This document shows, piece by piece, positions 1 through 64,000 of a stretch of DNA of 64,000 nucleotides. Location: contig CBDAOI010000004.1 in NCBI GenBank assembly GCA_965198005.1, forward strand, positions 1,792,001 through 1,856,000, in the 5' to 3' direction. The position numbers and the translations under genes are program-made. A model generated the notes under the pieces. That model searched no databases. It had not been told where the DNA came from and was given only the letters and a program-made list of their open reading frames with translations. Numbering within the stretch: the first letter of the stretch is position 1; every line of letters begins with the position of its first letter. This stretch comes from Spirochaetia bacterium. GTDB lineage: Bacteria; Spirochaetota; Spirochaetia; SZUA-6; Bin103.

Positions 1-118
1 CCTTTTCGATGCCGAGGAGGGGGGTCCTTTTCAGTGCCGACCTGGGGTCCCTTTGAATGCCGACCCCGGGGTCCCTAAAAACGCCGAGGGGGGGGGTCAC
101 TATCACTGCCGGTTTCCA
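1..118 (-). mobile_element. IS21-family terminal region (element continues left of the window)
   Basis: Four imperfect ~23-25 bp repeats (gccga...ggggtc(c)...) ending in ...gccggtttcca. On the minus strand this reads TG-GAAACCGGCAGTGATAGTGACCCC, the multi-repeat TG...CA end architecture of IS21. Confidence 0.6.
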
Positions 119-830
119 AGCCGCTCGGGAGTCACGCGCAACGGGCGCAAGCGGGACAGCTCCTGCTGGCGACGCTGTTCTGGCGTTTCTCCGGTGGCCC
201 GGCTGAGACGCTCGTTGTTCACCTCCTTGAGCCACTGGCGCAACTGAGCCTCCAGGTCCTCGCGATCGTGGAACCGGCGCTGCTTGAAGAACGAACCTTT
301 CACGCAACCCACCAGATTCTTGACTACCCCGTAGTGTTGGGCGAAGGCGTCGAACTGGGGGTTGATGCCCGGTTCGTAGGGGTCTGAGCGACTGACCGCG
401 CTGCGCAGGTTGTCCGGGATGATCACCTCGGTGCCGCCGCCGTAGTAGTGCAGCGCCCGCTCGTTGGAGCGGGCCCAGTCCTCGCTTTGTTGCGTGGCGC
501 TGGCCTCCACATAGGTCAGTTCGCTGGCCGCGAGGATTGCCACGAACGTTTCCACCGGCTGCCCCGCGCCGCTCTCCGGGTCTCACGATGGCCAGCTTGT
601 CGCCGGCGTAGTCGACGAACAGCTTCTCCCCGGCCTTGTGGTCAATGTGCATGCCCACCTCGGTGCCCTTGCGCCAGAGGTGGAAATGATGGCAGAACTG
701 GCTGCTCTGGTAGCCGTCAGGGTGCGCGCGCTGGTACTCCTCCCAGAGCAACTGCAGCGTTACTCCCTTGCGCCGCAGCTCCTTGACCATCGTCGGAAAC
801 CGTTCGGCCAGTCGCTCATAGCGCGCGTTC
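119..830 (-). pseudogene. istA: IS21-family transposase (IstA) remnant, frameshifted and internally deleted
   Basis: Minus-strand segments ELRRKGVTLQLLWEEY...HKAGEKLFVDYAGDKL (~590-790) and FVAILAASELTYVEA...IIPDNLRSAV (103-555) lie in different frames. Confidence 0.85.
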
Positions 831-1039
831 GTCTCTGGGACGCGCGTGCTACCGCGACGTAGGGGCAGCGGCGCCCCTGCGCTGGTGGCTCATCACCAGT
901 CCAGTACTGCGGTGCCGGCGTGTGCTTCATGGGCGGCTGGAACCGGAGCCCAGTTACGGCGGAAACAGTAGGTAGGGAGAGTGATTTGCAACTGCCGCTC
1001 GATTCCATGTACGTCTACGTAAACACGAGGGGACGACAG

Positions 1040-1216
1040 ATGAGCGACCGACCGAAGCGCGGCCCACGGCCACGTAAGCAGCAATCAGATCAGCCACGGC
1101 GGGGACCTGGAAGGCCGCCGAAGCACCCTGAACTGTTCGAGCCGCTGAACGTTGATCCGCTACAGCTTGCGCGTGCGGTTCTCCGGCCGCCTAAACGTCG
1201 GCGGGGGCGCAGGTAG
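1040..1216 (+). CDS. Small basic protein (RGPGRPPK...LARAVLR), resembling passenger ORFs of IS1595-like elements
   Basis: ATG at 1040 after a gagggg RBS-like tract; AT-hook-like GRP motif; followed by a likely IS end at 1249-1269. Confidence 0.4.
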   Translation: MSDRPKRGPRPRKQQSDQPRRGPGRPPKHPELFEPLNVDPLQLARAVLRPPKRRRGRR

Positions 1217-1248
1217 AGCAGGTAGACTCGGCGGCTTGGCGCCAATGG

Positions 1249-1269
1249 TTACTTTTGTATGTAATTCCC
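1249..1269. mobile_element. Probable IS1595-like terminal repeat truncating the DUF4338 gene
   Basis: AT-rich ttacttttgtatgtaattccc abuts the point where the DUF4338 frame (..YVDRYH) is cut. Confidence 0.4.
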
Positions 1270-1954
1270 AATGGTAGCGGTCCACGTACTCGCGCCAGAG
1301 CGCCGCTTCGGCGCCCTTGGCGACTGGGCGCAGGTGCAGTTCGGACAGCCCCTGGACGCTGCCGGTGATCGGCAATTGGGGCTCTGCCTGCGGCGTGCGG
1401 CGGCGCCGCAGGCGGCCGTTGTAGCAGGCCTGCTGTGGTGGGGGTAGTTGGATCAGGCCGGCACGGTGCATGCGCAGCAGGGCGACCCGGCAACTCATAT
1501 GGGTGCGGCTCTTTTGCGACGACCACATGGTGGGTGATAGAGGCGGCTTGAGTGTGAGCGTGAGGGTGAAATGCATCGGTCGTGGACGAAAAACGGAGCA
1601 GGGACCCCCAGGGCGCCCGTCGGGCGGTGCTTCCGTAGCCGCTGACACGCCCCAACTATCAGCTGCATACGGCTCAGGCTCCCTCCGTTTGGACGTATGG
1701 TTCCGCAGCGCGGATATATGCCACGAAACGGCACGTCGGAGCGTGGCCGTACTCTCCTAAGTCATTATATAAATGTCGTCATAAAAGAGCCGCACCCAAC
1801 TCATATCCTTCAGTCCCCCGTTGGGGCGCCGCCAGTCGAGCCGTTCGCAGACCAGCCGCGACAGGGCCAGCCGATGGTGGCCGGATGCTCGGCCATGAGG
1901 CTGCGGATCAACTCCAGCTCCTGCGCGCTGAAGGTGCGGCCCGCAGTAGCGCAC
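1270..1954 (-). pseudogene. DUF4338-like (IS66-associated, DruA-like domain) gene interrupted by a MITE and truncated
   Basis: MRYCG...RLALSRLVCERLDWRRPNGGLKDMS joins CRVALLRMHRAGLIQLPP...LWREYVDRYH once 1501-1806 is removed. Confidence 0.7.
1501..1797. mobile_element. 297-bp non-autonomous MITE, 23-bp TIRs, 9-bp target-site duplication
   Basis: Left end gggtgcggctcttttgcgacgac; right end gtcgtcataaaagagccgcaccc (2 mismatches). AACTCATAT is duplicated at 1492-1500 and 1798-1806. Confidence 0.92.
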
Positions 1955-1959
1955 CAGCG

Positions 1960-2400
1960 TCAGGCGGCGCGCTGCGGGGCAGCCCCTGGCGGGGCTGGCG
2001 CGGCGCGCGGCGCTTGCCCGTCGCGGCGGTTCCAGGGCAGGAAGCGCTCAAAGTCCTCCGGCACCCGACTGCCGGCGGCGGCGCATGCATTCAGGTACTC
2101 GGTCAGCCAAATGCGCGGGTTGATCTGCCACAACTCGAGCGTGTGGAACAGGCTGAACAGCGTGGCGGTCAACTCACCGCTCCAGGTCGCCCCCGAGCCG
2201 TAGTAGTTCTTGCGCCCCACCACCGGCCCACGCAACGCGCGTTCGGCCTGATTGTTGTCCATCGGGATAGCGGGCTGGTCGACGAACCGGATCAGCCCTG
2301 ACCAGTGGTTGCGCAGACTGGTAAGCACTTTCTTGCGTGCCTGCGGCAGCCGCGGCTGCGCCAACTCGCGCTCCAACCGCTGCGCCGAGAGGCAGCATGC
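1960..2400 (-). pseudogene. IS66-family transposase C-terminal fragment
   Basis: NHWSGLIRFVDQPAIPMDNNQAERALRGPVVGRKNYYGS...INPRIWL...FLPW. Confidence 0.9.
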
Positions 2401-2884
2401 AGCAGCGCGCCCTGTGGGAACCGAATCCATATCCGCTGAAAAACGCTTCGCGACCCTCGCCGCTGACATCTTGACCGACTCTTGGGCGAGATGGTGGCAA
2501 CGGGCCGTCGTCTACACTTGGCGAAGGCCGAAGAGCTCTCCGCTCATCGGGAGGCCTTCGCCCAACGCCAGTGCCCTCGAGGCGAAGCTATGTCTAAGGT
2601 CAATACTGTTGCTTTAATCTTAAACCATTCTTCCGCACGGTTGCCGAATCAGAAACAGGCCACATCGTGGTTAACATATACATATCCCGCCGACGGAGCT
2701 TGACACACCTATCTTTAGTATGGTAGGATGATCAACTGGACATCATAACAAATGGAATTCGCGCGATCGACACCGTCACGTTCGTCCTCAACACGGTATT
2801 TTGCGCGAGCTGGAGTCAGCATCACGATATCTGTTTCTTTCGCAATCGCCTGGGCATCAGTCGTAGGCATCCCCGCCGTACGAT

Positions 2885-3015
2885 GGGTGTTTCTCCAGCG
2901 TCAGACAGACATCGTCGTTCAGGACGTGACTCCGGTATGTGGTCAGCAGGCCTCGTCCAGGCGAACGGCTTCGAATCGTCATCGCTGGTCAATCACTTCC
3001 GACACAGGACACTAG
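2885..3015 (-). mobile_element. IS630-family relic (terminal repeat fused to transposase C-terminal peptide)
   Basis: Minus strand CTAGTGTCCTGTGTCGGAAGT is followed directly by DDSKPFAWTRPADHI; a similar end lies at 12833. Confidence 0.55.
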
Positions 3016-3240
3016 TTTGCGCCTTCCAGTAGGTCGCGTGGTTTGGTCGCTACGTCAATTGGTTGCCGGAGCTGCTGGGCTCGACGAATGCGAGCCTAAC
3101 CCCGTCGACGCCGTCTCATGGCACGGTGACAACACCCGCGCCCGATGTCTCTCCGTAAGCCCTAGCCTCTCCCCACTACTCCTGTTGCGTTGCGCGCGCC
3201 CAGCCGAGGTTGGTTGCACGAAGTTATCCTCCTGGTATCC

Positions 3241-3319
3241 GCCCCGGGGCATGTACGCGTCGCTCCCAGTCCGTGACTGGCCATCATGAGTGACGGCGAT
3301 TCCCTGGGGCCTTTTTTTG
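3241..3319 (+). ncRNA. Putative structured RNA (nested stems + U-tract) upstream of NYN gene
   Basis: gccccgggg(3241-3249)/ccctggggc(3302-3310), cgtcgctc/gagtgacg, ccagtc/gactgg, then ttttttt. Confidence 0.5.
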
Positions 3320-3341
3320 TCTCGGTCGGGAGTGAATCCGG

Positions 3342-3646
3342 ATGACTAAAGCTGCGATCCTCATTGACGGGGGCTACTTCCTGAAGCGGCTGCCGGCTGT
3401 CCGGAAGGGCATCGATACAACCGACGTCGGGGCAGTCTCCTCGTCGATTGAGCAGCTGATCGAGGGCATCTGCGTCAACTGAACGAAGTCGAAAAGGTCT
3501 CGAACTGCTTTGAGCTGTTGTATCGCAGCTTCTACTATGACGCTCGGCCGTATAACCAGAAGGCGCACTCGGCAATCACCAAAGGGGGCAATCAACTACT
3601 CCAAATCGCACGAAGCAACTTTTCGTACCGGACTGTTCGACGCGCG
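3342..3646 (+). pseudogene. NYN/LabA-DUF88 family RNase, frameshifted and truncated
   Basis: MTKAAILIDGGYFLKR... then, in a shifted frame, ELLYRSFYYDARPY; cut by an IS1595 fragment. Confidence 0.75.
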
Positions 3647-3790
3647 CAGCCGATGCAGCATGGTCGATGCCGTCTGGTAGGAGCCGATCTCCAGCGTCCG
3701 CTTCAGGCTCAGCGCCGAAATCCCATCCTTGCCGGTGGCAAACAGCCAGCAGGCAGTGAACCACACCGTCAACGGCCTTCGTGTGCGGTC
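3647..3790 (-). pseudogene. IS1595-family transposase internal fragment
   Basis: PLTVWFTACWLFATGKDGISALSLKRTLEIGSYQTASTMLHRL. Confidence 0.8.
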
Positions 3791-4075
3791 GAGCTTGAGC
3801 CCTCAGGTCGTGTCCTCGATCCGCGCCAGCGTCGTACGGGCCTCCTTGATGTCCACGCGGAGCACCGCCAGGGCCTTGATCTGCTGCTTGATGGTCGTCC
3901 GCCAAAGGCCGCCGTCTCGGGATGGCGCATCTTCTCGCGGCTCGGACCGGGTTCGAGGCCGATCGGAGCGGGACAGCGGCCGGTCGGCGCGCCGAACCGG
4001 GTACGACCGCTGGGGTGAGGGCGGCTGCCGGGGGTGGCGGACGCCGACGGCGGGTCGGCCGCCTTGAGGGCGGCT

Positions 4076-4960
4076 CTATGCACTGCGCTCGACATAGTCC
4101 GCCGTCTCGGATGCGTGAACGACCGGCTTTCCCATAGCCTTCTCGACAAGTCGACTCAATCGCCTACGACGGTCTTCTACGAAGTCGTCGAACGCGTCCC
4201 GCCGCAGCAGATCCGGCGCTAGCGCGTGGCTAGCCAACAACTCATCCATCTCGCTGTCGTTCAGGGCGACGTGATCCGCCCCTTGAAGCCTCGGCAGGTA
4301 GCGAGACGGCGCTTCACCGCCTATCTTGCGGTTCGCCTTGTAGGAGATGGGCGTCTTATTCAGGATGCTGTCGTACCGATCCCTCTCAATTCTCCGGTCC
4401 GGTTTTTCACACCAGTCCCGCGGGAAGATATGGTGGATGTCGAGGGCAATCTCGTCAGTATCCAGCTCCTTAATTGTAGCCTTCCAAACCAATCGTCATG
4501 CAGGTTGTAGCCGTCTGCCGCGTAGCTAGCCGTGACCAATTCGAATACCGAGAGCGCCACCCCGCCAGTGTTCACCTTCTCGAAGACCAAGCAGACTGCC
4601 TCTTTGGCGGTCGCTTTCCTTAGCTGGATGACGGGAATCTGGTACGTGCGAAACGCAACGAGCACTTGTTTGCGAAACTCCATGAAGGTGGGGAACTGAG
4701 CCGGTGCTACCCTGAACAAGATGCTTTCCCAATCGTCGGAGTTCATAATCTGGCTGCAGGGGAAGTGCAGGTGCTGGCATTCCAGTTCAGTCGTGGACAG
4801 GTCCAACTCTACCTTGCGGCCAAAATCGCTTCGCAGTTGTCGATTCTCATCTACAGCCACAACAGCGTCGTCCAGCAAATCTGGCGCGGCCACTACCGTC
4901 TGAATGTCGAAGTAGTAACGGCGCTTGATCTTTTTGCCCTGTGCGCTGTCGGTGGCCGGC
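4076..4960 (-). pseudogene. GmrSD-like (DUF262 + DUF1524/HNH) nuclease, middle and C-terminal parts with internal deletion
   Basis: AVCLVFEKVNTGGVALSVFELVTA (DUF262 end); DIHHIFP...SILNKTPISYKANRKIGG (HNH-type). Confidence 0.8.
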
Positions 4961-4973
4961 CAGGAATTGAGGT

Positions 4974-5187
4974 ATGAGCACGTTTGACAGCACAAAGGCT
5001 TCGCTGAGCGATCTCCTTCGCGAGATCGACGAAGGCAAGATCCAGTTGCCGAACTTCCAGCGCGGCTGGATATGGGACGATGACCATATTCGCGATCTAC
5101 TGGTGAGCATCGCCCGATCTTTCCCGATCGGTGCGGTAATGCTCCTTGAGGCCGGCGGTGAGGTCCGCTTTCAGACACGACCAGTGG
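4974..5187 (+). pseudogene. GmrSD-like DUF262 N-terminal fragment (opposite strand to the rest)
   Basis: MSTFDSTK...GKIQLPNFQRGWIW...SFPIGAVMLLE. Confidence 0.85.
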
Positions 5188-5339
5188 GAGCCGGGAGGCT
5201 TGTCTCGGTTACCACGGAGTCGGTGCGGGTTGCTGTGCAGCGCCACATGATGAAGACGGCTGCGACGATTGTGTCGGTAAGTAATTCTATAACAAGTAGT
5301 TACAGCTTCATGTGCGAATCTTAGGAGCGCTTTTTCGTT

Positions 5340-5488
5340 ATGGATGAGCAGTGGGGCGAGAGCTACGGGGCAGCCGGGAAGCGAGCGCTGCCGGTGTTGA
5401 CGGAGGATCTGGAGGTGGTGCGGGAGGATATTGCGGTCTGGGGGTATGCGCTGATCGCGAACGCGCTGACGGGGGAGGAGGTGCGGGG
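5340..5488 (+). pseudogene. Phytanoyl-CoA dioxygenase (PhyH) family gene, 5' exon/fragment 1
   Basis: LTEDLEVVREDIAVWGYALIANALTGEEVR; interrupted by the group II intron. Confidence 0.7.
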
Positions 5489-7408
5489 GTGCGAGCGCCA
5501 GGCTAACTGGCATATGACAGAGGGTGAAAGTCCCTCGGAACGAAGGAGCAGCCAATCCACGTTTCTCCGCGAGCCGTGCGTTGGCACCTGCGAGGGTGCA
5601 GGCGAAGCGTCGGCAGCGGTGCGTGCGGGCAGAGTTATGGAGCGCCGCAAAATACGACATCTGGAGTGCCGAGACTCTGTACTCGGTCGAAGGCAACACC
5701 GGTCGAGCCAGTATGGTGAGGATCGACCGGGCTCCACGGCGTCGAAGAACTCAGGCACGTGCGTACGTCATATACCGGGACCTGGGAGGTCTTCGGGTCG
5801 TCCCGGCGAGTCGTCGCCGGGACCGCGGAGGGAAGGCGTGAGGCTGGACCAAAGATGAACGACCCGAAGGAGTCGGACATGGGCATAGTAGCGGCGAAGC
5901 CGGCGAACAAGGGAGCGCAAGCGACTGCGGAGACGGTGGAGCGAAGGCCCATGACCAACGGGAATCCGCAAGGTCAAAGCACGGGCCGGACGCAGAGTCG
6001 GGCAACCGTGACACAGGCGGCCGAGCGGATACGGCAATTCGTAAAGAGAGAACCGCAGGAGAAACTCACTGCGCTGCTGCACCACGTGACGCCGGAAGCG
6101 CTGCGGGTGGCCTATTACGCGCTGAAGCGTGAAGCGGCCCCGGGGGTGGACGGGATGACGTGGCGGGAGTACGAGACGGGGTTGGAAGTGCGCTTGCACG
6201 ACCTGCACCGGAGAGTACACACAGGAGCGTACCGAGCGACCCCGGTACGGCGGGTCAACATCGACAAGCCGGACGGAGGCACACGACCGCTGGGGGTGGC
6301 CGCGCTGGAGGACAAGATCGTCCAGAAGGCCGTGGTGGATGTGATCCTGACACCGATCTATGAGGAGGAATTTCTCGGGATCAGCTATGGGTTTCGACCG
6401 GGGCGCGGGGCACACGATGCGTTGGACGCACTGGCCTACGCCATCGAACGGCGCGAAGTGAACTGGATATTGGACGCGGACATTCGCGCCTACTTCGACA
6501 CGATCTCGCGGGACTGGTTGATCAGATTCCTGGAGCATCGGATTGGAGATCGGCGGGTGCTGCGGCTGATAAAGAAGTGGCTGCGCGCTGGGGTACTGGA
6601 AGAAGGCCGACAGATCGACGCGGGGCGGGGTACAGCGCAAGGGTCGGTGATTTCACCGATGCTCGCGAATATATACTTGCACTACGTGTTGGACCTGTGG
6701 GTCACCAAGAAGTGGCGGCCGCAGGAGGCGCGCGGAGACATGATCATAGTGCGCTACGCAGATGACTATGTCGCCGGGTTCGAGCATCGTGACGATGCGG
6801 AACGCTTCCTGCGGGAACTGAAGGAGCGATTCAGAGGCTTCGAGCTGGAACTGAACGCCGACAAGACCCGACTCCTCGAGTTTGGACGGTATGCCGAAAG
6901 GAACCGCCGAGCACGTGGGGAAGGGCGACCGGAGACGTTCGACTTTCTGGGTTTCACGCATTATTGCAGGAAGGACAGGAAAGGACGCTTCGGGCTGGGG
7001 CGGAAGCCAATTCGGAAGCGGATGAATCGTACGCTGAAGAGGATCAAGATCGAGCTCCGCAGACGAATGCATGATGACGTGATGGAAACCGGGCGCTGGC
7101 TGGGACGGGTACTGCGCGGATGGCTCAACTACTACGCGGTACCCACCAGCTACCGCTATCTGCACCGATTCGTGTGGCGTCTGCGAGGAATCTGGGTAAA
7201 GATTCTACGCCGGAGGTCCCAGAAGGACCGATTCTCCTGGGCTTGGATGCTGGCGATCAGCATCAAGCTGTGGCCCCAACCCCGAATCGTACACTCATGG
7301 CCGGACCGGCGATTTGCCGTCAACCACCGAAGGTAGGAGCCGGATGGTTTAACGACCACGTCCGGATCTGTGCGGGGGGCGCCGGGTAACCGGCGTTCCT
7401 ACCGCGCC
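5489..7408 (+). mobile_element. Group II intron (resembles bacterial class E)
   Basis: 5' GTGCG at 5489; domain V gagccggatgg...cacgtccggatctgtgcgggg and domain VI ...cctaccgcg after the ORF; encodes RT/maturase. 3' boundary uncertain by +/-1 nt. Confidence 0.88.
5855..7336 (+). CDS. ltrA: Group II intron reverse transcriptase/maturase, no endonuclease domain
   Basis: APGVDG, KPDGGTRPLG, SYGFRPGRGAHDA, GTAQGSVISPMLANIYLH, YADD, FDFLGFTH, GWLNYY. Confidence 0.96.
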   Translation: MNDPKESDMGIVAAKPANKGAQATAETVERRPMTNGNPQGQSTGRTQSRATVTQAAERIRQFVKREPQEKLTALLHHVTPEALRVAYYALKREAAPGVDGMTWREYETGLEVRLHDLHRRVHTGAYRATPVRRVNIDKPDGGTRPLGVAALEDKIVQKAVVDVILTPIYEEEFLGISYGFRPGRGAHDALDALAYAIERREVNWILDADIRAYFDTISRDWLIRFLEHRIGDRRVLRLIKKWLRAGVLEEGRQIDAGRGTAQGSVISPMLANIYLHYVLDLWVTKKWRPQEARGDMIIVRYADDYVAGFEHRDDAERFLRELKERFRGFELELNADKTRLLEFGRYAERNRRARGEGRPETFDFLGFTHYCRKDRKGRFGLGRKPIRKRMNRTLKRIKIELRRRMHDDVMETGRWLGRVLRGWLNYYAVPTSYRYLHRFVWRLRGIWVKILRRRSQKDRFSWAWMLAISIKLWPQPRIVHSWPDRRFAVNHRR

Positions 7409-7507
7409 CGGGAGCGGTTGCGGTCGCAGGCGGCGGCGGAGGAGGCGGCCGGAACCGAGCACTTCGATAACGGGGAGCTGACGCTGAATCAGCGGGTGTG
7501 GAATCTG
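7409..7507 (+). pseudogene. PhyH-family fragment 2 (3' exon start)
   Basis: RERLRSQAAAEEAAG...NQRVWNL, then an abrupt switch to lower-GC DNA. Confidence 0.65.
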
Positions 7508-7511
7508 TATG

Positions 7512-7976
7512 TCAGCGCGGTCGATAAGGAATCTCTGACACACGTATTCTGACCACGTTGGGTGCCAGACCCTGAGATTCCAGCAGCCGCTCAAGCGCTT
7601 GTTTAGCGTCACGTCGCTTGGGTACATTGGAACCTATGGTGATCTGACTATTTGACGTAAGAATGGACTTACACATGAGTTCTTGGATCTGCATATATCT
7701 GCGCACAAGGCCGTATTGAACGTGCATGCCGCGACGAAGCTTCAACTCGTTTCCGTCAATAGCGTCTTCTCTCGCATCAAACGCCACCGCTCGGAATTCG
7801 CGCTCCATTTCATAATGTGATCGTTTGTGGGCGAGATGCAACGGAAAATCGTGCTCCACGGAGGTGCGATCAATAGGGGTTCTACGCAGATCCTTCAGAA
7901 GGTCAGCCGCGCAACTGGCGATTTCCGTCGCCTCGCGCCGCAATTGTGTCAAGCTACTAGATGATTCACGATTCAT
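7512..7976 (-). pseudogene. DUF2971-like protein C-terminal part
   Basis: HKRSHYEMEREFR and terminal SEIPYR motifs; no convincing N-terminus. Confidence 0.45.
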
Positions 7977-8109
7977 GATGCATTGGTGTCAAGAAGCAGC
8001 CAAGTGGGTTCGCCAAGATTCCCTCGACTGCTCCGAGCGTGAACGTCGCAATACGGTTTGCAAACATAGCTAAGCTAGTTGAAGAACGTCTCAGCTACTC
8101 GGCCAATCT

Positions 8110-8270
8110 TTCCGCGTAGTTCAAGTTCTCCTGCGACCAGCGCGAGAACATGGAGCCGGCGACCTGTCCAAGGGCAGCTGCGGGTGGGTGGTGATCACTG
8201 GCACTTGGCGACCGTTGGCGAGCCGGCGCCGGATCTGGCGGACTGTGAGCCCGTTGCGCAGTAACCATCG
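8110..8270 (-). pseudogene. DDE transposase fragment
   Basis: VRQIRRRLANGRQVPVITTH (frameshift) QVAGSMFSRWSQEN. Confidence 0.55.
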
Positions 8271-8364
8271 GTTGCTCGCCCCCGATGGGCGGGAAAGACC
8301 ACTTGACCCCATAGTCAGAACATCTTACCTTTAGAGCAAGGTCCTTTCTGGGGAGGTGATGTGC

Positions 8365-8520
8365 ATGCCATCGACTGGACAAAAGAGTACGCAGTCCGGG
8401 ATCTATCGTCCCGACTGCGGATGCAGTACCGAGATTGCGCTTAGCAACCGCGAGACGTTCCCGCCTTGTCGGGCTTGCGGACGCGCCGTCAACTGGACTC
8501 TCGTGCGTCCAACGCGGTAG
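8365..8520 (+). CDS. YjzC-like small zinc-ribbon protein (51 aa, below the ORF-track cutoff)
   Basis: GGAGGTG RBS; MPSTGQKSTQSGIYRPDCGC...ETFPPCRAC...VNWTLV. Confidence 0.75.
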   Translation: MPSTGQKSTQSGIYRPDCGCSTEIALSNRETFPPCRACGRAVNWTLVRPTR

Positions 8521-8914
8521 CTGAAGGGTTGCCGCTCACGACTTCATCATGAGCGGCAACCGCATCTTCAGAATATCCCAACAATAACCCGAGCAGCCTG
8601 TGATGATGAGGGTCGGGAACGTTGCAAAGCATCCACTTCAACGTGTCTACGACCCACCACCGGCTGGCAAACCCCGCGTGCGCCCGTTCCTTTCCGCGCA
8701 GCACAAAGGGGATAGGAACCAGTTGCGAGGTGCCGAAGCTGAATGAGCTTAGACGCTCGTACATCCGCGACATGGCGACAGGTTCAGCTTCGACAGTTCC
8801 AACCAGGGCCAATGGTCTGACGCCACGCGACACCAAGTACCCGTTTTCGTAAATCACGGAGTTGCTGATGGCTACGGGCATTAGTGAAGCGTCTACTCCC
8901 TCGCCGGGCTTCAA
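8489..8914 (-). CDS. Hypothetical protein
   Basis: Open frame with protein-like composition (RPLAL...GLLLGYS); convergent with the YjzC-like gene. Confidence 0.5.
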   Translation of the reverse strand: MKPGEGVDASLMPVAISNSVIYENGYLVSRGVRPLALVGTVEAEPVAMSRMYERLSSFSFGTSQLVPIPFVLRGKERAHAGFASRWWVVDTLKWMLCNVPDPHHHRLLGLLLGYSEDAVAAHDEVVSGNPSATALDARESS

Positions 8915-8937
8915 TGAGGCCCGCCCCGGATGGCGGC

Positions 8938-9204
8938 TTATGGTAAGAAGCTTCGAATCAAAGCAGTGATCGCTGTTGCAAGAATGGTGGAAATGGAGAT
9001 TGAAATAATCAACATTCTACCTAGAACGTACGCTTTGGTGGCGTAATGCTTATCCACTTCATCTCTCAGTCGATCCGTCTCACTAGCTTGTTGGCTAGAA
9101 ATCGCCTCCACCTCTTTTTGGGCCCAGCGATCGTTCTGGATATTTTGCGTAACCCTGGCGCTTATGTTCGCTATACGTTCAATTTCTCTATCGTCCACGT
9201 TCAC
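8938..9204 (-). CDS. Small protein with C-terminal transmembrane helix, coupled to Panacea gene
   Basis: Overlaps the end of the upstream gene; hydrophobic tail MLIISISISTILATAITALI. Confidence 0.6.
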   Translation of the reverse strand: MNVDDREIERIANISARVTQNIQNDRWAQKEVEAISSQQASETDRLRDEVDKHYATKAYVLGRMLIISISISTILATAITALIRSFLP

Positions 9205-9694
9205 GAAATCGCCTCCCGTCCCCCAACAAATCGACGTAGTAGTCTCGGATCAACTTATTGGGAATCACCGCACCTTCACCAGCCGCCTTTACAGTTCTGT
9301 CCCAAGGCGTCCCAGGAGCATGTGTCATAGACGATAGTTGAATTCCGGAATACTTGACATGAGCTTTAGTAAACACCGAAATAAGGTGTTGTTCAGAGTC
9401 AGAAAGATTGGCTTGGTGCGTCGCCGTAAGTTGAATTGAACGATTTCCGAATCTCTTGAAGGTGTGGTATACGGTCGGTACCACTGGACCATACCGCCAA
9501 GCCTCCACAGGCTCGTCAAGAAGAGGCTCGTCAAGCGCCCACAGATGCCCTCCATGACAAATATAGACTAACTTGATTAATTGCATGGGCGTTGTTTCAA
9601 TCTGCTGGCGCAACGCGAGAATGTGATGAGACACAAGCAACGACTTTGCTCCAACATCCGGGATGTTGGCGATCCAGGATGCTCTCAATGGCAT
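9188..9694 (-). CDS. Panacea/SocA (DUF4065) antitoxin
   Basis: TPMQLIKLVY, VEAWRYGPVVPTVY, LSSMTHAPGTPW. Confidence 0.88.
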   Translation of the reverse strand: MPLRASWIANIPDVGAKSLLVSHHILALRQQIETTPMQLIKLVYICHGGHLWALDEPLLDEPVEAWRYGPVVPTVYHTFKRFGNRSIQLTATHQANLSDSEQHLISVFTKAHVKYSGIQLSSMTHAPGTPWDRTVKAAGEGAVIPNKLIRDYYVDLLGDGRRFRERGR

Positions 9695-9947
9695 TTTCTT
9701 TCTCCTCTCTAATTGATTGTTGGGCTGGACGCGCGTCACGCCGCGCTCACTTATTCCTCTGACCTCCTCAAGCGGCTTCTACCCGCCTCGCCCACGTAGC
9801 AGGGTGTATTTTTAGTCTAACGGCATCGTGGGCTGAGGATCAAACTTCGTATATTCCAGTGCCCTCACTTATGGCTGCCTCCTCACACGCCACAGTATGG
9901 CGGGACCTATCTTATCTTACGGCCAATCGTGGCGTATGGCCAAACAA

Positions 9948-10321
9948 CCGCTGTTTCATCCGGTGTTGCGGGAGTTGCTGCCGGAGCTGCTGGGCGAGGA
10001 CTACAACCTGTCAAGCCTCACGGCGAACATCGCGGCGCCGGGCGGGGAGCCGATGCCGATGCCGCTGCCCTCGGACCAGGGGGTACACGCCGCGGTCGTT
10101 GCCGATTCGGGTGGTGGTCAATACGGCCTGGATGCTGGAGGACCAGTCGGAGGAGAACGGGGCGACGCGGCTGGTGCCGGGGAGCCACCTGTGGCCGGAG
10201 CTGCCCGAGCACAAGCCGGAGGTGGAGAGCATCGCCGCCACCGGGGCGGCCGGGACGATGCTGATGTTTGACCGGCGCCTGTGGCACGGCACCGGGGCGA
10301 ACCGTACGACCCGCAAGCGGC
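9948..10321 (+). pseudogene. PhyH-family fragment 3 (catalytic core, frameshifted)
   Basis: LFHPVLRELL..LSSLTANI..SDQG / NTAWMLED..ENGATRLVPGSH..LWHGTGANRT. Confidence 0.85.
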
Positions 10322-10380
10322 AGACAATATCGGTGACGAATGCCGAGGAAGCCAGAACCTTGACACCGGGCGGCTCCCCC

Positions 10381-10794
10381 TTACGCAGCGACGGAGGTGA
10401 CTGCGAGGCGCAGCCCGATGGCGGCTAAAGCGGATTCCATCTGATCCAGCCGAGAATGGTGATTGACGTTCAACACCCGATCTACTTGCGGCAGATGCCA
10501 ACCCAGACGCCGTGCCAACTCGGCCTTCCCGATGTTCTGATCCCGCATGCCTTGGTACAGGATCACTTTGATAGCGGTAAGGGTCGGCACTGAGACACGA
10601 ACCTCACTCGGAGTGGGCATCGGAATGTCTCTCCGATCGTGGATGCGTGCGGCGACCGCTTCTTCCAACGCATCGACCGCACGCACCAACGCTTCATCAC
10701 GATCTTCCCCAAAGGTCTTCAGTTCCGGAAAATCGGGAGACGTAACAAGTATAGTCCCTTCATCGTTTTCGAGGTTAACTGCATAACAAAGCAT
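10381..10794 (-). CDS. hicB: HicB-family antitoxin
   Basis: LVTSPDFPELKTFGED..EAL..A.DAL plus C-terminal HTH (KAELARRLGWHLPQVDRVL). Confidence 0.9.
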   Translation of the reverse strand: MLCYAVNLENDEGTILVTSPDFPELKTFGEDRDEALVRAVDALEEAVAARIHDRRDIPMPTPSEVRVSVPTLTAIKVILYQGMRDQNIGKAELARRLGWHLPQVDRVLNVNHHSRLDQMESALAAIGLRLAVTSVAA

Positions 10795-10796
10795 GA

Positions 10797-10887
10797 TTAT
10801 ATTTCATCCAGTTTTTCAGTATTTCGTTTGCGTATAAAAGGTGCATCCTTGTCTCTTAAGCCAACGCTTAAGTTCTGATGCTTTCAT
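10797..10887 (-). pseudogene. hicA: HicA toxin remnant with internal deletion
   Basis: MKASELKRWLKRQGCTF jumps to a C-terminal-like ANEILK; the GSH motif is missing; directly upstream of hicB. Confidence 0.7.
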
Positions 10888-11009
10888 AGAAGTAGGCTCC
10901 TCACTCGTGCGGTCTACCTCTCTGCTGTGTCCATAGCTCGTGTCCTCCTGCAGGGATCGTTCCTCAGAATATATATCTGATCCCGCATGCGGTCAACACA
11001 AATGTTGCG

Positions 11010-11075
11010 TCCTGCTCACCCTGTCGCTGCTCGACGAGCTGTACGAGGGGGCTTCGCCGGAGCTGCTCGGCTCGC
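11010..11075 (+). pseudogene. PhyH-family C-terminal fragment
   Basis: TLSLLDELYEGASPELL is the plausible continuation of ..ENFTL seen at ~11420. Confidence 0.5.
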
Positions 11076-11079
11076 CGGA

Positions 11080-11190
11080 ATGGCGGAACGGGAAACAGCG
11101 AGTGGGCAGGAATGGGCCGGACGGGCCGCGGCGCCTCAATTTGTGGTGATCCTGGCAGACGATCTCGGGTACTCGGACATCGGCGCTCAT
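11080..11190 (+). pseudogene. Sulfatase N-terminal fragment
   Basis: PQFVVILADDLGYSDIG, the canonical sulfatase N-terminal motif. Confidence 0.7.
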
Positions 11191-11261
11191 GTCGCCCATC
11201 ATCACCATGCCGACACTTGCACTGAGGCACGCCCGATATCTACAGAGACACAGAGACAGAC

Positions 11262-11425
11262 CGTGGAGAGCATCGCCGCCACCGGCCCGGCCGGGGACGA
11301 TGCTGATGTTCGACGGGCGCCTGTGGCACGGCACCGGGGCGAACCGCACCACCCGCAAGCGGCATCTGCTGCTCGGCTACTTCTGCCGTCCCTGGATCCG
11401 GCCGCACGAGAATTTCACCCTGTTC
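11262..11425 (+). pseudogene. Second PhyH-family copy fragment (repeats ~10222-10321)
   Basis: VESIAATGPAG/TMLMFDGRLWHGTGANRTTRKRHLLLGYFCRPWIRPHENF. Confidence 0.8.
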
Positions 11426-11656
11426 GCGCCAGGCCAAGCCTGGGAGGGGAGGAAGATGTGAAACAGGCATTAGAAAAACCCTTCGTAGCCACCCTGTGGG
11501 TAACCAATCCCATACGGGGTTCGGGCGGCTGCGTGTTCCAGCGGCAAACATCGCGGCCTGCTGCGCGGGAAGTAGCGGAGACAGAGCCGCTTGCGTCTTT
11601 GCCGGGCGGCCGCCGGCGGCGTTGCCGGGGCGGATGCGGGTGGGCTATAGTCGGCG

Positions 11657-11956
11657 GTGATGGGCGCGAACGGCCGGGTGGGCGGGAATCTTCAGGCGTG
11701 GTGGGACGATATCTGCACGCAGTGCGGGGCGTGTTGCTACCAGCGCGACCGGGTGGCCGGCGAGTTGGCCGTGAACAAGCAGGCGCCGTGCCGGTTTCTG
11801 GATACCGACTCCAATCTGTGCACGGTGTACGCCTCGCGCTTCGAGAAGTGCGCCGAGTGCCGGCAGGTGACGCCGTTCCACGCGCTGTTCTCCCGCTATC
11901 TGCCGGACGACTGCGGCTACGTCGAGAAGTTCCGCTTCTGGCGCAAGGCGAACTGA
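11657..11956 (+). CDS. YcgN/YkgJ-like cysteine-cluster (CxxCxxCC) protein, copy 1
   Basis: WDDICTQCGACCY..CRFLD..CTVY..R..LPDDCGY. Confidence 0.85.
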   Translation: MMGANGRVGGNLQAWWDDICTQCGACCYQRDRVAGELAVNKQAPCRFLDTDSNLCTVYASRFEKCAECRQVTPFHALFSRYLPDDCGYVEKFRFWRKAN

Positions 11957-12324
11957 ACGAACTGAGCGGCGGCGCGGCGCGCCCGGTAGCGATCACCACC
12001 TACGTGGCGCGGACCCTGACCGACGGCGCCGCGGCGGTGCTGGAGTCGCGTTCGGCGGAGCTGTCGGCGGACGCCATCTTTCTCCTGACCGAGGACCTGA
12101 GCGCGCTCGACCTGGGCGAGGAGGTGGAGGTGCGCCTGGGGGTGCCGGGCGAGCGGCTGCACGCGGCGCAGGCGCGGGTGACGCGGTCGGCCCGCCGCTT
12201 CGCCGGGGGCAGGGGCGCGGGTGCGGCCGGGCCGGGGGGAAGCGGCTTCGAGCTGACCTTCAAGCAGTGCGAGCCCGGCTTCCAGAGCGCCGTCGCAGCC
12301 ATCCTGAACGGGATCACGGACTGA
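11953..12324 (+). CDS. PilZ-like domain protein (start uncertain)
   Basis: ELSADAIFLLT..LGEEVEVRL..ARVTR..GFELTF beta-barrel pattern. Confidence 0.55.
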   Translation: MNELSGGAARPVAITTYVARTLTDGAAAVLESRSAELSADAIFLLTEDLSALDLGEEVEVRLGVPGERLHAAQARVTRSARRFAGGRGAGAAGPGGSGFELTFKQCEPGFQSAVAAILNGITD

Positions 12325-12600
12325 CGGCCGGCAGGTCTCGGAAGTAGGTTCGGTAGAACCCGCGATCGCGGGTCGCGAGTCGGCTCGCCTGCACCTGGGC
12401 ATGGGCACCGATCACGAAGTCGGCGATGATCCGCTGGCCTCGCTCAAACCGGCCGACTGTTCAACGGGATTCGGCTGCCGGCGTCTGTTTCTTACGCAGG
12501 ATCAAACTCTCCCCTCGATTCGAGGAACACGACTTCGTCATGAGGCTCCAGAGCGAACCTCACCCTCAACTGCTTGGGAATCGTCACCTGGCCTGAATAC
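12314..12600 (-). pseudogene. Deleted copy of the AbrB-PIN toxin-antitoxin pair
   Basis: Collinear with 18851-19490 but with three internal deletions. Confidence 0.9.
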
Positions 12601-12832
12601 GTAGATAGGATATGTCAATCGCAGGGAGGTTGACGAGGTGATGACCGGGAGCGGCGGGGCTGTTTCTACCTCCGGGACGAAAGCAATGTGCACCAATGCA
12701 AGACACGAGCAAATGCTTGTTGCACCATTCGTCCCCTTGTCTCCTTGTCGGGCGTTACCGCCCAAGAAAAGCGGCACCCAGCTACCTCCGCCTGCTGGCC
12801 GCTACAGTTGTCGCTCGCGCGTAGCGCAAGTC

Positions 12833-13020
12833 CCTAGTGTCCTGTCTCATAAATTCGGCGCTCTTGGTCCAGATGAACGGCTCTGGCTTCTCGTTGTGGA
12901 CCCTCAAGTACTCCTCTATCGCCTGTTCCAGCTCCTCGGTGCTGCGGTGGGTACCGCGCCGAATCTGCTGTTCGGTAATCGCGGCGAACCACCGTTCGAC
13001 TTGGTTGATCCAGGATGCAC
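12833..13020 (-). pseudogene. IS630-family transposase C-terminal fragment with terminal repeat
   Basis: ITEQQIRRGTHRSTEELEQAIEEYLRVHNEKPEPFIWTKSA; end ctagtgtcctgtctcataaatt. Confidence 0.85.
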
Positions 13021-13447
13021 TCGATTACGGCGTCTGCGTCGAACCGGCACGGAACCATGGGCCTGCGCCCATCTCTACTGCCGGCAGCGCGGAGCCGGTC
13101 CGGCGTGTACGGGCTGTACGGGCGTACGAATGGTGGACGTTACGACGGAATCACGTTATGCTAGCGGAGGGTTGCGCCGAGCCTAGGACTCCACCCGCCA
13201 CCAAGAGCGTGGTGGATCATCGTACGACGTAGTGCGGATCCGATACTCAGTTGCGGGCATGACCCGGAGGGTAAGAGATGGAGCATGACAACCGGAATCC
13301 CAAGGGTGACCAGCGTCAACCCGGCGACAACTCTGGAGCCAGCACCGGCACCAAGGTGAAGATGTACCCGTACAACGTAAACGGTGTCCGCCTTTCGACC
13401 GGCACCAAAATGGAGGCCAACCATGCCGAAACATGGAAGAATGAGCT

Positions 13448-13557
13448 AAATCTGGTCTCAACCGTTAAACTTGGGCTAGATCACCACGACTTCACTGGAA
13501 GGGAAACTTCAAATCTGGTCTCAAGTTAAACTTGGGCTAGATCACCACGACTTCACT
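13448..13557. repeat. Two ~48-bp direct repeats separated by 14 bp
   Basis: aaatctggtctcaa(cc)gttaaacttgggctagatcaccacgacttcact at 13448-13496 and 13511-13557. Confidence 0.9.
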
Positions 13558-14650
13558 CCGGGCGAAGTCTCGTCTCCGCGAGGTTGTGCAGCCTGTTCAG
13601 GAAGTCCCTCTGCCGCACGCCATCGTCACCGCGGTCCTTGGATTGCTGCTCCGCTTCCCCGTACACACGGACCGTGTCATCATCGGAAATGAGTTCGGTT
13701 GTCGCCTCCGTTCCGAGCTCTCCAGCGGACTCTATTCTCGCACGCTCCAGGTAGAACCTTGCAAGCTTCTGCGCCTGCTCGGGGCTACCAAGTGGCGACA
13801 GTAGAATCTGATTGTCGAGTCTGCGTCGAAACGCCGGAAGCGCGCTCCCGTACCGTCGCATCGCGTCGGGTGTCATGGCAATTACCATAAACAGGAATTT
13901 CGGAAGGGCGTCTATGATGGCGCGGAGCGCGGAGAGATACCGGACTACCGCTCTCGGGGACAGAATGCCCGCCTGTTTCTCCAACTCATCGAGTAAGAGG
14001 AAAATGCCCTTCAATACGCCAAGTTCCGTGCTCAGAAGAACGTAATCCCTCAGCACGGTGGTCCGCGATTCCACGGTATCTAGTCGGAAACTGATGCCCA
14101 GACCGTTCCTGTGCGCGTTGAGAATACGGAATCCGAAGAACCAGTTGAGACACAGCTGAAAGAGATCGTCATCGTCTTGCTTCTTGGAGAGCGATAGCAG
14201 AGCCTGCCTCAGGTCGTAGGATCTCAGCATCGAAAGATCCGGATCCGCACTCGCAATCACCTTCACGACCTTTTTGAGATGATCGATGCCGAGTTCTTGA
14301 AAAACCGTTCGGATCACGCCATCGAACGACTGTTCGGGATCCGCCATGTACCGCACGATGTAGAAACCATCGAGCTCGGACTTCGCTTCCACTACTTCGC
14401 GTTCCAGGTAGTTCAACAGATTGGTCTTGCCGACTCCTTGCGTCCCGATGACCACCAGGACCTCGGATTTTTGCTCGCGGAGGAACGCGAGAATCCGGTC
14501 CTCGGCTGGCGTGTCTTCAGGAACAGGAGAATGCGGATTGCCGTAGGTCTGATTCGCTGACGGGTATGGGTTGGCAAGTACACCGAATTGCTCCAGGAGC
14601 TTACTCCGTCGATCCGAGTGCTGGTTCTGCATTCTGTCACGTAGGCTCAT
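13553..14650 (-). CDS. P-loop ATPase (BrxD/DUF2791-like architecture)
   Basis: N-terminal NPY; Walker A GTQGVGKT; Walker B FLLLDELE; ALPAFRRRL (arginine-finger-like). Confidence 0.8.
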   Translation of the reverse strand: MSLRDRMQNQHSDRRSKLLEQFGVLANPYPSANQTYGNPHSPVPEDTPAEDRILAFLREQKSEVLVVIGTQGVGKTNLLNYLEREVVEAKSELDGFYIVRYMADPEQSFDGVIRTVFQELGIDHLKKVVKVIASADPDLSMLRSYDLRQALLSLSKKQDDDDLFQLCLNWFFGFRILNAHRNGLGISFRLDTVESRTTVLRDYVLLSTELGVLKGIFLLLDELEKQAGILSPRAVVRYLSALRAIIDALPKFLFMVIAMTPDAMRRYGSALPAFRRRLDNQILLSPLGSPEQAQKLARFYLERARIESAGELGTEATTELISDDDTVRVYGEAEQQSKDRGDDGVRQRDFLNRLHNLAETRLRPE

Positions 14651-16680
14651 GACTCCACCTTTGTGATCTTCAGACTCGAGCTGGACTTTCCGGGGATAAG
14701 ATAGTCTCCGCGATATAGATACGCCGTCTTTACGAACGGTGGCCCGTCTTCCGGATCCAGCACCGTCAATCGGTGCCGGTCATAGCCGGACTCCGTCGTG
14801 GAGCCTTCAGTAAACCTGTTTAGCAATCCGCGCTCGCTGGCGGTCTGAAGCCGGAGGCGTGCGATATTGGGGTGGATTCCTTCGCGGATGATCAGTTCCT
14901 CCAACCAGCTCCCAGTTGCGACCCAACCGCCACCCGGTTCTATGCTGTCATATGCGGAAACTGCGATCGTCGCGAATGAACGGTCGTCGGGCTCGCGAGG
15001 CGTGGTGAAAAAGCCGGCGCCATACACAAACGCTCCAAGGCCCGTAAGCTCCGCCAGTGCGACGCACGTCGACTTGGATCGTCCAAACGCGTGTGGGTCC
15101 ACGGGATCGCCGACGGGCTGCTCCGCTAGCATCCCTTCCAACACGGCATATGACGGGAATGGGAGCAGGGCCTGACGCAGGTCCCTGCTGTCCCCGCTCC
15201 GAAGAGCAATGGCGAGCGGAGTCAGGGGCGGGGCTGCGGACCAACTCTCTTCGTCTGTAGTAATTGCGTGGCCGGACTGGAGATACCGACGGTATTCACC
15301 TATTCCGCCCAAGACGCGCAGACCAAGCGTGGCAGCGACCACGCCGATCGGCAGTCGCTGATCCGTCTCCAACGCATCCACCAACCTGAATAGTCGGTCA
15401 ATACTGACCCGGTACAAATGAGGCCTCGGCGGCGGTGAGGCGCCGACATCCGGTTGCTTCCGAAGAGATGGGCGAGATTGCGCCGAATCCATGGTAACAT
15501 CGTAGTCATCGCGCGTCGACGACACCGAAGCGGGAGAATCGGAGGTACGGGCAGCGTCCGGAGTCGTTCGCTTGGCACTGATCCAGAGCAAATCGTCATA
15601 GGAATGATACGGGGTCCACGCAAGGTCTTCGCCGATCGCATCGACGACGAGGGCATCGGCGTGGTCAGCGGTGGCCAGCCGTGCCGTGCCGAAGATGGTG
15701 GCAAGCTCCCATAGCACTGCGGGAATGCTTACCGTGTACATCTCCCCGGTGAACGGGTGCAGGTTCGTGCCGGCGAGCCGTCGGCCCAGGAACGCGCTAG
15801 CCTTGGCAGCCCGGAAGAACAGAGGACGCATACCCTCGGCAAGGGCCATGCGCGCGAGACCCTGGTCGCTGGTAAGCAAAGTCACCTGGTGACCGGCGGT
15901 CACCTGTGACTGGTATCTACGGGCCGTCTCCAGAATGAGCCGATCTGCGTAGGATCGTATGCTTCCGCTCATGTTCAGACCCTGTACCGAGTCTTCGACC
16001 AGAGAGGTGCGGTCGATCTCCACGTCAGAGTGCAGCTCGAGCTGCAGGAGAGCTCGCTGGCCAGCTTGGCTCTTCAAATGACTGATCAGCATGTCAGATC
16101 GCTTCGGCTTCGACGCCCGTCTGATGCGGAGAAACTCATCAGCCATGTTCACGATTTCCATCTGTACGACCGCGGGAACCCTCACTCTCGCCACCGGATG
16201 GAGGTACCTGGACACGAAACCCAGGCCACCCTGGATCACGCCGGACGTATCGCTGACGACGGTAGTGGGCCGCCGAAAGGGCATAGCCGCCAACGCCTGA
16301 GGATCGAATAGCGGATGGCCCAGTCCCAGACGCACCGGGATCGCACCGAGCATGTCCGCTATCCGTCGTACCTTGTCCTGCTCTGCACGTTTTTTTGCGC
16401 AAGCCACAATGCTCGTTACGCCCAGGTATTCCTCGAGCCGCTCCGCGGTCTTCTTTTGTTCAGGCGTAAGCCACTCGAATGCGCCCCGCGCGACAGCCGA
16501 AGCGCGGTACTCGCGCGTGTCCTCGTGCGCGAACAGTCGGATCTTCCCTAGCGACAAGAATTCGGGCTTCTCGAACGCGCGCTCCTCCCGTACGGATATG
16601 GTACAGACGTTGTCGTTCTCGAACATGTCGGCGATTACGTCGGTGGCGTCCGTAGGTGACGACAATCTCTGTTCACTCAT
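14647..16680 (-). CDS. Large protein with PIN-like nuclease domain and uncharacterised C-terminal region
   Basis: VVSDTSG...VPAVVQMEI...ADRLILE...LLTSDQGLA acidic PIN pattern; ATGA overlap with the ATPase. Confidence 0.7.
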   Translation of the reverse strand: MSEQRLSSPTDATDVIADMFENDNVCTISVREERAFEKPEFLSLGKIRLFAHEDTREYRASAVARGAFEWLTPEQKKTAERLEEYLGVTSIVACAKKRAEQDKVRRIADMLGAIPVRLGLGHPLFDPQALAAMPFRRPTTVVSDTSGVIQGGLGFVSRYLHPVARVRVPAVVQMEIVNMADEFLRIRRASKPKRSDMLISHLKSQAGQRALLQLELHSDVEIDRTSLVEDSVQGLNMSGSIRSYADRLILETARRYQSQVTAGHQVTLLTSDQGLARMALAEGMRPLFFRAAKASAFLGRRLAGTNLHPFTGEMYTVSIPAVLWELATIFGTARLATADHADALVVDAIGEDLAWTPYHSYDDLLWISAKRTTPDAARTSDSPASVSSTRDDYDVTMDSAQSRPSLRKQPDVGASPPPRPHLYRVSIDRLFRLVDALETDQRLPIGVVAATLGLRVLGGIGEYRRYLQSGHAITTDEESWSAAPPLTPLAIALRSGDSRDLRQALLPFPSYAVLEGMLAEQPVGDPVDPHAFGRSKSTCVALAELTGLGAFVYGAGFFTTPREPDDRSFATIAVSAYDSIEPGGGWVATGSWLEELIIREGIHPNIARLRLQTASERGLLNRFTEGSTTESGYDRHRLTVLDPEDGPPFVKTAYLYRGDYLIPGKSSSSLKITKVES

Positions 16681-17589
16681 CGGACACTGACCGAAATGTT
16701 GGGTTGTTCTTCGAATACATCAATCAACCAGGATAGATGATTCACCAGCACACCTGCAGACTCCCGCCGCCCCGGCCGTTCGCGCCCATCACCGCCGACT
16801 ATAGCGCAGGCTCCTCCGCACCGGCAACGGAGCCACGGCAGACGCGATGCAAAGTGCCTACGGACCGGGCCACGACGTAACGTCGAGCGCGGTTGACCGC
16901 AGGCAGGATCAGATGTAATGGGTGTAAGTAGGTGTCACGCGCCGGGAGGTAGCGGCTCCCAGCACCGGTACTGCGGCTGTCCCGGAGGTAGCGGTCGGCG
17001 TGATGGCAGGCGGGGGAAATGGGTGCGAGGTTTGCCCCCGTTTGGGCCGTTTGCGGCAGGGGGGTAGCAAAGCCCTCCCAGTCGATAGCACAATGGCTAT
17101 GACTGGGAGAAATGCTTGTTGCACCATTCCGCGGCGCCGCGAGCGGCCGCCCGTAGATCGGCATGGGGCTGACCGACAGCGGCCGCGAGTTCTGCATCGG
17201 CTACCCCCTCCGTCTCGCCGGCGCCCGGGCGCGGCCTCAGCCTCACCCTTGAGCGACCCGCCGCGAACACGCCGCCGGCACCGCCCGTGCGACACTCCAC
17301 CCTCCACAGGCAACCCATCGCTGGTGACATCCCCGGCCGCTTCGGTAACGGCCGGCGCGAGTGCGTCGACCTTCAGAGGCACCACGGCGTGGCATCCCGT
17401 CCGCGGAGCCGGCTCGTCGGTTGGGGCAGCCGCTGAAGCCCGCTACAACTGCCCCAACGATTACATCGAGTCCTCTTCATCATGCTTTCGCTGATGGTAG
17501 CGCACGCCCTCTGTCAGACTCGGGTTGACCATTGCCATGTAAAGGTGTAGCTTAACATCAGAGAGTGCCAAACTGAATGACAAGGCGTA

Positions 17590-17790
17590 TTCGTCGCAGC
17601 ACGGACCGCCGCGAAACAGAGCGAAGTGTCTCAAGATCGCTGGCGAGCGGTTCTGGGAGTTCAAGGCTCACCAGCAACGCGTTATCCGGTGCTACGACCC
17701 AAAGAGTTTACGAAGAAGACTAGAGGCAGTCGCCGAGACGTGAGATCGAAGCCGGACGGCGGGCATACCGCGAAGTTCAACAAGAACTCG
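17590..17790 (+). pseudogene. RelE/ParE (Gp49-like) toxin remnant
   Basis: HGPPRNRAKCLKIAGERFWEFKAHQQRV, then FTKKT in another frame; upstream of an XRE HTH gene. Confidence 0.55.
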
Positions 17791-17793
17791 ATA

Positions 17794-18126
17794 TTGCAAA
17801 ATAAGAGGAAGAACGAGGTGATCGAGAATTGGGGACAACAGTACGAGGGAGATCCTGAGTACGAGTTCGACCTCCTGGCAATCGACATCGGGGAACGCAT
17901 CGTTGAGCGGATGGAACAACTCCGGATCACGCGGACCGCTTTGGCGGCAGCGCTTGGTGTGAGCAAGGCGCGTATCAGCCAGATCCTCAGCGGCCACGAT
18001 AACCTGACCATGAAGAGTCTCGTCGCGGTTGCGGCCGGGTTGGGGAGCCGGATTGAGCTACGGTTGAAGAGCAAGGAGAGCAATACGAAGACGACGAGGG
18101 CAACAAGGGCACGCCGCAGATGCTGA
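17794..18126 (+). CDS. XRE-family HTH protein (HigA-like antitoxin); start approximate
   Basis: ITRTALAAALGVSKARISQILSGHDNLTMKSLVAVA. Confidence 0.85.
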   Translation: MQNKRKNEVIENWGQQYEGDPEYEFDLLAIDIGERIVERMEQLRITRTALAAALGVSKARISQILSGHDNLTMKSLVAVAAGLGSRIELRLKSKESNTKTTRATRARRRC

Positions 18127-18353
18127 TCTACAACGGTTCCGCGATGCTGTATGGTGCTGCCAGAGGCATCATTGAGACGGTGACGAGCCTTACGGGGTTC
18201 GGGCGGCTGCGTGTTCCAGCGGCAAACATCGCGACCCTCCTTCGCAGGAAGTAGCGCAGACAGACCCCTTTGCGTCTTGTGTCGTGTGCGCTGTGTGCGC
18301 GGTGTGCGCCAAGTGGTGTTGCCGGCGCGGATGCGGGTGGGCTATAGTCGGCG

Positions 18354-18653
18354 GTGATGGGCGCGAACGGCCGGGTGGGCGGGAATCTTCAGGCGTGGTG
18401 GGACGATATCTGCACGCAGTGCGGGGCGTGTTGCTACCAGCGCGACCGGGTGGCCGGCGAGTTGGCCGTGAACAAGCAGGCGCCGTGCCGGTTTCTGGAT
18501 ACCGACTCCAATCTGTGCACGGTGTACGCCTCGCGCTTCGAGAAGTGCGCCGAGTGCCGGCAGGTGACGCCGTTCCACGCGCTGTTCTCCCGCTATCTGC
18601 CGGACGACTGCGGCTACGTCGAGAAGTTCCGCTTCTGGCGCAAGGCGAACTGA
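18354..18653 (+). CDS. YcgN/YkgJ-like cysteine-cluster protein, copy 2
   Basis: Protein identical to 11657-11956. Confidence 0.85.
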   Translation: MMGANGRVGGNLQAWWDDICTQCGACCYQRDRVAGELAVNKQAPCRFLDTDSNLCTVYASRFEKCAECRQVTPFHALFSRYLPDDCGYVEKFRFWRKAN

Positions 18654-18861
18654 ACGAACTGAGCGAACTGAGCGGCGGCGCGGCGCGCCCGGTGGCGATC
18701 ACCACGTACGTGGCGCGGATGCTGACCGACGGCACGGCGGCGGTGCTGGAGTCGCGGGCGCCGCGTGGCCGGCGGGAAGCGGCTTCGAACTGACCTTCGA
18801 GCAGTGCGAGCCCGGCTTCCGGAGCGCCGTCGCAGCCATCCTGAACGGGATCACGGACTGA
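18650..18861 (+). pseudogene. PilZ-like gene copy 2 with internal deletion
   Basis: Lacks ~12051-12218 of copy 1. Confidence 0.8.
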
Positions 18862-19252
18862 CGGCCGGCAGGTCTCGGAAGTAGGTTCGGTAGAACCCGC
18901 GATCGCGGGTCGCGAGTCGGCTCGCCTGCACCTGGGCATGGGCACCGATCACGAAGTCGGCGATGATCCGCTCACGTTCCCCACCAGCCGATCGGTACGC
19001 GCGCCACAAGCGTCCCGCGAGAAACAGTGCAGCGGTGTTGGAGGACTCACAGCGAATCTGTGAATCGCGCAGAAAAGAATCCAACTCGTCGGTCGTCGTA
19101 AAGTTCGCGGCCAGCTCTGCGTAGACCAAGTCGCAGATGACCAATCGCCCCTCCATCGAGCTGGCCTCGATCAAACCGGCCGACTGTTCAACGAATTCAG
19201 GATTGGGGCGAAGAATATCGAGCAGGATACTGGTATCGACTGCGGTCGTCAT
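18851..19252 (-). CDS. vapC: VapC/PIN toxin
   Basis: MTTAVDTSILLD..VYAEL..IADFVIGAHA..LATRDRGFYRTYF. Confidence 0.9.
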   Translation of the reverse strand: MTTAVDTSILLDILRPNPEFVEQSAGLIEASSMEGRLVICDLVYAELAANFTTTDELDSFLRDSQIRCESSNTAALFLAGRLWRAYRSAGGERERIIADFVIGAHAQVQASRLATRDRGFYRTYFRDLPAVSP

Positions 19253-19473
19253 CGTCCTCGAACATCTTCGATGAATTCGTCCACCGACTCGCTCATGCTG
19301 CTGAGGTGTCCGATCCACTTGCGCAGGCGGGATTCGGCCGCCGGGGTCTGTTTCTTACGCAGGATCAACTCTCCCCTCGATTCGAGGAACACGACTTCGT
19401 CATGAGGCTCCAGAGCGAACCTCACCCTCAACTGCTTGGGAATCGTCACCTGGCCTCGCTCACCCAACCGCAT
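19249..19473 (-). CDS. AbrB/MazE/SpoVT-family antitoxin
   Basis: MRLGERGQVTIPKQLR..DEVVF; ATGA overlap with the PIN gene. Confidence 0.9.
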   Translation of the reverse strand: MRLGERGQVTIPKQLRVRFALEPHDEVVFLESRGELILRKKQTPAAESRLRKWIGHLSSMSESVDEFIEDVRGR

Positions 19474-19479
19474 GGACGG

Positions 19480-19508
19480 AATATGAATACGTAGATAGGA
19501 TATGTCAA
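19480..19508 (-). promoter_or_regulatory. Sigma70-like promoter for AbrB-PIN
   Basis: Minus strand TTGACA-17 bp-CATATT. Confidence 0.55.
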
Positions 19509-19527
19509 TCGCAGGGAGGTTGACGAG

Positions 19528-20436
19528 GTGATGACCGGGAGTGGCGGGGCAGGGGGCGTGGCGGGGCTGCGGCTGGGGGAGCTGGAGCTGTGGATGGTGG
19601 AGGACGTGCGCTGGCGGCTGGACGGCGGGATGATGTTCGGGACGGTGCCGCGTGTGATCTGGGAGCGGACGGCGCCGCCGGATGCGCGCAACCGGGTGGC
19701 GATGGCGCTGCGCAACCTGCTGATTCGCGGCCGCGACCGGGCCGGCCGGCCGGCGGTGGTGCTGGTGGACGCGGGGCTGGGCGAGATGGCGGCGGGCGCG
19801 CGGTTTCGCGAGCTGTACGGGGTGACCGATCCGGCCGGGCGGCTGCTGGCGGAGCTGGCGGCGGCGGGGGTGGCGGCGGGCGACGTCACGCACGTGGTCT
19901 ACACTCACCTGCACTTCGACCACGTCGCGGGCGGGGTCACCAGCGGCGGCGGCGGTGACGGCGGCGGGCCGCGGCCGGTGTTTCCGCGGGCGCGCTACCT
20001 GGTGCACCGGGGCGAGCTGGCCTACGCCATGCAGCCGGATCGGCGCAGCCGGGCCAGCTACCTGCCGGAGACCTGGCAGCCGCTGCTGGAGGCGGGGCGG
20101 CTGGACACGGTGACGGGGGAGCACGAGGTGATCCCCGGCGTGACGCTGCGCGACGCGCCGGGCCATACCGACCACCTGCAGGTGGTGACCGTGGCCGGGG
20201 GTGGGCGCACCGTCCTGTTCACCGCCGACCTGTTTCCGTTCGCCAGCCACCTCAAGTCCCACTACGTGCCGGCGCTCGACATCGATCCGCGCCGCACGAT
20301 GGAGTCGCGCCGCCGCTACCTGGAACTGATCGCACGCGACGGCTGGCTGCTGCTGTTCCAGCACGACCCCACGTACGGACTGGTGCGCGTAGAACCGGAC
20401 CTGACCGTCACGCCGATGTCCGGCCTCTCGGGATAA
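19528..20436 (+). CDS. MBL-fold metallo-hydrolase (YtnP-like)
   Basis: RLDGGMMFGTVP, THLHFDHVAG (HxHxDH), PGHT, FQHDP. Confidence 0.92.
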   Translation: MMTGSGGAGGVAGLRLGELELWMVEDVRWRLDGGMMFGTVPRVIWERTAPPDARNRVAMALRNLLIRGRDRAGRPAVVLVDAGLGEMAAGARFRELYGVTDPAGRLLAELAAAGVAAGDVTHVVYTHLHFDHVAGGVTSGGGGDGGGPRPVFPRARYLVHRGELAYAMQPDRRSRASYLPETWQPLLEAGRLDTVTGEHEVIPGVTLRDAPGHTDHLQVVTVAGGGRTVLFTADLFPFASHLKSHYVPALDIDPRRTMESRRRYLELIARDGWLLLFQHDPTYGLVRVEPDLTVTPMSGLSG

Positions 20437-20596
20437 CCCGATGCCATACCCCGCGGCTCGCGTACGCCCATGGCCATCGGATCTCCGTCTTGGCCGCACA
20501 TCCCCGATGAGCATCGGCGTCTATTGCCTGGATTGGTGAGCCGCGAAAGCTCGGCGTGAAAGTACTTCGTGAATGCAACCTTGAGGTGACTGAGTT

Positions 20597-20940
20597 ATGA
20601 AATCGCTTGTCGGTGGTCATGTCTTTCTTTCGGCTAGCTTTCCGTCTGGCGAGAGAGGCGAGAAATTCCAACCTTTCGATGCGGCGGCAGTAGCGGACGC
20701 CGTTAGCGCTATCGTTCGTGCGGTGTTGGTGAGCGAAGGAAAGCTCCTCTTTGGCGGTCACCCGACCATCACCCCGCTTGTTCTGATGATCGGAGCTGAA
20801 CTTCGTGTTAGGCGAGCTGTAGATGTCTTTCAGTCGGAGTGGTTCAGAGACGAGGTTACTCCGGAGACATGGAGTATCCAAGGATCCGATGTTGGAAGCA
20901 TTCATTGGACTCCAAGACTCAGCTCCCGCGACGACAGGAT
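20597..20940 (+). pseudogene. SLOG-domain protein, 3'-truncated
   Basis: VFLSASFP..LLFGGHPTITPL..VFQSEWF; the frame then runs antisense into the neighbouring ATPase. Confidence 0.65.
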
Positions 20941-20968
20941 TTCGGGAGGCGTGTGGGCGTCCCAATGG

Positions 20969-22489
20969 TTACGCCGACCTGCGTGCAATCGTTGGGCGTC
21001 TGCTGACACCTCCCTTGCGGCGCAGATTGAGACCGGAGAGGTACAGGTCAGGCACGTCTACGCGATTGTCCGCACGTCGCCGGAAAATGCCGAGCTCGAT
21101 CAAGTAGTCGAGCAAATCGGCCGCTCGGTCGGCGGGCGGACGTAGCCCACCGGCACGCTCCGGGCCCCAGCTCCCGTCCCAGTCTGTTCCAAGCAGCCTC
21201 GTGATCTTGGCCCGGGCCCACGGCACAAGCTGATCTTCCTGCAGCCTGATACGGACTCCCTCCAGCCACGGCCACTCACTTGAAGTACCCTGTGTGACAT
21301 GATTGTCGGAAACATCGTCGAGTGCCTGCCGGAGAGCCGTGGGATGAATCAGCCGGGGCGGACGCAACGATTGATTCGCCGCGTCTTTCCCGGCGGCTTG
21401 TTCAAGCAGCCGAACCAGCGATCGCGGACTCACTTGTCCGTTTCCATCCCGCAGATGAGCAAGTACCCAGTTGCGCACAAAGCCCTTCTTTCGTTCGGCC
21501 CCCATGAATTCGCCGGCAAGTCGCTCCAGCAGGGACCACGCGTCGCGGGGCTCCTTGATTCGTGGGATCATTCCCAGAATGGCGTCCTCGTCGAACCGGA
21601 GTCGAGACCTCCGACAATACGCGGCGAGATCCTCAGAAGTGTTGGCGATACGCTTCACCAACATGGCCAGCAGCGCCGCGTCGGACCACGTGAGCTCGGC
21701 TCGGTTGGCCGCGAGTTTGGCGAAGTCGGCCGTACCCATGCCGGCGTGCCACCTGAACAGGTCTGAACGGAGGAAGATCTTGGCCCGTATCCGTTCCCAA
21801 CGCCGGCTGTAGTCAGACCAGAAGCCGATCAGACCTCGCACCATGCGAGCCATCAGGTCCCAATCGAAACCGCCCAGCGTATCAAGCTCGTCGTAGCCAA
21901 CGAAAACCCATCGATTCTTTCGTTTGAGTTTTCCCTCCAGCTCGTCGAGTGCTCCTGTTGGACTCACCTCCAGCGTTTCGTATGCGTGAAGGATGTCTCC
22001 GACTTCTACTGCCATCGGCGCCATTAGCGGAGTGAGCTTCTGTCGCTGATCCTCGGTAAGAAATTTTCCCAGCGACCGAACGAGCATCGCGTGCCAGATT
22101 TTCTTGGCATCCTCTTCCGAGCGCACCCATTTATTGAGTGCCTGGCTGTCGGGAAAATCCGTGTGGGCCGGATATGCGGCCTTCCATTCCGATGAGTCGG
22201 AAAGAGCTTGTAGAGTCGAGGGGCCGGGCGCCCAGCGCCTGATCGAATCAGCCAGATCGCGGTTTTCCGAGAAGAATGCCTTGAACAAAGCGCTCTTCCC
22301 GGAACCTCGGGGGCCAACGACTAGAACGACCTTCGTATCGAGAGCACGGAGATGCTCTGATACCGGATAGAGGCGTAATGCGAACAGCTCGTCAGTCTCC
22401 GTTTCCGCTTGCCCGTAGCCGAGATCGGTGAGCTGGGCACGTAGTGCCATGCAGTCCTGCTTGGTCAATCCCGGCGACCGATTGCTCAT
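20969..22489 (-). CDS. P-loop ATPase (Sll1717-like)
   Basis: VVGPRGSGKS, FVGYDELD, KIFLRSD, VSPRS; ATGA overlap with the upstream gene. Confidence 0.82.
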   Translation of the reverse strand: MSNRSPGLTKQDCMALRAQLTDLGYGQAETETDELFALRLYPVSEHLRALDTKVVLVVGPRGSGKSALFKAFFSENRDLADSIRRWAPGPSTLQALSDSSEWKAAYPAHTDFPDSQALNKWVRSEEDAKKIWHAMLVRSLGKFLTEDQRQKLTPLMAPMAVEVGDILHAYETLEVSPTGALDELEGKLKRKNRWVFVGYDELDTLGGFDWDLMARMVRGLIGFWSDYSRRWERIRAKIFLRSDLFRWHAGMGTADFAKLAANRAELTWSDAALLAMLVKRIANTSEDLAAYCRRSRLRFDEDAILGMIPRIKEPRDAWSLLERLAGEFMGAERKKGFVRNWVLAHLRDGNGQVSPRSLVRLLEQAAGKDAANQSLRPPRLIHPTALRQALDDVSDNHVTQGTSSEWPWLEGVRIRLQEDQLVPWARAKITRLLGTDWDGSWGPERAGGLRPPADRAADLLDYLIELGIFRRRADNRVDVPDLYLSGLNLRRKGGVSRRPTIARRSA

Positions 22490-23790
22490 CTGGCGCTGCT
22501 CCACAACCGCTCGGCAAGGTCGCGGTACGGGCCTTCACGAAGGAGAATTGGCTCGGCTACTTCACTCAGGTCGCGAAACGTTGCCAAGCGTTCTTCATAC
22601 GGCAGCACCACGGGCACGTGTGGCGCATCATCGCTCTCAAGGTCGCTGAGCGTCCATAGTTCATCCGCCGCCTCATCCGGCTCAGCGTAGTAGTGGGCGC
22701 TGAATGCATCGCGAGCGCGCTCGGTGAACTGGGATACGAGTCCCTGAAATAGGGCTTCATCGGAGCGCGGTACCATGGACGCTGCCAACAGACATTCTGC
22801 CTGTGGCTTGCCTTCCCGGACACGGTCTCCTCCAAGTCGCTTGAGGACGAGCTCCAGCCCCCGCCAACTCGCTTCGGCAAGTGTGCCCAGGAGTACGTGG
22901 ACGTGACATAGACCTCCAGTCAGAAATCCGGACACCTCCCCCAGTCCGGCACGGGCGTCAATCAGAATCCAGCGTGGTGCAAGTTCTCGTCGAATCTGCT
23001 GCAACAGCTCGACAAACGGGTGCGGCGTACCGGCCGACGGTCTCCCATAGTCGATGCGGGCCAGCTTGTCCACATATGCGTCGTCGAATACTCCTGAGGG
23101 GTACACGGAGATCTCTTCCGCGTCGGCGGCGGCATCACGGGCTACATAACGGTGGTGGTAGTCATCGGTCGGCAGCTCGGTCTCCTTCAGAACACGCTGT
23201 TCCAGAAGGTAGTCCACGATACCCCACTGTGCGGTGGAACCGTCATGTCCGGCAAGCAGGTAGCCGACTCCAGGCGCATCCAGATCGGCATCGAGAACAG
23301 CTACCCGATCGCCGCCTTTGGCGAGATGCAACGCGGTGGCGGCGAGCGCAGTTGATCGGCCAACACCACCCTTGAACGAATAGAACAACACGATGGCGGG
23401 TGCGTTCCTTGCACGCATCGTCCATGGCGGATCGGGTGGCGCGTCGAACCAACCGGACTTCGTCAGGTGCTTTTCCAGAATCCGGAGCTTGTCAGTTCCT
23501 TCGTGACGCTTGGCCTGCCGCCAGGAATCCTCTTGCCACGCGCCGTCAGGATGGCCTCTACGTTGTCCTGGAAGGACGCTCTTCGACCAATAATCCGCGC
23601 AGACCTCTCTGAGCTTGTGATCGATTTCGTTGCGACTTGATTCCCATTCACTTTTGGCACACCAAAGAATGACACGGAGCATGGACAGCACATCCTTGAC
23701 GACAAGGATACGCCAGTTTGCAGGCTTGCTTTCGATCCACTCGATTAGAAACTCTTCAGCGAATTTGTACGCCTCGTTCAGGTGTTGCAT
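22486..23790 (-). CDS. KGGVGR-variant ParA/MinD-like ATPase
   Basis: FYSFKGGVGRSTAL, DADLDAPG, ILIDARAG. Confidence 0.87.
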   Translation of the reverse strand: MQHLNEAYKFAEEFLIEWIESKPANWRILVVKDVLSMLRVILWCAKSEWESSRNEIDHKLREVCADYWSKSVLPGQRRGHPDGAWQEDSWRQAKRHEGTDKLRILEKHLTKSGWFDAPPDPPWTMRARNAPAIVLFYSFKGGVGRSTALAATALHLAKGGDRVAVLDADLDAPGVGYLLAGHDGSTAQWGIVDYLLEQRVLKETELPTDDYHHRYVARDAAADAEEISVYPSGVFDDAYVDKLARIDYGRPSAGTPHPFVELLQQIRRELAPRWILIDARAGLGEVSGFLTGGLCHVHVLLGTLAEASWRGLELVLKRLGGDRVREGKPQAECLLAASMVPRSDEALFQGLVSQFTERARDAFSAHYYAEPDEAADELWTLSDLESDDAPHVPVVLPYEERLATFRDLSEVAEPILLREGPYRDLAERLWSSAR

Positions 23791-24185
23791 CAGATCAGGC
23801 CTGCGCGAGTGAGGCCGCCGACAACCTTCTTGTAGACGTCGTCCGCCTCTGCGAGCCAATCCTGGGCGACGGATGCTGCAACGTACGGTCTCCGATAGCG
23901 CATTCGCGGTCTCCACGTCAGTATCTGCTTCATGGCTTGCGAAACAGCGATATATAGGGTGCCCGTACGAGACCCCGATAGCACTGCGAGCGTCTGTACT
24001 TGTAACTGTAGACTGCTCAAATCGTGAATATGTGGAACCTTCTTGTTCTCAACATCAATCATCGTCTTCAGCGCGCACTCGACTACGTATCCCGCGAGAT
24101 ATGCGGCACCATCGTAGCGATTGCTCTTCAACAGAGCCTGTGCATCTTCAAGATGCTTCAGAGCTGCCTTTGGGAAGTCGTCCAT
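23790..24185 (-). CDS. HEPN-like domain protein
   Basis: AALKHLEDAQALL..GAAYLAGYVVECALK..HIHDL..W...MRY. Confidence 0.75.
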   Translation of the reverse strand: MDDFPKAALKHLEDAQALLKSNRYDGAAYLAGYVVECALKTMIDVENKKVPHIHDLSSLQLQVQTLAVLSGSRTGTLYIAVSQAMKQILTWRPRMRYRRPYVAASVAQDWLAEADDVYKKVVGGLTRAGLI

Positions 24186-24258
24186 AGTACAGGTCGCATA
24201 TTAGAAGCATGAGGAAGCGTGTATCATGTGTCAACCTGTGGGGGACGAGGTCGATGAG

Positions 24259-25153
24259 GTGATGACCGGGGGCGATGGGGCAGGGCGCGCGGCGGCGCTG
24301 CGGCTGGGGGAGCTGGAGCTGTGGATGGTGGAGGACGTGCGCTGGCGGCTTGACGGCGGGATGATGTTCGGGACGGTGCCGCGCGTGATCTGGAAGCGGA
24401 CGGCGCCGCCGGACGCGCGCAACCGGGTGGCGATGGCGCTGCGCAATCTGCTGATTCGCGGCCGCGACCGGGAGGGCCGGCCGGCGGTGGTGCTGGTGGA
24501 CGCCGGACTGGGCGAGATGGCGGCGGGCGCGCGGTTTCGCGAGCTGTACGGGGTGACCGATCCGGCCGGGCGGCTGCTGGCGGAGCTGGCGGCGGCGGGG
24601 GTGGCGCCGGGCGACGTGACGCACGTGGTGTACACCCACCTGCACTTCGACCACGTGGCGGGCGGGGTCACAAGCGGCGACGGCGGCGGCGGACCGCGGC
24701 CGGCGTTTCCGAGGGCGCGCTACTTGGTGCACCGGGGCGAGCTGGCCTATGCCACGCGGCCCGACCGGCGCAGCCGCGCCAAGCTATCTGTCGGAGACCT
24801 GGCAGCCGCTGCTGGAAGCGGGGCGGCTCGACCCGGTGGACGGGGAGCACGAGGTGATCCCCGGCGTGACGCTGCGCGACGCGCCGGGCCATACCGACCA
24901 CCTTCAGGTAGTGACCGTGACCGGGGGCGGGCGCACCGTCCTGTTCACGGCCGACCTGTTTCCCTTCGCCAGCCACCTCAAGCCGCACTACGTACCGGCG
25001 CTCGACATCGACCCGCGCCGCACGATGGAGTCGCGCCGCCGCTACCTGGAACGGATCACGGGCGACGGCTGGCTGCTGCTGTTCCAGCATGATCCCACGT
25101 ACGCCCTGGTCCGGGTGGAACCGGACCTGACGGTGACGCCGGTGGCGGAGTAG
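24259..25153 (+). pseudogene. MBL-fold hydrolase copy with +1 frameshift near 24781
   Basis: Paralogue of 19528-20436; gcc-a-agc versus gccagc splits the frame. Confidence 0.85.
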
Positions 25154-25255
25154 CGGCTGAGGTTTGATCAGGTGGACGCCGAACCGTAGAGATGGGTCAA
25201 TGATGGAGAATAGCACGGCGCGCCGTAGATGGTCCGCTATCCGGGAGATCGCCCC

Positions 25256-25924
25256 TTATGCGGGGACCACTACATGTATTATATCGCGTTCACGCGGACG
25301 GATCGTGTCCGCAAACGTATCGCCGGTGGATGGCAGGTTCTCAGCATAACGCACGAACGCTGTGTGATAGAAGTTTCTGAGAATGAAATCGACAAACCGG
25401 AACGGAGTAAGGGGAGCCGTTACAGGAATGCGACAGTTACGGTATTGACCGAGAGTCAAGTGACAGGCGGGATGGTCATGGGCAGCATTGTCGTCAACTC
25501 GTATATCGTAATCGAATCGCACTGGAAACGGGACAATATTCCTGGCAACAACATCCGCATAGAGATCGTCCGACAGGTAGATATCGGGATTATTCTGAAA
25601 CTCGTCGAGATGGGGAGCGGGGAAAAAAGACAGGCGATGACGGCGAACAATTTCAGAATCAAACGCGTACATCATTTGAATCAGTGCGCCGTCGAGCATT
25701 TTGACGTTGTACGCTCGTGCAGTCGATAGTTGTTCGTAGATATCGGAATAACTGACATTCCTGAGCGCAATATTGACGTGGTGAGAGTTTGCAAAGGATA
25801 TGTGCTTGGTATGCGCGCCTGCCGATTTAAGTACTGCGTAGTGTTGCTCGTCCGCTAGTCCTTTTTCCACGAGGTATGAAATGAGTGAATTGATCTGACT
25901 GTAAGTGTCAGTAGCAGTGGGCAT
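25256..25924 (-). CDS. DUF2290 domain protein
   Basis: KMLDGALIQMMY..HRLSFFP..PVRFDYD..HPACHLTLGQYRNCRIPVTAPLTP. Confidence 0.85.
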   Translation of the reverse strand: MPTATDTYSQINSLISYLVEKGLADEQHYAVLKSAGAHTKHISFANSHHVNIALRNVSYSDIYEQLSTARAYNVKMLDGALIQMMYAFDSEIVRRHRLSFFPAPHLDEFQNNPDIYLSDDLYADVVARNIVPFPVRFDYDIRVDDNAAHDHPACHLTLGQYRNCRIPVTAPLTPFRFVDFILRNFYHTAFVRYAENLPSTGDTFADTIRPRERDIIHVVVPA

Positions 25925-25929
25925 TGGTA

Positions 25930-28089
25930 CTAACCAGGCTGCTCGAGATGTTGTTTCAGTCTCTCGACGAGATCCTTATCCAGATCGCGCAGGCTCATTT
26001 TGCCGGATTCAAGGTCGGTAATCAAGTCAGACAGAAACTCATCTCTAAGCTGGAGTTGTTGTAGTTTCTGGTGAGACATGTCTCGGTGGACGATTCGCAG
26101 CTGCTCTCGTTGTTCTTCTGTAGGATATTTGAATCGAAGCTCAAAATTGCAATATTTCAGTGTTTCGTACTCCTCAATAAGTGCGCTCATATTGCTCCCA
26201 ATACCGAGTACGCGAATCCATGCCTTACTCCTCGTTATGGCCGTGAATAGACGATTCCTGAGTGTTGCGAGATTGTACGCGGAGGCGTGACAGTCCTGGG
26301 CGTTGATGATATAGACCATCCCAGCTTCGTTGCCTTTCGCACGATGAATTCCGGTGAAGGTGACTGAGTCGTTCTCGCTCTTGTTGAAGTCATCAGGATC
26401 AGTGTCCACGCCTGCGACGTGACATTCTATCCCTTCTTCCAGCAGACGCCGGCGAATGGGCCCAACCTGGTTGCGAGTGGACCGGGGATCGGGGTTTATG
26501 ACGATAATGTCATCGTGTCGGAGTTCTTCTTTTGTGAGGTTTTCTTTGATTTGTTGCACCAACCAATCGGCCTGTTCCCGGTGACTCTCGAAGATCTTGA
26601 ATTGTATCAGATCTTGCATCGGGGAATGGGTCTCCAAGAAGTGTGGACTCGTAGTCTCCGATCGAACGAGAGCTACGTCTGAGCCCGGCTGAAGTTGTCC
26701 GGAACGGCGACGATACCCGATCTCCTCCCAGAGTCGCGGATGGTCAAACATCTGCACGAGTCCGTTGCTCTCTCGTGCTGACGGCTTTCGATAGATCCCA
26801 AAACCGAGTGCGTGGGCAGTGACCAAAACGGGGCGGGAGTTTCGGTAGCACTTCTCCAGAATAATGTCCTTCCTCATCGTGCCGTCAGACTGAGAATCAA
26901 GGCGAACCCGAGGAGAACCATCCGGGTTCTTGCCAAAAACAATCTCGGGGGCTGGAAGCGAGGACTCGGTGAGACTCTGAAGCTCATCGTACGCATAGAT
27001 CAACCGTTTCGGGTCGTTAAGAGATTCATAGCAAAGCTGGAGAAATGCAGGAGAAAAATCCTGTGCTTCATCGACAAGGATTACATCATAGATTCGCTGT
27101 GGTTTACCCGCTTGGCTGACAGCATGCTTACATGCACTAGCAAATGGATTGTCTGACCCAAACTCTGACCGTGCGCCACGGAAATCGAAATAATCAACCT
27201 CGTTGGCTGTACAGAATGCGTAATAGATGCCATCTCGGTCCGATCTTCCTGGAGCACCCCATGCATTCACAATCCGGAGGGCTTCCCAGTCCGGTTCCTC
27301 CCCGGTCTGCTCCAGACAGAAGATGGTGATGAGCCGCCGGAAGAATCCCTTTAGAGAACGTGTGTTGAAGGTTACCGCAATGCGCCAATCAGAATGCTGA
27401 ACGTGGAGATAAGCAGCCTTCAGAGCAAGAACGATGGTCTTGCCAGAACCGGCGAGGCCTCTAATTCGTTGCACCCCCTCAACGGTCTCGATAACCGCCT
27501 TGTTCTGTATTGAGTCGAGGGTTGCGATGGAATCTTCAAGGCGCTTGAGCCTTGCACCGCGCGAGTTGTCGTGCTGGACGGTGCGACGGACGCGGCTCTT
27601 GCGTATCGTTGACGTACTTTCAATTACGGAGAGAGCGGCTCGGTAGACACTCGCGGTCACTGGTGTCTTGCACTGCGGTAGTCGGTCGAGCAGGTTATCT
27701 CCGTTCGTAAGCGGATAGGTGTCGGTACTGGTGCCATTGGGGCAGTTCACCGCAGGCGCGAAGGAGACTGGGTGGATTTGAATGCGAAGTGATCTCCGAT
27801 CTACGAGCTCCGAGTGCTTCCTGAGGCGTGCTTCAAGTTGGTTGTACGACTCGTCCTGGCGTGCCTGGTAATCTCCCGGTTCGGTACCTTCAATTAGATC
27901 AAAGAGGACGATACCGGTGTCCTCTGAAATGAGTAGGGCGTCGATGGGATAGGAACCGGTCGGCGTAACCATGATGGGATAGCCAATGAACAGTTCACCA
28001 GTCAAGTTGGGGTGCCTCGCTAGGCACTGTTCGAGGGCTGCGCTGGACGCAGGTTTGTTGGTCGTGCCGCGAACGATATCGATAGCCAC
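25930..28089 (-). CDS. Superfamily I helicase with N-terminal nuclease-like domain (helicase-DUF2290 defence system)
   Basis: QRIRGLAGSGKT, ILVDEAQD, CYRN, IHRAKGNE, RNRLFTAITR; immediately upstream of DUF2290. Confidence 0.88.
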   Translation of the reverse strand: MAIDIVRGTTNKPASSAALEQCLARHPNLTGELFIGYPIMVTPTGSYPIDALLISEDTGIVLFDLIEGTEPGDYQARQDESYNQLEARLRKHSELVDRRSLRIQIHPVSFAPAVNCPNGTSTDTYPLTNGDNLLDRLPQCKTPVTASVYRAALSVIESTSTIRKSRVRRTVQHDNSRGARLKRLEDSIATLDSIQNKAVIETVEGVQRIRGLAGSGKTIVLALKAAYLHVQHSDWRIAVTFNTRSLKGFFRRLITIFCLEQTGEEPDWEALRIVNAWGAPGRSDRDGIYYAFCTANEVDYFDFRGARSEFGSDNPFASACKHAVSQAGKPQRIYDVILVDEAQDFSPAFLQLCYESLNDPKRLIYAYDELQSLTESSLPAPEIVFGKNPDGSPRVRLDSQSDGTMRKDIILEKCYRNSRPVLVTAHALGFGIYRKPSARESNGLVQMFDHPRLWEEIGYRRRSGQLQPGSDVALVRSETTSPHFLETHSPMQDLIQFKIFESHREQADWLVQQIKENLTKEELRHDDIIVINPDPRSTRNQVGPIRRRLLEEGIECHVAGVDTDPDDFNKSENDSVTFTGIHRAKGNEAGMVYIINAQDCHASAYNLATLRNRLFTAITRSKAWIRVLGIGSNMSALIEEYETLKYCNFELRFKYPTEEQREQLRIVHRDMSHQKLQQLQLRDEFLSDLITDLESGKMSLRDLDKDLVERLKQHLEQPG

Positions 28090-28185
28090 GTCAACCTCTC
28101 ACGAAGCAGCATACCATGGACTGGGGCCGCTATGCGCGTATGGAAACGGTCGCGCCCTTGTGTGTTGAGTGAATGACGGCGGAAG

Positions 28186-29379
28186 TCAAGCGGCCTCCAG
28201 CAGCAGGGCGATGCCCATGCCGCCGCCGATGCACAGGGAAGCGATGCCGCGGCGGGCGTCGCGGCGGCGCATCTCGTGCAGCAGGGTGGCCGCGATGCGG
28301 GTGCCGCTGGCGGCGATCGGGTGGCCGAGGGCGATGGCGCCGCCGTTGACGTTGAGGCGCGCTTCGTCCCAGCCGTCGCCCAGTTCGCGGCCGACCGCCA
28401 GCACCTGCGCGGCGAACGCCTCATTGATCTCGATCAGGTCGACGTCGGACAGCGCCAGCGCCTCGGCGGCCAGCAGCTTGCGGATGGCGTAGGCGGGGCC
28501 GATGCCCATGATCCGCGGATCGACGCCGGCGCTGGCGTAGGCGCGGATGAAGCCGAGCGGCTGCAGCCCGAGCGCGGCGGCGCGGTCGGCGGCCATCACC
28601 ACCGCCGCGGCGGCGCCGTCGCTGATCCCCGAGGCGTTGCCGGCGGTCACGCTGCCGTCATCCTGGAACACCGGCCGCAGCCCCTGCAGGGCGTCGGCGC
28701 TGCTGTTCGCCCGCGGCGGCTCGTCCACCCGGAACTCGAGCGCCGGTCGCTTGCGCTGCGGCACGGACACGGGCGTGATCTCCTGGGCGAACGCGTCCGC
28801 GGCCAGCGCCGCTTGGTACCGGGTCTGGCTCTGCAGCGCGAACCGGTCCTGCTCGGCGCGCGCCACCCGGTACTGGTCGGCCAGGTTCTCGGCGGTGGTG
28901 CCCATGTGACAGTCGGCGAAGCAGTCCCACAAACCGTCGCTGAGCATGCTGTCGACCATCCGGCCGTGGCCCATGCGCGCCCCCCAGCGCCCTTGCTGGA
29001 GCAGGTACGGGGCGTTGCTCATGCTCTCCATGCCGCCGGCGACCACGCAGTCCGCGTCGCCGAGCGCGACCGCCTGCGCGGCCAGGACGATCGCCTTGAG
29101 CCCGGAGCCGCACACCTTGTTGACCGTCATCGCCGGCACGCCGTGCGGCAACCCCGCGCCCAGCGCCGCCACGCGCGCGGGATTGGGCCCGATCCCGGCC
29201 TGGTAGACGTTGCCCATGATCACTTCGTCCACGCTCTCCGGGGCGACGCCGGCCCGCTCCAGCGCCGCGCGGATCGCGATGCTCCCCAGCTCCGGCGCCG
29301 AGAAGCCCTGCAGCGACCCGCCGAACTTGCCGATCGCCGTGCGCTGGGCGCTCACCACTGCCACTCGCCTGCCGTTCAT
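28186..29379 (-). CDS. Acetyl-CoA C-acetyltransferase (thiolase)
   Basis: NKVCGSG, NEAFA, GHPIAASG, CIGGGMG. Confidence 0.95.
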   Translation of the reverse strand: MNGRRVAVVSAQRTAIGKFGGSLQGFSAPELGSIAIRAALERAGVAPESVDEVIMGNVYQAGIGPNPARVAALGAGLPHGVPAMTVNKVCGSGLKAIVLAAQAVALGDADCVVAGGMESMSNAPYLLQQGRWGARMGHGRMVDSMLSDGLWDCFADCHMGTTAENLADQYRVARAEQDRFALQSQTRYQAALAADAFAQEITPVSVPQRKRPALEFRVDEPPRANSSADALQGLRPVFQDDGSVTAGNASGISDGAAAAVVMAADRAAALGLQPLGFIRAYASAGVDPRIMGIGPAYAIRKLLAAEALALSDVDLIEINEAFAAQVLAVGRELGDGWDEARLNVNGGAIALGHPIAASGTRIAATLLHEMRRRDARRGIASLCIGGGMGIALLLEAA

Positions 29380-31511
29380 CGTTGCGCCTCCTCTCCCTCT
29401 CGTTCGTACCGGCTGCGCAGCACGCGCCGTACGGTCTTGTTGGACGCGGTGCGCGGCAACGCCTCCACCACCACCACGTCGTGCACCTTGAACAGCGGGT
29501 TGAGCCGCCCCCGGATCACGCTCTGAAAGCGCGCGCGCAGGTCGTCCCCGCCCAGCTCGGCGCCGGCGTACAGCGCGGCGTAGATCACCAGCAGGCTCGG
29601 CCCGCCCGCCGGCGGCCGGATCGCCACCGCCGCGGTTTCGGCCACCCCCGGCACGGTGTTGAGCAGCCGCTCGATCTCCACCGAGCTGACCTTGATGCCG
29701 CCCAGGTTCATGGTATCGTCGACCCGGCCGTGAATCCGGTAGCCGCCGTCCGGCAGCCGCTCGAGCTGGTCGCCGTGGCGGCGCAGCGGCACCGCGTCCG
29801 CCCCCGCCGCATCCCCCGTGCCCACGTCCGCCGGCGCCCCCGCGAAGTACACGGCGTGGTGGTCCTGGTTGAGCAGGGTAGTGGACAGCCCGATCGAGGG
29901 CGGCCGCAGGAACACCTCGCCGTTGTCCGCCGGCCGGCCGGCGTCGTCGAGAATCAGGAAGTCGATCCCCAGCGTCGGCGTGGTGAAGGTGCTGGGCGCG
30001 GCCGGCTGCACCATGGTGCCGGTCACGTAGCCGCCGCCGATCTCGGTGCCGCCGCAGTACTCGATGACCGGCCGGTAGCCGGCCAGCGCCATCAGGAACA
30101 GGTAGTCCTCCACGTTGGACGGCTCGCCGGTGGAGCTGAACGCGCGGATCGTGCTCCAGTCGAGCCCCGCCATGCAGCCGCTGCGCTTCCAGGCGCGCAC
30201 CAGGCTGGGAACCACGCCGAGCATCGTGACCTGCGCGTCCTGGATGAACTGCCCGAACTCGCGGCCGGTCGGCGCGCCGTCGAACAGGGCCATGGCGGCG
30301 TGGTTGACCAGTGTGGCGTAGATCAGCCACGGCCCCATCATCCACCCCAGGCTGGTGGGCCAAGCCGTGACGTCGCCGGGGCGGATGTCCTGATGCAGGT
30401 GGCCGTCGGCCGCGCACTTGATCGGCGTCGTGTGGGTCCAGGGGATCGCCTTGGGCGTGCCGGTGGTGCCGGAGGAGAACAGGATGTTGGTGGCCGCCGC
30501 GGGATCGCACGGGACCGCGCTGAAAGCGTCGTCGGCGCTCAGGAACTGCTCCCAGCGCAAGTCGCCCGGCCGCAGCTCGGGCGCGGCCTGCGCGCCGCCG
30601 GCCTCCCCGCCCGCGCCCGCCTGCCCGCCGGCCGCGGCCAGCACGATCGCGCGCGGCGCCCCGGCCGCCACCACTTTCTCGTACAGCGGCAGCGGCTTGC
30701 CGCCGCGTACCATGTGGTCCTGGGTGAAGAGCGCGCGTGCTCCGGTCATCTGCAGGCGCACCGCGATCTCCTCGGCCGCGAAGCTGTCGGCGATCGACAC
30801 CAGGGCGCACCCCGCCGCCACGGTGCCGAGATAGATCGCCACCGATTCCGCGGTCATCGGCAGGCAGGCCGCGACCGCGGCGCCCGGCTCCAGCCCGGCG
30901 GCGCGCAGCCCGTTGGCCACGCGGCCGGCGAGCGCGCGCAACTCGCCGTAGCTCATCGACCGCAGCGGCCCGCCCTCGGCCTGATGGACGATCGCCACCG
31001 CGTCCGGCGCGGCGCCGAAACAGCTCTCCGCGACGTTGAGCCGCGCCCCCGGAAACCAGCGCGGCGCGCGCAGGTCGGTCAGGTCCGCGACCGCCGCGGC
31101 GGGCTCCGCGAACCGGATCCCCAGCCGCTCCACCATCTGCTGCCAGAAGTCGGTGCGGTGCGCGGCCGACCAGTGGAACAGCTCGGCGAAGCTCAACATC
31201 CCCTGGTCGCGCATCAGGGCGTGCAGGTTGGTCGCGCGGCTCTGCTCCGCCGTCGGGAACCAGGCCGGCGCCGGTCCCCGCGCCGGGTCGCGCCCGGCGT
31301 ACACCCGCTCGTACAGCAGCTTGTGCAGCGCGAACGGGTCGTCCGCAGTGAGCAGGGATCGGGTCAGCTCGGCCCAGCACTCCTCCGCGGCCGGCTCCGG
31401 CCGGTCCGCGGCGCCCTCCAGCAGGCGGTTCACGTCCGCCAGCAACGCGCCGGCGCGCACCCCGTCCACCCCGGTGGACAGGAGCTGCTCGCGCGTGAGG
31501 TGCCCCGGCAT
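29376..31511 (-). CDS. AMP-forming acyl-CoA synthetase
   Basis: FSSGTTGTPK, YCGGTEIG, GRVDD, LPRTASNK. Confidence 0.93.
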   Translation of the reverse strand: MPGHLTREQLLSTGVDGVRAGALLADVNRLLEGAADRPEPAAEECWAELTRSLLTADDPFALHKLLYERVYAGRDPARGPAPAWFPTAEQSRATNLHALMRDQGMLSFAELFHWSAAHRTDFWQQMVERLGIRFAEPAAAVADLTDLRAPRWFPGARLNVAESCFGAAPDAVAIVHQAEGGPLRSMSYGELRALAGRVANGLRAAGLEPGAAVAACLPMTAESVAIYLGTVAAGCALVSIADSFAAEEIAVRLQMTGARALFTQDHMVRGGKPLPLYEKVVAAGAPRAIVLAAAGGQAGAGGEAGGAQAAPELRPGDLRWEQFLSADDAFSAVPCDPAAATNILFSSGTTGTPKAIPWTHTTPIKCAADGHLHQDIRPGDVTAWPTSLGWMMGPWLIYATLVNHAAMALFDGAPTGREFGQFIQDAQVTMLGVVPSLVRAWKRSGCMAGLDWSTIRAFSSTGEPSNVEDYLFLMALAGYRPVIEYCGGTEIGGGYVTGTMVQPAAPSTFTTPTLGIDFLILDDAGRPADNGEVFLRPPSIGLSTTLLNQDHHAVYFAGAPADVGTGDAAGADAVPLRRHGDQLERLPDGGYRIHGRVDDTMNLGGIKVSSVEIERLLNTVPGVAETAAVAIRPPAGGPSLLVIYAALYAGAELGGDDLRARFQSVIRGRLNPLFKVHDVVVVEALPRTASNKTVRRVLRSRYEREGEEAQR

Positions 31512-31535
31512 CGGTACCCTCGGCAGCCCGCGCCC

Positions 31536-32381
31536 CTACAGCAGCAGGCGCTGGTCGCTGAGATCCTTGCCGCCCACGCTCGTGCTGATGGTGCCGCCGC
31601 GGAATTCCTTGACCTCCAGGTCGTGGAACGCGTTGACGATCATGTACTGGGTCGGCATGTCCTCCCAGCGCGCCGGGTGAAACTCGACCGTCCCGTCACC
31701 CTTCCACAACCCGGTCAGGCGGCTGTTGCCGCCTTCCGACGGGGTGAGACAGGCGTAGGCGGCGTCCGCCTCGCCCCAGTGGCCGGTGCGGGGGATGTAC
31801 TTGTAGTGGAGCAGTCCGGTCAGCACGCCGTCGGTGCGCGGCGCCGCCGCCTGCGGATAGTCGGCGGGCGCCACCTCGCGCATGTTGGTCAGCTTCATGT
31901 CCAGGAAGCGGAACCCCTGCCAGTGCGCCATGACGTGGGTCTCGCCCCGGCACACGGCCGGGTCCGGCATCTCGCAGTAGATCTTCGAGAACCCGATCTG
32001 TTCCCGGCCGGTCAGGATCGGCTCGGTCATGTTCTCCCACAGGACGGTCAGGAACGGTCCCTGCGCGCGGTCGCGGGTGCCGGTGTAGGTCACCGGAAAG
32101 GTCACGCCCATCACGTTGTAGCCGCGCCCGGCCAGCCACTCGATCTGCTTCATGTGGGTCTGGGACACGGTCACCACCGGCTCCCCGTGCAGCGCGAATC
32201 CCTCCGGCAGCAGCTCCTCGAGTTGCTCGGCATTGGTCAGGAAGCTGACCGAGTAGCTGGAGTTCGTGGGGTTGTCGCTGCAGGCATACCCCTTGCCGTC
32301 GGGCCCGCGCCGCGGTCCCGTCATCGGTCCGAAGTGGGTGGGCATGAGATACATCACGCCCGGCTGAAACTTGTAAGCCAC
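31536..32381 (-). CDS. Acetoacetate decarboxylase family protein
   Basis: LEELLPEGF..GRGYN..PILTGREQIGFSKIY. Confidence 0.8.
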   Translation of the reverse strand: MAYKFQPGVMYLMPTHFGPMTGPRRGPDGKGYACSDNPTNSSYSVSFLTNAEQLEELLPEGFALHGEPVVTVSQTHMKQIEWLAGRGYNVMGVTFPVTYTGTRDRAQGPFLTVLWENMTEPILTGREQIGFSKIYCEMPDPAVCRGETHVMAHWQGFRFLDMKLTNMREVAPADYPQAAAPRTDGVLTGLLHYKYIPRTGHWGEADAAYACLTPSEGGNSRLTGLWKGDGTVEFHPARWEDMPTQYMIVNAFHDLEVKEFRGGTISTSVGGKDLSDQRLLL

Positions 32382-32477
32382 TAATAATCTCCTCTCTTGG
32401 CTTGATTTTTGTTGTCCCGGTAGCGGCGGGTCAGACGCGCCGTCGGACCCGCGCGGCGTCAGGCGTCATCGATCGTG

Positions 32478-33542
32478 TCATCGATCGTCATCAGGCGTGG
32501 CGTCCGCTTCCCCGCTCTGGTCCGCCTCGCCGCCGTCGTCATCATCGTCCTCGTCGTAGTCCTCGTCCTCGTCCTCGTCATATTCGCCGTCGTCGTCCTC
32601 GTCCAGCTCGTCGTCGTCCGCCTCGTCCTCCTGCGTGGTCAGCTCCAGGAAGATCTCCTCAAGGCTCATGGCGACGGTCTGCATCGCCAGCAGGGTCCAG
32701 CCGCGTTCGACGATGGCACTGGTGATGGCGGCCTGCGGTTCCTGGTCCGCCTCGAACTCGACGACGTGATGCGGGGCGCGATAGTTCACGGCGTGCACGC
32801 CGGGCAGCTCCTGCAAGCGGTCGGTGACCTGCTCGGGCGGTCCCTTCACCGTCAGGCGGAGCTGCTCGCCGCCCTTTATAATGGAAGAAAGGTTCTCGAT
32901 CCGGTCCTCCGCCACGATCCGACCCTCGTGGATGATGATCACCCGCTCGCAGATCATGCTCACCTCGGGCAGGATGTGGGTGGACAGCAGGATGGTGTGC
33001 TCCTGGCCGAGATCCTTGATGAGCTGCCGGGTCTGGGCCACCTGGATCGGGTCGATCCCGACCGTGGGCTCGTCGAGAATCAGCACGTCGGGCTCGTGGA
33101 TGATCGCCTGCGCCAAGCCGACGCGCTGGCGGAACCCCTTCGACAGCTTGGACAGGAGCACGTCGCGGTACTCCTCGATGGCGCAGATCTCGATCACTTC
33201 GTCAATGCGGCGGCGCGCCGTGGCCTTGTCCAGACCGCGCAGCCGTGCCGCGAACTCAAGGTAGCTGCGGGTGTTCATGTCAGTATAGAGCGGCACGACC
33301 TCCGGCAGGTAGCCGATGTGGCGCCGCCCCTCGACCGAATGGGTGGCCATGTTGTGCTCGCCCACCCAGACGTCGCCGCGGGTCGGCATGAGCACGCCGG
33401 TGATGATGCGCATGGTGGTCGACTTCCCCGCGCCGTTGGGGCCGAGAAAGCCGACGATCTCGCCCTGCTCGACGTTGAAGCCGATGTCGTCGACCGCCAA
33501 GCGTTCGCCGTAGTACTTGGTGAGGTTCTCAATCCGAATCAT
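32478..33542 (-). CDS. ABC-2 type transporter ATP-binding protein with acidic tail
   Basis: GPNGAGKS, LSKGFRQR, ILDEPT. Confidence 0.93.
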   Translation of the reverse strand: MIRIENLTKYYGERLAVDDIGFNVEQGEIVGFLGPNGAGKSTTMRIITGVLMPTRGDVWVGEHNMATHSVEGRRHIGYLPEVVPLYTDMNTRSYLEFAARLRGLDKATARRRIDEVIEICAIEEYRDVLLSKLSKGFRQRVGLAQAIIHEPDVLILDEPTVGIDPIQVAQTRQLIKDLGQEHTILLSTHILPEVSMICERVIIIHEGRIVAEDRIENLSSIIKGGEQLRLTVKGPPEQVTDRLQELPGVHAVNYRAPHHVVEFEADQEPQAAITSAIVERGWTLLAMQTVAMSLEEIFLELTTQEDEADDDELDEDDDGEYDEDEDEDYDEDDDDDGGEADQSGEADATPDDDR

Positions 33543-33749
33543 GGTTGGCTGTGGATCCCTCCGCGGTTGTCATGTGTAATGCCAGCCGACAGTATAGCGC
33601 GATACGGCCGCACTGTCCGCCGCAATGATCGCAATGATAACGCTAGCGGCGCCCGTGGTCGACATGAGTTTGCCTTTCCGTTATCCTGGGCCGCGACAAT
33701 CCCCCATGAATCCCCCATGGCTTGAGTTCCGAGGAGATCGCATCTCACA

Positions 33750-35405
33750 ATGACCGGTTTCGAATACATCGTCCGTATCCTCCAGGAAGAGGGGATCGAG
33801 TGGCTCGCCTGTTTCCCCAGCAACCCGATTATCGACCACGCCGCGCTGCGCGGGCTGCGGCCCGTGATGTTCCGCCACGAGCGCGGCGCCGTGATGGCGG
33901 CGGACGGCTACAGCCGCACCAGCAGCCGCCGGCGGTTCGGCGTGGTGGCCGTGCAGGCGCAGGCGGGCGCGGAGAACTCGGTGGGCGGGCTGGCCCAGGC
34001 GGCCGCCGACAACGTGCCGATCCTGTTCCTGGTGGCAGGCAACCCGCTCAACCGCGTCACGCGGCCGAACTTCTCGGCCGCCCGGGTCTATCCGGACGTG
34101 GCCAAGTCGGTGGAGACGGTGCTGCGCATCGACGAGCTGGCCAACGTGATGCGGCGGGCGTTCCACGCGCTGCGCAGCGGGCCGCCGGGACCGGTGGTGG
34201 TGGAGGTGTCGGAGGACGTGTGCGCGCAGGAGGTGCCGCCCGCGGCCTGCAACTACCGCTCGCCGCGGCCCGCCCGCCAGGCGCCCGCCGCGGCCGACGT
34301 GGCCGCCGCCGCCGCCTTGCTGCGCGATGCCAAGCGGCCGGCAATCTGGGCGGGCGCCGGGGTGCTGGCGGCCCAGGCCAGCGCCGACCTGGTGCGGCTG
34401 GCGGAGCTGCTGCCGGCGCCGGTGTTCTGCACCATGCCCGGCAAGTCGGCCATGCCCGAGACCCATCCGCTGGCGCTCGGCGCCGGCAGCAGGGCGACCA
34501 CGCTGCCCGCGCGCCGCTGGCTGACCGAGTGCGACGTGCTGCTCGCGGTCGGCGCCAGCCTCACGCGCACGTTCTACGCCCAGCCCGTGCCGCCCGCGGC
34601 GACGCTGATTCATAACAGCATCGACCCGGCGGACGTCAACAAGGACGAGGCGGCTGCGGTCGGGCTGGTGGGGGACGCCGGACTCACCCTGCAGGCGCTG
34701 ATCGCCGAGCTGCAGGACGGCGCCGCCGGAGCCGCCGCGAATGCCGACGCGGTGGAGCGGCTGGCGGCGGAGGTGGCCGCGACGCGCGCGCAGTGGATGG
34801 CCACCTGGGGCCCGATTCTCACCTCCGACGAGCAGCCGCTCAGCTACTACCGGGTGGTGCACGCCCTGAACGAGGTGCTGGATGCGGACGCGAGCATCGT
34901 CACCCACGACGCCGGCGCGCCGCGCGACTGTCTGGTACCCTTCTACCGCGCCACGGTCCCGTACAGCTACGTGGGGTGGGGGAAGACCACCCACCTGGGG
35001 TTCGGCCTGCCGCTCGTGATCGGGGCCAAGCTGGCCCACCCGGACAAGTTCTGCCTGAACGTGATGGGCGATGGCGCGTTCGGGATGTCCGGCCTGGACC
35101 TGGAGACGGCGGTGCGGGCGCAGATCCCGATCACCACCGTGCTGCTGCGCAACCGCGCCATGGCCACCTACGCCGCCCGCCTCGCCGATCCGCTGTGGCA
35201 GGCGGCGCTGGCCGCCGGCGTGGGCACCTTCGGCGGCGACTATGCCGGCGTGGCGGAGTCGCTCGGCGGCACCGGGATCAGGGTGCGCACCGCCCCCGAG
35301 CTGCACGCCGCGCTGGAGCAGGCCCAGCGCCTGAACGCCGCCGGCACCACCGTGCTGATCGACGTCGAGACCAACGTGGAGGCCCGCCGCTCCCCGGACG
35401 GCTAG
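33750..35405 (+). CDS. Thiamine pyrophosphate-dependent enzyme (acetolactate synthase-like)
   Basis: RHERGAVMAADG, GDGAFGM..N. Confidence 0.92.
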   Translation: MTGFEYIVRILQEEGIEWLACFPSNPIIDHAALRGLRPVMFRHERGAVMAADGYSRTSSRRRFGVVAVQAQAGAENSVGGLAQAAADNVPILFLVAGNPLNRVTRPNFSAARVYPDVAKSVETVLRIDELANVMRRAFHALRSGPPGPVVVEVSEDVCAQEVPPAACNYRSPRPARQAPAAADVAAAAALLRDAKRPAIWAGAGVLAAQASADLVRLAELLPAPVFCTMPGKSAMPETHPLALGAGSRATTLPARRWLTECDVLLAVGASLTRTFYAQPVPPAATLIHNSIDPADVNKDEAAAVGLVGDAGLTLQALIAELQDGAAGAAANADAVERLAAEVAATRAQWMATWGPILTSDEQPLSYYRVVHALNEVLDADASIVTHDAGAPRDCLVPFYRATVPYSYVGWGKTTHLGFGLPLVIGAKLAHPDKFCLNVMGDGAFGMSGLDLETAVRAQIPITTVLLRNRAMATYAARLADPLWQAALAAGVGTFGGDYAGVAESLGGTGIRVRTAPELHAALEQAQRLNAAGTTVLIDVETNVEARRSPDG

Positions 35406-35436
35406 CGCCGTAGTGCGGCATTGCGGTATGCTCGGC

Positions 35437-35465
35437 TTGACCGTCCGGCGTCACGGGGGTAAACT
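35437..35465 (+). promoter_or_regulatory. Sigma70-type promoter
   Basis: TTGACC-17 bp-TAAACT. Confidence 0.65.
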
Positions 35466-35471
35466 TCAGTC

Positions 35472-35749
35472 ATAGGTTTCGCGCGGATATCGAAATCCCG
35501 GTGCTTCGTGCACTGCGGAGTGGAGATTCCCTTGCGGAGTTCCTGACCTTGATGTGTTGCGTCAAGTCAAGGAGCGCGGTCAAGAGGCCAGAGCGAGGAC
35601 CTGGACGGGCCCGTCCTCTCCTCGTTAGCTAGCTTGGCTTAAAGGCGTGGAGACGAGAGATTGCGCAAAAATTTTTGTTAACGCGCATCCGTCGCTAACC
35701 TTGGCAACGAAGAATAGAGTAGCCGCGTCTTTTCTGGCGCGGCTATTTT
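35472..35749 (+). ncRNA. Putative structured non-coding RNA, family unidentified
   Basis: Promoter upstream, several hairpins, terminator downstream, no credible ORF. Confidence 0.45.
35720..35749 (+). terminator. Intrinsic terminator-like hairpin
   Basis: tagccgcg/cgcggcta stem followed by tttt. Confidence 0.6.
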
Positions 35750-36637
35750 CTATCTCACGTTGTCGTTCGGTGCAACGTTCACGTGCAACCGACCTGCGGG
35801 AATACTCTGAGGCTCGTGGCAGCCCGGGAAGGTCATGTGCCTCCGCGGTATTTCGCAGTCGTAGTGAAAGCGTGGATCAAAGGATACGCCGAACCGCAGT
35901 CGACCTCGTATCACGCATGACGAATCGTGGGTTCCATCACGCCAGAGCGGAGCCAAACCATGGCGGCTAATTTTTCCGGGACACTTGAATACGACGTTGC
36001 CATCTCCGACAAAGTACTTTCGTTCGCGCTTGCGAAGCAGGGAGGATACGTGCTTCAGGCTCTTTCTGAACTTGTCTTCTCCTTCTCGGTTTCGGACAGC
36101 CTGCCGTATTGGTTCACGGATATCAGAAAACGCATTTCCGAACGTCTTTGGCGGGAGCAAGAGGCATGTCCTGTTGTCCCGATTCGTTACTTCTTCGGCA
36201 ATCACATGTAGCAATCCCCGCGTTTGTCGGAGGGCTCGATTGATCTCCTTGATCCACATGTTCATTATTCGATTGCGTTGGTTGGACGTGACCATTCTCA
36301 TGCTGCCCATACTTTTGACGTGCAGCGGCAAGAGGAGGGCCTCAAGGCCGAATCCATGAAGCAACCTGCTGTCGCTCCCGTCAGATTCTTCGGCGTAGAG
36401 GACAATGAGGTTCGCATTGGTCAATAGGTTCTCGCGCTGCGCAGGCTGATGCTGCCTAAGTTCGCATGCAACGCGTTCATACAGCTTCGAGACGTAATCG
36501 TCGGTGTAACGTTCCGGATATGGAAGACCTCGCAAGGGAAGGAACACTTCCGGACGTGTCTTCCGGAGAGGAGCAGCGAGACGGTCCAGGATCGCAGGCT
36601 GAACGCCCGCTATCACAACGTAGACCTTCCGCTTCAC
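35750..36637 (-). CDS. Hypothetical protein with His/Cys-rich C-terminus
   Basis: 295 aa, lower GC; FHYDC..FPGCH..HVNVAPND; overlaps the upstream gene (ATGA-type). Confidence 0.7.
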   Translation of the reverse strand: MKRKVYVVIAGVQPAILDRLAAPLRKTRPEVFLPLRGLPYPERYTDDYVSKLYERVACELRQHQPAQRENLLTNANLIVLYAEESDGSDSRLLHGFGLEALLLPLHVKSMGSMRMVTSNQRNRIMNMWIKEINRALRQTRGLLHVIAEEVTNRDNRTCLLLPPKTFGNAFSDIREPIRQAVRNREGEDKFRKSLKHVSSLLRKRERKYFVGDGNVVFKCPGKISRHGLAPLWRDGTHDSSCVIRGRLRFGVSFDPRFHYDCEIPRRHMTFPGCHEPQSIPAGRLHVNVAPNDNVR

Positions 36638-37326
36638 GGAGACTGCCGCCGCAATTTGGAAACTACGTCTAGTGGCATAGTGACTCGTTCAAGTTCGCTG
36701 GTTTCGAGAGTATCCAATAATCGGTCGAGCAGATCACGGGGTTGTTCGGTTGACTTTCCCGAACTCAGATAGATTCTTGATTCAATTCCAGAGCGATCAA
36801 GCCAGTCCTGTGCCGCCTGCTGAACGTGGTTGGAGTCAGCCTCCGGACCCACTATGTATTCTCGCTGTATTTCTACGAATCCATCCGGTTTCTCAGCCGA
36901 AGCTGAATCTCGAAATCGCACGGGTTCATGGATGCTTATGAAACGGCTCTCGCATTTGTCTATCGGTTTGCGAAATGCGGCCCAGAAAGCGGGGTGGAAA
37001 CGCAGCACCGTGTTTGCCGTCTTGCTCTGCGTTTTCTCCAGCAGAATGTCGCCCCCCCCTTCTTCAAGCAAGTCCACGCCCATCGGTATAGCTCCGACCA
37101 ACTGGCTCTTTGATTGATGTTGCACGACTCGCACTTGATCGGAAAGGTGACGTTCCAAGTATTCCCGCAAGCTGCTCGAGTATTGTCTCGTAAGCTTGGA
37201 TATTTCTCCATCGTCTTGAAGCCCCAGACGGCTCAAGAGCAGGGGCACCCTGTTGGTTTCCCAGTACTCGGTAACCGACCGAATGATACGACGGTTGAGA
37301 TCGTCAGTACTCATGTTCGTCACCAT
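36634..37326 (-). CDS. Hypothetical protein
   Basis: 230 aa, lower GC; PLLLSRLG..RFHPAFWAAFRKP; TATAAT shortly upstream. Confidence 0.7.
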   Translation of the reverse strand: MVTNMSTDDLNRRIIRSVTEYWETNRVPLLLSRLGLQDDGEISKLTRQYSSSLREYLERHLSDQVRVVQHQSKSQLVGAIPMGVDLLEEGGGDILLEKTQSKTANTVLRFHPAFWAAFRKPIDKCESRFISIHEPVRFRDSASAEKPDGFVEIQREYIVGPEADSNHVQQAAQDWLDRSGIESRIYLSSGKSTEQPRDLLDRLLDTLETSELERVTMPLDVVSKLRRQSP

Positions 37327-37385
37327 ATCGGTAGATTATACCACGTCCTATCACAGTTTGGTAGCGAAGGTAGCGAAGGGCTAGC

Positions 37386-38171
37386 CTAGTGCATGGTGGA
37401 GCCGCCGGAGAGGTTGAGGGACTGGCCGGTCATGCCGCGGGCGTCGTCGGAGGCGAGGTAGACGGCCAGGCCGGCGATCTCGTCTGGTTCGAGCAGGCGG
37501 CCGATGGGGTTTGCGTCGGCCTCGCGCTGGGCGAGCGTCACGCCGCTCAGTTCCGCTTCGAACTGGAGCCGCCGCATCAGCATCACGGTGCGCGTGGCGC
37601 CCGGGCAGATGGCGTTGATCGTGACGCCGCGGCCGGCGGTTTCCAGCGCCGCGGTGCGCGTGAGCCCGATCAGGGCGTGCTTGGTCGCGGTGTAGGCGCC
37701 GGCTGCCACCAAGCCGCGCTTGCCGGCCACCGACGCCATGTTGATCACCCGGCCCCAGCCGCGTTCCGCCATCGCCGGCACCAGCGCCTTGGTCAGGAGG
37801 TAGGGCGCGGTGAGGTTGATCGCGATGCTCAAGTCCCAGAAGTCGTCGTCGTAGTCCACGATCCGGCGCGGGTTCGAGCTGCTGCCGAGCCCGGCGTTGT
37901 TGACCAGGATGTCCACCGCCGGGAAGTGGCGGGCCACGCGCTCCGGCAACCCGATCGTGGCCGCGCGGTCGCTCAGATCGACCGCCAGCGCCACCGCCGA
38001 GCGGCCCAGGGCGGTGACCTCGGCCGCGACTTGCTCGATCTCGGCGACGGTGCGCGCGGTCACCGCCACGTCCGCCCCTTCGCGCGCGAATGCCAGCGCG
38101 ATGGCGCGTCCGATGCCGCGTCCGGCGCCGGTCACCAGCGCCACCCGGTTCTGCAATTTCATACCACTCAT
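37386..38171 (-). CDS. SDR family oxidoreductase
   Basis: TGAGRGIG, NNAG, YTATK. Confidence 0.95.
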   Translation of the reverse strand: MSGMKLQNRVALVTGAGRGIGRAIALAFAREGADVAVTARTVAEIEQVAAEVTALGRSAVALAVDLSDRAATIGLPERVARHFPAVDILVNNAGLGSSSNPRRIVDYDDDFWDLSIAINLTAPYLLTKALVPAMAERGWGRVINMASVAGKRGLVAAGAYTATKHALIGLTRTAALETAGRGVTINAICPGATRTVMLMRRLQFEAELSGVTLAQREADANPIGRLLEPDEIAGLAVYLASDDARGMTGQSLNLSGGSTMH

Positions 38172-38242
38172 TGAGTCGTATTCTCGGCAATCCTACATCG
38201 GCGGTAAAGGGCGGACGGGAGCAAGGGAAGCGGGCGGGGCGG

Positions 38243-40126
38243 TCAGGAGCGAGTGGCTGCTGCTGCCGAGGCGGCGGCGGCAGCCGCGGTGCCGTCGAAG
38301 TGGGTGAGCGCCCGCTCGAACGCGGCGATGCCGATGCTGGCGCCGAGACGGCGGCCCGGCAGGTCGTCCACGCGCGGATGGATGCCGCCGTACAGGCGCG
38401 AGATCGCGGCCTCGTCGGCGGCGTCGTAGTAGGTCGCCCACTGCATGGTGAGGGTCTCGGTCGGGCCCGACTCGAAGGCCAGAAAGTCGTGCGCGGGGGC
38501 GACGAACTCGCCCAGGCCGCCGGGAAAGAACTCGCTGCCGGTGAAGTTGGCCAGCACCTCCGCCGCCGCGCGGCTGAACGTGCTGTGACCCGACACGTAG
38601 CCGGCGAAGGGTGGGGTGACGAAGCTGTCGCGCTGGTACGGGACCCAGTCGACCGCCCGCATCCAGCCGACGCCGCCGTAGGAATCGGGGTCGTCCGGCT
38701 TGCCGCGCCAAGCCAGGGCCGCGACCTCGCCCACGAATCCCGCCAAGTGCTCGTGGCGCTCGCCCGGCGCCGCGCTGTCGGCGGTGATCAACTCCACCAG
38801 CCCCGGTTCCAGCGGCAGGCCGTGCGGGTGGTAGGCGGGCAGCTCCGAGTCGGATGACTGACCCAGTTCCGCCATCCGGCGGATCGCGGTGATCGGCCGC
38901 ACGTAGTCGTAGTGGCCCTTGATGCCCCAGGCGCAGATCGCGGCATCGTGCACCGCGCCGTTGAGCGCGAGATAGAGCTTGACGTCCCATTCCAGCGGGT
39001 CGAGCACGGGGCCGGTGCCGCCGAGGCGCCGTTCCAGCAGCGGGTGGTCGGTGACGTAGTTGGCCAGGGTGTTCCAATGCCCGGGCGGCAGCTCCGATTC
39101 GGGTCCGTCGGCCCAGAACTCGGCGATGCCCCGGGTCCAGTCGCCGCGCTTGACGACGTTGGGGGCATACGGCTGACCGGTGACCGGGTTCAGCGGACGG
39201 CCGGTGCCGTCGTTGGCGCCGAGGCTGTTGTTGCCGTGCGCGCCGGGCGAGATGTCGATCAGCACGCCGTCGTCGGGGGTGAGGGTGGCGCCGTAGCGGA
39301 TCACCTCGGTGAACACCTCCTGGTACTCGGCGCTGCCCTCGCCGCCGAGTTGGGGGGGCGGTCCCGGGTCGTAGTACACGCCGGGGGCGCCGCGATCGCC
39401 GGCCGGCAGCGCGAACGGGATGACGTGCCCCCAGTGCGAGCCGACGAACCGTTGCACCGATCCGGGCTCCACGTTGCCCGCTTGGTCGATGCGCAGGGCC
39501 AACGACAGCGGCTGCCAGCGGTTGGGATCGACTACGCCGCCGGTGCCCGGGTTCGCCACCACCAGCGGGGCATTGACCGGAACGTAGCCGTACTCGAAGG
39601 CGTAGGTGCCGAGCTCGTCCGCGCCGTCGTCGTAGCCGTGGTCGAGCACCAGCTTGGCGATGCGGTTGCCCACCGCCGCCGGATCGTCGCCCTCCAGCCG
39701 GACGTCGGTGTAGTCGTAGCCGAACGAGTCGAACAGCTCGTCGAACCTGGGCACCGTGAGGTAGGCGCCGGGCGAGATCAGGTAGCGCGCGTACAGCACG
39801 CGGTAGGCGGCGTAGCTGATCGCTTCGTGGCGGGCGGCGGCTACGTCGTCGGCGGTCACGCGCCAGTCGGCCAGCACCGGCTGCGCGTGCTCGTCGTACA
39901 CCGCCCAGGCGTCCCACATCGCCACCGACACGTGGTAGAGGTTGCGCGCGTGAATCGTGGGAAACGCGTAGTCCTTGCGGATGGCCTGCAACTGCAGCTC
40001 GTTCCACTGGCGCGCGATCGAGTGCGGCTCGGCGCCCAGCGGCGTCGCGATGGCGGCCGCCAGCAGCAGCCCGGCGCCGCGCCAGGCCCGGCGACCGCAC
40101 CGCGCGGCCCCGCAGGCGGCGGTCAT
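38243..40126 (-). CDS. Secreted vanadium-dependent haloperoxidase/PAP2-superfamily protein (start approximate)
   Basis: Signal-like LLLAAAIA; K-x6-RP (KGHYDYVRP), PPFAGYVSGHSTF, SRLYGGIH. Confidence 0.85.
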   Translation of the reverse strand: MTAACGAARCGRRAWRGAGLLLAAAIATPLGAEPHSIARQWNELQLQAIRKDYAFPTIHARNLYHVSVAMWDAWAVYDEHAQPVLADWRVTADDVAAARHEAISYAAYRVLYARYLISPGAYLTVPRFDELFDSFGYDYTDVRLEGDDPAAVGNRIAKLVLDHGYDDGADELGTYAFEYGYVPVNAPLVVANPGTGGVVDPNRWQPLSLALRIDQAGNVEPGSVQRFVGSHWGHVIPFALPAGDRGAPGVYYDPGPPPQLGGEGSAEYQEVFTEVIRYGATLTPDDGVLIDISPGAHGNNSLGANDGTGRPLNPVTGQPYAPNVVKRGDWTRGIAEFWADGPESELPPGHWNTLANYVTDHPLLERRLGGTGPVLDPLEWDVKLYLALNGAVHDAAICAWGIKGHYDYVRPITAIRRMAELGQSSDSELPAYHPHGLPLEPGLVELITADSAAPGERHEHLAGFVGEVAALAWRGKPDDPDSYGGVGWMRAVDWVPYQRDSFVTPPFAGYVSGHSTFSRAAAEVLANFTGSEFFPGGLGEFVAPAHDFLAFESGPTETLTMQWATYYDAADEAAISRLYGGIHPRVDDLPGRRLGASIGIAAFERALTHFDGTAAAAAASAAAATRS

Positions 40127-40359
40127 CGTCGGAGTCGCGCCGCCGCCAACGCGGCGCCTCCCGGTTCCCGCGTACCGCATTTGGCCATTCTATCAGCGGG
40201 TGGCGAGAGTTGCCAACTGGAGATAGCATACTTTCTCATTGCCCCCGATGGGCCGACATCGTATTCTCCCTGGTGGAAGTCCCGGTCCTTTGCGGGCTAC
40301 GAGCCGACGGACCGGGATGAGTTCGTCGTGAGATGTTCCCTGTTACAAGGAGAGGAAGA

Positions 40360-41205
40360 ATGAGAGACATCAAAGATAAAGTCGCAGTGATCACCGGCGC
40401 GGGGCGCGGCATCGGCCGCGGGATCGCCCTCCACTGCGCCAAGCAAGGGATGAAGGTTGTTTTGGCCGGATTCGGGATGGAATCGCTCACCAAGACCGCC
40501 GCCGACCTGGAGGCGCTGGGGGCCGAGACGCTGATCGTCCAGACGGATGTATCCCAGGTAGAACAGGTGGAAAATCTGGCAGCAGCCACGATCGAAGCCT
40601 TTGGGCAGGTCGACCTGCTGGTGAACAACGCCGGGGTCGCGCAGCCGGGCAAGACACTGGAGATCACACTGGACGACTGGAACTGGGTAATGGGGGTCAA
40701 TTTTTACGGGGTGCTCTATGGCCTGCGTGCATTCGTCCCCCGCATGATCAAACGGAAGCAGCCCAGTCATGTGGTCAATGTCTCATCCCTTTCCGGCGTG
40801 CTCCCGGGGGGCGGGTCGTATGGGGTCTCGAAACATGCAGTGGTGGTCCTGACCGAGTCGCTCTATCACGATTTGGCCGAGTCGGCGCCCCACGTCAAGG
40901 TTTCGGTGCTCTGCCCGGGATGGGTGGCGACCGAGTTTTACCGCGTGGATCAATCTCGTCCGGAGCGTTTCAAAGGGGAGACGACCGAGGTGACCGAGAA
41001 GCACCGGGAGAATTGGCGCGGGTGGCTGGCCGCAGGAATCACGACTGACCAGGCGGCGCAGATCCTCTTCGACGGCCTGGCGCAAGACCAGCTGTACATC
41101 GGCCTCCAGGGCTTCCGGGAAGCGGGACAGGATGTCGGAGAAAAGGTCAAGAACCGGGCTGAGAATATTGTCCAGGAGAAGAACCCGCTTATCTCGTCAT
41201 CCTGA
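40360..41205 (+). CDS. SDR family oxidoreductase
   Basis: TGAGRGIG, NNAGV, YGVSK; RBS gagga. Confidence 0.93.
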   Translation: MRDIKDKVAVITGAGRGIGRGIALHCAKQGMKVVLAGFGMESLTKTAADLEALGAETLIVQTDVSQVEQVENLAAATIEAFGQVDLLVNNAGVAQPGKTLEITLDDWNWVMGVNFYGVLYGLRAFVPRMIKRKQPSHVVNVSSLSGVLPGGGSYGVSKHAVVVLTESLYHDLAESAPHVKVSVLCPGWVATEFYRVDQSRPERFKGETTEVTEKHRENWRGWLAAGITTDQAAQILFDGLAQDQLYIGLQGFREAGQDVGEKVKNRAENIVQEKNPLISSS

Positions 41206-41377
41206 GCGGCGAGGCACTAGCCGCCACGTCGGCGCGCTCACCCGCCGACAGCGTGGCCCAAATGGAAGGTCACACGGACGAACCCGTTACGTTCATCTTG
41301 CATGAGTTCCGGCTCCGTACCGTTGAACTCGCGCATTTCTCGCTGCATGATCAGCCAGCCGTGATGTTGCAGCGCGG

Positions 41378-42700
41378 CTACTGTCTGTTCCGACCAGGCT
41401 TCATTTCGATGCATGCGGGCGATGCGTTGACGGTGGCGTCCGCGGCGGCGGTCTCGGCCGTTGCGTCAGGCGGCGGGTCCGGCGCGGCCGGGGTCAGGCA
41501 GGCGCGGTTCAGCGCGCCGACGGTGGTGCAGCCGATCAGGGCCATGGTGCGCGCCAGCTCTTCCGCCAGCAGGGCGATGGCGTGGTCCACCCCCGCCTCG
41601 CCGGCGGCGCCGAGGCCGTAGAGATAGGGGCGCCCGGTCATGCAGGCGGCGGCGCCGAGCGCCACGGCCTTGGCGATGTCGCCGCCGCGGCGCACGCCGC
41701 CGTCGCAGATCACCGCCGCCCGGCCGCCGAGGGCGTCGGCTACCGGCGCCACCAGGTCGAGCGTGGCGGGCGAGCCTTCGAGCTGGCGGCCGCCGTGATT
41801 GGACAGGACGACCGCGGCGCAGCCGTGTTCGACCGCCAGCCGGGCGTCGGCCACGGTCTGGATGCCCTTGACCAGCAGCGGCCCGTCCCAGATCGAACGC
41901 AGCCACTCCAGGTCGCGCCAACTGCAGGTGGGGTCGAACTGGGACGCGATGTAACTGGACAGCGCCACCGGCGTGGACCCATCGGCGGCGCCGCGGCCGG
42001 CGAAGCAGGCGAAGGTGATCGGCTCGGCGCGGATGAAGCGCCAGGTCCACCCCGGGTGGCGGATGCCGTCGAGCAGCGTGCCGAGCCCGAGTTGCGGCGG
42101 CAGCGCGAGGCCGTGGCGGACGTCGCGTTCGCGCCGGCCTGCCACGGGCGTGTCGGCGGTGAGCATGAGCGCGCCGTACCCGGCGTCGGCGGCGCGCTGG
42201 ACCAGCTCCCGCACCAGGCCCCGGTCGCGCAGCATGTAGAGCTGGAACCAGAGGTCGCCGGCGCCGGCCGCCGCCACCTCCTCGATCGAGCGCGTGCCCA
42301 CGGTCGACAGGCAGTAGGGGATGCCGGCGCGGACGGCCGCGCGCGCCGGCGCCAGCTCGCCGTCCGGGTGGGCGATCCGCGTGAAGCCGGTGGGGGCGAG
42401 CACCAGCGGCAGCGCCAGCCGGCGCCCGAGCAGGGTGGTGCCGGTGTCCACCCGCGACACGTCGCGCAGCACGCGCGGCGCCCAGCACCGGCGCCGGTAG
42501 GCGGCGCAGTTGGCGCGCATGCTCACCTCGTCCTCGGCGCCGCCGTCGACGTAGTCGAACACGCCGCGCGGCAACCGCCGCTGCGCCATCCTCCGCAGGT
42601 CCGCCACGTTGAGCGCCCGCCGCCGCAGCCACTCCTGCCGGTCGCGCGCTCGCCTCCGCAGCCGAAACACCGCCCGCAACGAGTGCAGGTCAGGAGTCAA
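41378..42700 (-). CDS. FMN-dependent alpha-hydroxy acid oxidase/dehydrogenase
   Basis: FDYVDGGAEDE, WFQLY, SNHGGRQ, DGGVRRG. Confidence 0.93.
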   Translation of the reverse strand: MTPDLHSLRAVFRLRRRARDRQEWLRRRALNVADLRRMAQRRLPRGVFDYVDGGAEDEVSMRANCAAYRRRCWAPRVLRDVSRVDTGTTLLGRRLALPLVLAPTGFTRIAHPDGELAPARAAVRAGIPYCLSTVGTRSIEEVAAAGAGDLWFQLYMLRDRGLVRELVQRAADAGYGALMLTADTPVAGRRERDVRHGLALPPQLGLGTLLDGIRHPGWTWRFIRAEPITFACFAGRGAADGSTPVALSSYIASQFDPTCSWRDLEWLRSIWDGPLLVKGIQTVADARLAVEHGCAAVVLSNHGGRQLEGSPATLDLVAPVADALGGRAAVICDGGVRRGGDIAKAVALGAAACMTGRPYLYGLGAAGEAGVDHAIALLAEELARTMALIGCTTVGALNRACLTPAAPDPPPDATAETAAADATVNASPACIEMKPGRNRQ

Positions 42701-43248
42701 CTGACGAATTGAGTGAGCCTGGGGTATTCACGACACGCCTCTTTCAGAGATGGGGGTGCGAAACGATCAAGCCGTTGTGTTTCTTGGCACATGCGATGCA
42801 GCTCGTCTGCGAGACGGCGAACGTCTTTCTGCTTCAGATTCCGTAACTGTGGTTTGTAGTCCTGCTCCTCATCGACTTGGATTCCATCGCCGAGGTACTT
42901 GAGCCACGTTTCGATGTTTCGTTTTGGGATGGCTACGATTACCCGATCATCCGGTTGTCGCCGGGGAACGTGCTTTCTGTCGCATTCTTGATCCAACTTT
43001 GAACGTCTGGAGGCCGTCGAGATTGTATCCGCATCAGTCACCAGGAGCAGAACCGTCCTTTGTCGGTGTCGAATGGCCTGCAATTCTTGGGGGAAGCGCT
43101 CTCTTACCCACTGTTCTCCGGATCCCGTAGGACCGGGAAGAGGCAGACTATGAATGTCATGACGGCCAAAGTTGCGATGTCTCAGAAACCGACGGACGAA
43201 GCCCTCGGTTCGCATGTCTTCGCAGAGCAAGACTACTCTTGTCGCCAT
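42697..43248 (-). CDS. TOPRIM-like partner of ABC ATPase (DUF4276/RloB-like)
   Basis: VLLCED..LLVTDAD..NIETW. Confidence 0.6.
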   Translation of the reverse strand: MATRVVLLCEDMRTEGFVRRFLRHRNFGRHDIHSLPLPGPTGSGEQWVRERFPQELQAIRHRQRTVLLLVTDADTISTASRRSKLDQECDRKHVPRRQPDDRVIVAIPKRNIETWLKYLGDGIQVDEEQDYKPQLRNLKQKDVRRLADELHRMCQETQRLDRFAPPSLKEACREYPRLTQFVS

Positions 43249-43276
43249 TCGTCCGGTCCACGCTCAATGTTCCGGA

Positions 43277-44389
43277 TCAGTCGCCGTTGTCGTCCCATCC
43301 GCGTGCGATGGTCTCTGAAATCGATAGTCCGTCGACCGCGGCCTTAGGTTGGTCGCTCACCCGGGCCGGGCCATCTCCATCTCGGAAGAACCACCTGCCA
43401 TGCGCGCCCGCCATATAGTCGATGGTCACCGGATGATGGGACACGACGACGATCTGTTCCAGCGACTCGCCGCACCTCTCCATCGCCTGCGCGAGCCATG
43501 GCTGAATCTCCCGCAGAGCGAGGTAGTTGTCAGGTTCGTCGATGAACAGGGAAACGCGGCGGTCGTCCGTGAGCATAGTCAGGCTGTATAGCGCAATTAA
43601 AGCTCGCTGGCCGTCGGATAGCTGATCGAGGCCATAGTCGATCGTGCTGTTGGATGGACCGCGAAACGTAACTTTGAGAGCGCGCGAGTTCTCGCCGGAT
43701 TCTCTGAGTCTGAGTGAAGCGAAGCTCGGAAGAGATTCGCGCAGTGTCTCGAACAGCGCTCCTACGGAGCCCATGTTCTCCTGGGAATAGTGGCGGTACC
43801 AGCCGACAAAGTTGTCCATGAGAGGCTTAAGAAAGTCGTCTTCCGTCCTGGTTTCGGGCTTGATCAGGGGCGCACATGGACGTACGATTATGTAGTTTTG
43901 AAGATCTTTCTTGAACTTGGTCAACTTCTGATTATCGGGTCGTTCGTTCAGTGTACCTACTCCGGAGAGCGTCCAATCGAACGGATAGGCAGGACCCTCG
44001 TTGTAGTCGTCATGGTACAGTTGAGCTTCGCCATTCCTGAATTCAAAGATCGGTCTTCCGTCATGTTCAAGGGTTTCTTTCAGTATCCTCATTCTGTCAC
44101 GATCCGGGTCGTGTTCTACTTCGAGTCCGTAAACGTAAGAATGCCCATCGACGCTGGTCGCGATTTCGAAACGCTGTACGTTTCGCTTTCTGTTCAATGT
44201 CAGATCACGTGCCGGCAATACTTCGTCGATCCTGGCCCCGCGCACGACCAGATGTTGGATCCTTCGTAGTACGTCGAGCACTGACGTCTTGCCGGTGCCG
44301 TTGGCGCCAAGCAAGACGTTTGCTTCATCGAGCTCAAGTTCGAAATTGGTCAGGCACCGGAAGTTGTCGGCATAGAGTCTCTTCAGCAT
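43277..44389 (-). CDS. ABC-type (AAA_21) ATPase
   Basis: NFRCL, GANGTGKT, LSDGQR, FIDEPDN, SHHP. Confidence 0.9.
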   Translation of the reverse strand: MLKRLYADNFRCLTNFELELDEANVLLGANGTGKTSVLDVLRRIQHLVVRGARIDEVLPARDLTLNRKRNVQRFEIATSVDGHSYVYGLEVEHDPDRDRMRILKETLEHDGRPIFEFRNGEAQLYHDDYNEGPAYPFDWTLSGVGTLNERPDNQKLTKFKKDLQNYIIVRPCAPLIKPETRTEDDFLKPLMDNFVGWYRHYSQENMGSVGALFETLRESLPSFASLRLRESGENSRALKVTFRGPSNSTIDYGLDQLSDGQRALIALYSLTMLTDDRRVSLFIDEPDNYLALREIQPWLAQAMERCGESLEQIVVVSHHPVTIDYMAGAHGRWFFRDGDGPARVSDQPKAAVDGLSISETIARGWDDNGD

Positions 44390-44545
44390 GGCATGTCACC
44401 CGGCTTGTCGGCGGTTGTTGAACGTGTTTATCGTATGCGAAGTCCCGGTCACGGTGTCAACCGGGGGAGCACCGTGGCTGGGATGCGCGGGGCGGTAGCC
44501 ACGCCGGGCGGTTTTGGGGCACTCTCACGGCCATGAGGATTTCTG

Positions 44546-45358
44546 ATGGCTGAGGGGCGACTGGCGGGCAAGGTCGCGATCGTGACCGGGGCGGGTGCCC
44601 ATGAGACGGGGTTGCTGGGGACGGGCCGTGCCATTGCGGTGGCGCTGGCGCGGGAGGGGGCGCGCGTAGTGGTGGCCGACCGCGAGCGGGCGAACGCCGA
44701 CCGGACGCTGGCCCAGATCGAAAGCGAGGGCGGCACCGGCTCGGTGTTCGTGGGCGACCTGACCCGCAGCGACCAGTGCGCGACGCTGGCCGCGGCGGCG
44801 GTGGAACGCTACGGCCGGCTGGACGTGCTGGTGAACAACCTGGGCGGCCACGGCCGCGGCACGGTCACGGACATGACCGAGGAAACGGTGGACTTCGCGC
44901 TCGACTTGAACCTCAAGAGCGCGATGTTCACGAGCAAGCACGCGATTCCGCACATGGCGGCGACGGGGGGCGGTTCGATCATCAACGTCACGTCGATCGA
45001 CGGGCTCAGCGCGGGCATGGCGTTCAACACGCCCTACGGCGTGGCCAAGGGCGCGCTGGTGATGCTGGCCAAGAACACCGCGGCCTACCACGGGCGGCAG
45101 GGGATTCGCGCCAACTGCATCGCGCCGGGACACCTGCGCGCGGCGTTCACCACCGGCATGCCGGCGGAGGTGCACGACCTGCGCCGGCGCGCGGCCCCGC
45201 TCGGCACCGAGGGCACGGCCTGGGACATCGCCTGGGCGGCGGTGTTTCTCGCCAGCGACGAAGCGCGCTGGATCTCCGGCGTCACCCTGCCGGTGGACGG
45301 CGGCCTGCTGGCGGCCGCGCCGCTGACCGCCCACCGCTACATGCAGGACGATCAGTAG
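44546..45358 (+). CDS. SDR family oxidoreductase
   Basis: VTGAG..GTG, YGVAK, LPVDGG. Confidence 0.93.
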   Translation: MAEGRLAGKVAIVTGAGAHETGLLGTGRAIAVALAREGARVVVADRERANADRTLAQIESEGGTGSVFVGDLTRSDQCATLAAAAVERYGRLDVLVNNLGGHGRGTVTDMTEETVDFALDLNLKSAMFTSKHAIPHMAATGGGSIINVTSIDGLSAGMAFNTPYGVAKGALVMLAKNTAAYHGRQGIRANCIAPGHLRAAFTTGMPAEVHDLRRRAAPLGTEGTAWDIAWAAVFLASDEARWISGVTLPVDGGLLAAAPLTAHRYMQDDQ

Positions 45359-45377
45359 CGCACACCAGCGATAACAT

Positions 45378-46757
45378 CTAGTCGCCCAGGACATCGCGCA
45401 CCGCGGCGGCCACGATCTCGACCATGCGGTCGAGCTCGGCGGCGGTCGTGACCACCGGCGGCGCCAGCAGGAACACGTCGCCGCGCATGCGGCTGAACAG
45501 CCCGCGGCGCTGCGCCGCGGCGTGCACCCGCGCCCCGACGTTGTCGGCCGCCGGGTACTCCGCCTTGGTCGCGCGGTCCTGCACCAGCTCCACGCCGCAC
45601 ATCAGCCCCAGGCCGCGCACCTCGCCCACGTGCGGATGGTCGCCGAGCGCGGCGTGCAGCCCCGCCAGCAGCCGTTCGCCCTTGGCCGCGGCCTGCGCCG
45701 GGAACTGTTCGTCCACGATGATGTCGACCGCGCGCAGCGCCACCGCGCAGCCCACCGGGTGGGCGCTGTAGGTGTAGGCGTGCATCCACGGGGTGGGGGC
45801 GCCGTCCAGCACCGCGGCGATCCGGTCGTTCACGCCGACGCCGCCGAGCGGAAAGTAGCCCGACGTCACGGCCTTGGCGAACTGCATCAGATCGGGCTCC
45901 ACGCCCCAGTGGTCGAGCGCGAACAGCTTGCCGGTGCGGCTGAAGCCGGTGATCACCTCGTCCGCCACCAGCAGTACGTCGTAGCGGTCGCAGATCTCGC
46001 GGATGCGGGGGAAGTAGTCGTCCTGCGGCACGATCACCCCGCCCGCGCCCTGCACCGGCTCGGCCATGAACATCGCCACCGTGTCCGCGCCCGCGCGCTG
46101 AATCGCCCGCTCCAGCTCGTCCGCCGCCGCCACCCCCTGGCTGACGCCGGCCGGCGCCTGGTAGCGGTAGGGGTAGGGGGAGGGGATGTGGATGAAGCCG
46201 GGCACGCGCGGCTCGAACGCCGGCCAGTAGGTGGCGATGCCGGTAGCGCTCATGGCCGCCAGCGTCACCCCGTGGTAGCCCCAGCGGCGCGAGATCACCT
46301 TGACCTTGTCCGGCTTGCCGAGCAGCTTCCAGTAGGAACGGGCCAGCTTGAAGCTGGTCTCGCTCGCCTCGCCGCCGCCCGAGGTGAAGAAGAAGCGGTT
46401 GATCGAAGGGTAGGTCAGCCCGGCCAGCCGCTCGGCCAGCTCGATCGCTGGCGGGCTCGAGCTGCCGGCGTAGGCCGAGCAGTAGGCGAGCGTCGCCATC
46501 TGCGCCGCCGCCGCCTCGACCAGCTCGCGGCGGCCGTGTCCGGCCACCACGTTCCACAGACCGGACAGGCCGTCCAGGTAGCGCCTGCCGTCGGCGTCCA
46601 CCAGCACGGCGCCCTCGCCCTTGACCCACACGTGCCCCTCCAGGTGCGTGCTGCGGCTGTGGATCGGGTGGATCAGGTGGCGCAGGTCGCGTTCCAGATA
46701 GTCGGCCCTGGTGGTCGAGGTCGGTGGCATCGTGGATGTCGGTGGCATCGTCGGCAT
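45378..46757 (-). CDS. Class III PLP aminotransferase
   Basis: YHGVT, EPVQGAGG, DEVITGF, AKAVTSGY. Confidence 0.95.
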   Translation of the reverse strand: MPTMPPTSTMPPTSTTRADYLERDLRHLIHPIHSRSTHLEGHVWVKGEGAVLVDADGRRYLDGLSGLWNVVAGHGRRELVEAAAAQMATLAYCSAYAGSSSPPAIELAERLAGLTYPSINRFFFTSGGGEASETSFKLARSYWKLLGKPDKVKVISRRWGYHGVTLAAMSATGIATYWPAFEPRVPGFIHIPSPYPYRYQAPAGVSQGVAAADELERAIQRAGADTVAMFMAEPVQGAGGVIVPQDDYFPRIREICDRYDVLLVADEVITGFSRTGKLFALDHWGVEPDLMQFAKAVTSGYFPLGGVGVNDRIAAVLDGAPTPWMHAYTYSAHPVGCAVALRAVDIIVDEQFPAQAAAKGERLLAGLHAALGDHPHVGEVRGLGLMCGVELVQDRATKAEYPAADNVGARVHAAAQRRGLFSRMRGDVFLLAPPVVTTAAELDRMVEIVAAAVRDVLGD

Positions 46758-46760
46758 TGG

Positions 46761-47990
46761 TCAGCTCTCCCAGTACCGTTTCAGGGCCGCGAGCCCCTCT
46801 TCCGCGTCGGTCACGTCGATTCCCGAGTAGGCGAACCGCACGTACACCCGCGGCTCGTCCGGCGCGCCGCGGCCGAAGTGGCCGCGCGAGCAGAACGACA
46901 CGCCGGTGCGGCGCATGGTGTCGATCCGAAACGCCTGCTCGTCGGCCGCGCGCCGCGTCATGGAGAATCCCCGGCGCCGGTACACCTCGGTCACGTCGGC
47001 GAACAGGTAGAAGGTTGCGTCGGACGCCGGCACCGTTACGCCGTCGATGGCGTTGAGGCGGTCGGTGATCAGAGCGCGCCGTTGCCGGAGGCTGCGCAGA
47101 ATGTGCCGCACCCCGCCCTGGTCCCCCTGCAGCGCCTCCAGCCCGGCCATCTGGACGAAGTGGTTGGTGCACGACTCGTCGTTGGTGTTGATCTTGGTGA
47201 TGACGTCGATCACCGGCTGCGGGCCGATCGCGGCGCCCAGCCGCCAGCCGGTCATCGCGTATTTCTTGGAGAAGGTGTAGCCGATCATGGTGCGCTCGCT
47301 CATCCCTTCCTGCTCGACGATGGTATGGCTGCTGCCGGCGTAGCGGATATCGACGTAGGGGTCGTCGGACAGCACCCACAGGTCGCGCTCCCGCGCCTGG
47401 GCGGCGAGCCACTCCAGCTCGTCGCGGTTGGCGTCGGCGCCGGTCGGGTTGTGCTGCGCGTTCACGATCAGCACGCGGGTGGTGTCGTTCATCGCGTGCT
47501 GCACCGAGTTCAGGTCAATCCGGAAGCGGCCGTCCTCGACGGTGTAGGCGTAGGGCTGACCGCGTCCGCCCAGGAAGTCCACCTGCGACTCGTAGATCGG
47601 GTAGCCGGGATTGGGGTAGAGCACGCCGTCGCCGGGCTCCATGATCGCCATCAGGAACTTGCCGATGCACGGCTTGCCCCCCGGCTGAATCGACACGTTG
47701 GCCGCCCTGTACGGGACCCCGCGCCGCCGGCTGAGGTCGGCCGCCAGCGCCTCGCGGAGCTGGGGAATGCCGCCGGCCGGCGTGTAGAAGGTCTTGCCGT
47801 CGAGCATCGCGCGGTGGGCGGCCTGAATGATGTTCATCGGCGTGCGGAGGTTCATGTCGCCGAGGTGGAACGGGTAGACCCGGTGGCCCTGAGAAGCCCA
47901 TGTGGCCGCGTCGCCCGACACCGCGAACGCGGTCTCGGTGCCCAGTTGGGCGATGCGGCGGGCGATTCGAGGTTGCGAGAGGGCTGGCAT
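46761..47990 (-). CDS. Class I/II PLP aminotransferase
   Basis: HNPTG, SDDPY, FSKKYAMTGWRLG. Confidence 0.93.
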   Translation of the reverse strand: MPALSQPRIARRIAQLGTETAFAVSGDAATWASQGHRVYPFHLGDMNLRTPMNIIQAAHRAMLDGKTFYTPAGGIPQLREALAADLSRRRGVPYRAANVSIQPGGKPCIGKFLMAIMEPGDGVLYPNPGYPIYESQVDFLGGRGQPYAYTVEDGRFRIDLNSVQHAMNDTTRVLIVNAQHNPTGADANRDELEWLAAQARERDLWVLSDDPYVDIRYAGSSHTIVEQEGMSERTMIGYTFSKKYAMTGWRLGAAIGPQPVIDVITKINTNDESCTNHFVQMAGLEALQGDQGGVRHILRSLRQRRALITDRLNAIDGVTVPASDATFYLFADVTEVYRRRGFSMTRRAADEQAFRIDTMRRTGVSFCSRGHFGRGAPDEPRVYVRFAYSGIDVTDAEEGLAALKRYWES

Positions 47991-50560
47991 CAATCGGCGA
48001 CCGCCGGCTCCTGCTCGAGCGCCGCCAGGAACTGGCGCTGCCGCTCCAGACGCCGCGGGCGGTCGGCCGCGAATCGTTTCACCCCTTCGCAGATCGAGTC
48101 GGCGTCCAGGCGCGCCTCGGCGATCACGTCGCCTTCGGTCCCGCCGGTGAGCCACCGCTCGTGCCAGTCCGAGGTGAGCGAGTACTCGCTCGTCAGGGGC
48201 CCCGGGTCGCGGATCGGCCACACGCGCCGGGTGCCGGTGCTCACCACCATCAGGTCGGCGCGCGCCTCCGGCGGCAGCACCGCGTCGCGGTAGGCCGCCG
48301 GCTGCCGGTCGAACAGCTCCTCGCTGATCGCGGCCACCACCTTCACGTTCACGCCCGCCTCCTCCAGGCGGGGCAGCGCCTGCACCAGGTTGAAGGTGGA
48401 GCTGGACCCTTGCACCAGCACGTAGCCGTCGCGCGGCTTGCCCGCGGCGAAGTCGCGGATCACGTAGAAGCCCTTGGCGGCCGCGTACAGGTCGCTGTCG
48501 CCGAACGAGGCACGGTCCGCCACCGGGAAGTCGGGGCGCGCCACCTCGATCACGATGACTCCGACCTGCGCCTCGCGGGCGGCGATCTCGGCGGCGGCGA
48601 AGTAGCCGGGCGCCACGTCGTTGTAGTCCCAGAAGCTCAGGCCGATCACCTGGCCGCGCGGAAACAGGCGCCACACCTGCGGCGCGAAGATGCCGAAGTG
48701 GGTGCGCGCGTCGGCCGCGGTCTCGGGGCCGGAGTGGCCGGCGAGGATGTGCAGGACCCCGACCCGGAATGGGCTGTCCTGGTTCTGCTGGCTCCACACG
48801 CGCGCCGGCAGGTACATCAGCGGCGTGAACGCGCCGTAGCTGCCGCTCAACGCCCACACGCCGGCGTGCACCGCGGGGTCAGGCGAGGCGCTCTGTCCCA
48901 CCAGGCCGATCGCGGTGAGGGTGTTGCACGCCTCCTGGATCGCCGCCTTGAAGCGCGTGCCCGCCGGATTGGTGACCGGATCGTAGTGGCCGGTGAGCGA
49001 GCCCAGCTCGACGTTGATCGAGCTCGACAGGTCGGCCGCCACCGTAATGAAGCGGTTGTCGGTGACGTGGTTGACCCACTTGATCACTTCCGAGATCGCC
49101 CGCCGGGTGCCGGCCAGCTTGCCGGGTTGCTCGAACAGCGTCACCGTGGCCTCGCCCGCGCCGCCCGGGGTGGCGACGACGCACGGCTCGGTGGGCAGGT
49201 TGGCCACCCGCAGCCGCTCGTCCTGGAACGGGTCACGGGTCACGTCGATGCGCAGCGGCAGCTCGCGCGGGACGGTGTCCGCAATCGCCAGCAGCCGATC
49301 CGCCAGCCAGTCGCCGAGGCCGTCCCGGTCCAGCACCGACATCGCCACGTCGATGTTGGTCATGAACTGGATCAACCGCTCGCGCGGATCGCTCACCGCG
49401 CCGTCGCGGATCCCCGCGAACCGCACGCCGAAGCGCTGCTCGAAGGTCTCGGCCAGCGCCACGAAGTAGGGGACGTTCATCTTCATGTCGTACGGGTGGC
49501 TTTCGTAGCTCACCACCTGGTCGCCGAAACCGGGAATGGTGCCGTTCATGGCCGTCGGCCACCACCCCTTGGTGGTGCGGCCGACCATGATCATGGGCCG
49601 CCGGTCGGCGGGATCCCAGTTCTCCATGGTGTGCAGCGCGGCGAGGATGTCGTCGTAGTCGTTGCCGTGGGCCAGGGAGAGCACGTTCCAGCCGTAGGCC
49701 GACCACTGGTCTTCGATCACGTAGGCGTCGATGGCGGCCGGCACCACCCCGTCCAGCAGCCGATCGTCGATGCCGGCGTTGTTGAACGAGAGCAGGATGC
49801 GCAGCCGCTTGCCCACCTGCTGCGCCACCGCCTGGGTCTTGAGTTCCTGGGCGTGGCCGGCGGTCATCGCGAACTCGCCTTCGAGCGCCATCACCTTGAG
49901 CGACGGCGGCGCGCCGGCGAAGTCCCAGAACGCCGCCTTGCCGGCGGAGGTGCCGATGCCGATGCCGGAGGGACCGCCGTTGACGTCGTTGGTGAGGTCG
50001 GTGGTCTCGGCGTGGCCGGCCAGGGCGCGGATGCCGCGCAGCTTGGCCTGCGCGAACCGCGGATGATCGGACAGCCCGTGGTCGGCCAGCAGCGTGGCCA
50101 GCGGGCCGGCGCCGCGGCGAAAGCCGAGCGCGTCGATCGGCAGCAGCGCGACGTCGGGATTGACGTGGTACCGGTCGTCGCCGGTGGCGGCATGGCGGCG
50201 CGCGAGCGCTTCGCCCATGATCATCCACAGCGCGTAGGCGGTGGGGATGTTGTGCCCGCCGGCCAGCAGGAAGCGGTCGGCGTACGGGTGCTTGGGACGG
50301 CGATAGTCGTAGCGCAGGCCGCCGGCGTCGGGGCCGGCCAGGTGCAGCGCCACGTTGTAGGGGGTGTAGGCGAGCGGCCCGCCGAAGTGGCCGGTCTGGG
50401 CGTAGTTGCCCAGTAGGGTGAGCGTCATCGCGGTGAGAAACCCGACTTGCTCGAAGCGGTCACCGTCGTAGTCGGGAATCGGGACGGCGCGCTCGGATGG
50501 CGTGTGCGGGGCTCCGCGTTCGCGGATGCCGACGGCTGAGGTTCCATTTGACCCTGACAA
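47990..50560 (-). CDS. Transketolase-like protein
   Basis: TGHFGG, LAGGH, LAGH, GHSGPETAADARTH; TTG start with GAGGAG RBS. Confidence 0.8.
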   Translation of the reverse strand: MSGSNGTSAVGIRERGAPHTPSERAVPIPDYDGDRFEQVGFLTAMTLTLLGNYAQTGHFGGPLAYTPYNVALHLAGPDAGGLRYDYRRPKHPYADRFLLAGGHNIPTAYALWMIMGEALARRHAATGDDRYHVNPDVALLPIDALGFRRGAGPLATLLADHGLSDHPRFAQAKLRGIRALAGHAETTDLTNDVNGGPSGIGIGTSAGKAAFWDFAGAPPSLKVMALEGEFAMTAGHAQELKTQAVAQQVGKRLRILLSFNNAGIDDRLLDGVVPAAIDAYVIEDQWSAYGWNVLSLAHGNDYDDILAALHTMENWDPADRRPMIMVGRTTKGWWPTAMNGTIPGFGDQVVSYESHPYDMKMNVPYFVALAETFEQRFGVRFAGIRDGAVSDPRERLIQFMTNIDVAMSVLDRDGLGDWLADRLLAIADTVPRELPLRIDVTRDPFQDERLRVANLPTEPCVVATPGGAGEATVTLFEQPGKLAGTRRAISEVIKWVNHVTDNRFITVAADLSSSINVELGSLTGHYDPVTNPAGTRFKAAIQEACNTLTAIGLVGQSASPDPAVHAGVWALSGSYGAFTPLMYLPARVWSQQNQDSPFRVGVLHILAGHSGPETAADARTHFGIFAPQVWRLFPRGQVIGLSFWDYNDVAPGYFAAAEIAAREAQVGVIVIEVARPDFPVADRASFGDSDLYAAAKGFYVIRDFAAGKPRDGYVLVQGSSSTFNLVQALPRLEEAGVNVKVVAAISEELFDRQPAAYRDAVLPPEARADLMVVSTGTRRVWPIRDPGPLTSEYSLTSDWHERWLTGGTEGDVIAEARLDADSICEGVKRFAADRPRRLERQRQFLAALEQEPAVAD

Positions 50561-50732
50561 AGTTCGTGCTCCTCGGATGGGTTTCTCATCCCGGCTCGCT
50601 GTCTCGCCGCGCAGGCTGCGCCCGCGGCCGCCACGCGCGGCCCGGCGGAGAGCGGTGGCGCAACAGAGAGCTGGGCGAACCGCAGATTGCCCCTGCACTA
50701 TAGGGCGTCTGCGACCGCCCATCAAGAGGCGG

Positions 50733-50781
50733 TGCTCCCGCGCTCCCGCGCTCCCGCGTTCCGGCGCTCCGGCGCTCCGGC
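50733..50781. repeat. 8-bp tandem repeat (gctcc(c/g)gc), ~6 units
   Basis: Seen directly downstream of the SMP-30 stop codon. Confidence 0.8.
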
Positions 50782-50785
50782 AGAG

Positions 50786-51757
50786 CTACGGGGTCTGGGC
50801 GCCGCGGGTCTCCAGGTACAGCGCGTACAGCGACTGGCTGGCGGCCATGAACAGACGGTTCTTGTGGCGCCCGCCGAAGCACAGATTGGCACAGATCTCC
50901 GGCAGGTGGATACGGCCGAGCAGCTCGCCCTCGGGGGAGTAGCAGTGGACGCCGTTGAAGCCGCGATCGCCGTTGACGACCGCCCACAGGTTGGCGAACT
51001 GGTCGGTGCGAATGCCGTCGGAACCACCCGGATCCAGGTCCGCGAACACCCGCTGCCCGTGCGCGCGGCCGTCGGCCACGTCGTAGGCGTAGATCACGCG
51101 CGGGCAGTCGGGCCGGTGCGAGCGGCCGGTCTCGACCACGTACAGGCGCCGGTAGTCGGGGGAGAAGCAGAGGCCGTTGGGGGCGGTCATGTCGTCCACC
51201 GCCACCGTGAGCGCGCCGCCGGCCGGGTCGAGGCGGTACACGTAGCACGGCAGCTCGAACTCGGCCCAGTGGCCTTCGTACAGTTTGATGATGCCGTAGC
51301 CGGGATCGGTAAACCAGATCGAGCCGTCGGGATGGGTGCAGACGTCGTTGGGAGCGTTCAGCCGCTTGCCGTCGAAGCGGTCGGCGAGCACGGTGATCGT
51401 GCCGTCGTGCTCGGTGCGGGTGACCCGGCGTGAGCCGTGCTCGCACGTGAGCAGCCGCCCCTGAGCGTCGCGGTAGTTGCCGTTGGGGTTGTTGGCCGGC
51501 CGGCGGAAGTCGGTGACCGCGCCGCCGGCGGCGTCGTAGCGCAGAATCCGGTCGTTGGGGATGTCGCTGAGCAGCAGGCAGTCGTGGTCGCCGAACCAGA
51601 CCGGTCCCTCGGCCCAGCGCATGCCGGTGAACAGGCGTTCGACGGCGGCGTTGAACAGCGTGAGCTTGGCGAAGCGCGGGTCGTGCGCCTCGATGGCGGG
51701 GTCGGGGTAGCATAAGACATCGTTCCAGTTACGGCCGGCAATGCGAGAGTCGGGCAT
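50786..51757 (-). CDS. SMP-30/gluconolactonase family protein
   Basis: WAEGPVW, LNAPND, WFTDPGYG, PNGLCFSPD, DGIRTD. Confidence 0.93.
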   Translation of the reverse strand: MPDSRIAGRNWNDVLCYPDPAIEAHDPRFAKLTLFNAAVERLFTGMRWAEGPVWFGDHDCLLLSDIPNDRILRYDAAGGAVTDFRRPANNPNGNYRDAQGRLLTCEHGSRRVTRTEHDGTITVLADRFDGKRLNAPNDVCTHPDGSIWFTDPGYGIIKLYEGHWAEFELPCYVYRLDPAGGALTVAVDDMTAPNGLCFSPDYRRLYVVETGRSHRPDCPRVIYAYDVADGRAHGQRVFADLDPGGSDGIRTDQFANLWAVVNGDRGFNGVHCYSPEGELLGRIHLPEICANLCFGGRHKNRLFMAASQSLYALYLETRGAQTP

Positions 51758-51813
51758 GGCCGGGAATATACCACGACTCGGCTGCGGTGGAAGGGCCGGG
51801 TGGGGCCGGGCGG

Positions 51814-52347
51814 CTACGACAGGCGGCGCAGTTGTTCGAGGATCGTGCCGGCCGCGGCGCGGTCGCTGATGCGGCTGCCGACATGCGACCAGCGCACGAA
51901 CCCGGTGCCGTCGACCACGAAGGTGGCGGGTGCGGCCAAGCCGTCACCGAGCAAGTCGTACACGCCGTAGTCGCGCACCACCTCGGCTTCGGGATCGTAC
52001 AGGACCAGGAACGGGATCCCGGCGCGGCTGACGATTCTCTCAGCACCGGCGAGGTTGTCAGTGCTGATCGCGATCACCTCTGCGCCCAACTCCCGAATCG
52101 CCGCGTAGTGTTCTCCCAGCTCGACGAGCTGGCGCCGGCAGTACGTTCACCAGAACGCCCGGTAGAACACGAGCACCACCGGACCCTGCTCCAGGGCTGC
52201 GCTCAGCGCATGGGTCTCGCCGTCGGTGCCGGGCAGGCTGAACTCCGGCGCATTTTCTCCCACTGCGGGGGTGGTTGCCCCGAGGGACGCGGGTATGGCC
52301 GCCACAATCACGAGCACCGTAAGCCCTATTGCCGTCAACCTGAACAT
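51814..52347 (-). CDS. AhpC/TSA peroxiredoxin-like protein with in-frame UGA (probable selenocysteine, UxxC)
   Basis: VLVFYRAFW-UGA-TYCRRQL..VIAISTD..PATFVVD form one frame; hairpin 3' of the UGA. Confidence 0.85.
52116..52132 (-). promoter_or_regulatory. Candidate bacterial SECIS hairpin
   Basis: CCAGCUC-GUC-GAGCUGG, starting 14 nt after the UGA. Confidence 0.6.
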
Positions 52348-52408
52348 CTACCACTCAGTGTACGGGGGTCCGGGCATCTCGGCAAGTGCGGCAAGTGCGG
52401 TCAACGAG

Positions 52409-53662
52409 CTAATCGTCGCCGGCGTCCGGGCGGCTGGGGGCGTGGTTGCCGTCGCCGGCGAGCGCGGCCAGCGTGGCCTGCCGGGTGAGGATGCCGAGGA
52501 AGCGGCCCTGCTCGCCGAGCACCGCGATCGGCGCCTGATTGTCGGCCGCCAGCGCCAGCAGCTCGTCCAGGTACCGGTGCCGGTGGGTGGTCGGCGCGCT
52601 GGTGCGCACGATCCGGTCCAGGTCGGCGTCGCCGCGTTCGACCGCGGCGGGCAGGTCGTCGACGTGGATGAAGCCCCGGTAGCGGCGCTCCCCGTCGGTC
52701 ACGAACCCGAACGTGCGGCGCGCGTCGCGCAACGTCGCCAGAGCGCTGTGCGGCGCGGTCCGGATCGGCAGCGGGGTGACGCGATCCATCACCACGCCGG
52801 CGCTCAGCACCCGCCCGCGGTTGACGTCGCGCACGAACTCTTGCACGTAGTCGTCGGCCGGGTTGGTGATGATGTCGACCGGGGTGCCGACCTGAATCAC
52901 CTTGCCGTCCTTGAGGATGGCGATGCGATCGCCCAGCCGCAACGCCTCGTCCAGGTCGTGGGTGATAAACACGATGGTCTTGTTCAGGTCGCGCTGCAGC
53001 CGGATCAGCTCATCCTGCATGTCCCGCCGAATCAGCGGATCGAGCGCGCTGAACGGCTCGTCCATCAGCAGAATATCGGGATCGGTGCACAGCGCCCGGG
53101 CCAGACCGACCCGCTGCTGCATGCCCCCCGATAGCTGGTTCGGCCGCATCTCCTCGTACCCCTGCAGCCCCACCACCTCGATCCACCGGTTGGCCCGCTC
53201 GACCTGCTCCTCCTTTGACACCCCCTGCACGTTCAGGCCGTAGGCGACGTTCTGGACCACGTTGCGGTGTGGGAGCAACCCGAAGCGCTGGAACACCATG
53301 CTCATCTTGGTGCGCCGCAGCGCCTTGATCTCCCCCGGGCCAAGCTCGACGATGTTCGCGCCGTCGACCAGTACCTGGCCCGCGGTGGGGTCGATCAGCC
53401 GGTTCACGCAGCGCACGAAGGTGGACTTGCCGCTGCCCGACAGGCCCATCACCACGAAGGTTTCGGCGCCCTTGATCTGCAGGTTGACGTCATGCAGCCC
53501 GACCGTGTGGCCGGTGTCGGCGAGAATCTGCTCCTTGCTGGTGCCCGCCTCGACCTGCGCCATCACTTCCTGCGGGCGCGGACCGAAGATCTTGTACAGG
53601 TGCGTTACTTCGATGTCGCTTGGAGAGCCGTTCTCGCTGTCGAGCGCGCCGGCGTCACCCAT
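52409..53662 (-). CDS. proV: Glycine betaine/proline ABC transporter ATP-binding protein
   Basis: GLSGSGKS, LSGGMQQR, MDEPFSALDP, CBS pair. Confidence 0.93.
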   Translation of the reverse strand: MGDAGALDSENGSPSDIEVTHLYKIFGPRPQEVMAQVEAGTSKEQILADTGHTVGLHDVNLQIKGAETFVVMGLSGSGKSTFVRCVNRLIDPTAGQVLVDGANIVELGPGEIKALRRTKMSMVFQRFGLLPHRNVVQNVAYGLNVQGVSKEEQVERANRWIEVVGLQGYEEMRPNQLSGGMQQRVGLARALCTDPDILLMDEPFSALDPLIRRDMQDELIRLQRDLNKTIVFITHDLDEALRLGDRIAILKDGKVIQVGTPVDIITNPADDYVQEFVRDVNRGRVLSAGVVMDRVTPLPIRTAPHSALATLRDARRTFGFVTDGERRYRGFIHVDDLPAAVERGDADLDRIVRTSAPTTHRHRYLDELLALAADNQAPIAVLGEQGRFLGILTRQATLAALAGDGNHAPSRPDAGDD

Positions 53663-53666
53663 ATCG

Positions 53667-54578
53667 CTACGCCTTGGTCGTTTGCGTGGGGTCGAGACGG
53701 CCCCCGACCGCGGTCGTAATGCGATCGAAGATCACCGCCAGCGCCACAATCGCCAAGCCCGCTTCCAGGCCCATGCCGACGTCGGCGTTCTGCAGCCCGC
53801 GCAGCACCTGCCGCCCGAGGCCGCGTGCGCCGATCATCGAGGTGATCACCACCATCGACAGCGCCATCATGATGGTCTGGTTGACCCCGGCCATGATGTT
53901 GGGCATCGCCAATGGCATGCGCACGCCCCACAGGATCTGGCGTCCGGTAGCACCGAATGCATCCGCCGCTTCCACCGTGTCGCGGTCCACCAGACGAATG
54001 CCCAGGTTGGTGAGCCGAATGATCGGCGGCACGGCGAACACGAAAATCGCAAACGTTGCGGCCACGTTACCGAGACCGAAGAAGAAGATGAACGGGATCA
54101 GATAGACGAACGGTGGCACGGTCTGCATGGCGTCGAGGATTGGGTTGATCAGCGCGCGCACCAACCGGGTGGTGGCCATCAGAATGCCGATGGGGATGCC
54201 GACGATGACGGTGAGACCAGTCGCGATGAACAACATCGCCAGGGTCCGCATGGTGTCGGTCCAGAGGTCCATCATGCCGATGACCAGCAGCGCGGCAGCG
54301 AGCCCCAGCGCCAGTATCCGGTTGCGCGACGCCTGCCACGCGACCAGGCAGATGGCGGCGATCACCAGCCACCACGGCAGCCACAGCAGCGACAGCTCCA
54401 CTTGGCGCAGCACCACCAGCATGAAGCCGCTGAGCGAGTCGAATGCTCTGCCGAAGTTCCCGACCAGGAACTTCAGCGCGCTATTCGTCCACTCCCGGAG
54501 CGGGATCCGGCAGCCTTCCGGGAACGTGCTGAAGATCCGATCGAAACTGCCGGTGCACTCCTGCAACCAGTTTCCCAT
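53667..54578 (-). CDS. proW: Glycine betaine/proline ABC transporter permease
   Basis: LDAMQT.P.FVYLIP, EAADAFG, AGVNQTIM. Confidence 0.93.
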   Translation of the reverse strand: MGNWLQECTGSFDRIFSTFPEGCRIPLREWTNSALKFLVGNFGRAFDSLSGFMLVVLRQVELSLLWLPWWLVIAAICLVAWQASRNRILALGLAAALLVIGMMDLWTDTMRTLAMLFIATGLTVIVGIPIGILMATTRLVRALINPILDAMQTVPPFVYLIPFIFFFGLGNVAATFAIFVFAVPPIIRLTNLGIRLVDRDTVEAADAFGATGRQILWGVRMPLAMPNIMAGVNQTIMMALSMVVITSMIGARGLGRQVLRGLQNADVGMGLEAGLAIVALAVIFDRITTAVGGRLDPTQTTKA

Positions 54579-54606
54579 TACTCGAAGCTCTCGACTCCGC
54601 GACAGA

Positions 54607-54638
54607 GCGGAGCGGGGGATCCGTGGCCCCCGCTCCGC
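54607..54638. terminator. 12-bp GC stem-loop between proX and proW
   Basis: gcggagcggggg/cccccgctccgc. Confidence 0.55.
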
Positions 54639-54672
54639 ATCATGCGGCGATCAGGTCGACTCCGCTCCGCTG

Positions 54673-55755
54673 CTAGTTGAGCGCCGCCTGAATGCGGCCC
54701 GCTACTTCGTCGGACACCCAGGCCATCCACACGCCCGACTCCGCTTTCAAGAAGTCGCGGGCGACCTCAGCCCATTCCGCGTCGTTGGTGCTCTGGTGGG
54801 CCAGATACGCGCTGACCAGCATTTGATCCATCTCGTAGGCGCGGAGGAACGCGATCATCTCTTCCGAGGCGCCCTCGGCGAACGCGTTGCTTACCGCGAC
54901 GTTGACCACCGACGGCTGAAACGCGCAGCCGCGGTCGCCGTCCCAACACTCCTGGGACCACGCGGGCTCTTCGAGCTGGATCATTTCGTAGAGGCCAAGC
55001 AGTGTGGTGGGACCCCAGTAGTAGCCAAGCCACGCATCACCTTTCTGATAGGCACCGGCAATCGACGCATCCAGCGCGGGAGCCGCGCCCGGGCGAAAGT
55101 TGGTGAAGTGATCCTCCAGGCCATACGCCGCCATCTTCTTGTTGTTGGTCAACTCGCATTGCCAACCGATGATGCAGTTGTAGTAGCGGCCCATGTCCGG
55201 CTGCTCCGGGTCCTTGAACACTTCCGCGTAGCGTGCCAAATCGGCCACCGACTTCAGATCCGGCGCCATCGGCTCGATACCGCGTTCGGGGTCTCCCTCG
55301 ATCACGTAGCGCGGCACCAGAAACGACATCTCGGCGGCGTTCATGTTCAAGCCCAAGTCGAGCACGTCGCCCGCGTCGGCGGCTTCATGGTAGAGATCGG
55401 GGGCGGTGTTGAACCAGATCTCCATGTTGATGTCGACGTCGCCGCGTACCAGTCCCTGGACCATCGGGATGGTCGATCCGGGGATATCCGTATACTCGCA
55501 ACCGAAACCCGCCTGCAGAATCTGCCCGGCGATGTGGTTGTGGAGCGAAGCGCTTGCCCAGTCGAGGCCGGCAAACACCAGCTCCCGGTCGATCCCGTTG
55601 CAGTCGGGGCCGTCCGCCATGTCTCCCTTTTCCCTTGCGGGTTCGGCGACCGCGACCTGGGCAGCGAGCGCCAGAGCGACCGCGCAGGTCAGAAACTTGA
55701 TGAAAACCCCTGTACGAAACCTGTGGCCTGAGGCCAGATTCTTGAAAATACACAT
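54673..55755 (-). CDS. proX: Glycine betaine/proline ABC transporter substrate-binding protein (start approximate)
   Basis: LDWAS, GDVDINMEIW, GYYWGPT; signal peptide. Confidence 0.9.
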   Translation of the reverse strand: MCIFKNLASGHRFRTGVFIKFLTCAVALALAAQVAVAEPAREKGDMADGPDCNGIDRELVFAGLDWASASLHNHIAGQILQAGFGCEYTDIPGSTIPMVQGLVRGDVDINMEIWFNTAPDLYHEAADAGDVLDLGLNMNAAEMSFLVPRYVIEGDPERGIEPMAPDLKSVADLARYAEVFKDPEQPDMGRYYNCIIGWQCELTNNKKMAAYGLEDHFTNFRPGAAPALDASIAGAYQKGDAWLGYYWGPTTLLGLYEMIQLEEPAWSQECWDGDRGCAFQPSVVNVAVSNAFAEGASEEMIAFLRAYEMDQMLVSAYLAHQSTNDAEWAEVARDFLKAESGVWMAWVSDEVAGRIQAALN

Positions 55756-55933
55756 AGACCAACAAGTATATCACAGTCGAAAGTGGGGTGTCAAGCCGGT
55801 CGAGGAGGCCAAGGAGGCCATTTGGAGGCTGCAGGAGGCCGCAGGGCCGCATGCACCCGAAATAATGTGGGCGGGGCCATTGCGCCGCCGCCGCCGGCTC
55901 GGTTACCCTGGACTGGCCGGATCGATCTGCCGC

Positions 55934-57298
55934 ATGCCTGTAACCATCTCACACCCTTCGGCGCCGGACCGCTTTGCGGTGCTGGTGCGCAACACGCTGT
56001 TCGATACGCTGCCCGCGGAGGAGCAGGCGTTGCTGCGCGACCTGCACGCGCGCTACCGGCTCACCGTACAGGAGATGCGGTTGCTGTGCGAGGCCGCGCG
56101 CGACCTGGAGCAGTGGCGCGAACCGGGGCTGGCCGCTTGGTGGCGGACGGCGGAGGGGGCGCCGGAGGTTGCCGGAGCGCCCGTGGGGGGGCCGCGCGAA
56201 GGTCGGGCGCCTGCCGGGCGCGCGCCGGTCGGGCGGGAGCGCAAGCGCCGGTTGCTGCGGCGCCTGCACGAGCACGTGGCCGGTTTGCGGACGGCCGCTA
56301 CGGTCTATCCGGCCGCCACGCCGCCGGCGCCCGCGCGGCCGCCGCTGCACTTCGCGCCGGGCGACCCGGACGCGGCGGTGTTCGGCGACTGTCCGGTCCG
56401 CTCCGAGCGCACGCTGTGCTGCAATCTCAGGACCATCGACGCGGTGCAGAACTGTGCCTACGGCTGCAGCTACTGCACCATCCAGACCTTCTACGGCGAC
56501 CGGGTGGCGGTGGACCCCGATCTGGGCGCCAAGCTGCGCCGGCTGGAGCTGGAGCCGGGGCGTTTCTATCACGTCGGTTCGGGGCAGTCCTCCGACTCGC
56601 TGGTGTGGGGCAACCGCGGCGGCATTCTGGATCACCTGTGCGCGTTCGCCGCCGCCCACCCCGACGTGCTGCTGGAGCTCAAGACCAAGTCCGCCAACGT
56701 CACCTACCTGCTGGAGCATCCGGTGCCGGCCAACGTCGTGTGCAGTTGGTCGCTCAACACGGCGCCGGTGATCGCGCACGAGGAACACTTCACCGCGCCC
56801 CTGGAGCAGCGGCTGCAGGCGGCGCGCCGGGTCGCGGACCGGGGGATCAAGGTGGCGTTCCACTTCCATCCCATGGTGCACTACGCCGGGTGGGAGGCCG
56901 ACTACCCGGCGCTGGCGCGGCGCATTCAGGCGGAATTCGATCCGGCCGAGGTGCTGTTCGTGTCGCTCGGATCGGTCACCTTCATCAAGCCGGTGATCCG
57001 GCAGATCCGGCGGCGCGGCGAGCCGACGCGGATCCTGCAGACCGAGCTGGTGAAGGACCCGCACGGCAAGCTGACCTATCCCGACGACCTGAAGGTGGCG
57101 ATGTTCCACACCATGTATCGGGCACTGGCGCCCTGGCACGGGCGCGTGTTCCTGTACCTGTGCATGGAGAAGGCCGAGCTCTGGGACCGCGCCTTCGGCT
57201 GGCGGTTCGCCTCGAACGAGCACTTCGAGCGCGCCTTCGCCGCGGGCACGCTGTACCGGCGGGCGAGCCTGCCGGCCGCGGCTGCGAGGGCCGGCTGA
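55934..57298 (+). CDS. Spore-photoproduct-lyase-like radical SAM protein
   Basis: CAYGCSYC (CxxxCxxC), GQSSDSL, LELKTKS, WSLN, FHFHP, YLCME. Confidence 0.85.
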   Translation: MPVTISHPSAPDRFAVLVRNTLFDTLPAEEQALLRDLHARYRLTVQEMRLLCEAARDLEQWREPGLAAWWRTAEGAPEVAGAPVGGPREGRAPAGRAPVGRERKRRLLRRLHEHVAGLRTAATVYPAATPPAPARPPLHFAPGDPDAAVFGDCPVRSERTLCCNLRTIDAVQNCAYGCSYCTIQTFYGDRVAVDPDLGAKLRRLELEPGRFYHVGSGQSSDSLVWGNRGGILDHLCAFAAAHPDVLLELKTKSANVTYLLEHPVPANVVCSWSLNTAPVIAHEEHFTAPLEQRLQAARRVADRGIKVAFHFHPMVHYAGWEADYPALARRIQAEFDPAEVLFVSLGSVTFIKPVIRQIRRRGEPTRILQTELVKDPHGKLTYPDDLKVAMFHTMYRALAPWHGRVFLYLCMEKAELWDRAFGWRFASNEHFERAFAAGTLYRRASLPAAAARAG

Positions 57299-57300
57299 GC

Positions 57301-58101
57301 ATGGACAAGCGCGCCTGCCTCGAGTCGATTGTGACTCACATGGGGAGCGTCGCGGTGGCGCTGTCCGGGGGGGTCGACAGCGGTCTGGTGGCCCGGGTGG
57401 CGCACGACTGCCTGGGCGACGGCGCGATCGCGCTTACCGCGGTCTCGCCGAGTCTGGCGGCGGCGGAGCAGCGCGCGGTGGCGGAGCTGGTGGCGCGGAT
57501 CGGCATTCGCCACCTCTTTCTGCGCAGCCGTGAGACCGAGGACCCGCGCTATCGCGCCAACGCGTCCGACCGCTGCTACTACTGCAAGACCAACGTCTAC
57601 CAGGAGTTGGTCGACTACGCCCACGGCGAGGGGTTCCGCCACCTGGCGGACGGCACCAACGCGGACGACGCCGGCGATCACCGCCCCGGCCGGCGCGCGG
57701 CGCACCAGCACGGGGTGCGCAGCCCGCTGCAGGAGGCGGGGTTCACCAAGGCCGACGTGCGCGCGCTGGCGCGGGAGCTGGGGCTGCCGATCTGGGACAA
57801 GCCGGCGGCGGCCTGTCTGGCGTCGCGGATTCCGTACGGCTCGACGGTGACGCCGGAGAAGCTGAGCCAGGTGGAGGCGGCGGAAGCGGTGCTGGCCGAG
57901 CTGGGGCTGCGCCAACTTCGCGTGCGCCATCACGGGCCGGTGGCGCGGCTGGAGGTGGAGCCGGAGGCGGTGCCGGTGGTGCTCGAGCATCGCCGGCTGA
58001 TCACGCAGCGGCTCAAGGCGCTGGGGTTCGTGTTCGTGGCGCTCGATCTGGATGGATTTCGCTCCGGCAGCATGAACGAGGCGCTGCGGAGTCATGGCTG
58101 A
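57301..58101 (+). CDS. larE: ATP-dependent sulfur transferase LarE
   Basis: SGGVDS, RCYYCK, DGTNADD, DHRPG, ACLASRIPYG. Confidence 0.93.
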   Translation: MDKRACLESIVTHMGSVAVALSGGVDSGLVARVAHDCLGDGAIALTAVSPSLAAAEQRAVAELVARIGIRHLFLRSRETEDPRYRANASDRCYYCKTNVYQELVDYAHGEGFRHLADGTNADDAGDHRPGRRAAHQHGVRSPLQEAGFTKADVRALARELGLPIWDKPAAACLASRIPYGSTVTPEKLSQVEAAEAVLAELGLRQLRVRHHGPVARLEVEPEAVPVVLEHRRLITQRLKALGFVFVALDLDGFRSGSMNEALRSHG

Positions 58102-58909
58102 GCCGGCCGCCGGCCTGGACGAGCTGCTGGCCGGCACCCTGGCCGAGGTGCGGGCCGGACGGCTGGAGGTCGCGGCGGCACTGGAGCGGCTGCGCGACTT
58201 TCCGGTGGATGCCAGTCTGGCCGACGCCCGGCTCGATACCCACCGCGAGCTGCGTACCGGCGTCGCCGAGGTGGTGCTGTGCGCGGGCAAGACCGCGGAC
58301 CAGGTGGCCGGGATCATGCAGCGGCTGCGCGCCCATCACGGCCGCGCGCTGGGCACCCGCGCCACGCCGGAGCTGGCGCGCGCGGTATGCAAGCGGCTGC
58401 CCGCGGCGGCGTACGATCCGGTGTCGCGGCTGCTGAAGCTGGCGGGGGGCGAGCGCGCGGTCGACGGGAAGGCGGCGCCGGGGGCGGAGGGGTCGGTCAC
58501 CACGGCGCTGGTCAGTGGCGGCACCGCCGACCTGCCGGTGGCGGAGGAGGCGGCGCAGACCCTGGAGTTTCTCGGCTGTCCGGTGGAGCGGCTGTACGAC
58601 GTGGGGGTAGCGGGCGTGCACCGGCTGCTGGCGGTGCGGCCGCGGCTGCAGCGCGCCGCGGTGGTGATCAGCGTAGCCGGCATGGAAGGCGCTCTCACCA
58701 GCGTCGTGGCGGGGCTGGTGGCGGCGCCGGTGATCGGGGTTCCCACCAGCGTCGGGTACGGCGCCAATCTGGGCGGCGCGGCGGCGTTGCTGGCGATGCT
58801 CAACACCTGCGCCGGCGGAGTGGCGGTGGTGAACGTCGACAACGGCTTCGGGGCGGCGTTGATGGCGCACGCGATCGTCGGCCGCATCCGCAGCGCCGCC
58901 CGCACATGA
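58094..58909 (+). CDS. larB: Nickel-pincer cofactor biosynthesis protein LarB
   Basis: GTADLPVAEEA, DVGVAG, AGMEGAL, PTSVGYG, NVDNGFGA. Confidence 0.94.
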   Translation: MAEPAAGLDELLAGTLAEVRAGRLEVAAALERLRDFPVDASLADARLDTHRELRTGVAEVVLCAGKTADQVAGIMQRLRAHHGRALGTRATPELARAVCKRLPAAAYDPVSRLLKLAGGERAVDGKAAPGAEGSVTTALVSGGTADLPVAEEAAQTLEFLGCPVERLYDVGVAGVHRLLAVRPRLQRAAVVISVAGMEGALTSVVAGLVAAPVIGVPTSVGYGANLGGAAALLAMLNTCAGGVAVVNVDNGFGAALMAHAIVGRIRSAART

Positions 58910-60114
58910 AGCTGGCCTACGTCGACTGCATCGCCGGCGTGAGCGGCGACATGCTGCTCGGCGCGCTGGTGGACGCCGGCGTTCCGGCGGACGAGTTGCG
59001 GCGGCGCCTGGCGGCGCTGGAGCTGCCCGGCTTCGAGCTGGCGCTGCGCCCGGTGCGGAAGCGGGGAATTGCGGCGCTGCAGGCGGAGGTCACGGTCACC
59101 GACCGGCGGACCGAGCGGCACCTGCCCGAGATCGTCGAGCTGGTGGAGCGCAGCGCGGTTCCGGCGCCGATCAGGCGGCGCGCGCGCGCCATCTTCGAAC
59201 GGCTCGGTGAGGTCGAAGCGGCGATTCACGGCACCAGCGTGGAACGGGTCCATCTGCACGAGTTGGGCGGCATCGACACCATCGTCGACGTGGTCGGAGT
59301 GCTGACCGGCTTCGAGCTGCTCGGCGCCGAGCGGGTCGAGTGCTCGCCGCTGCCGCTGGGGCGCGGGTTCGTGGACTCCGCCCACGGCCGGCTGCCGGTG
59401 CCCGCGCCCGCGACCGTGGCGTTGCTGGAAGGAGTGCCGATCGCCGGCAGCCCGGTGGACGGCGAGCTGGTGACCCCCACCGGGGCGGCCCTGGTCACGG
59501 CGCTGGCCGCGGGCTTCGGGGCGCTGCCGGCGATGACGCTGAGCGCCACCGGCTACGGCGCCGGCCGCGCCGACCGCGCGATTCCCAACGTGGTCCGCCT
59601 GCTGGTGGGCGAGCGTGTGGACGAGGGGGCGGCCGCCGGGCCGCCGTCCACGCAGCCCGCCACGCTCACCACGCTCACCATGCTGGAGACCAACATCGAC
59701 GACATGAATCCCGAGCTGTACGAGTACGTCAGCACGCGGCTGTTGGCGGACGGGGCGCTGGAGGTGTTCACGCAGCCGGCGGCGATGAAGAAGAACCGAC
59801 CGGGCACCTTGCTGAGCGTGTTGTGCCGGCCGCGGCAGGCGGCGGCGCTACGCCGTCTGCTGTTCCGGGAGACTACCACCATCGGGGTGCGCGAGTATGC
59901 CGTGGCGCGCCACGCGCTGGAGCGGGAGACGCGCACGGTGGCGACCCGGTACGGCCCGTTGCGCGTGAAAGTGGTGCAGGGCGAGGGCCTCGAGCCGCGC
60001 TGGGCGCCCGAGTACGAGGACTGCCGGCGGCTGGCCGAGCAGAGCGGGGCGCCGTTGCAGGCGGTGTATCAGGCCGGATTGACGGCCGCGGAGGGGTGCT
60101 CGGCGGCCGAGTGA
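58906..60114 (+). CDS. larC: Nickel insertase LarC
   Basis: GVSGDM, VHLHELG, PVPAPAT, ETNIDD, MKKNRPG, PEYED. Confidence 0.94.
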   Translation: MKLAYVDCIAGVSGDMLLGALVDAGVPADELRRRLAALELPGFELALRPVRKRGIAALQAEVTVTDRRTERHLPEIVELVERSAVPAPIRRRARAIFERLGEVEAAIHGTSVERVHLHELGGIDTIVDVVGVLTGFELLGAERVECSPLPLGRGFVDSAHGRLPVPAPATVALLEGVPIAGSPVDGELVTPTGAALVTALAAGFGALPAMTLSATGYGAGRADRAIPNVVRLLVGERVDEGAAAGPPSTQPATLTTLTMLETNIDDMNPELYEYVSTRLLADGALEVFTQPAAMKKNRPGTLLSVLCRPRQAAALRRLLFRETTTIGVREYAVARHALERETRTVATRYGPLRVKVVQGEGLEPRWAPEYEDCRRLAEQSGAPLQAVYQAGLTAAEGCSAAE

Positions 60115-62348
60115 GTGCTCACGTGTCGCCGCACGATGGCCAGGATCTCCGGGCCGTAACGCTGCGCCTTGGCGGGCCCGATGCCGTGGGCGAATTCCAG
60201 GTCGGCGACCGTGTTGGGCCGCAGCACGGCGATGTCGCGCAGGGTCCGATCGCTGGCGATGACGTACGGCGGCACCTGCTGGCGGCTGGCCTGGGCGATG
60301 CGAAACGCCCGCAACGCCTCGAACAGCGCGCGGCCGGCGTGATCGAGCTCGCCGGCCGCGGCGGCCAGCGCGGGCGCCGCCATCCGGGCGCGGCCGCCGC
60401 CGGGTGAGGGAGGCCGGGTGCGGGTGAGGCGCGGCAGCAGCAGCCGCGCCGGCCGCCGGGCGTCGATCACCGCCCGTCCCTCCGGCGTGAGCACGGCCAG
60501 CGGCCGGTCGCCGCCCGTGAAGTCCACCCAGCCGGCGGTCACGCACCGCCGCAACAGGCGCAGCAGCCACTCTTCCGGGTAGCGGGCCAGCACGCCGAAG
60601 GTCGGGGTGCCATCGAGACCGGTCCGGCACAGGCGCTCGTCGGGCGCGCCCTTGAGCAGCTTCACCGCGGCCGCCAGGCCGAAGCGGTGGTGCACGCGCG
60701 CCACCCCGCACAGCGCCTTGCGGACCAGGTCGGTGGCGTGCTCGTCGTCGCGCAGCTCGGTCTGGGCGAGCTGCAGGCAGACGTCGCACCGGCCGCAGCC
60801 GGCCAGCGTTTCCTCTTCGTCGCCGAAGTAGCGGAGAATGGCGTCGTGGCGGCAGGCGCCGCCCTCGGCCCAGCGCATCAGTTCCAGGAACATCTGCCAC
60901 TTGTGGCCCACCAGCTCCGGATCGGTTGCGCCGTCGCCGTCGCGCTCGATCAGACGGCGGCGCAGCCCCATGTCTCCCGGCGAGATGAGCAGCAGGCAGA
61001 CGGCGGGCTGGCCGTCGCGGCCGGCGCGTCCCGCTTCCTGGTAGTAGGCCTCCAGCGAGCCGGGCGGCGCGAGGTGCGCCACGCAGCGCACGTCCGGCCG
61101 GTCGATGCCCATGCCGAACGCGTTGGTGGCCACCACCACCTGCAGCCGGCCGGCGCTGAACGCGCCCTGCACCCGGTCCCGGCGGCTGCCGTCCATGCCG
61201 GCGTGGTAGGCCGCCGCGGTCCATCCGCGTCCGCTCAGGCGTCCCGCCTCGGCTTCCGCCTCGCGCCGGGTCGGGGCGTACACGATCGCCGTACCGGAAG
61301 TGCCGGCGGCGCCGGCGGGCCCGGCGGGACCCGCGCCCGCAGCCCCTGGGTCCGCCGAGGCGCCGCAGTCACCGCCCGCGCCGGGGGTCCCCGCGGTCCC
61401 GGCGGCGTAGTCAGCGGCTGCGCTGGCGTTGCCGGCGCCCGCAGCCCCTGCTTCCGCCCGCGCGCCGTAGCCACCGCCGGCGCCGATTCCGTCCGGGCCG
61501 GCCGCCCCCGGCCGGCCGAGCGACTCCATCAGCACCCCGTCGATCCGGCGCGTGCGCTCCGCCTTGCTGGTCACCTCGGCCACGCGCAACGCGAGGTTGG
61601 GGCGCGCGAACCCGTGGATCAGTTGCGGCGTATCCGCCGGTAGCCCGAGCCGTTCCAGGATCTCGTCGCGCACCACGGGCGTGGCGGTGGCGGTGCAGGC
61701 CAGCACGCGCGCCCGCGGCAGGAGCTGCAACAGCTCGTGGAGCTGGAGGTAGTCGGGGCGGAAGTCGTGCCCCCAGGCGCTGATGCAGTGCGCCTCGTCG
61801 ATCGCCACCAATGGACAGGTGACGTGCGCCAGCGTCGACCGCAGCCGGTCCGACGCCAGCCGTTCCGGGGCGACGTAGACCAGCTTGTAGGCGCCCGCGG
61901 TCAGACCGGCGACCCGGCGCCGCACCTCGTCCGGCGGCAGGGTGGCCGCCAGATAGGTGGCCGCGATGCCGCGCGCGGCCAGTGCCGCCACCTGATCGTG
62001 CATCAGGGCGATCAGCGGCGACACCACCACCGTCGTGCCGGGCAGCAGCGTCGCCGGCAGTTGGTAGGTCAGACTCTTGCCGCCGCCGGTGGGCGCCACC
62101 AGCAGCAGCCGTCCGGTCGCCAGCAGGGTGCTGATCGCCGCGCGCTGCCCGGGCCGGAACCGGACCAGTCCCAGCCGCCGCAGCCCGGCCTCCAGCGCCG
62201 CCGCGTCCGCCCCGGCCTCCCCCTGCTCCCGCGGTTCCCGTTGCACGGGCGGCACCGCCACGTCCGCCCCGCCGCCGGTGCTGCCCCCGACCGCCGCCGC
62301 CGCGTCCGCCGCCACGCCCGCCCCGGCAAACAGTTCTCCCTGCGTCAT
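60069..62348 (-). CDS. recQ: RecQ-family DNA helicase (RQC and HRDC domains)
   Basis: PTGGGKS, DEAHC, WGHDFRP, YYQEAGRAGRDG, PPYVIA. Confidence 0.93.
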   Translation of the reverse strand: MTQGELFAGAGVAADAAAAVGGSTGGGADVAVPPVQREPREQGEAGADAAALEAGLRRLGLVRFRPGQRAAISTLLATGRLLLVAPTGGGKSLTYQLPATLLPGTTVVVSPLIALMHDQVAALAARGIAATYLAATLPPDEVRRRVAGLTAGAYKLVYVAPERLASDRLRSTLAHVTCPLVAIDEAHCISAWGHDFRPDYLQLHELLQLLPRARVLACTATATPVVRDEILERLGLPADTPQLIHGFARPNLALRVAEVTSKAERTRRIDGVLMESLGRPGAAGPDGIGAGGGYGARAEAGAAGAGNASAAADYAAGTAGTPGAGGDCGASADPGAAGAGPAGPAGAAGTSGTAIVYAPTRREAEAEAGRLSGRGWTAAAYHAGMDGSRRDRVQGAFSAGRLQVVVATNAFGMGIDRPDVRCVAHLAPPGSLEAYYQEAGRAGRDGQPAVCLLLISPGDMGLRRRLIERDGDGATDPELVGHKWQMFLELMRWAEGGACRHDAILRYFGDEEETLAGCGRCDVCLQLAQTELRDDEHATDLVRKALCGVARVHHRFGLAAAVKLLKGAPDERLCRTGLDGTPTFGVLARYPEEWLLRLLRRCVTAGWVDFTGGDRPLAVLTPEGRAVIDARRPARLLLPRLTRTRPPSPGGGRARMAAPALAAAAGELDHAGRALFEALRAFRIAQASRQQVPPYVIASDRTLRDIAVLRPNTVADLEFAHGIGPAKAQRYGPEILAIVRRHVSTHSAAEHPSAAVNPA

Positions 62349-62513
62349 CCGCCGCCCCTTCCCGTTCCCGTGCACGCTCACGCCCGTGCCCAGCATATCA
62401 CCATGTCGCATTTCGCTACCCACTACGGCGCGATGTGCGATGGCGCTTGCCCAACGGTAGAGTTCATGCTGATCGTATCATCGTACGCCGTTGTTTCAAG
62501 GGGTGGCACTAAA

Positions 62514-62891
62514 TCAATCGCGTCTCTGATCGAACAACAGGTAGACCGCGAAGTCTCGTTTGTCGCTTGGCCGTGATCCGTTGAATTTCGTCATCGCTAT
62601 CCGAATACCCTTCGGGTACTTACTGATTTCCTTGGCATTCTTACAGCGGTCTCTGGCCTTTCTATGGCCCATCGCTCGATAAACCTGGATCCACGCTCGT
62701 TCGCTATACCCGCTGGTTCCCGGTCTACCGACGATCATGTCGGCATTGGATGCTGTGATGCAGTGGAACACGGCATAGTAGATCGTGCTTATTGCTCTCC
62801 GTAGATCGGTCCCCAACGGCCTCCCAGGTCCGGAGTGGTTCAGCAATCTATCGGATGTTGTGAGGAGATCAGACGGATTGACTGCTGGCAT
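62514..62891 (-). CDS. HEPN-like protein, probably internally deleted
   Basis: DLRRAISTIYYAVFH; no RxxADY-type segment before the C-terminal helix. Confidence 0.55.
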   Translation of the reverse strand: MPAVNPSDLLTTSDRLLNHSGPGRPLGTDLRRAISTIYYAVFHCITASNADMIVGRPGTSGYSERAWIQVYRAMGHRKARDRCKNAKEISKYPKGIRIAMTKFNGSRPSDKRDFAVYLLFDQRRD

Positions 62892-63186
62892 TCAACTCCG
62901 TCCACTCCGTTCTTTCCATGAATAACGGGACGGGAAACTCCTCCACCCCGATATCAACGAGCTTCTCGCGGAGCTCTGTGAGCCATCCGACTGTCCATTC
63001 CTCATCGAACTCGTCCAGGCTGCCGTCGACCACAATCAATATGTAAAGGAACCGGTCTTCGTCGTCGTACTGGTCTCTGTTCGCCTCGATAGGATCGAGG
63101 GTCACTTTCCCCTTGAAATGATCTTCCAGACCATCCCGTACGATGTTCTCAATCTTGCCCAGCACCTCATCTCGCACGTCGGCCAT
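62869..63186 (-). CDS. Small acidic protein, probable antitoxin partner of the HEPN-like gene
   Basis: Overlapping gene pair; D-rich beta-strand pattern; GAGG RBS. Confidence 0.6.
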   Translation of the reverse strand: MADVRDEVLGKIENIVRDGLEDHFKGKVTLDPIEANRDQYDDEDRFLYILIVVDGSLDEFDEEWTVGWLTELREKLVDIGVEEFPVPLFMERTEWTELNASSQSV

Positions 63187-63333
63187 GTACTCGCCTCCTC
63201 AGCGGGACGCTGCTTCCTGGTGACACGGTTGCCACGACAAACCTGATCGTAGCGCTGGTTTTCCGATATGGTCAACATTACCGGTCTCGCGACCGAGACA
63301 TTGCAGCCTGCTATACTGGAGCCGGTGAAGAAC

Positions 63334-64000
63334 ATGCAGCACGTTCGGAATAGCCGGCCGGCGGCGGTGTGGTGGGGGGTGCTGGCGGTGGCGGCGCTGG
63401 TGCCGGTTGCGGCGCCGGCGCCGGCCGCGTACGCGGGCGAGGTGCAGGTCGCGGTGGCGGCCAACTTCGCCGCGGCCGCGGGCGAGCTGGGACCGCGGTT
63501 CGAGCAGGCTGCCGGTCACCGCGCGCGGTTCAGCTTCGGCTCAACCGGCCGGTTGTACGCGCAGATCACCCAGGGCGCGCCGTACGAGGTGTTTCTGGCC
63601 GCGGACCGGGTGCATCCGCAGCGCGCCGTGGCCGCCGGCTACGCGGTGCCGGACACGACCTTCACCTACGCCACCGGCCGGCTGGTGCTGTTCAGCGCGG
63701 ACCGCGCGCTGGTGACCGGCCGCGGAACCCTGACCGGCACCGACTACACGCGGCTGGCGATACCCAATCCCAGGCTCGCGCCGTACGGCAGCGCCGCGGT
63801 GGCCGCGCTGCGGGCGCTCGGCGTGTACGACCAGGTGCAGCCGCGGCTGGTGTTCGGCAACAACGTGGCGCAGGCGTATCAGTTCGTGATCAGCGGCAAC
63901 GCCGAGCTCGGTCTGGTGGCGCTGGCGCAGGTGGCCACCCACGCCGGCGGGTCGCGCTGGCTGGTTCCCGCCGAGCTGCACCCGGCGCTGGAGCAGGACG
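63334..64000 (+). CDS. modA: Molybdate ABC transporter substrate-binding protein (runs off window end)
   Basis: VAVAANF, FGSTGRLYAQI..GAPYEVFLAA, LAPYG, NVAQA. Confidence 0.93.
   Translation, partial: MQHVRNSRPAAVWWGVLAVAALVPVAAPAPAAYAGEVQVAVAANFAAAAGELGPRFEQAAGHRARFSFGSTGRLYAQITQGAPYEVFLAADRVHPQRAVAAGYAVPDTTFTYATGRLVLFSADRALVTGRGTLTGTDYTRLAIPNPRLAPYGSAAVAALRALGVYDQVQPRLVFGNNVAQAYQFVISGNAELGLVALAQVATHAGGSRWLVPAELHPALEQD

Follow-up and report, generated by a model that had tools for sequence, protein, structure and literature searches.

Repeated host-gene copies and differing anti-phage cargos in a defence island of a Spirochaetia bacterium

The question raised by this locus is how three differing, partly decayed host-gene copies (A, B and C) came to stand in series, each adjoining another anti-phage cargo. 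The window, which is the whole stretch of 64,000 nucleotides that was analysed, is carried on a contig of 2,448,548 bp, and its positions 1-28185 form a defence and toxin-antitoxin island with a GC content lower than that of the high-GC, Spirochaetia-like host genome. An earlier reading made from the sequence alone (the sequence-only reading) had proposed that defence cassettes arrive together with an allele of the neighbouring host gene and build an integron-like array.

Layout of the repeats and cargos

The repeats of the host block proved to be real, as self-BLASTN and MAFFT agree on both the A/B and the B/C matches (Table 1), and the joining of each repeat to a different cargo of lower GC was likewise confirmed, with GC3 values of 0.91-0.95 in the repeated genes, which is host-like, and 0.51-0.69 in the cargo genes. 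The presence of the block YcgN/PilZ/[AbrB-PIN]/MBL at both A and B held for the repeats as such, but an intact vapBC (AbrB-PIN) is confined to B and an intact PilZ-like gene to A.

Table 1. Features of the repeat and cargo region, with positions in the window
Feature	Position	Strand	Evidence or remark
PhyH (2OG-Fe dioxygenase) fragment 1, mid-gene	9763..10322	+	Pfam PhyH profile 123-212 of 213, E 1.2e-15
HicB-like antitoxin cassette between PhyH repeat copies	10381..10794	-	Pfam HicB-like_2 E 1.6e-4, HicB_lk_antitox E 5e-4, both below gathering score
PhyH fragment 2, 3' end of gene	11263..11461	+	PhyH profile 181-212
Copy A: ycgN-like, PilZ-like, vapC and vapB remnants, MBL start	11510..12660	+	self-BLASTN, MAFFT
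A, ycgN-like, intact	11657-11956	+	NCBIfam NF003504 E 6.5e-18, below cut-off
A, PilZ-like, intact	11989-12324	+	Atlas score 0.95 to PilZ clusters; TIGR02266 21 bits
A, vapC remnant	~12325-12470	-	
A, vapB remnant, start codon deleted	~12471-12600	-	
A, MBL start, first 23 nt only	12638-12660	+	
Cargo 1, composite	12661..18187	both	Pfam, NCBIfam, Atlas
Cargo 1, AAA ATPase	13553-14650	-	Pfam matches for cargo 1 include BrxC_BrxD 1.4e-7, AAA_22
Cargo 1, PIN_4 protein, 677 aa	14647-16680	-	Pfam PIN_4 3.6e-4; Atlas 0.97 to PIN_4-bearing clusters
Cargo 1, inverted ycgN 5' piece	16745..16854	-	BLASTN 81-86%; tblastn ycgN residues 1-16
Cargo 1, HTH/HigA-like	17626-18126	+	Pfam HTH_3 4.7e-9; HigA TIGR02607 2.3e-7, below cut-off
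Copy B, host block	18188..20436	+	self-BLASTN, MAFFT
B, ycgN-like, intact	18354-18653	+	
B, PilZ-like pseudogene, 169-bp deletion	~18695-18858	+	
B, vapC	18851-19252	-	Pfam PIN 1.8e-12
B, vapB	19249-19473	-	Pfam MazE_antitoxin 2.7e-6
B, MBL-fold hydrolase, intact, 302 aa	19528-20436	+	Pfam Lactamase_B 9.9e-16; YtnP-like lactonase model 145 bits, below cut-off 425
Cargo 2, SLOG remnant and PDC-M28 system	20437..24246	both	PADLOC, Pfam, NCBIfam
Cargo 2, SLOG-domain remnant	20597-21145	+	Pfam LD_cluster3 positions 7-71 of 170 only
Cargo 2, M28C, Sll1717-type ATPase	20969-22504	-	PADLOC PDC-M28C 3.1e-68, profile 4-478 of 480
Cargo 2, M28B, KGGVGR/ParA-like ATPase	22486-23916	-	PADLOC 4.8e-54
Cargo 2, M28A, HEPN	23790-24185	-	PADLOC 2.6e-13
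Copy C, MBL alone	24247..25153	+	92% identical to B; tail VAE*
Cargo 3, Helicase+DUF2290 anti-phage pair	25154..28185	-	PADLOC
Cargo 3, DUF2290 protein	25256-25924	-	PADLOC DUF2290 8.7e-93, 1-221 of 222
Cargo 3, UvrD-like helicase	25930-28089	-	PADLOC Helicase 1013 bits, 2-705 of 707
Thiolase (acetyl-CoA acetyltransferase), first host core gene on right	28186..29382	-	Pfam, NCBIfam; GC3 0.96

Three direct-repeat pairs were found, namely PhyH (101 bp), A/B (~1.15 kb) and B/C (~0.9 kb), and in all three the left copy runs on leftward into host gene and the right copy rightward, with cargo between them, an anchor-cargo topology that is seen 4 to 5 times within 18 kb. The PhyH/HicB arrangement is an additional scar of this topology upstream of copy A. 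PhyH fragment 1 (GC3 0.94 over 10120-10323) loses its 5' part to a SocA/Panacea antitoxin gene (9188-9739, minus strand), and the left copy of the short repeat makes up its final 101 nt (10222-10322); fragment 2 opens with the right copy (11263-11364, 93% identity), and the HicB-like cassette has a GC3 of 0.59.

In cargo 1 (GC3 0.67-0.69) no gene was recognised in the first ~890 bp and no family match was obtained for a GC-rich stretch at 16855-17600. An ORF that begins at the MBL start in copy A runs on into this cargo. The inverted piece of ycgN is a third copy of that gene, more diverged than A and B, and consists of a promoter-like site (16827-16798) and the first 16 codons. Next come a stop and 64 nt of AT-rich spacer, after which the PIN_4 gene starts at 16680 in the same orientation, so that the stub lies directly upstream of the PIN_4/ATPase operon. 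A TTGCCG-18-TATAGT match is common to A, B and the inverted fragment; the promoter matches are consensus matches only, with 8 observed and 4.7 expected. Cargo 2 holds a complete PDC-M28 A/B/C set, a candidate defence system in PADLOC, and a pair of the cargo 3 type was reported to inhibit phage T7 (Rousset et al. 2022, PMC9122126). The cargo 3 helicase forms a singleton 90% cluster, with the next relative 75% identical, and at close identity cargo 3 was not found in other strains of the database behind the helicase clusters; judged from these clusters, the cargo looks variable among strains.

Decay and divergence of the copies

Identity between A and B is uneven, at 91.6% for A 11510-12050 and B 18188-18756, 96.4% for 12216-12435 and 18753-18972, 97.7% for 12465-12594 and 19328-19456, and 98.5% for 12594-12660 and 19484-19550. 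Taken by feature the comparison is a mosaic (upstream 87.8%, ycgN 100%, PilZ-like 92.2%, vapBC remnants 98-99%), and Fisher tests show the non-uniformity to be significant (P = 5.5e-7 and 6.6e-7). The ycgN-like copies, already read as identical, agree in 300/300 nt, with zero substitutions over 11630-11956 (327 nt), and the MBL gene of copy A, read as cut after a few codons, does end after 23 nt. The PilZ-like gene, whose protein gave no match in the Pfam search, differs between A and B in 5 synonymous and 6 non-synonymous codons, too few to be informative.

Damage differs by copy. In A vapBC is mostly lost, with three deletions (190, 136 and 28 bp) and one inserted base pair, and MBL is down to its first nucleotides, in B the PilZ-like gene carries a deletion, and in C the MBL gene has a +1 frameshift; only one intact copy each remains of the PilZ-like gene, vapBC and MBL. 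Such complementary decay is expected for redundant copies within one genome, not for co-assembled strains. It therefore bears on the possibility that the series is an assembly artefact, in which haplotypes of coexisting strains, variable at the hotspot, were strung together. All relatives being MAGs, the assembly is evidently of the metagenome type, the three units resemble three versions of a single variable locus, and ycgN holds a 327-bp exact repeat. Nonetheless, the sole copy of a strain should be intact, whereas here the damage differs per copy, the joints between truncated host genes and cargo are without common sequence able to mislead an assembler, and the PhyH and inverted ycgN scars show that the locus has long been subject to rearrangement. 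Furthermore, a contig of 2.45 Mb that includes the exact repeat suggests that reads spanned the repeats, and we regard an artefact as quite unlikely.

The MBL genes of B (19516-20415) and C (24247-25141) are 92.0% identical over 902 columns (E = 0), and their protein tails differ, as had been described (MSGLSG* and VAE*). C has an in-frame deletion of 6 nt, and one inserted nucleotide near 24782 shifts its reading frame, its ORFs 24226-25092 and 24749-25153 sitting in different frames; this single additional base might be a sequencing error. The sequence-only reading had proposed a pairwise dN/dS comparison, and this gave 0.20 (dS 0.19, dN 0.037), the changes being mostly synonymous (41 synonymous, 23 non-synonymous); 23 or fewer non-synonymous changes of 64 have P = 1.7e-9 under neutrality. 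In the MBL tree, (C,(B,P0001)), support is 100/97 and 100/98, where P0001 is a 98% identical protein on another public contig with a B-type tail, and the C branch measures 0.032 against 0.06 for the longer B stem. Since the differences are mostly synonymous and C falls outside the clade of B and P0001, the two genes look like alleles evolved in separate genomes, and the view that they are different alleles and not fresh duplicates is supported by these sequence comparisons. Two paralogues both long kept functional in one genome, with a recent frameshift, would also fit, and a dN/dS of 0.20 is compatible with such a past.

These data also weigh on a simpler history, in which the host block underwent in-place tandem duplications, cargo was inserted at each joint, and the spare copies slowly diverged and decayed. 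The repeats are direct and in tandem orientation, spare copies have decayed, and the vapBC remnants and identical ycgN of A and B are as a recent duplication would leave them. This history requires, however, three duplications with differing ends and cargo landing exactly at every new joint, and it is at odds with the strongly non-uniform A/B divergence. The mainly synonymous B/C changes have P = 1.8e-4 if one copy drifted neutrally after in-place duplication (omega 0.55), and it is the pseudogene C that has the shorter protein branch, while B is closer to the P0001 allele than to C. Tandem duplication is thus an unlikely origin.

Junctions, relatives and the proposed origin

The junctions lie at five unrelated sites: one within PhyH, one at codon 16 of ycgN and one at codon 8 of MBL, with the other two past the stop of MBL B and among the final codons of MBL C. 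Such differing positions fit illegitimate joints better than a recombination site. The sequence-only reading had seen no integrase or attC-like sites, and family and flank searches came out empty too: integrase, recombinase and transposase families gave no match among the 110 ORFs (62 aa or longer) that overlap ~9.7-28.3 kb, nor among 136 stop-to-stop frames (35 aa or longer) taken from around the junctions, searches for tRNA and tmRNA found none, and the best of 72 flank comparisons for a shared junction motif scored 12.0, the same as the maximum of 300 shuffles. Neither an att-like motif nor IS ends, which the sequence-only reading had named as an explanation that would count against it, were found to explain the junctions.

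The same searches address tandem site-specific integrative elements that would have targeted MBL (or ycgN), carried a replacement copy of the target, and since lost their integrases. Tandem stacking of islands at one attachment site is common, the MBL C tail is seemingly cut by cargo 3, and cargo twice follows an MBL 3' end. Yet no integrase or recombinase remnant was seen in the ORFs and frames searched, the flanks are without a common motif, the joints do not share a position, and instead of short identical att cores the repeats comprise 0.1-1.4 kb of diverged coding sequence, all of which makes such elements very unlikely.

In three of the six nearest loci/species (L002, L004, L005) MBL directly adjoins a convergent thiolase, 100-330 bp apart, and this MBL-thiolase adjacency is the ancestral state, as concluded from the right flank; the left flank differs in the relatives of 70% identity, which have PhyH(-)-NIPSNAP-MBL, with ycgN and the PilZ-like gene absent upstream of MBL. 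The nearest sampled genomes are only ~70% identical in MBL, and a second MBL copy was found in 0 of the 80 related loci examined.

From the repeats, their differing damage and allele-like divergence, the absent integrase and att features, and the MBL-thiolase adjacency, all seen directly, we infer a mechanism to which we assign a probability of roughly 0.55, namely that the region at 9.7-28.2 kb is a defence hotspot grown by separate homology-anchored, one-ended recombinations with DNA of related strains. At one end a host gene (PhyH, ycgN or the MBL-fold gene) would serve as homologous partner for the incoming DNA, whose other end would be joined illegitimately, via homology-facilitated illegitimate recombination or an equivalent single crossover of a circular fragment. 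Every event would bring foreign cargo together with the donor allele of the anchor gene and would leave the resident copy behind, whole or truncated; redundant copies might later decay by deletions and frameshift, and parts might be homogenised by gene conversion. A dedicated enzyme is neither needed nor seen. The anchored recombination of the sequence-only reading is retained in this form, given that alleles and cargos differ and integrase, att, tRNA and IS features were not found, but its integron-like system is not, as nothing indicates a dedicated one.

It was also considered that the locus might be a dedicated, integrase-free accretion platform, from which anchor and cargo units loop out via the repeats, travel among relatives and return through a single crossover, the cargo so acquired being expressed from host promoters much as in an integron. 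The recurrence of the anchor-cargo topology, the ycgN promoter-like site and 16-codon stub on the same strand as the PIN_4/ATPase operon, and the MBL start codon that opens a frame into cargo 1 are in keeping with this. No platform-specific gene or site was found, however, and no related locus among the 80 has a second MBL copy; general recombination suffices, and the promoter matches are of the consensus-only kind and number given above. A platform seems improbable.

Comparison with known systems

Like integrons and tandem island accretion, the locus is a series of cassettes in which a fixed promoter may drive the cargo, but it is without an IntI-type integrase, attI/attC-like repeats, tRNA or att core, and its repeats are diverged coding sequence. 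Integrase-free defence hotspots of E. coli, Pseudomonas aeruginosa and Acinetobacter resemble it in holding several systems between conserved host genes, in lacking mobile-element marks and in being empty in relatives, whereas kb-scale diverged copies of flanking genes between cargos are apparently no described feature of such hotspots (PMC10121019, PMC10250203, PMC5635113).

In homology-facilitated illegitimate recombination, as here, one-ended homology and an illegitimate joint add foreign DNA beside an anchor (PMC5361080), and transformation can generate partial duplications and merodiploids (Johnston et al. 2013, PMC3784515). Both were observed in the laboratory, with transformable bacteria, whereas the present case is known from the sequence of one genome. 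It has been proposed that T6SS effector-immunity, Rhs and CDI arrays arise through such recombination together with sequential displacement (PMC5361080; Rhs and CDI as cited there), and the idea is therefore not new in kind, this process having already been put forward for toxin-immunity arrays. In the sequential displacement arrays (Vibrio cholerae T6SS; Rhs and CDI orphans) a conserved segment likewise anchors modules from other strains, the non-homologous end is joined illegitimately, and old copies are displaced and kept truncated or as orphans, serially and without an integrase; the authors of that paper drew the parallel to integrons themselves (PMC5361080). The anchor there is a conserved upstream segment, the 5' part of the toxin gene, and the cargo consists of effector-immunity pairs (PMC5361080). 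In the single genome described here, by contrast, whole anchor genes are duplicated, the anchors are neighbouring housekeeping-type genes (MBL-fold hydrolase, ycgN, PhyH), and the cargo consists of anti-phage and toxin-antitoxin modules.

Repeated host genes and the cargo between them

Self-BLASTN of the window and pairwise alignments bore out the host gene repeats proposed by the sequence-only reading and added further scars to them. Copy A of the repeated host block (11510-12660) was found to match copy B (18188-19550) in four aligned blocks of 91.6-98.5% identity, while the MBL-fold hydrolase gene (MBL) of copy B (19516-20415) and that of copy C (24247-25141) are 92.0% identical over 902 columns. 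The lower GC of the cargo that follows each copy, which had also been proposed, was recovered as well: every cargo gene has a GC3 of 0.51-0.69, whereas the repeated genes have host-core-like values (ycgN 0.91, PilZ-like 0.95, MBL 0.93), and in the right-hand core the thiolase (acetyl-CoA acetyltransferase), an acetyl-CoA-synthetase-like gene and a decarboxylase reach 0.93-0.96. Throughout 1-28185 the GC content lies below that of the core beginning at the thiolase gene. The name PilZ-like is a putative one, drawn from similarity to PilZ protein clusters and a weak NCBIfam match (TIGR02266, 21 bits); the protein had no Pfam match, and a PDB sequence search returned nothing meaningful.

The copies have decayed in a complementary way. 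Since the damage differs from copy to copy, every gene but ycgN survives in a single intact copy. The coordinates and the state of the copies are listed in the table, together with those of other elements of the island.

Positions and state of the host gene copies, cargo and mobile-element remnants in the window
Feature	Position	Strand	State or match
Copy A ycgN	11657-11956		intact
Copy A PilZ-like gene	11989-12324	+	intact
Copy A vapC			deletions of 190 and 136 bp
Copy A vapB			28 bp deleted including the start codon; 1-bp insertion
Copy A MBL			stops after 23 nt
Copy B	18188-20436		ycgN, vapBC and MBL (302 aa) intact; PilZ-like gene with 169-bp deletion
Copy C	24247-25153		MBL only; 6-nt in-frame deletion; one extra base near 24782 shifts the frame
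Cargo 1	12661-18187		follows copy A
Cargo 2	20437-24246		follows copy B
Cargo 3	25154-28185		follows copy C
Thiolase gene	28186-29382	-	first host core gene right of the island
PhyH direct repeat	10222-10322 and 11263-11364		101 nt; 93% identity
Third ycgN piece	16745-16854	-	within cargo 1; more diverged, 81-86% identity
IS66-family transposase, C-terminal fragment	1963-2469	-
GmrSD_N-type fragments	4363-5178 and 4974-5321	- and +	opposite strands, beside the group II intron
Group II intron	5527-5751		Rfam group-II-D1D4-6, 169.5 bits
Group II intron reverse transcriptase/maturase	5759-7336		TIGR04416, 350 bits

Two of the further scars involve other host sequence. A HicB cassette, flanked on either side by the 101-nt direct repeat, interrupts a PhyH-type dioxygenase gene in its 3' part; to the left the gene sequence extends upstream, and to the right it runs to the gene end. 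The third ycgN piece carries the same promoter-like consensus match that precedes both intact ycgN genes (A and B), along with the first 16 codons; after a stop and 64 nt of AT-rich spacer comes the start codon (16680) of a 677-aa PIN_4 gene. Judging from this layout, the captured host promoter may drive the PIN_4/ATPase operon, which lies on the same strand. Sensitive BLASTN of 16600-17700 revealed no host remnant beyond this 110-nt fragment, and tblastn found no extra pieces of the thiolase or of the anchor proteins in the window, an anchor being a host gene copy that adjoins cargo. In all, MBL occurs three times (once as a 23-nt stub), ycgN three times (once as the 16-codon stub) and PhyH as two pieces. 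An anchor copy thus stands before each variable module, as in sequential displacement, and each anchor lies beside different cargo.

The 35-nt overlap between the end of A and the start of C prompted the idea that the two were once contiguous and had been split by a single 11.6-kb insertion at the 5' end of MBL. This was ruled out, as the MBL stub of A, together with the spacer before it, is B-like (1 difference) and departs from C by 3 differences and a diverged spacer. The start and first codons of the same stub open a 182-aa ORF (12638-13186, +) that reads into cargo 1; this chimeric ORF sits behind the MBL promoter region, and a search for a family match to it gave none.

Defence and toxin-antitoxin modules are clustered at this site, which is empty in three of the six nearest relatives; they comprise PDC-M28 A/B/C, Helicase+DUF2290, GmrSD-type fragments, VapBC, HicB, SocA/Panacea and a HigA-like protein. 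Cargo 2 holds a complete PADLOC candidate system, PDC-M28 (HEPN, KGGVGR/ParA-like ATPase and Sll1717-type ATPase), whose matches run nearly end to end and which is adjoined by a SLOG-domain remnant. Cargo 3 consists of the Helicase+DUF2290 pair (PADLOC, 1013 and 308 bits), reported by Rousset et al. to inhibit phage T7 (PMC9122126). A defence role is plausible for cargo 1, with its AAA ATPase (weak BrxC/D match), PIN_4 protein, HigA-like HTH protein and about 1.6 kb without family match, and is less secure than for the other cargo. Just downstream of its AAA ATPase gene lies a 49-nt tandem pair (13448-13496/13511-13557, 96% alike), and a GC-rich stretch (16855-17600, 0.65-0.70) contains only overlapping ORFs, for which neither a coding-like GC3 pattern nor a family or repeat match was found.

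A SocA/Panacea-domain antitoxin gene (9188-9739, -) truncates the 5' part of the PhyH fragment. This gene and the IS66 fragment further left indicate that the island reaches the left edge of the window. The group II intron, the only Rfam match in the window at gathering threshold, may have inserted into or next to a disrupted GmrSD-like restriction gene. Far to the right, short GC-rich direct repeats at 61304-61485 (71-nt units, 61-77% alike) lie within a RecQ-type helicase gene (60072-62423, -) and are probably a low-complexity coding stretch.

Divergence of the anchor copies

The MBL genes of B and C had been said to differ by scattered substitutions and in their last codons, and 64 substitutions were counted, 40 of them at third codon positions. 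By the Nei-Gojobori method 41 are synonymous and 23 non-synonymous (dS 0.19, dN 0.037, dN/dS 0.20). So few non-synonymous changes have a probability of P = 1.7e-9 under neutrality, and of P = 1.8e-4 if one copy had drifted freely since a duplication in place (omega 0.55). In a protein search, an MBL protein from a different public contig (P0001) proved 98% identical to that of B. A maximum-likelihood tree was built from eight rows hand-picked from the 120 matches listed (B, a read-through of C, P0001 and five relatives at 70-82% identity), and placed C outside B and P0001 with support of 100/97 and 100/98. The C branch (0.032) is shorter than the stem of B (0.06). Had the pseudogene decayed in place, its branch would be expected to be the longer one, so that C probably remained functional through most of its history.

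Copies A and B form a mosaic, with 87.8% identity upstream of ycgN, 92.2% in the PilZ-like gene and 98-99% in the vapBC remnants. The YcgN-like proteins had been called identical, and indeed there is not one substitution across the 327 nt (11630-11956) that include all of ycgN. Identity is non-uniform along the block (P about 6e-7), a pattern consistent with two alleles between which gene conversion, in ycgN, would have removed part of the differences. The PilZ-like genes differ at 5 synonymous and 6 non-synonymous codons, too few to decide between allele and duplicate. It is possible that the anchor copies are instead paralogues which have long co-existed in one genome; the alleles seen in other genomes included no intact one of A or C type. 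Taken as sequence comparisons, the dN/dS of 0.20, the tree and the A/B mosaic favour the view that the anchor copies are foreign alleles.

Four points, judged from the assembled sequence rather than from reads, argue that the arrangement is real. The joints between truncated host copies and cargo share no sequence able to mislead an assembler; each copy is broken differently, while the sole copy of a strain should be intact; the locus carries extra, older scars; and the contig is 2,448,548 bp long.

Related loci and the cargo junctions

A genome scan with MBL B as the query returned 80 loci. The six nearest (L001-L006) are from Spirochaetia or Spirochaetales MAGs and encode an MBL protein only about 70% identical. 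In three of them (L002, L004 and L005) MBL is followed, 100-330 bp on, by a convergent thiolase gene, L006 has a 1.6-kb insert between the two, L003 has other downstream genes and L001 ends 168 bp past MBL. The likely ancestral arrangement thus has MBL next to the thiolase, with cargo 2, copy C and cargo 3 as later additions. On the upstream side of MBL the nearest relatives lack ycgN and the PilZ-like gene and instead carry a NIPSNAP gene and, on the opposite strand, PhyH. With tblastn, ycgN, the PilZ-like gene, vapC and the PhyH fragments had no match in the 80 loci, and the genes upstream of MBL in L002 and L006 had no orthologues in the window. Likewise, the MBL-thiolase spacers of L002, L004, L005 and L006 gave nothing above noise against the stretches after B, after C and before the thiolase. 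No second MBL copy was found in the 80 loci. Among the listed MBL relatives, P0048 (195 aa) matches P0002 (a 79% relative on a different contig) by eye over about the first 125 residues and is then out of frame; it is either a second instance of an extra, frameshifted MBL copy, here in a related genome, or a variant of the assembly. The cargo 3 helicase is a singleton in its 90% cluster, its next relative being 75% identical, compared with 6 members for MBL and 3 for the thiolase, which hints at close strains without cargo 3 in the public data.

The absence of an integrase and of attC-like sites had been remarked from the sequence, and both held under search. No Pfam match to an integrase, recombinase or transposase was found in either of two sets: 110 ORFs (62 aa or longer) that overlap about 9.7-28.3 kb, and 136 stop-to-stop frames (35 aa or longer) surrounding the junctions. 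Among 83 flank ORFs there was no integrase or recombinase, and the mobile-element matches were confined to the IS66 fragment and the intron maturase. Neither tRNA nor tmRNA genes were detected in the 64 kb. Nine junction flanks were aligned locally against each other on both strands (72 comparisons), with 300 shuffles as the null; the best score, 12.0, equalled the maximum of the shuffled comparisons. The ends of each cargo showed no inverted or direct match above shuffles, and inverted repeats of 40 nt or longer were confined in this region to the ycgN fragment pairs.

The joints fall at five places unrelated to one another: one within PhyH, one at codon 16 of ycgN, one at codon 8 of MBL, one directly behind the stop of MBL B and one in the last codons of MBL C. 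MBL B ends in …TPMSGLSG, like the close allele on another contig (…TPVSRLSG), while C ends in …TPVAE where relatives run on, and so cargo 3 seems to have clipped MBL C. An integron was rejected, there being no IntI-type integrase and no attC-like inverted repeats bounding cassettes. A site-specific island with tandem accretion was rejected too, given the lack of an integrase and of tRNA or tmRNA genes and the joints at five positions in three genes. Nor do IS ends explain every junction, an outcome that would have spoken against the sequence-only reading: with no transposase in 9.7-28.3 kb and no inverted or direct matches at the cargo ends, an IS or composite transposon was discarded.

Proposed route of accretion and known systems

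Repeated arrival of cargo with an allele of the neighbouring gene is the best reading of the locus, and we give it a probability of roughly 55%. This part of the earlier interpretation stood; of a dedicated accretion system there was no sign. In the most economical account, cargo and anchor allele would arrive together in each event. One end of the DNA from a related strain would pair with the resident anchor gene, while the opposite end would join illegitimately; the resident copy, whole or truncated, would then flank the cargo on one side and the copy of the donor on the other. A circularised fragment recombining by a single crossover would leave the same end picture, and the data do not separate these two routes. 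Whereas the repeats, their allele-like divergence and complementary decay, the lack of a recombinase and of sites, the scattered joints and the adjacency of MBL and thiolase are observations, the route and the direction and order of the events are inferred from them.

A bolder proposal, which we consider improbable, is an integrase-free cassette platform. The unit of anchor and cargo would loop out via the direct repeats, move in circular form to a relative and be taken in at the same gene by a single crossover, so that arrays would grow like integrons with kb-scale coding repeats as their "sites", and truncated anchors would lend promoters to captured defence operons. The ycgN stub before the PIN_4/ATPase operon may be an example of such promoter donation.

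Defence hotspots between core genes without an integrase are well documented (PMC10121019, PMC10250203, PMC5635113). How integrase-free defence islands gain and stack systems is still poorly explained. A thin literature search for duplicated flanking genes at such loci found nothing relevant, which is weak evidence of absence. If repeated arrival with neighbouring alleles is true, the locus is a readable record of several anchor-copy layers, each with its own cargo and at differing stages of decay. Displacement, as modelled for toxin-immunity arrays, would then apply to ordinary defence hotspots as well, and copies of flanking core genes that have diverged and are decaying would be expected to serve as markers for finding and dating acquisitions in other genomes.

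Kirchberger et al. proposed a model for T6SS effector-immunity arrays in which a conserved upstream region anchors homology-facilitated illegitimate recombination, by which new modules enter and push older genes downstream; they relate this sequential displacement to Rhs and CDI orphan arrays and liken it to integrons without an integrase (PMC5361080). Merodiploids generated by transformation are a related laboratory observation (PMC3784515). The route proposed for this locus follows the same logic as in the T6SS, Rhs and CDI arrays. Unlike in those arrays, however, the anchors here are ordinary neighbouring genes, duplicated as whole genes, and the cargo consists of anti-phage and toxin-antitoxin modules.
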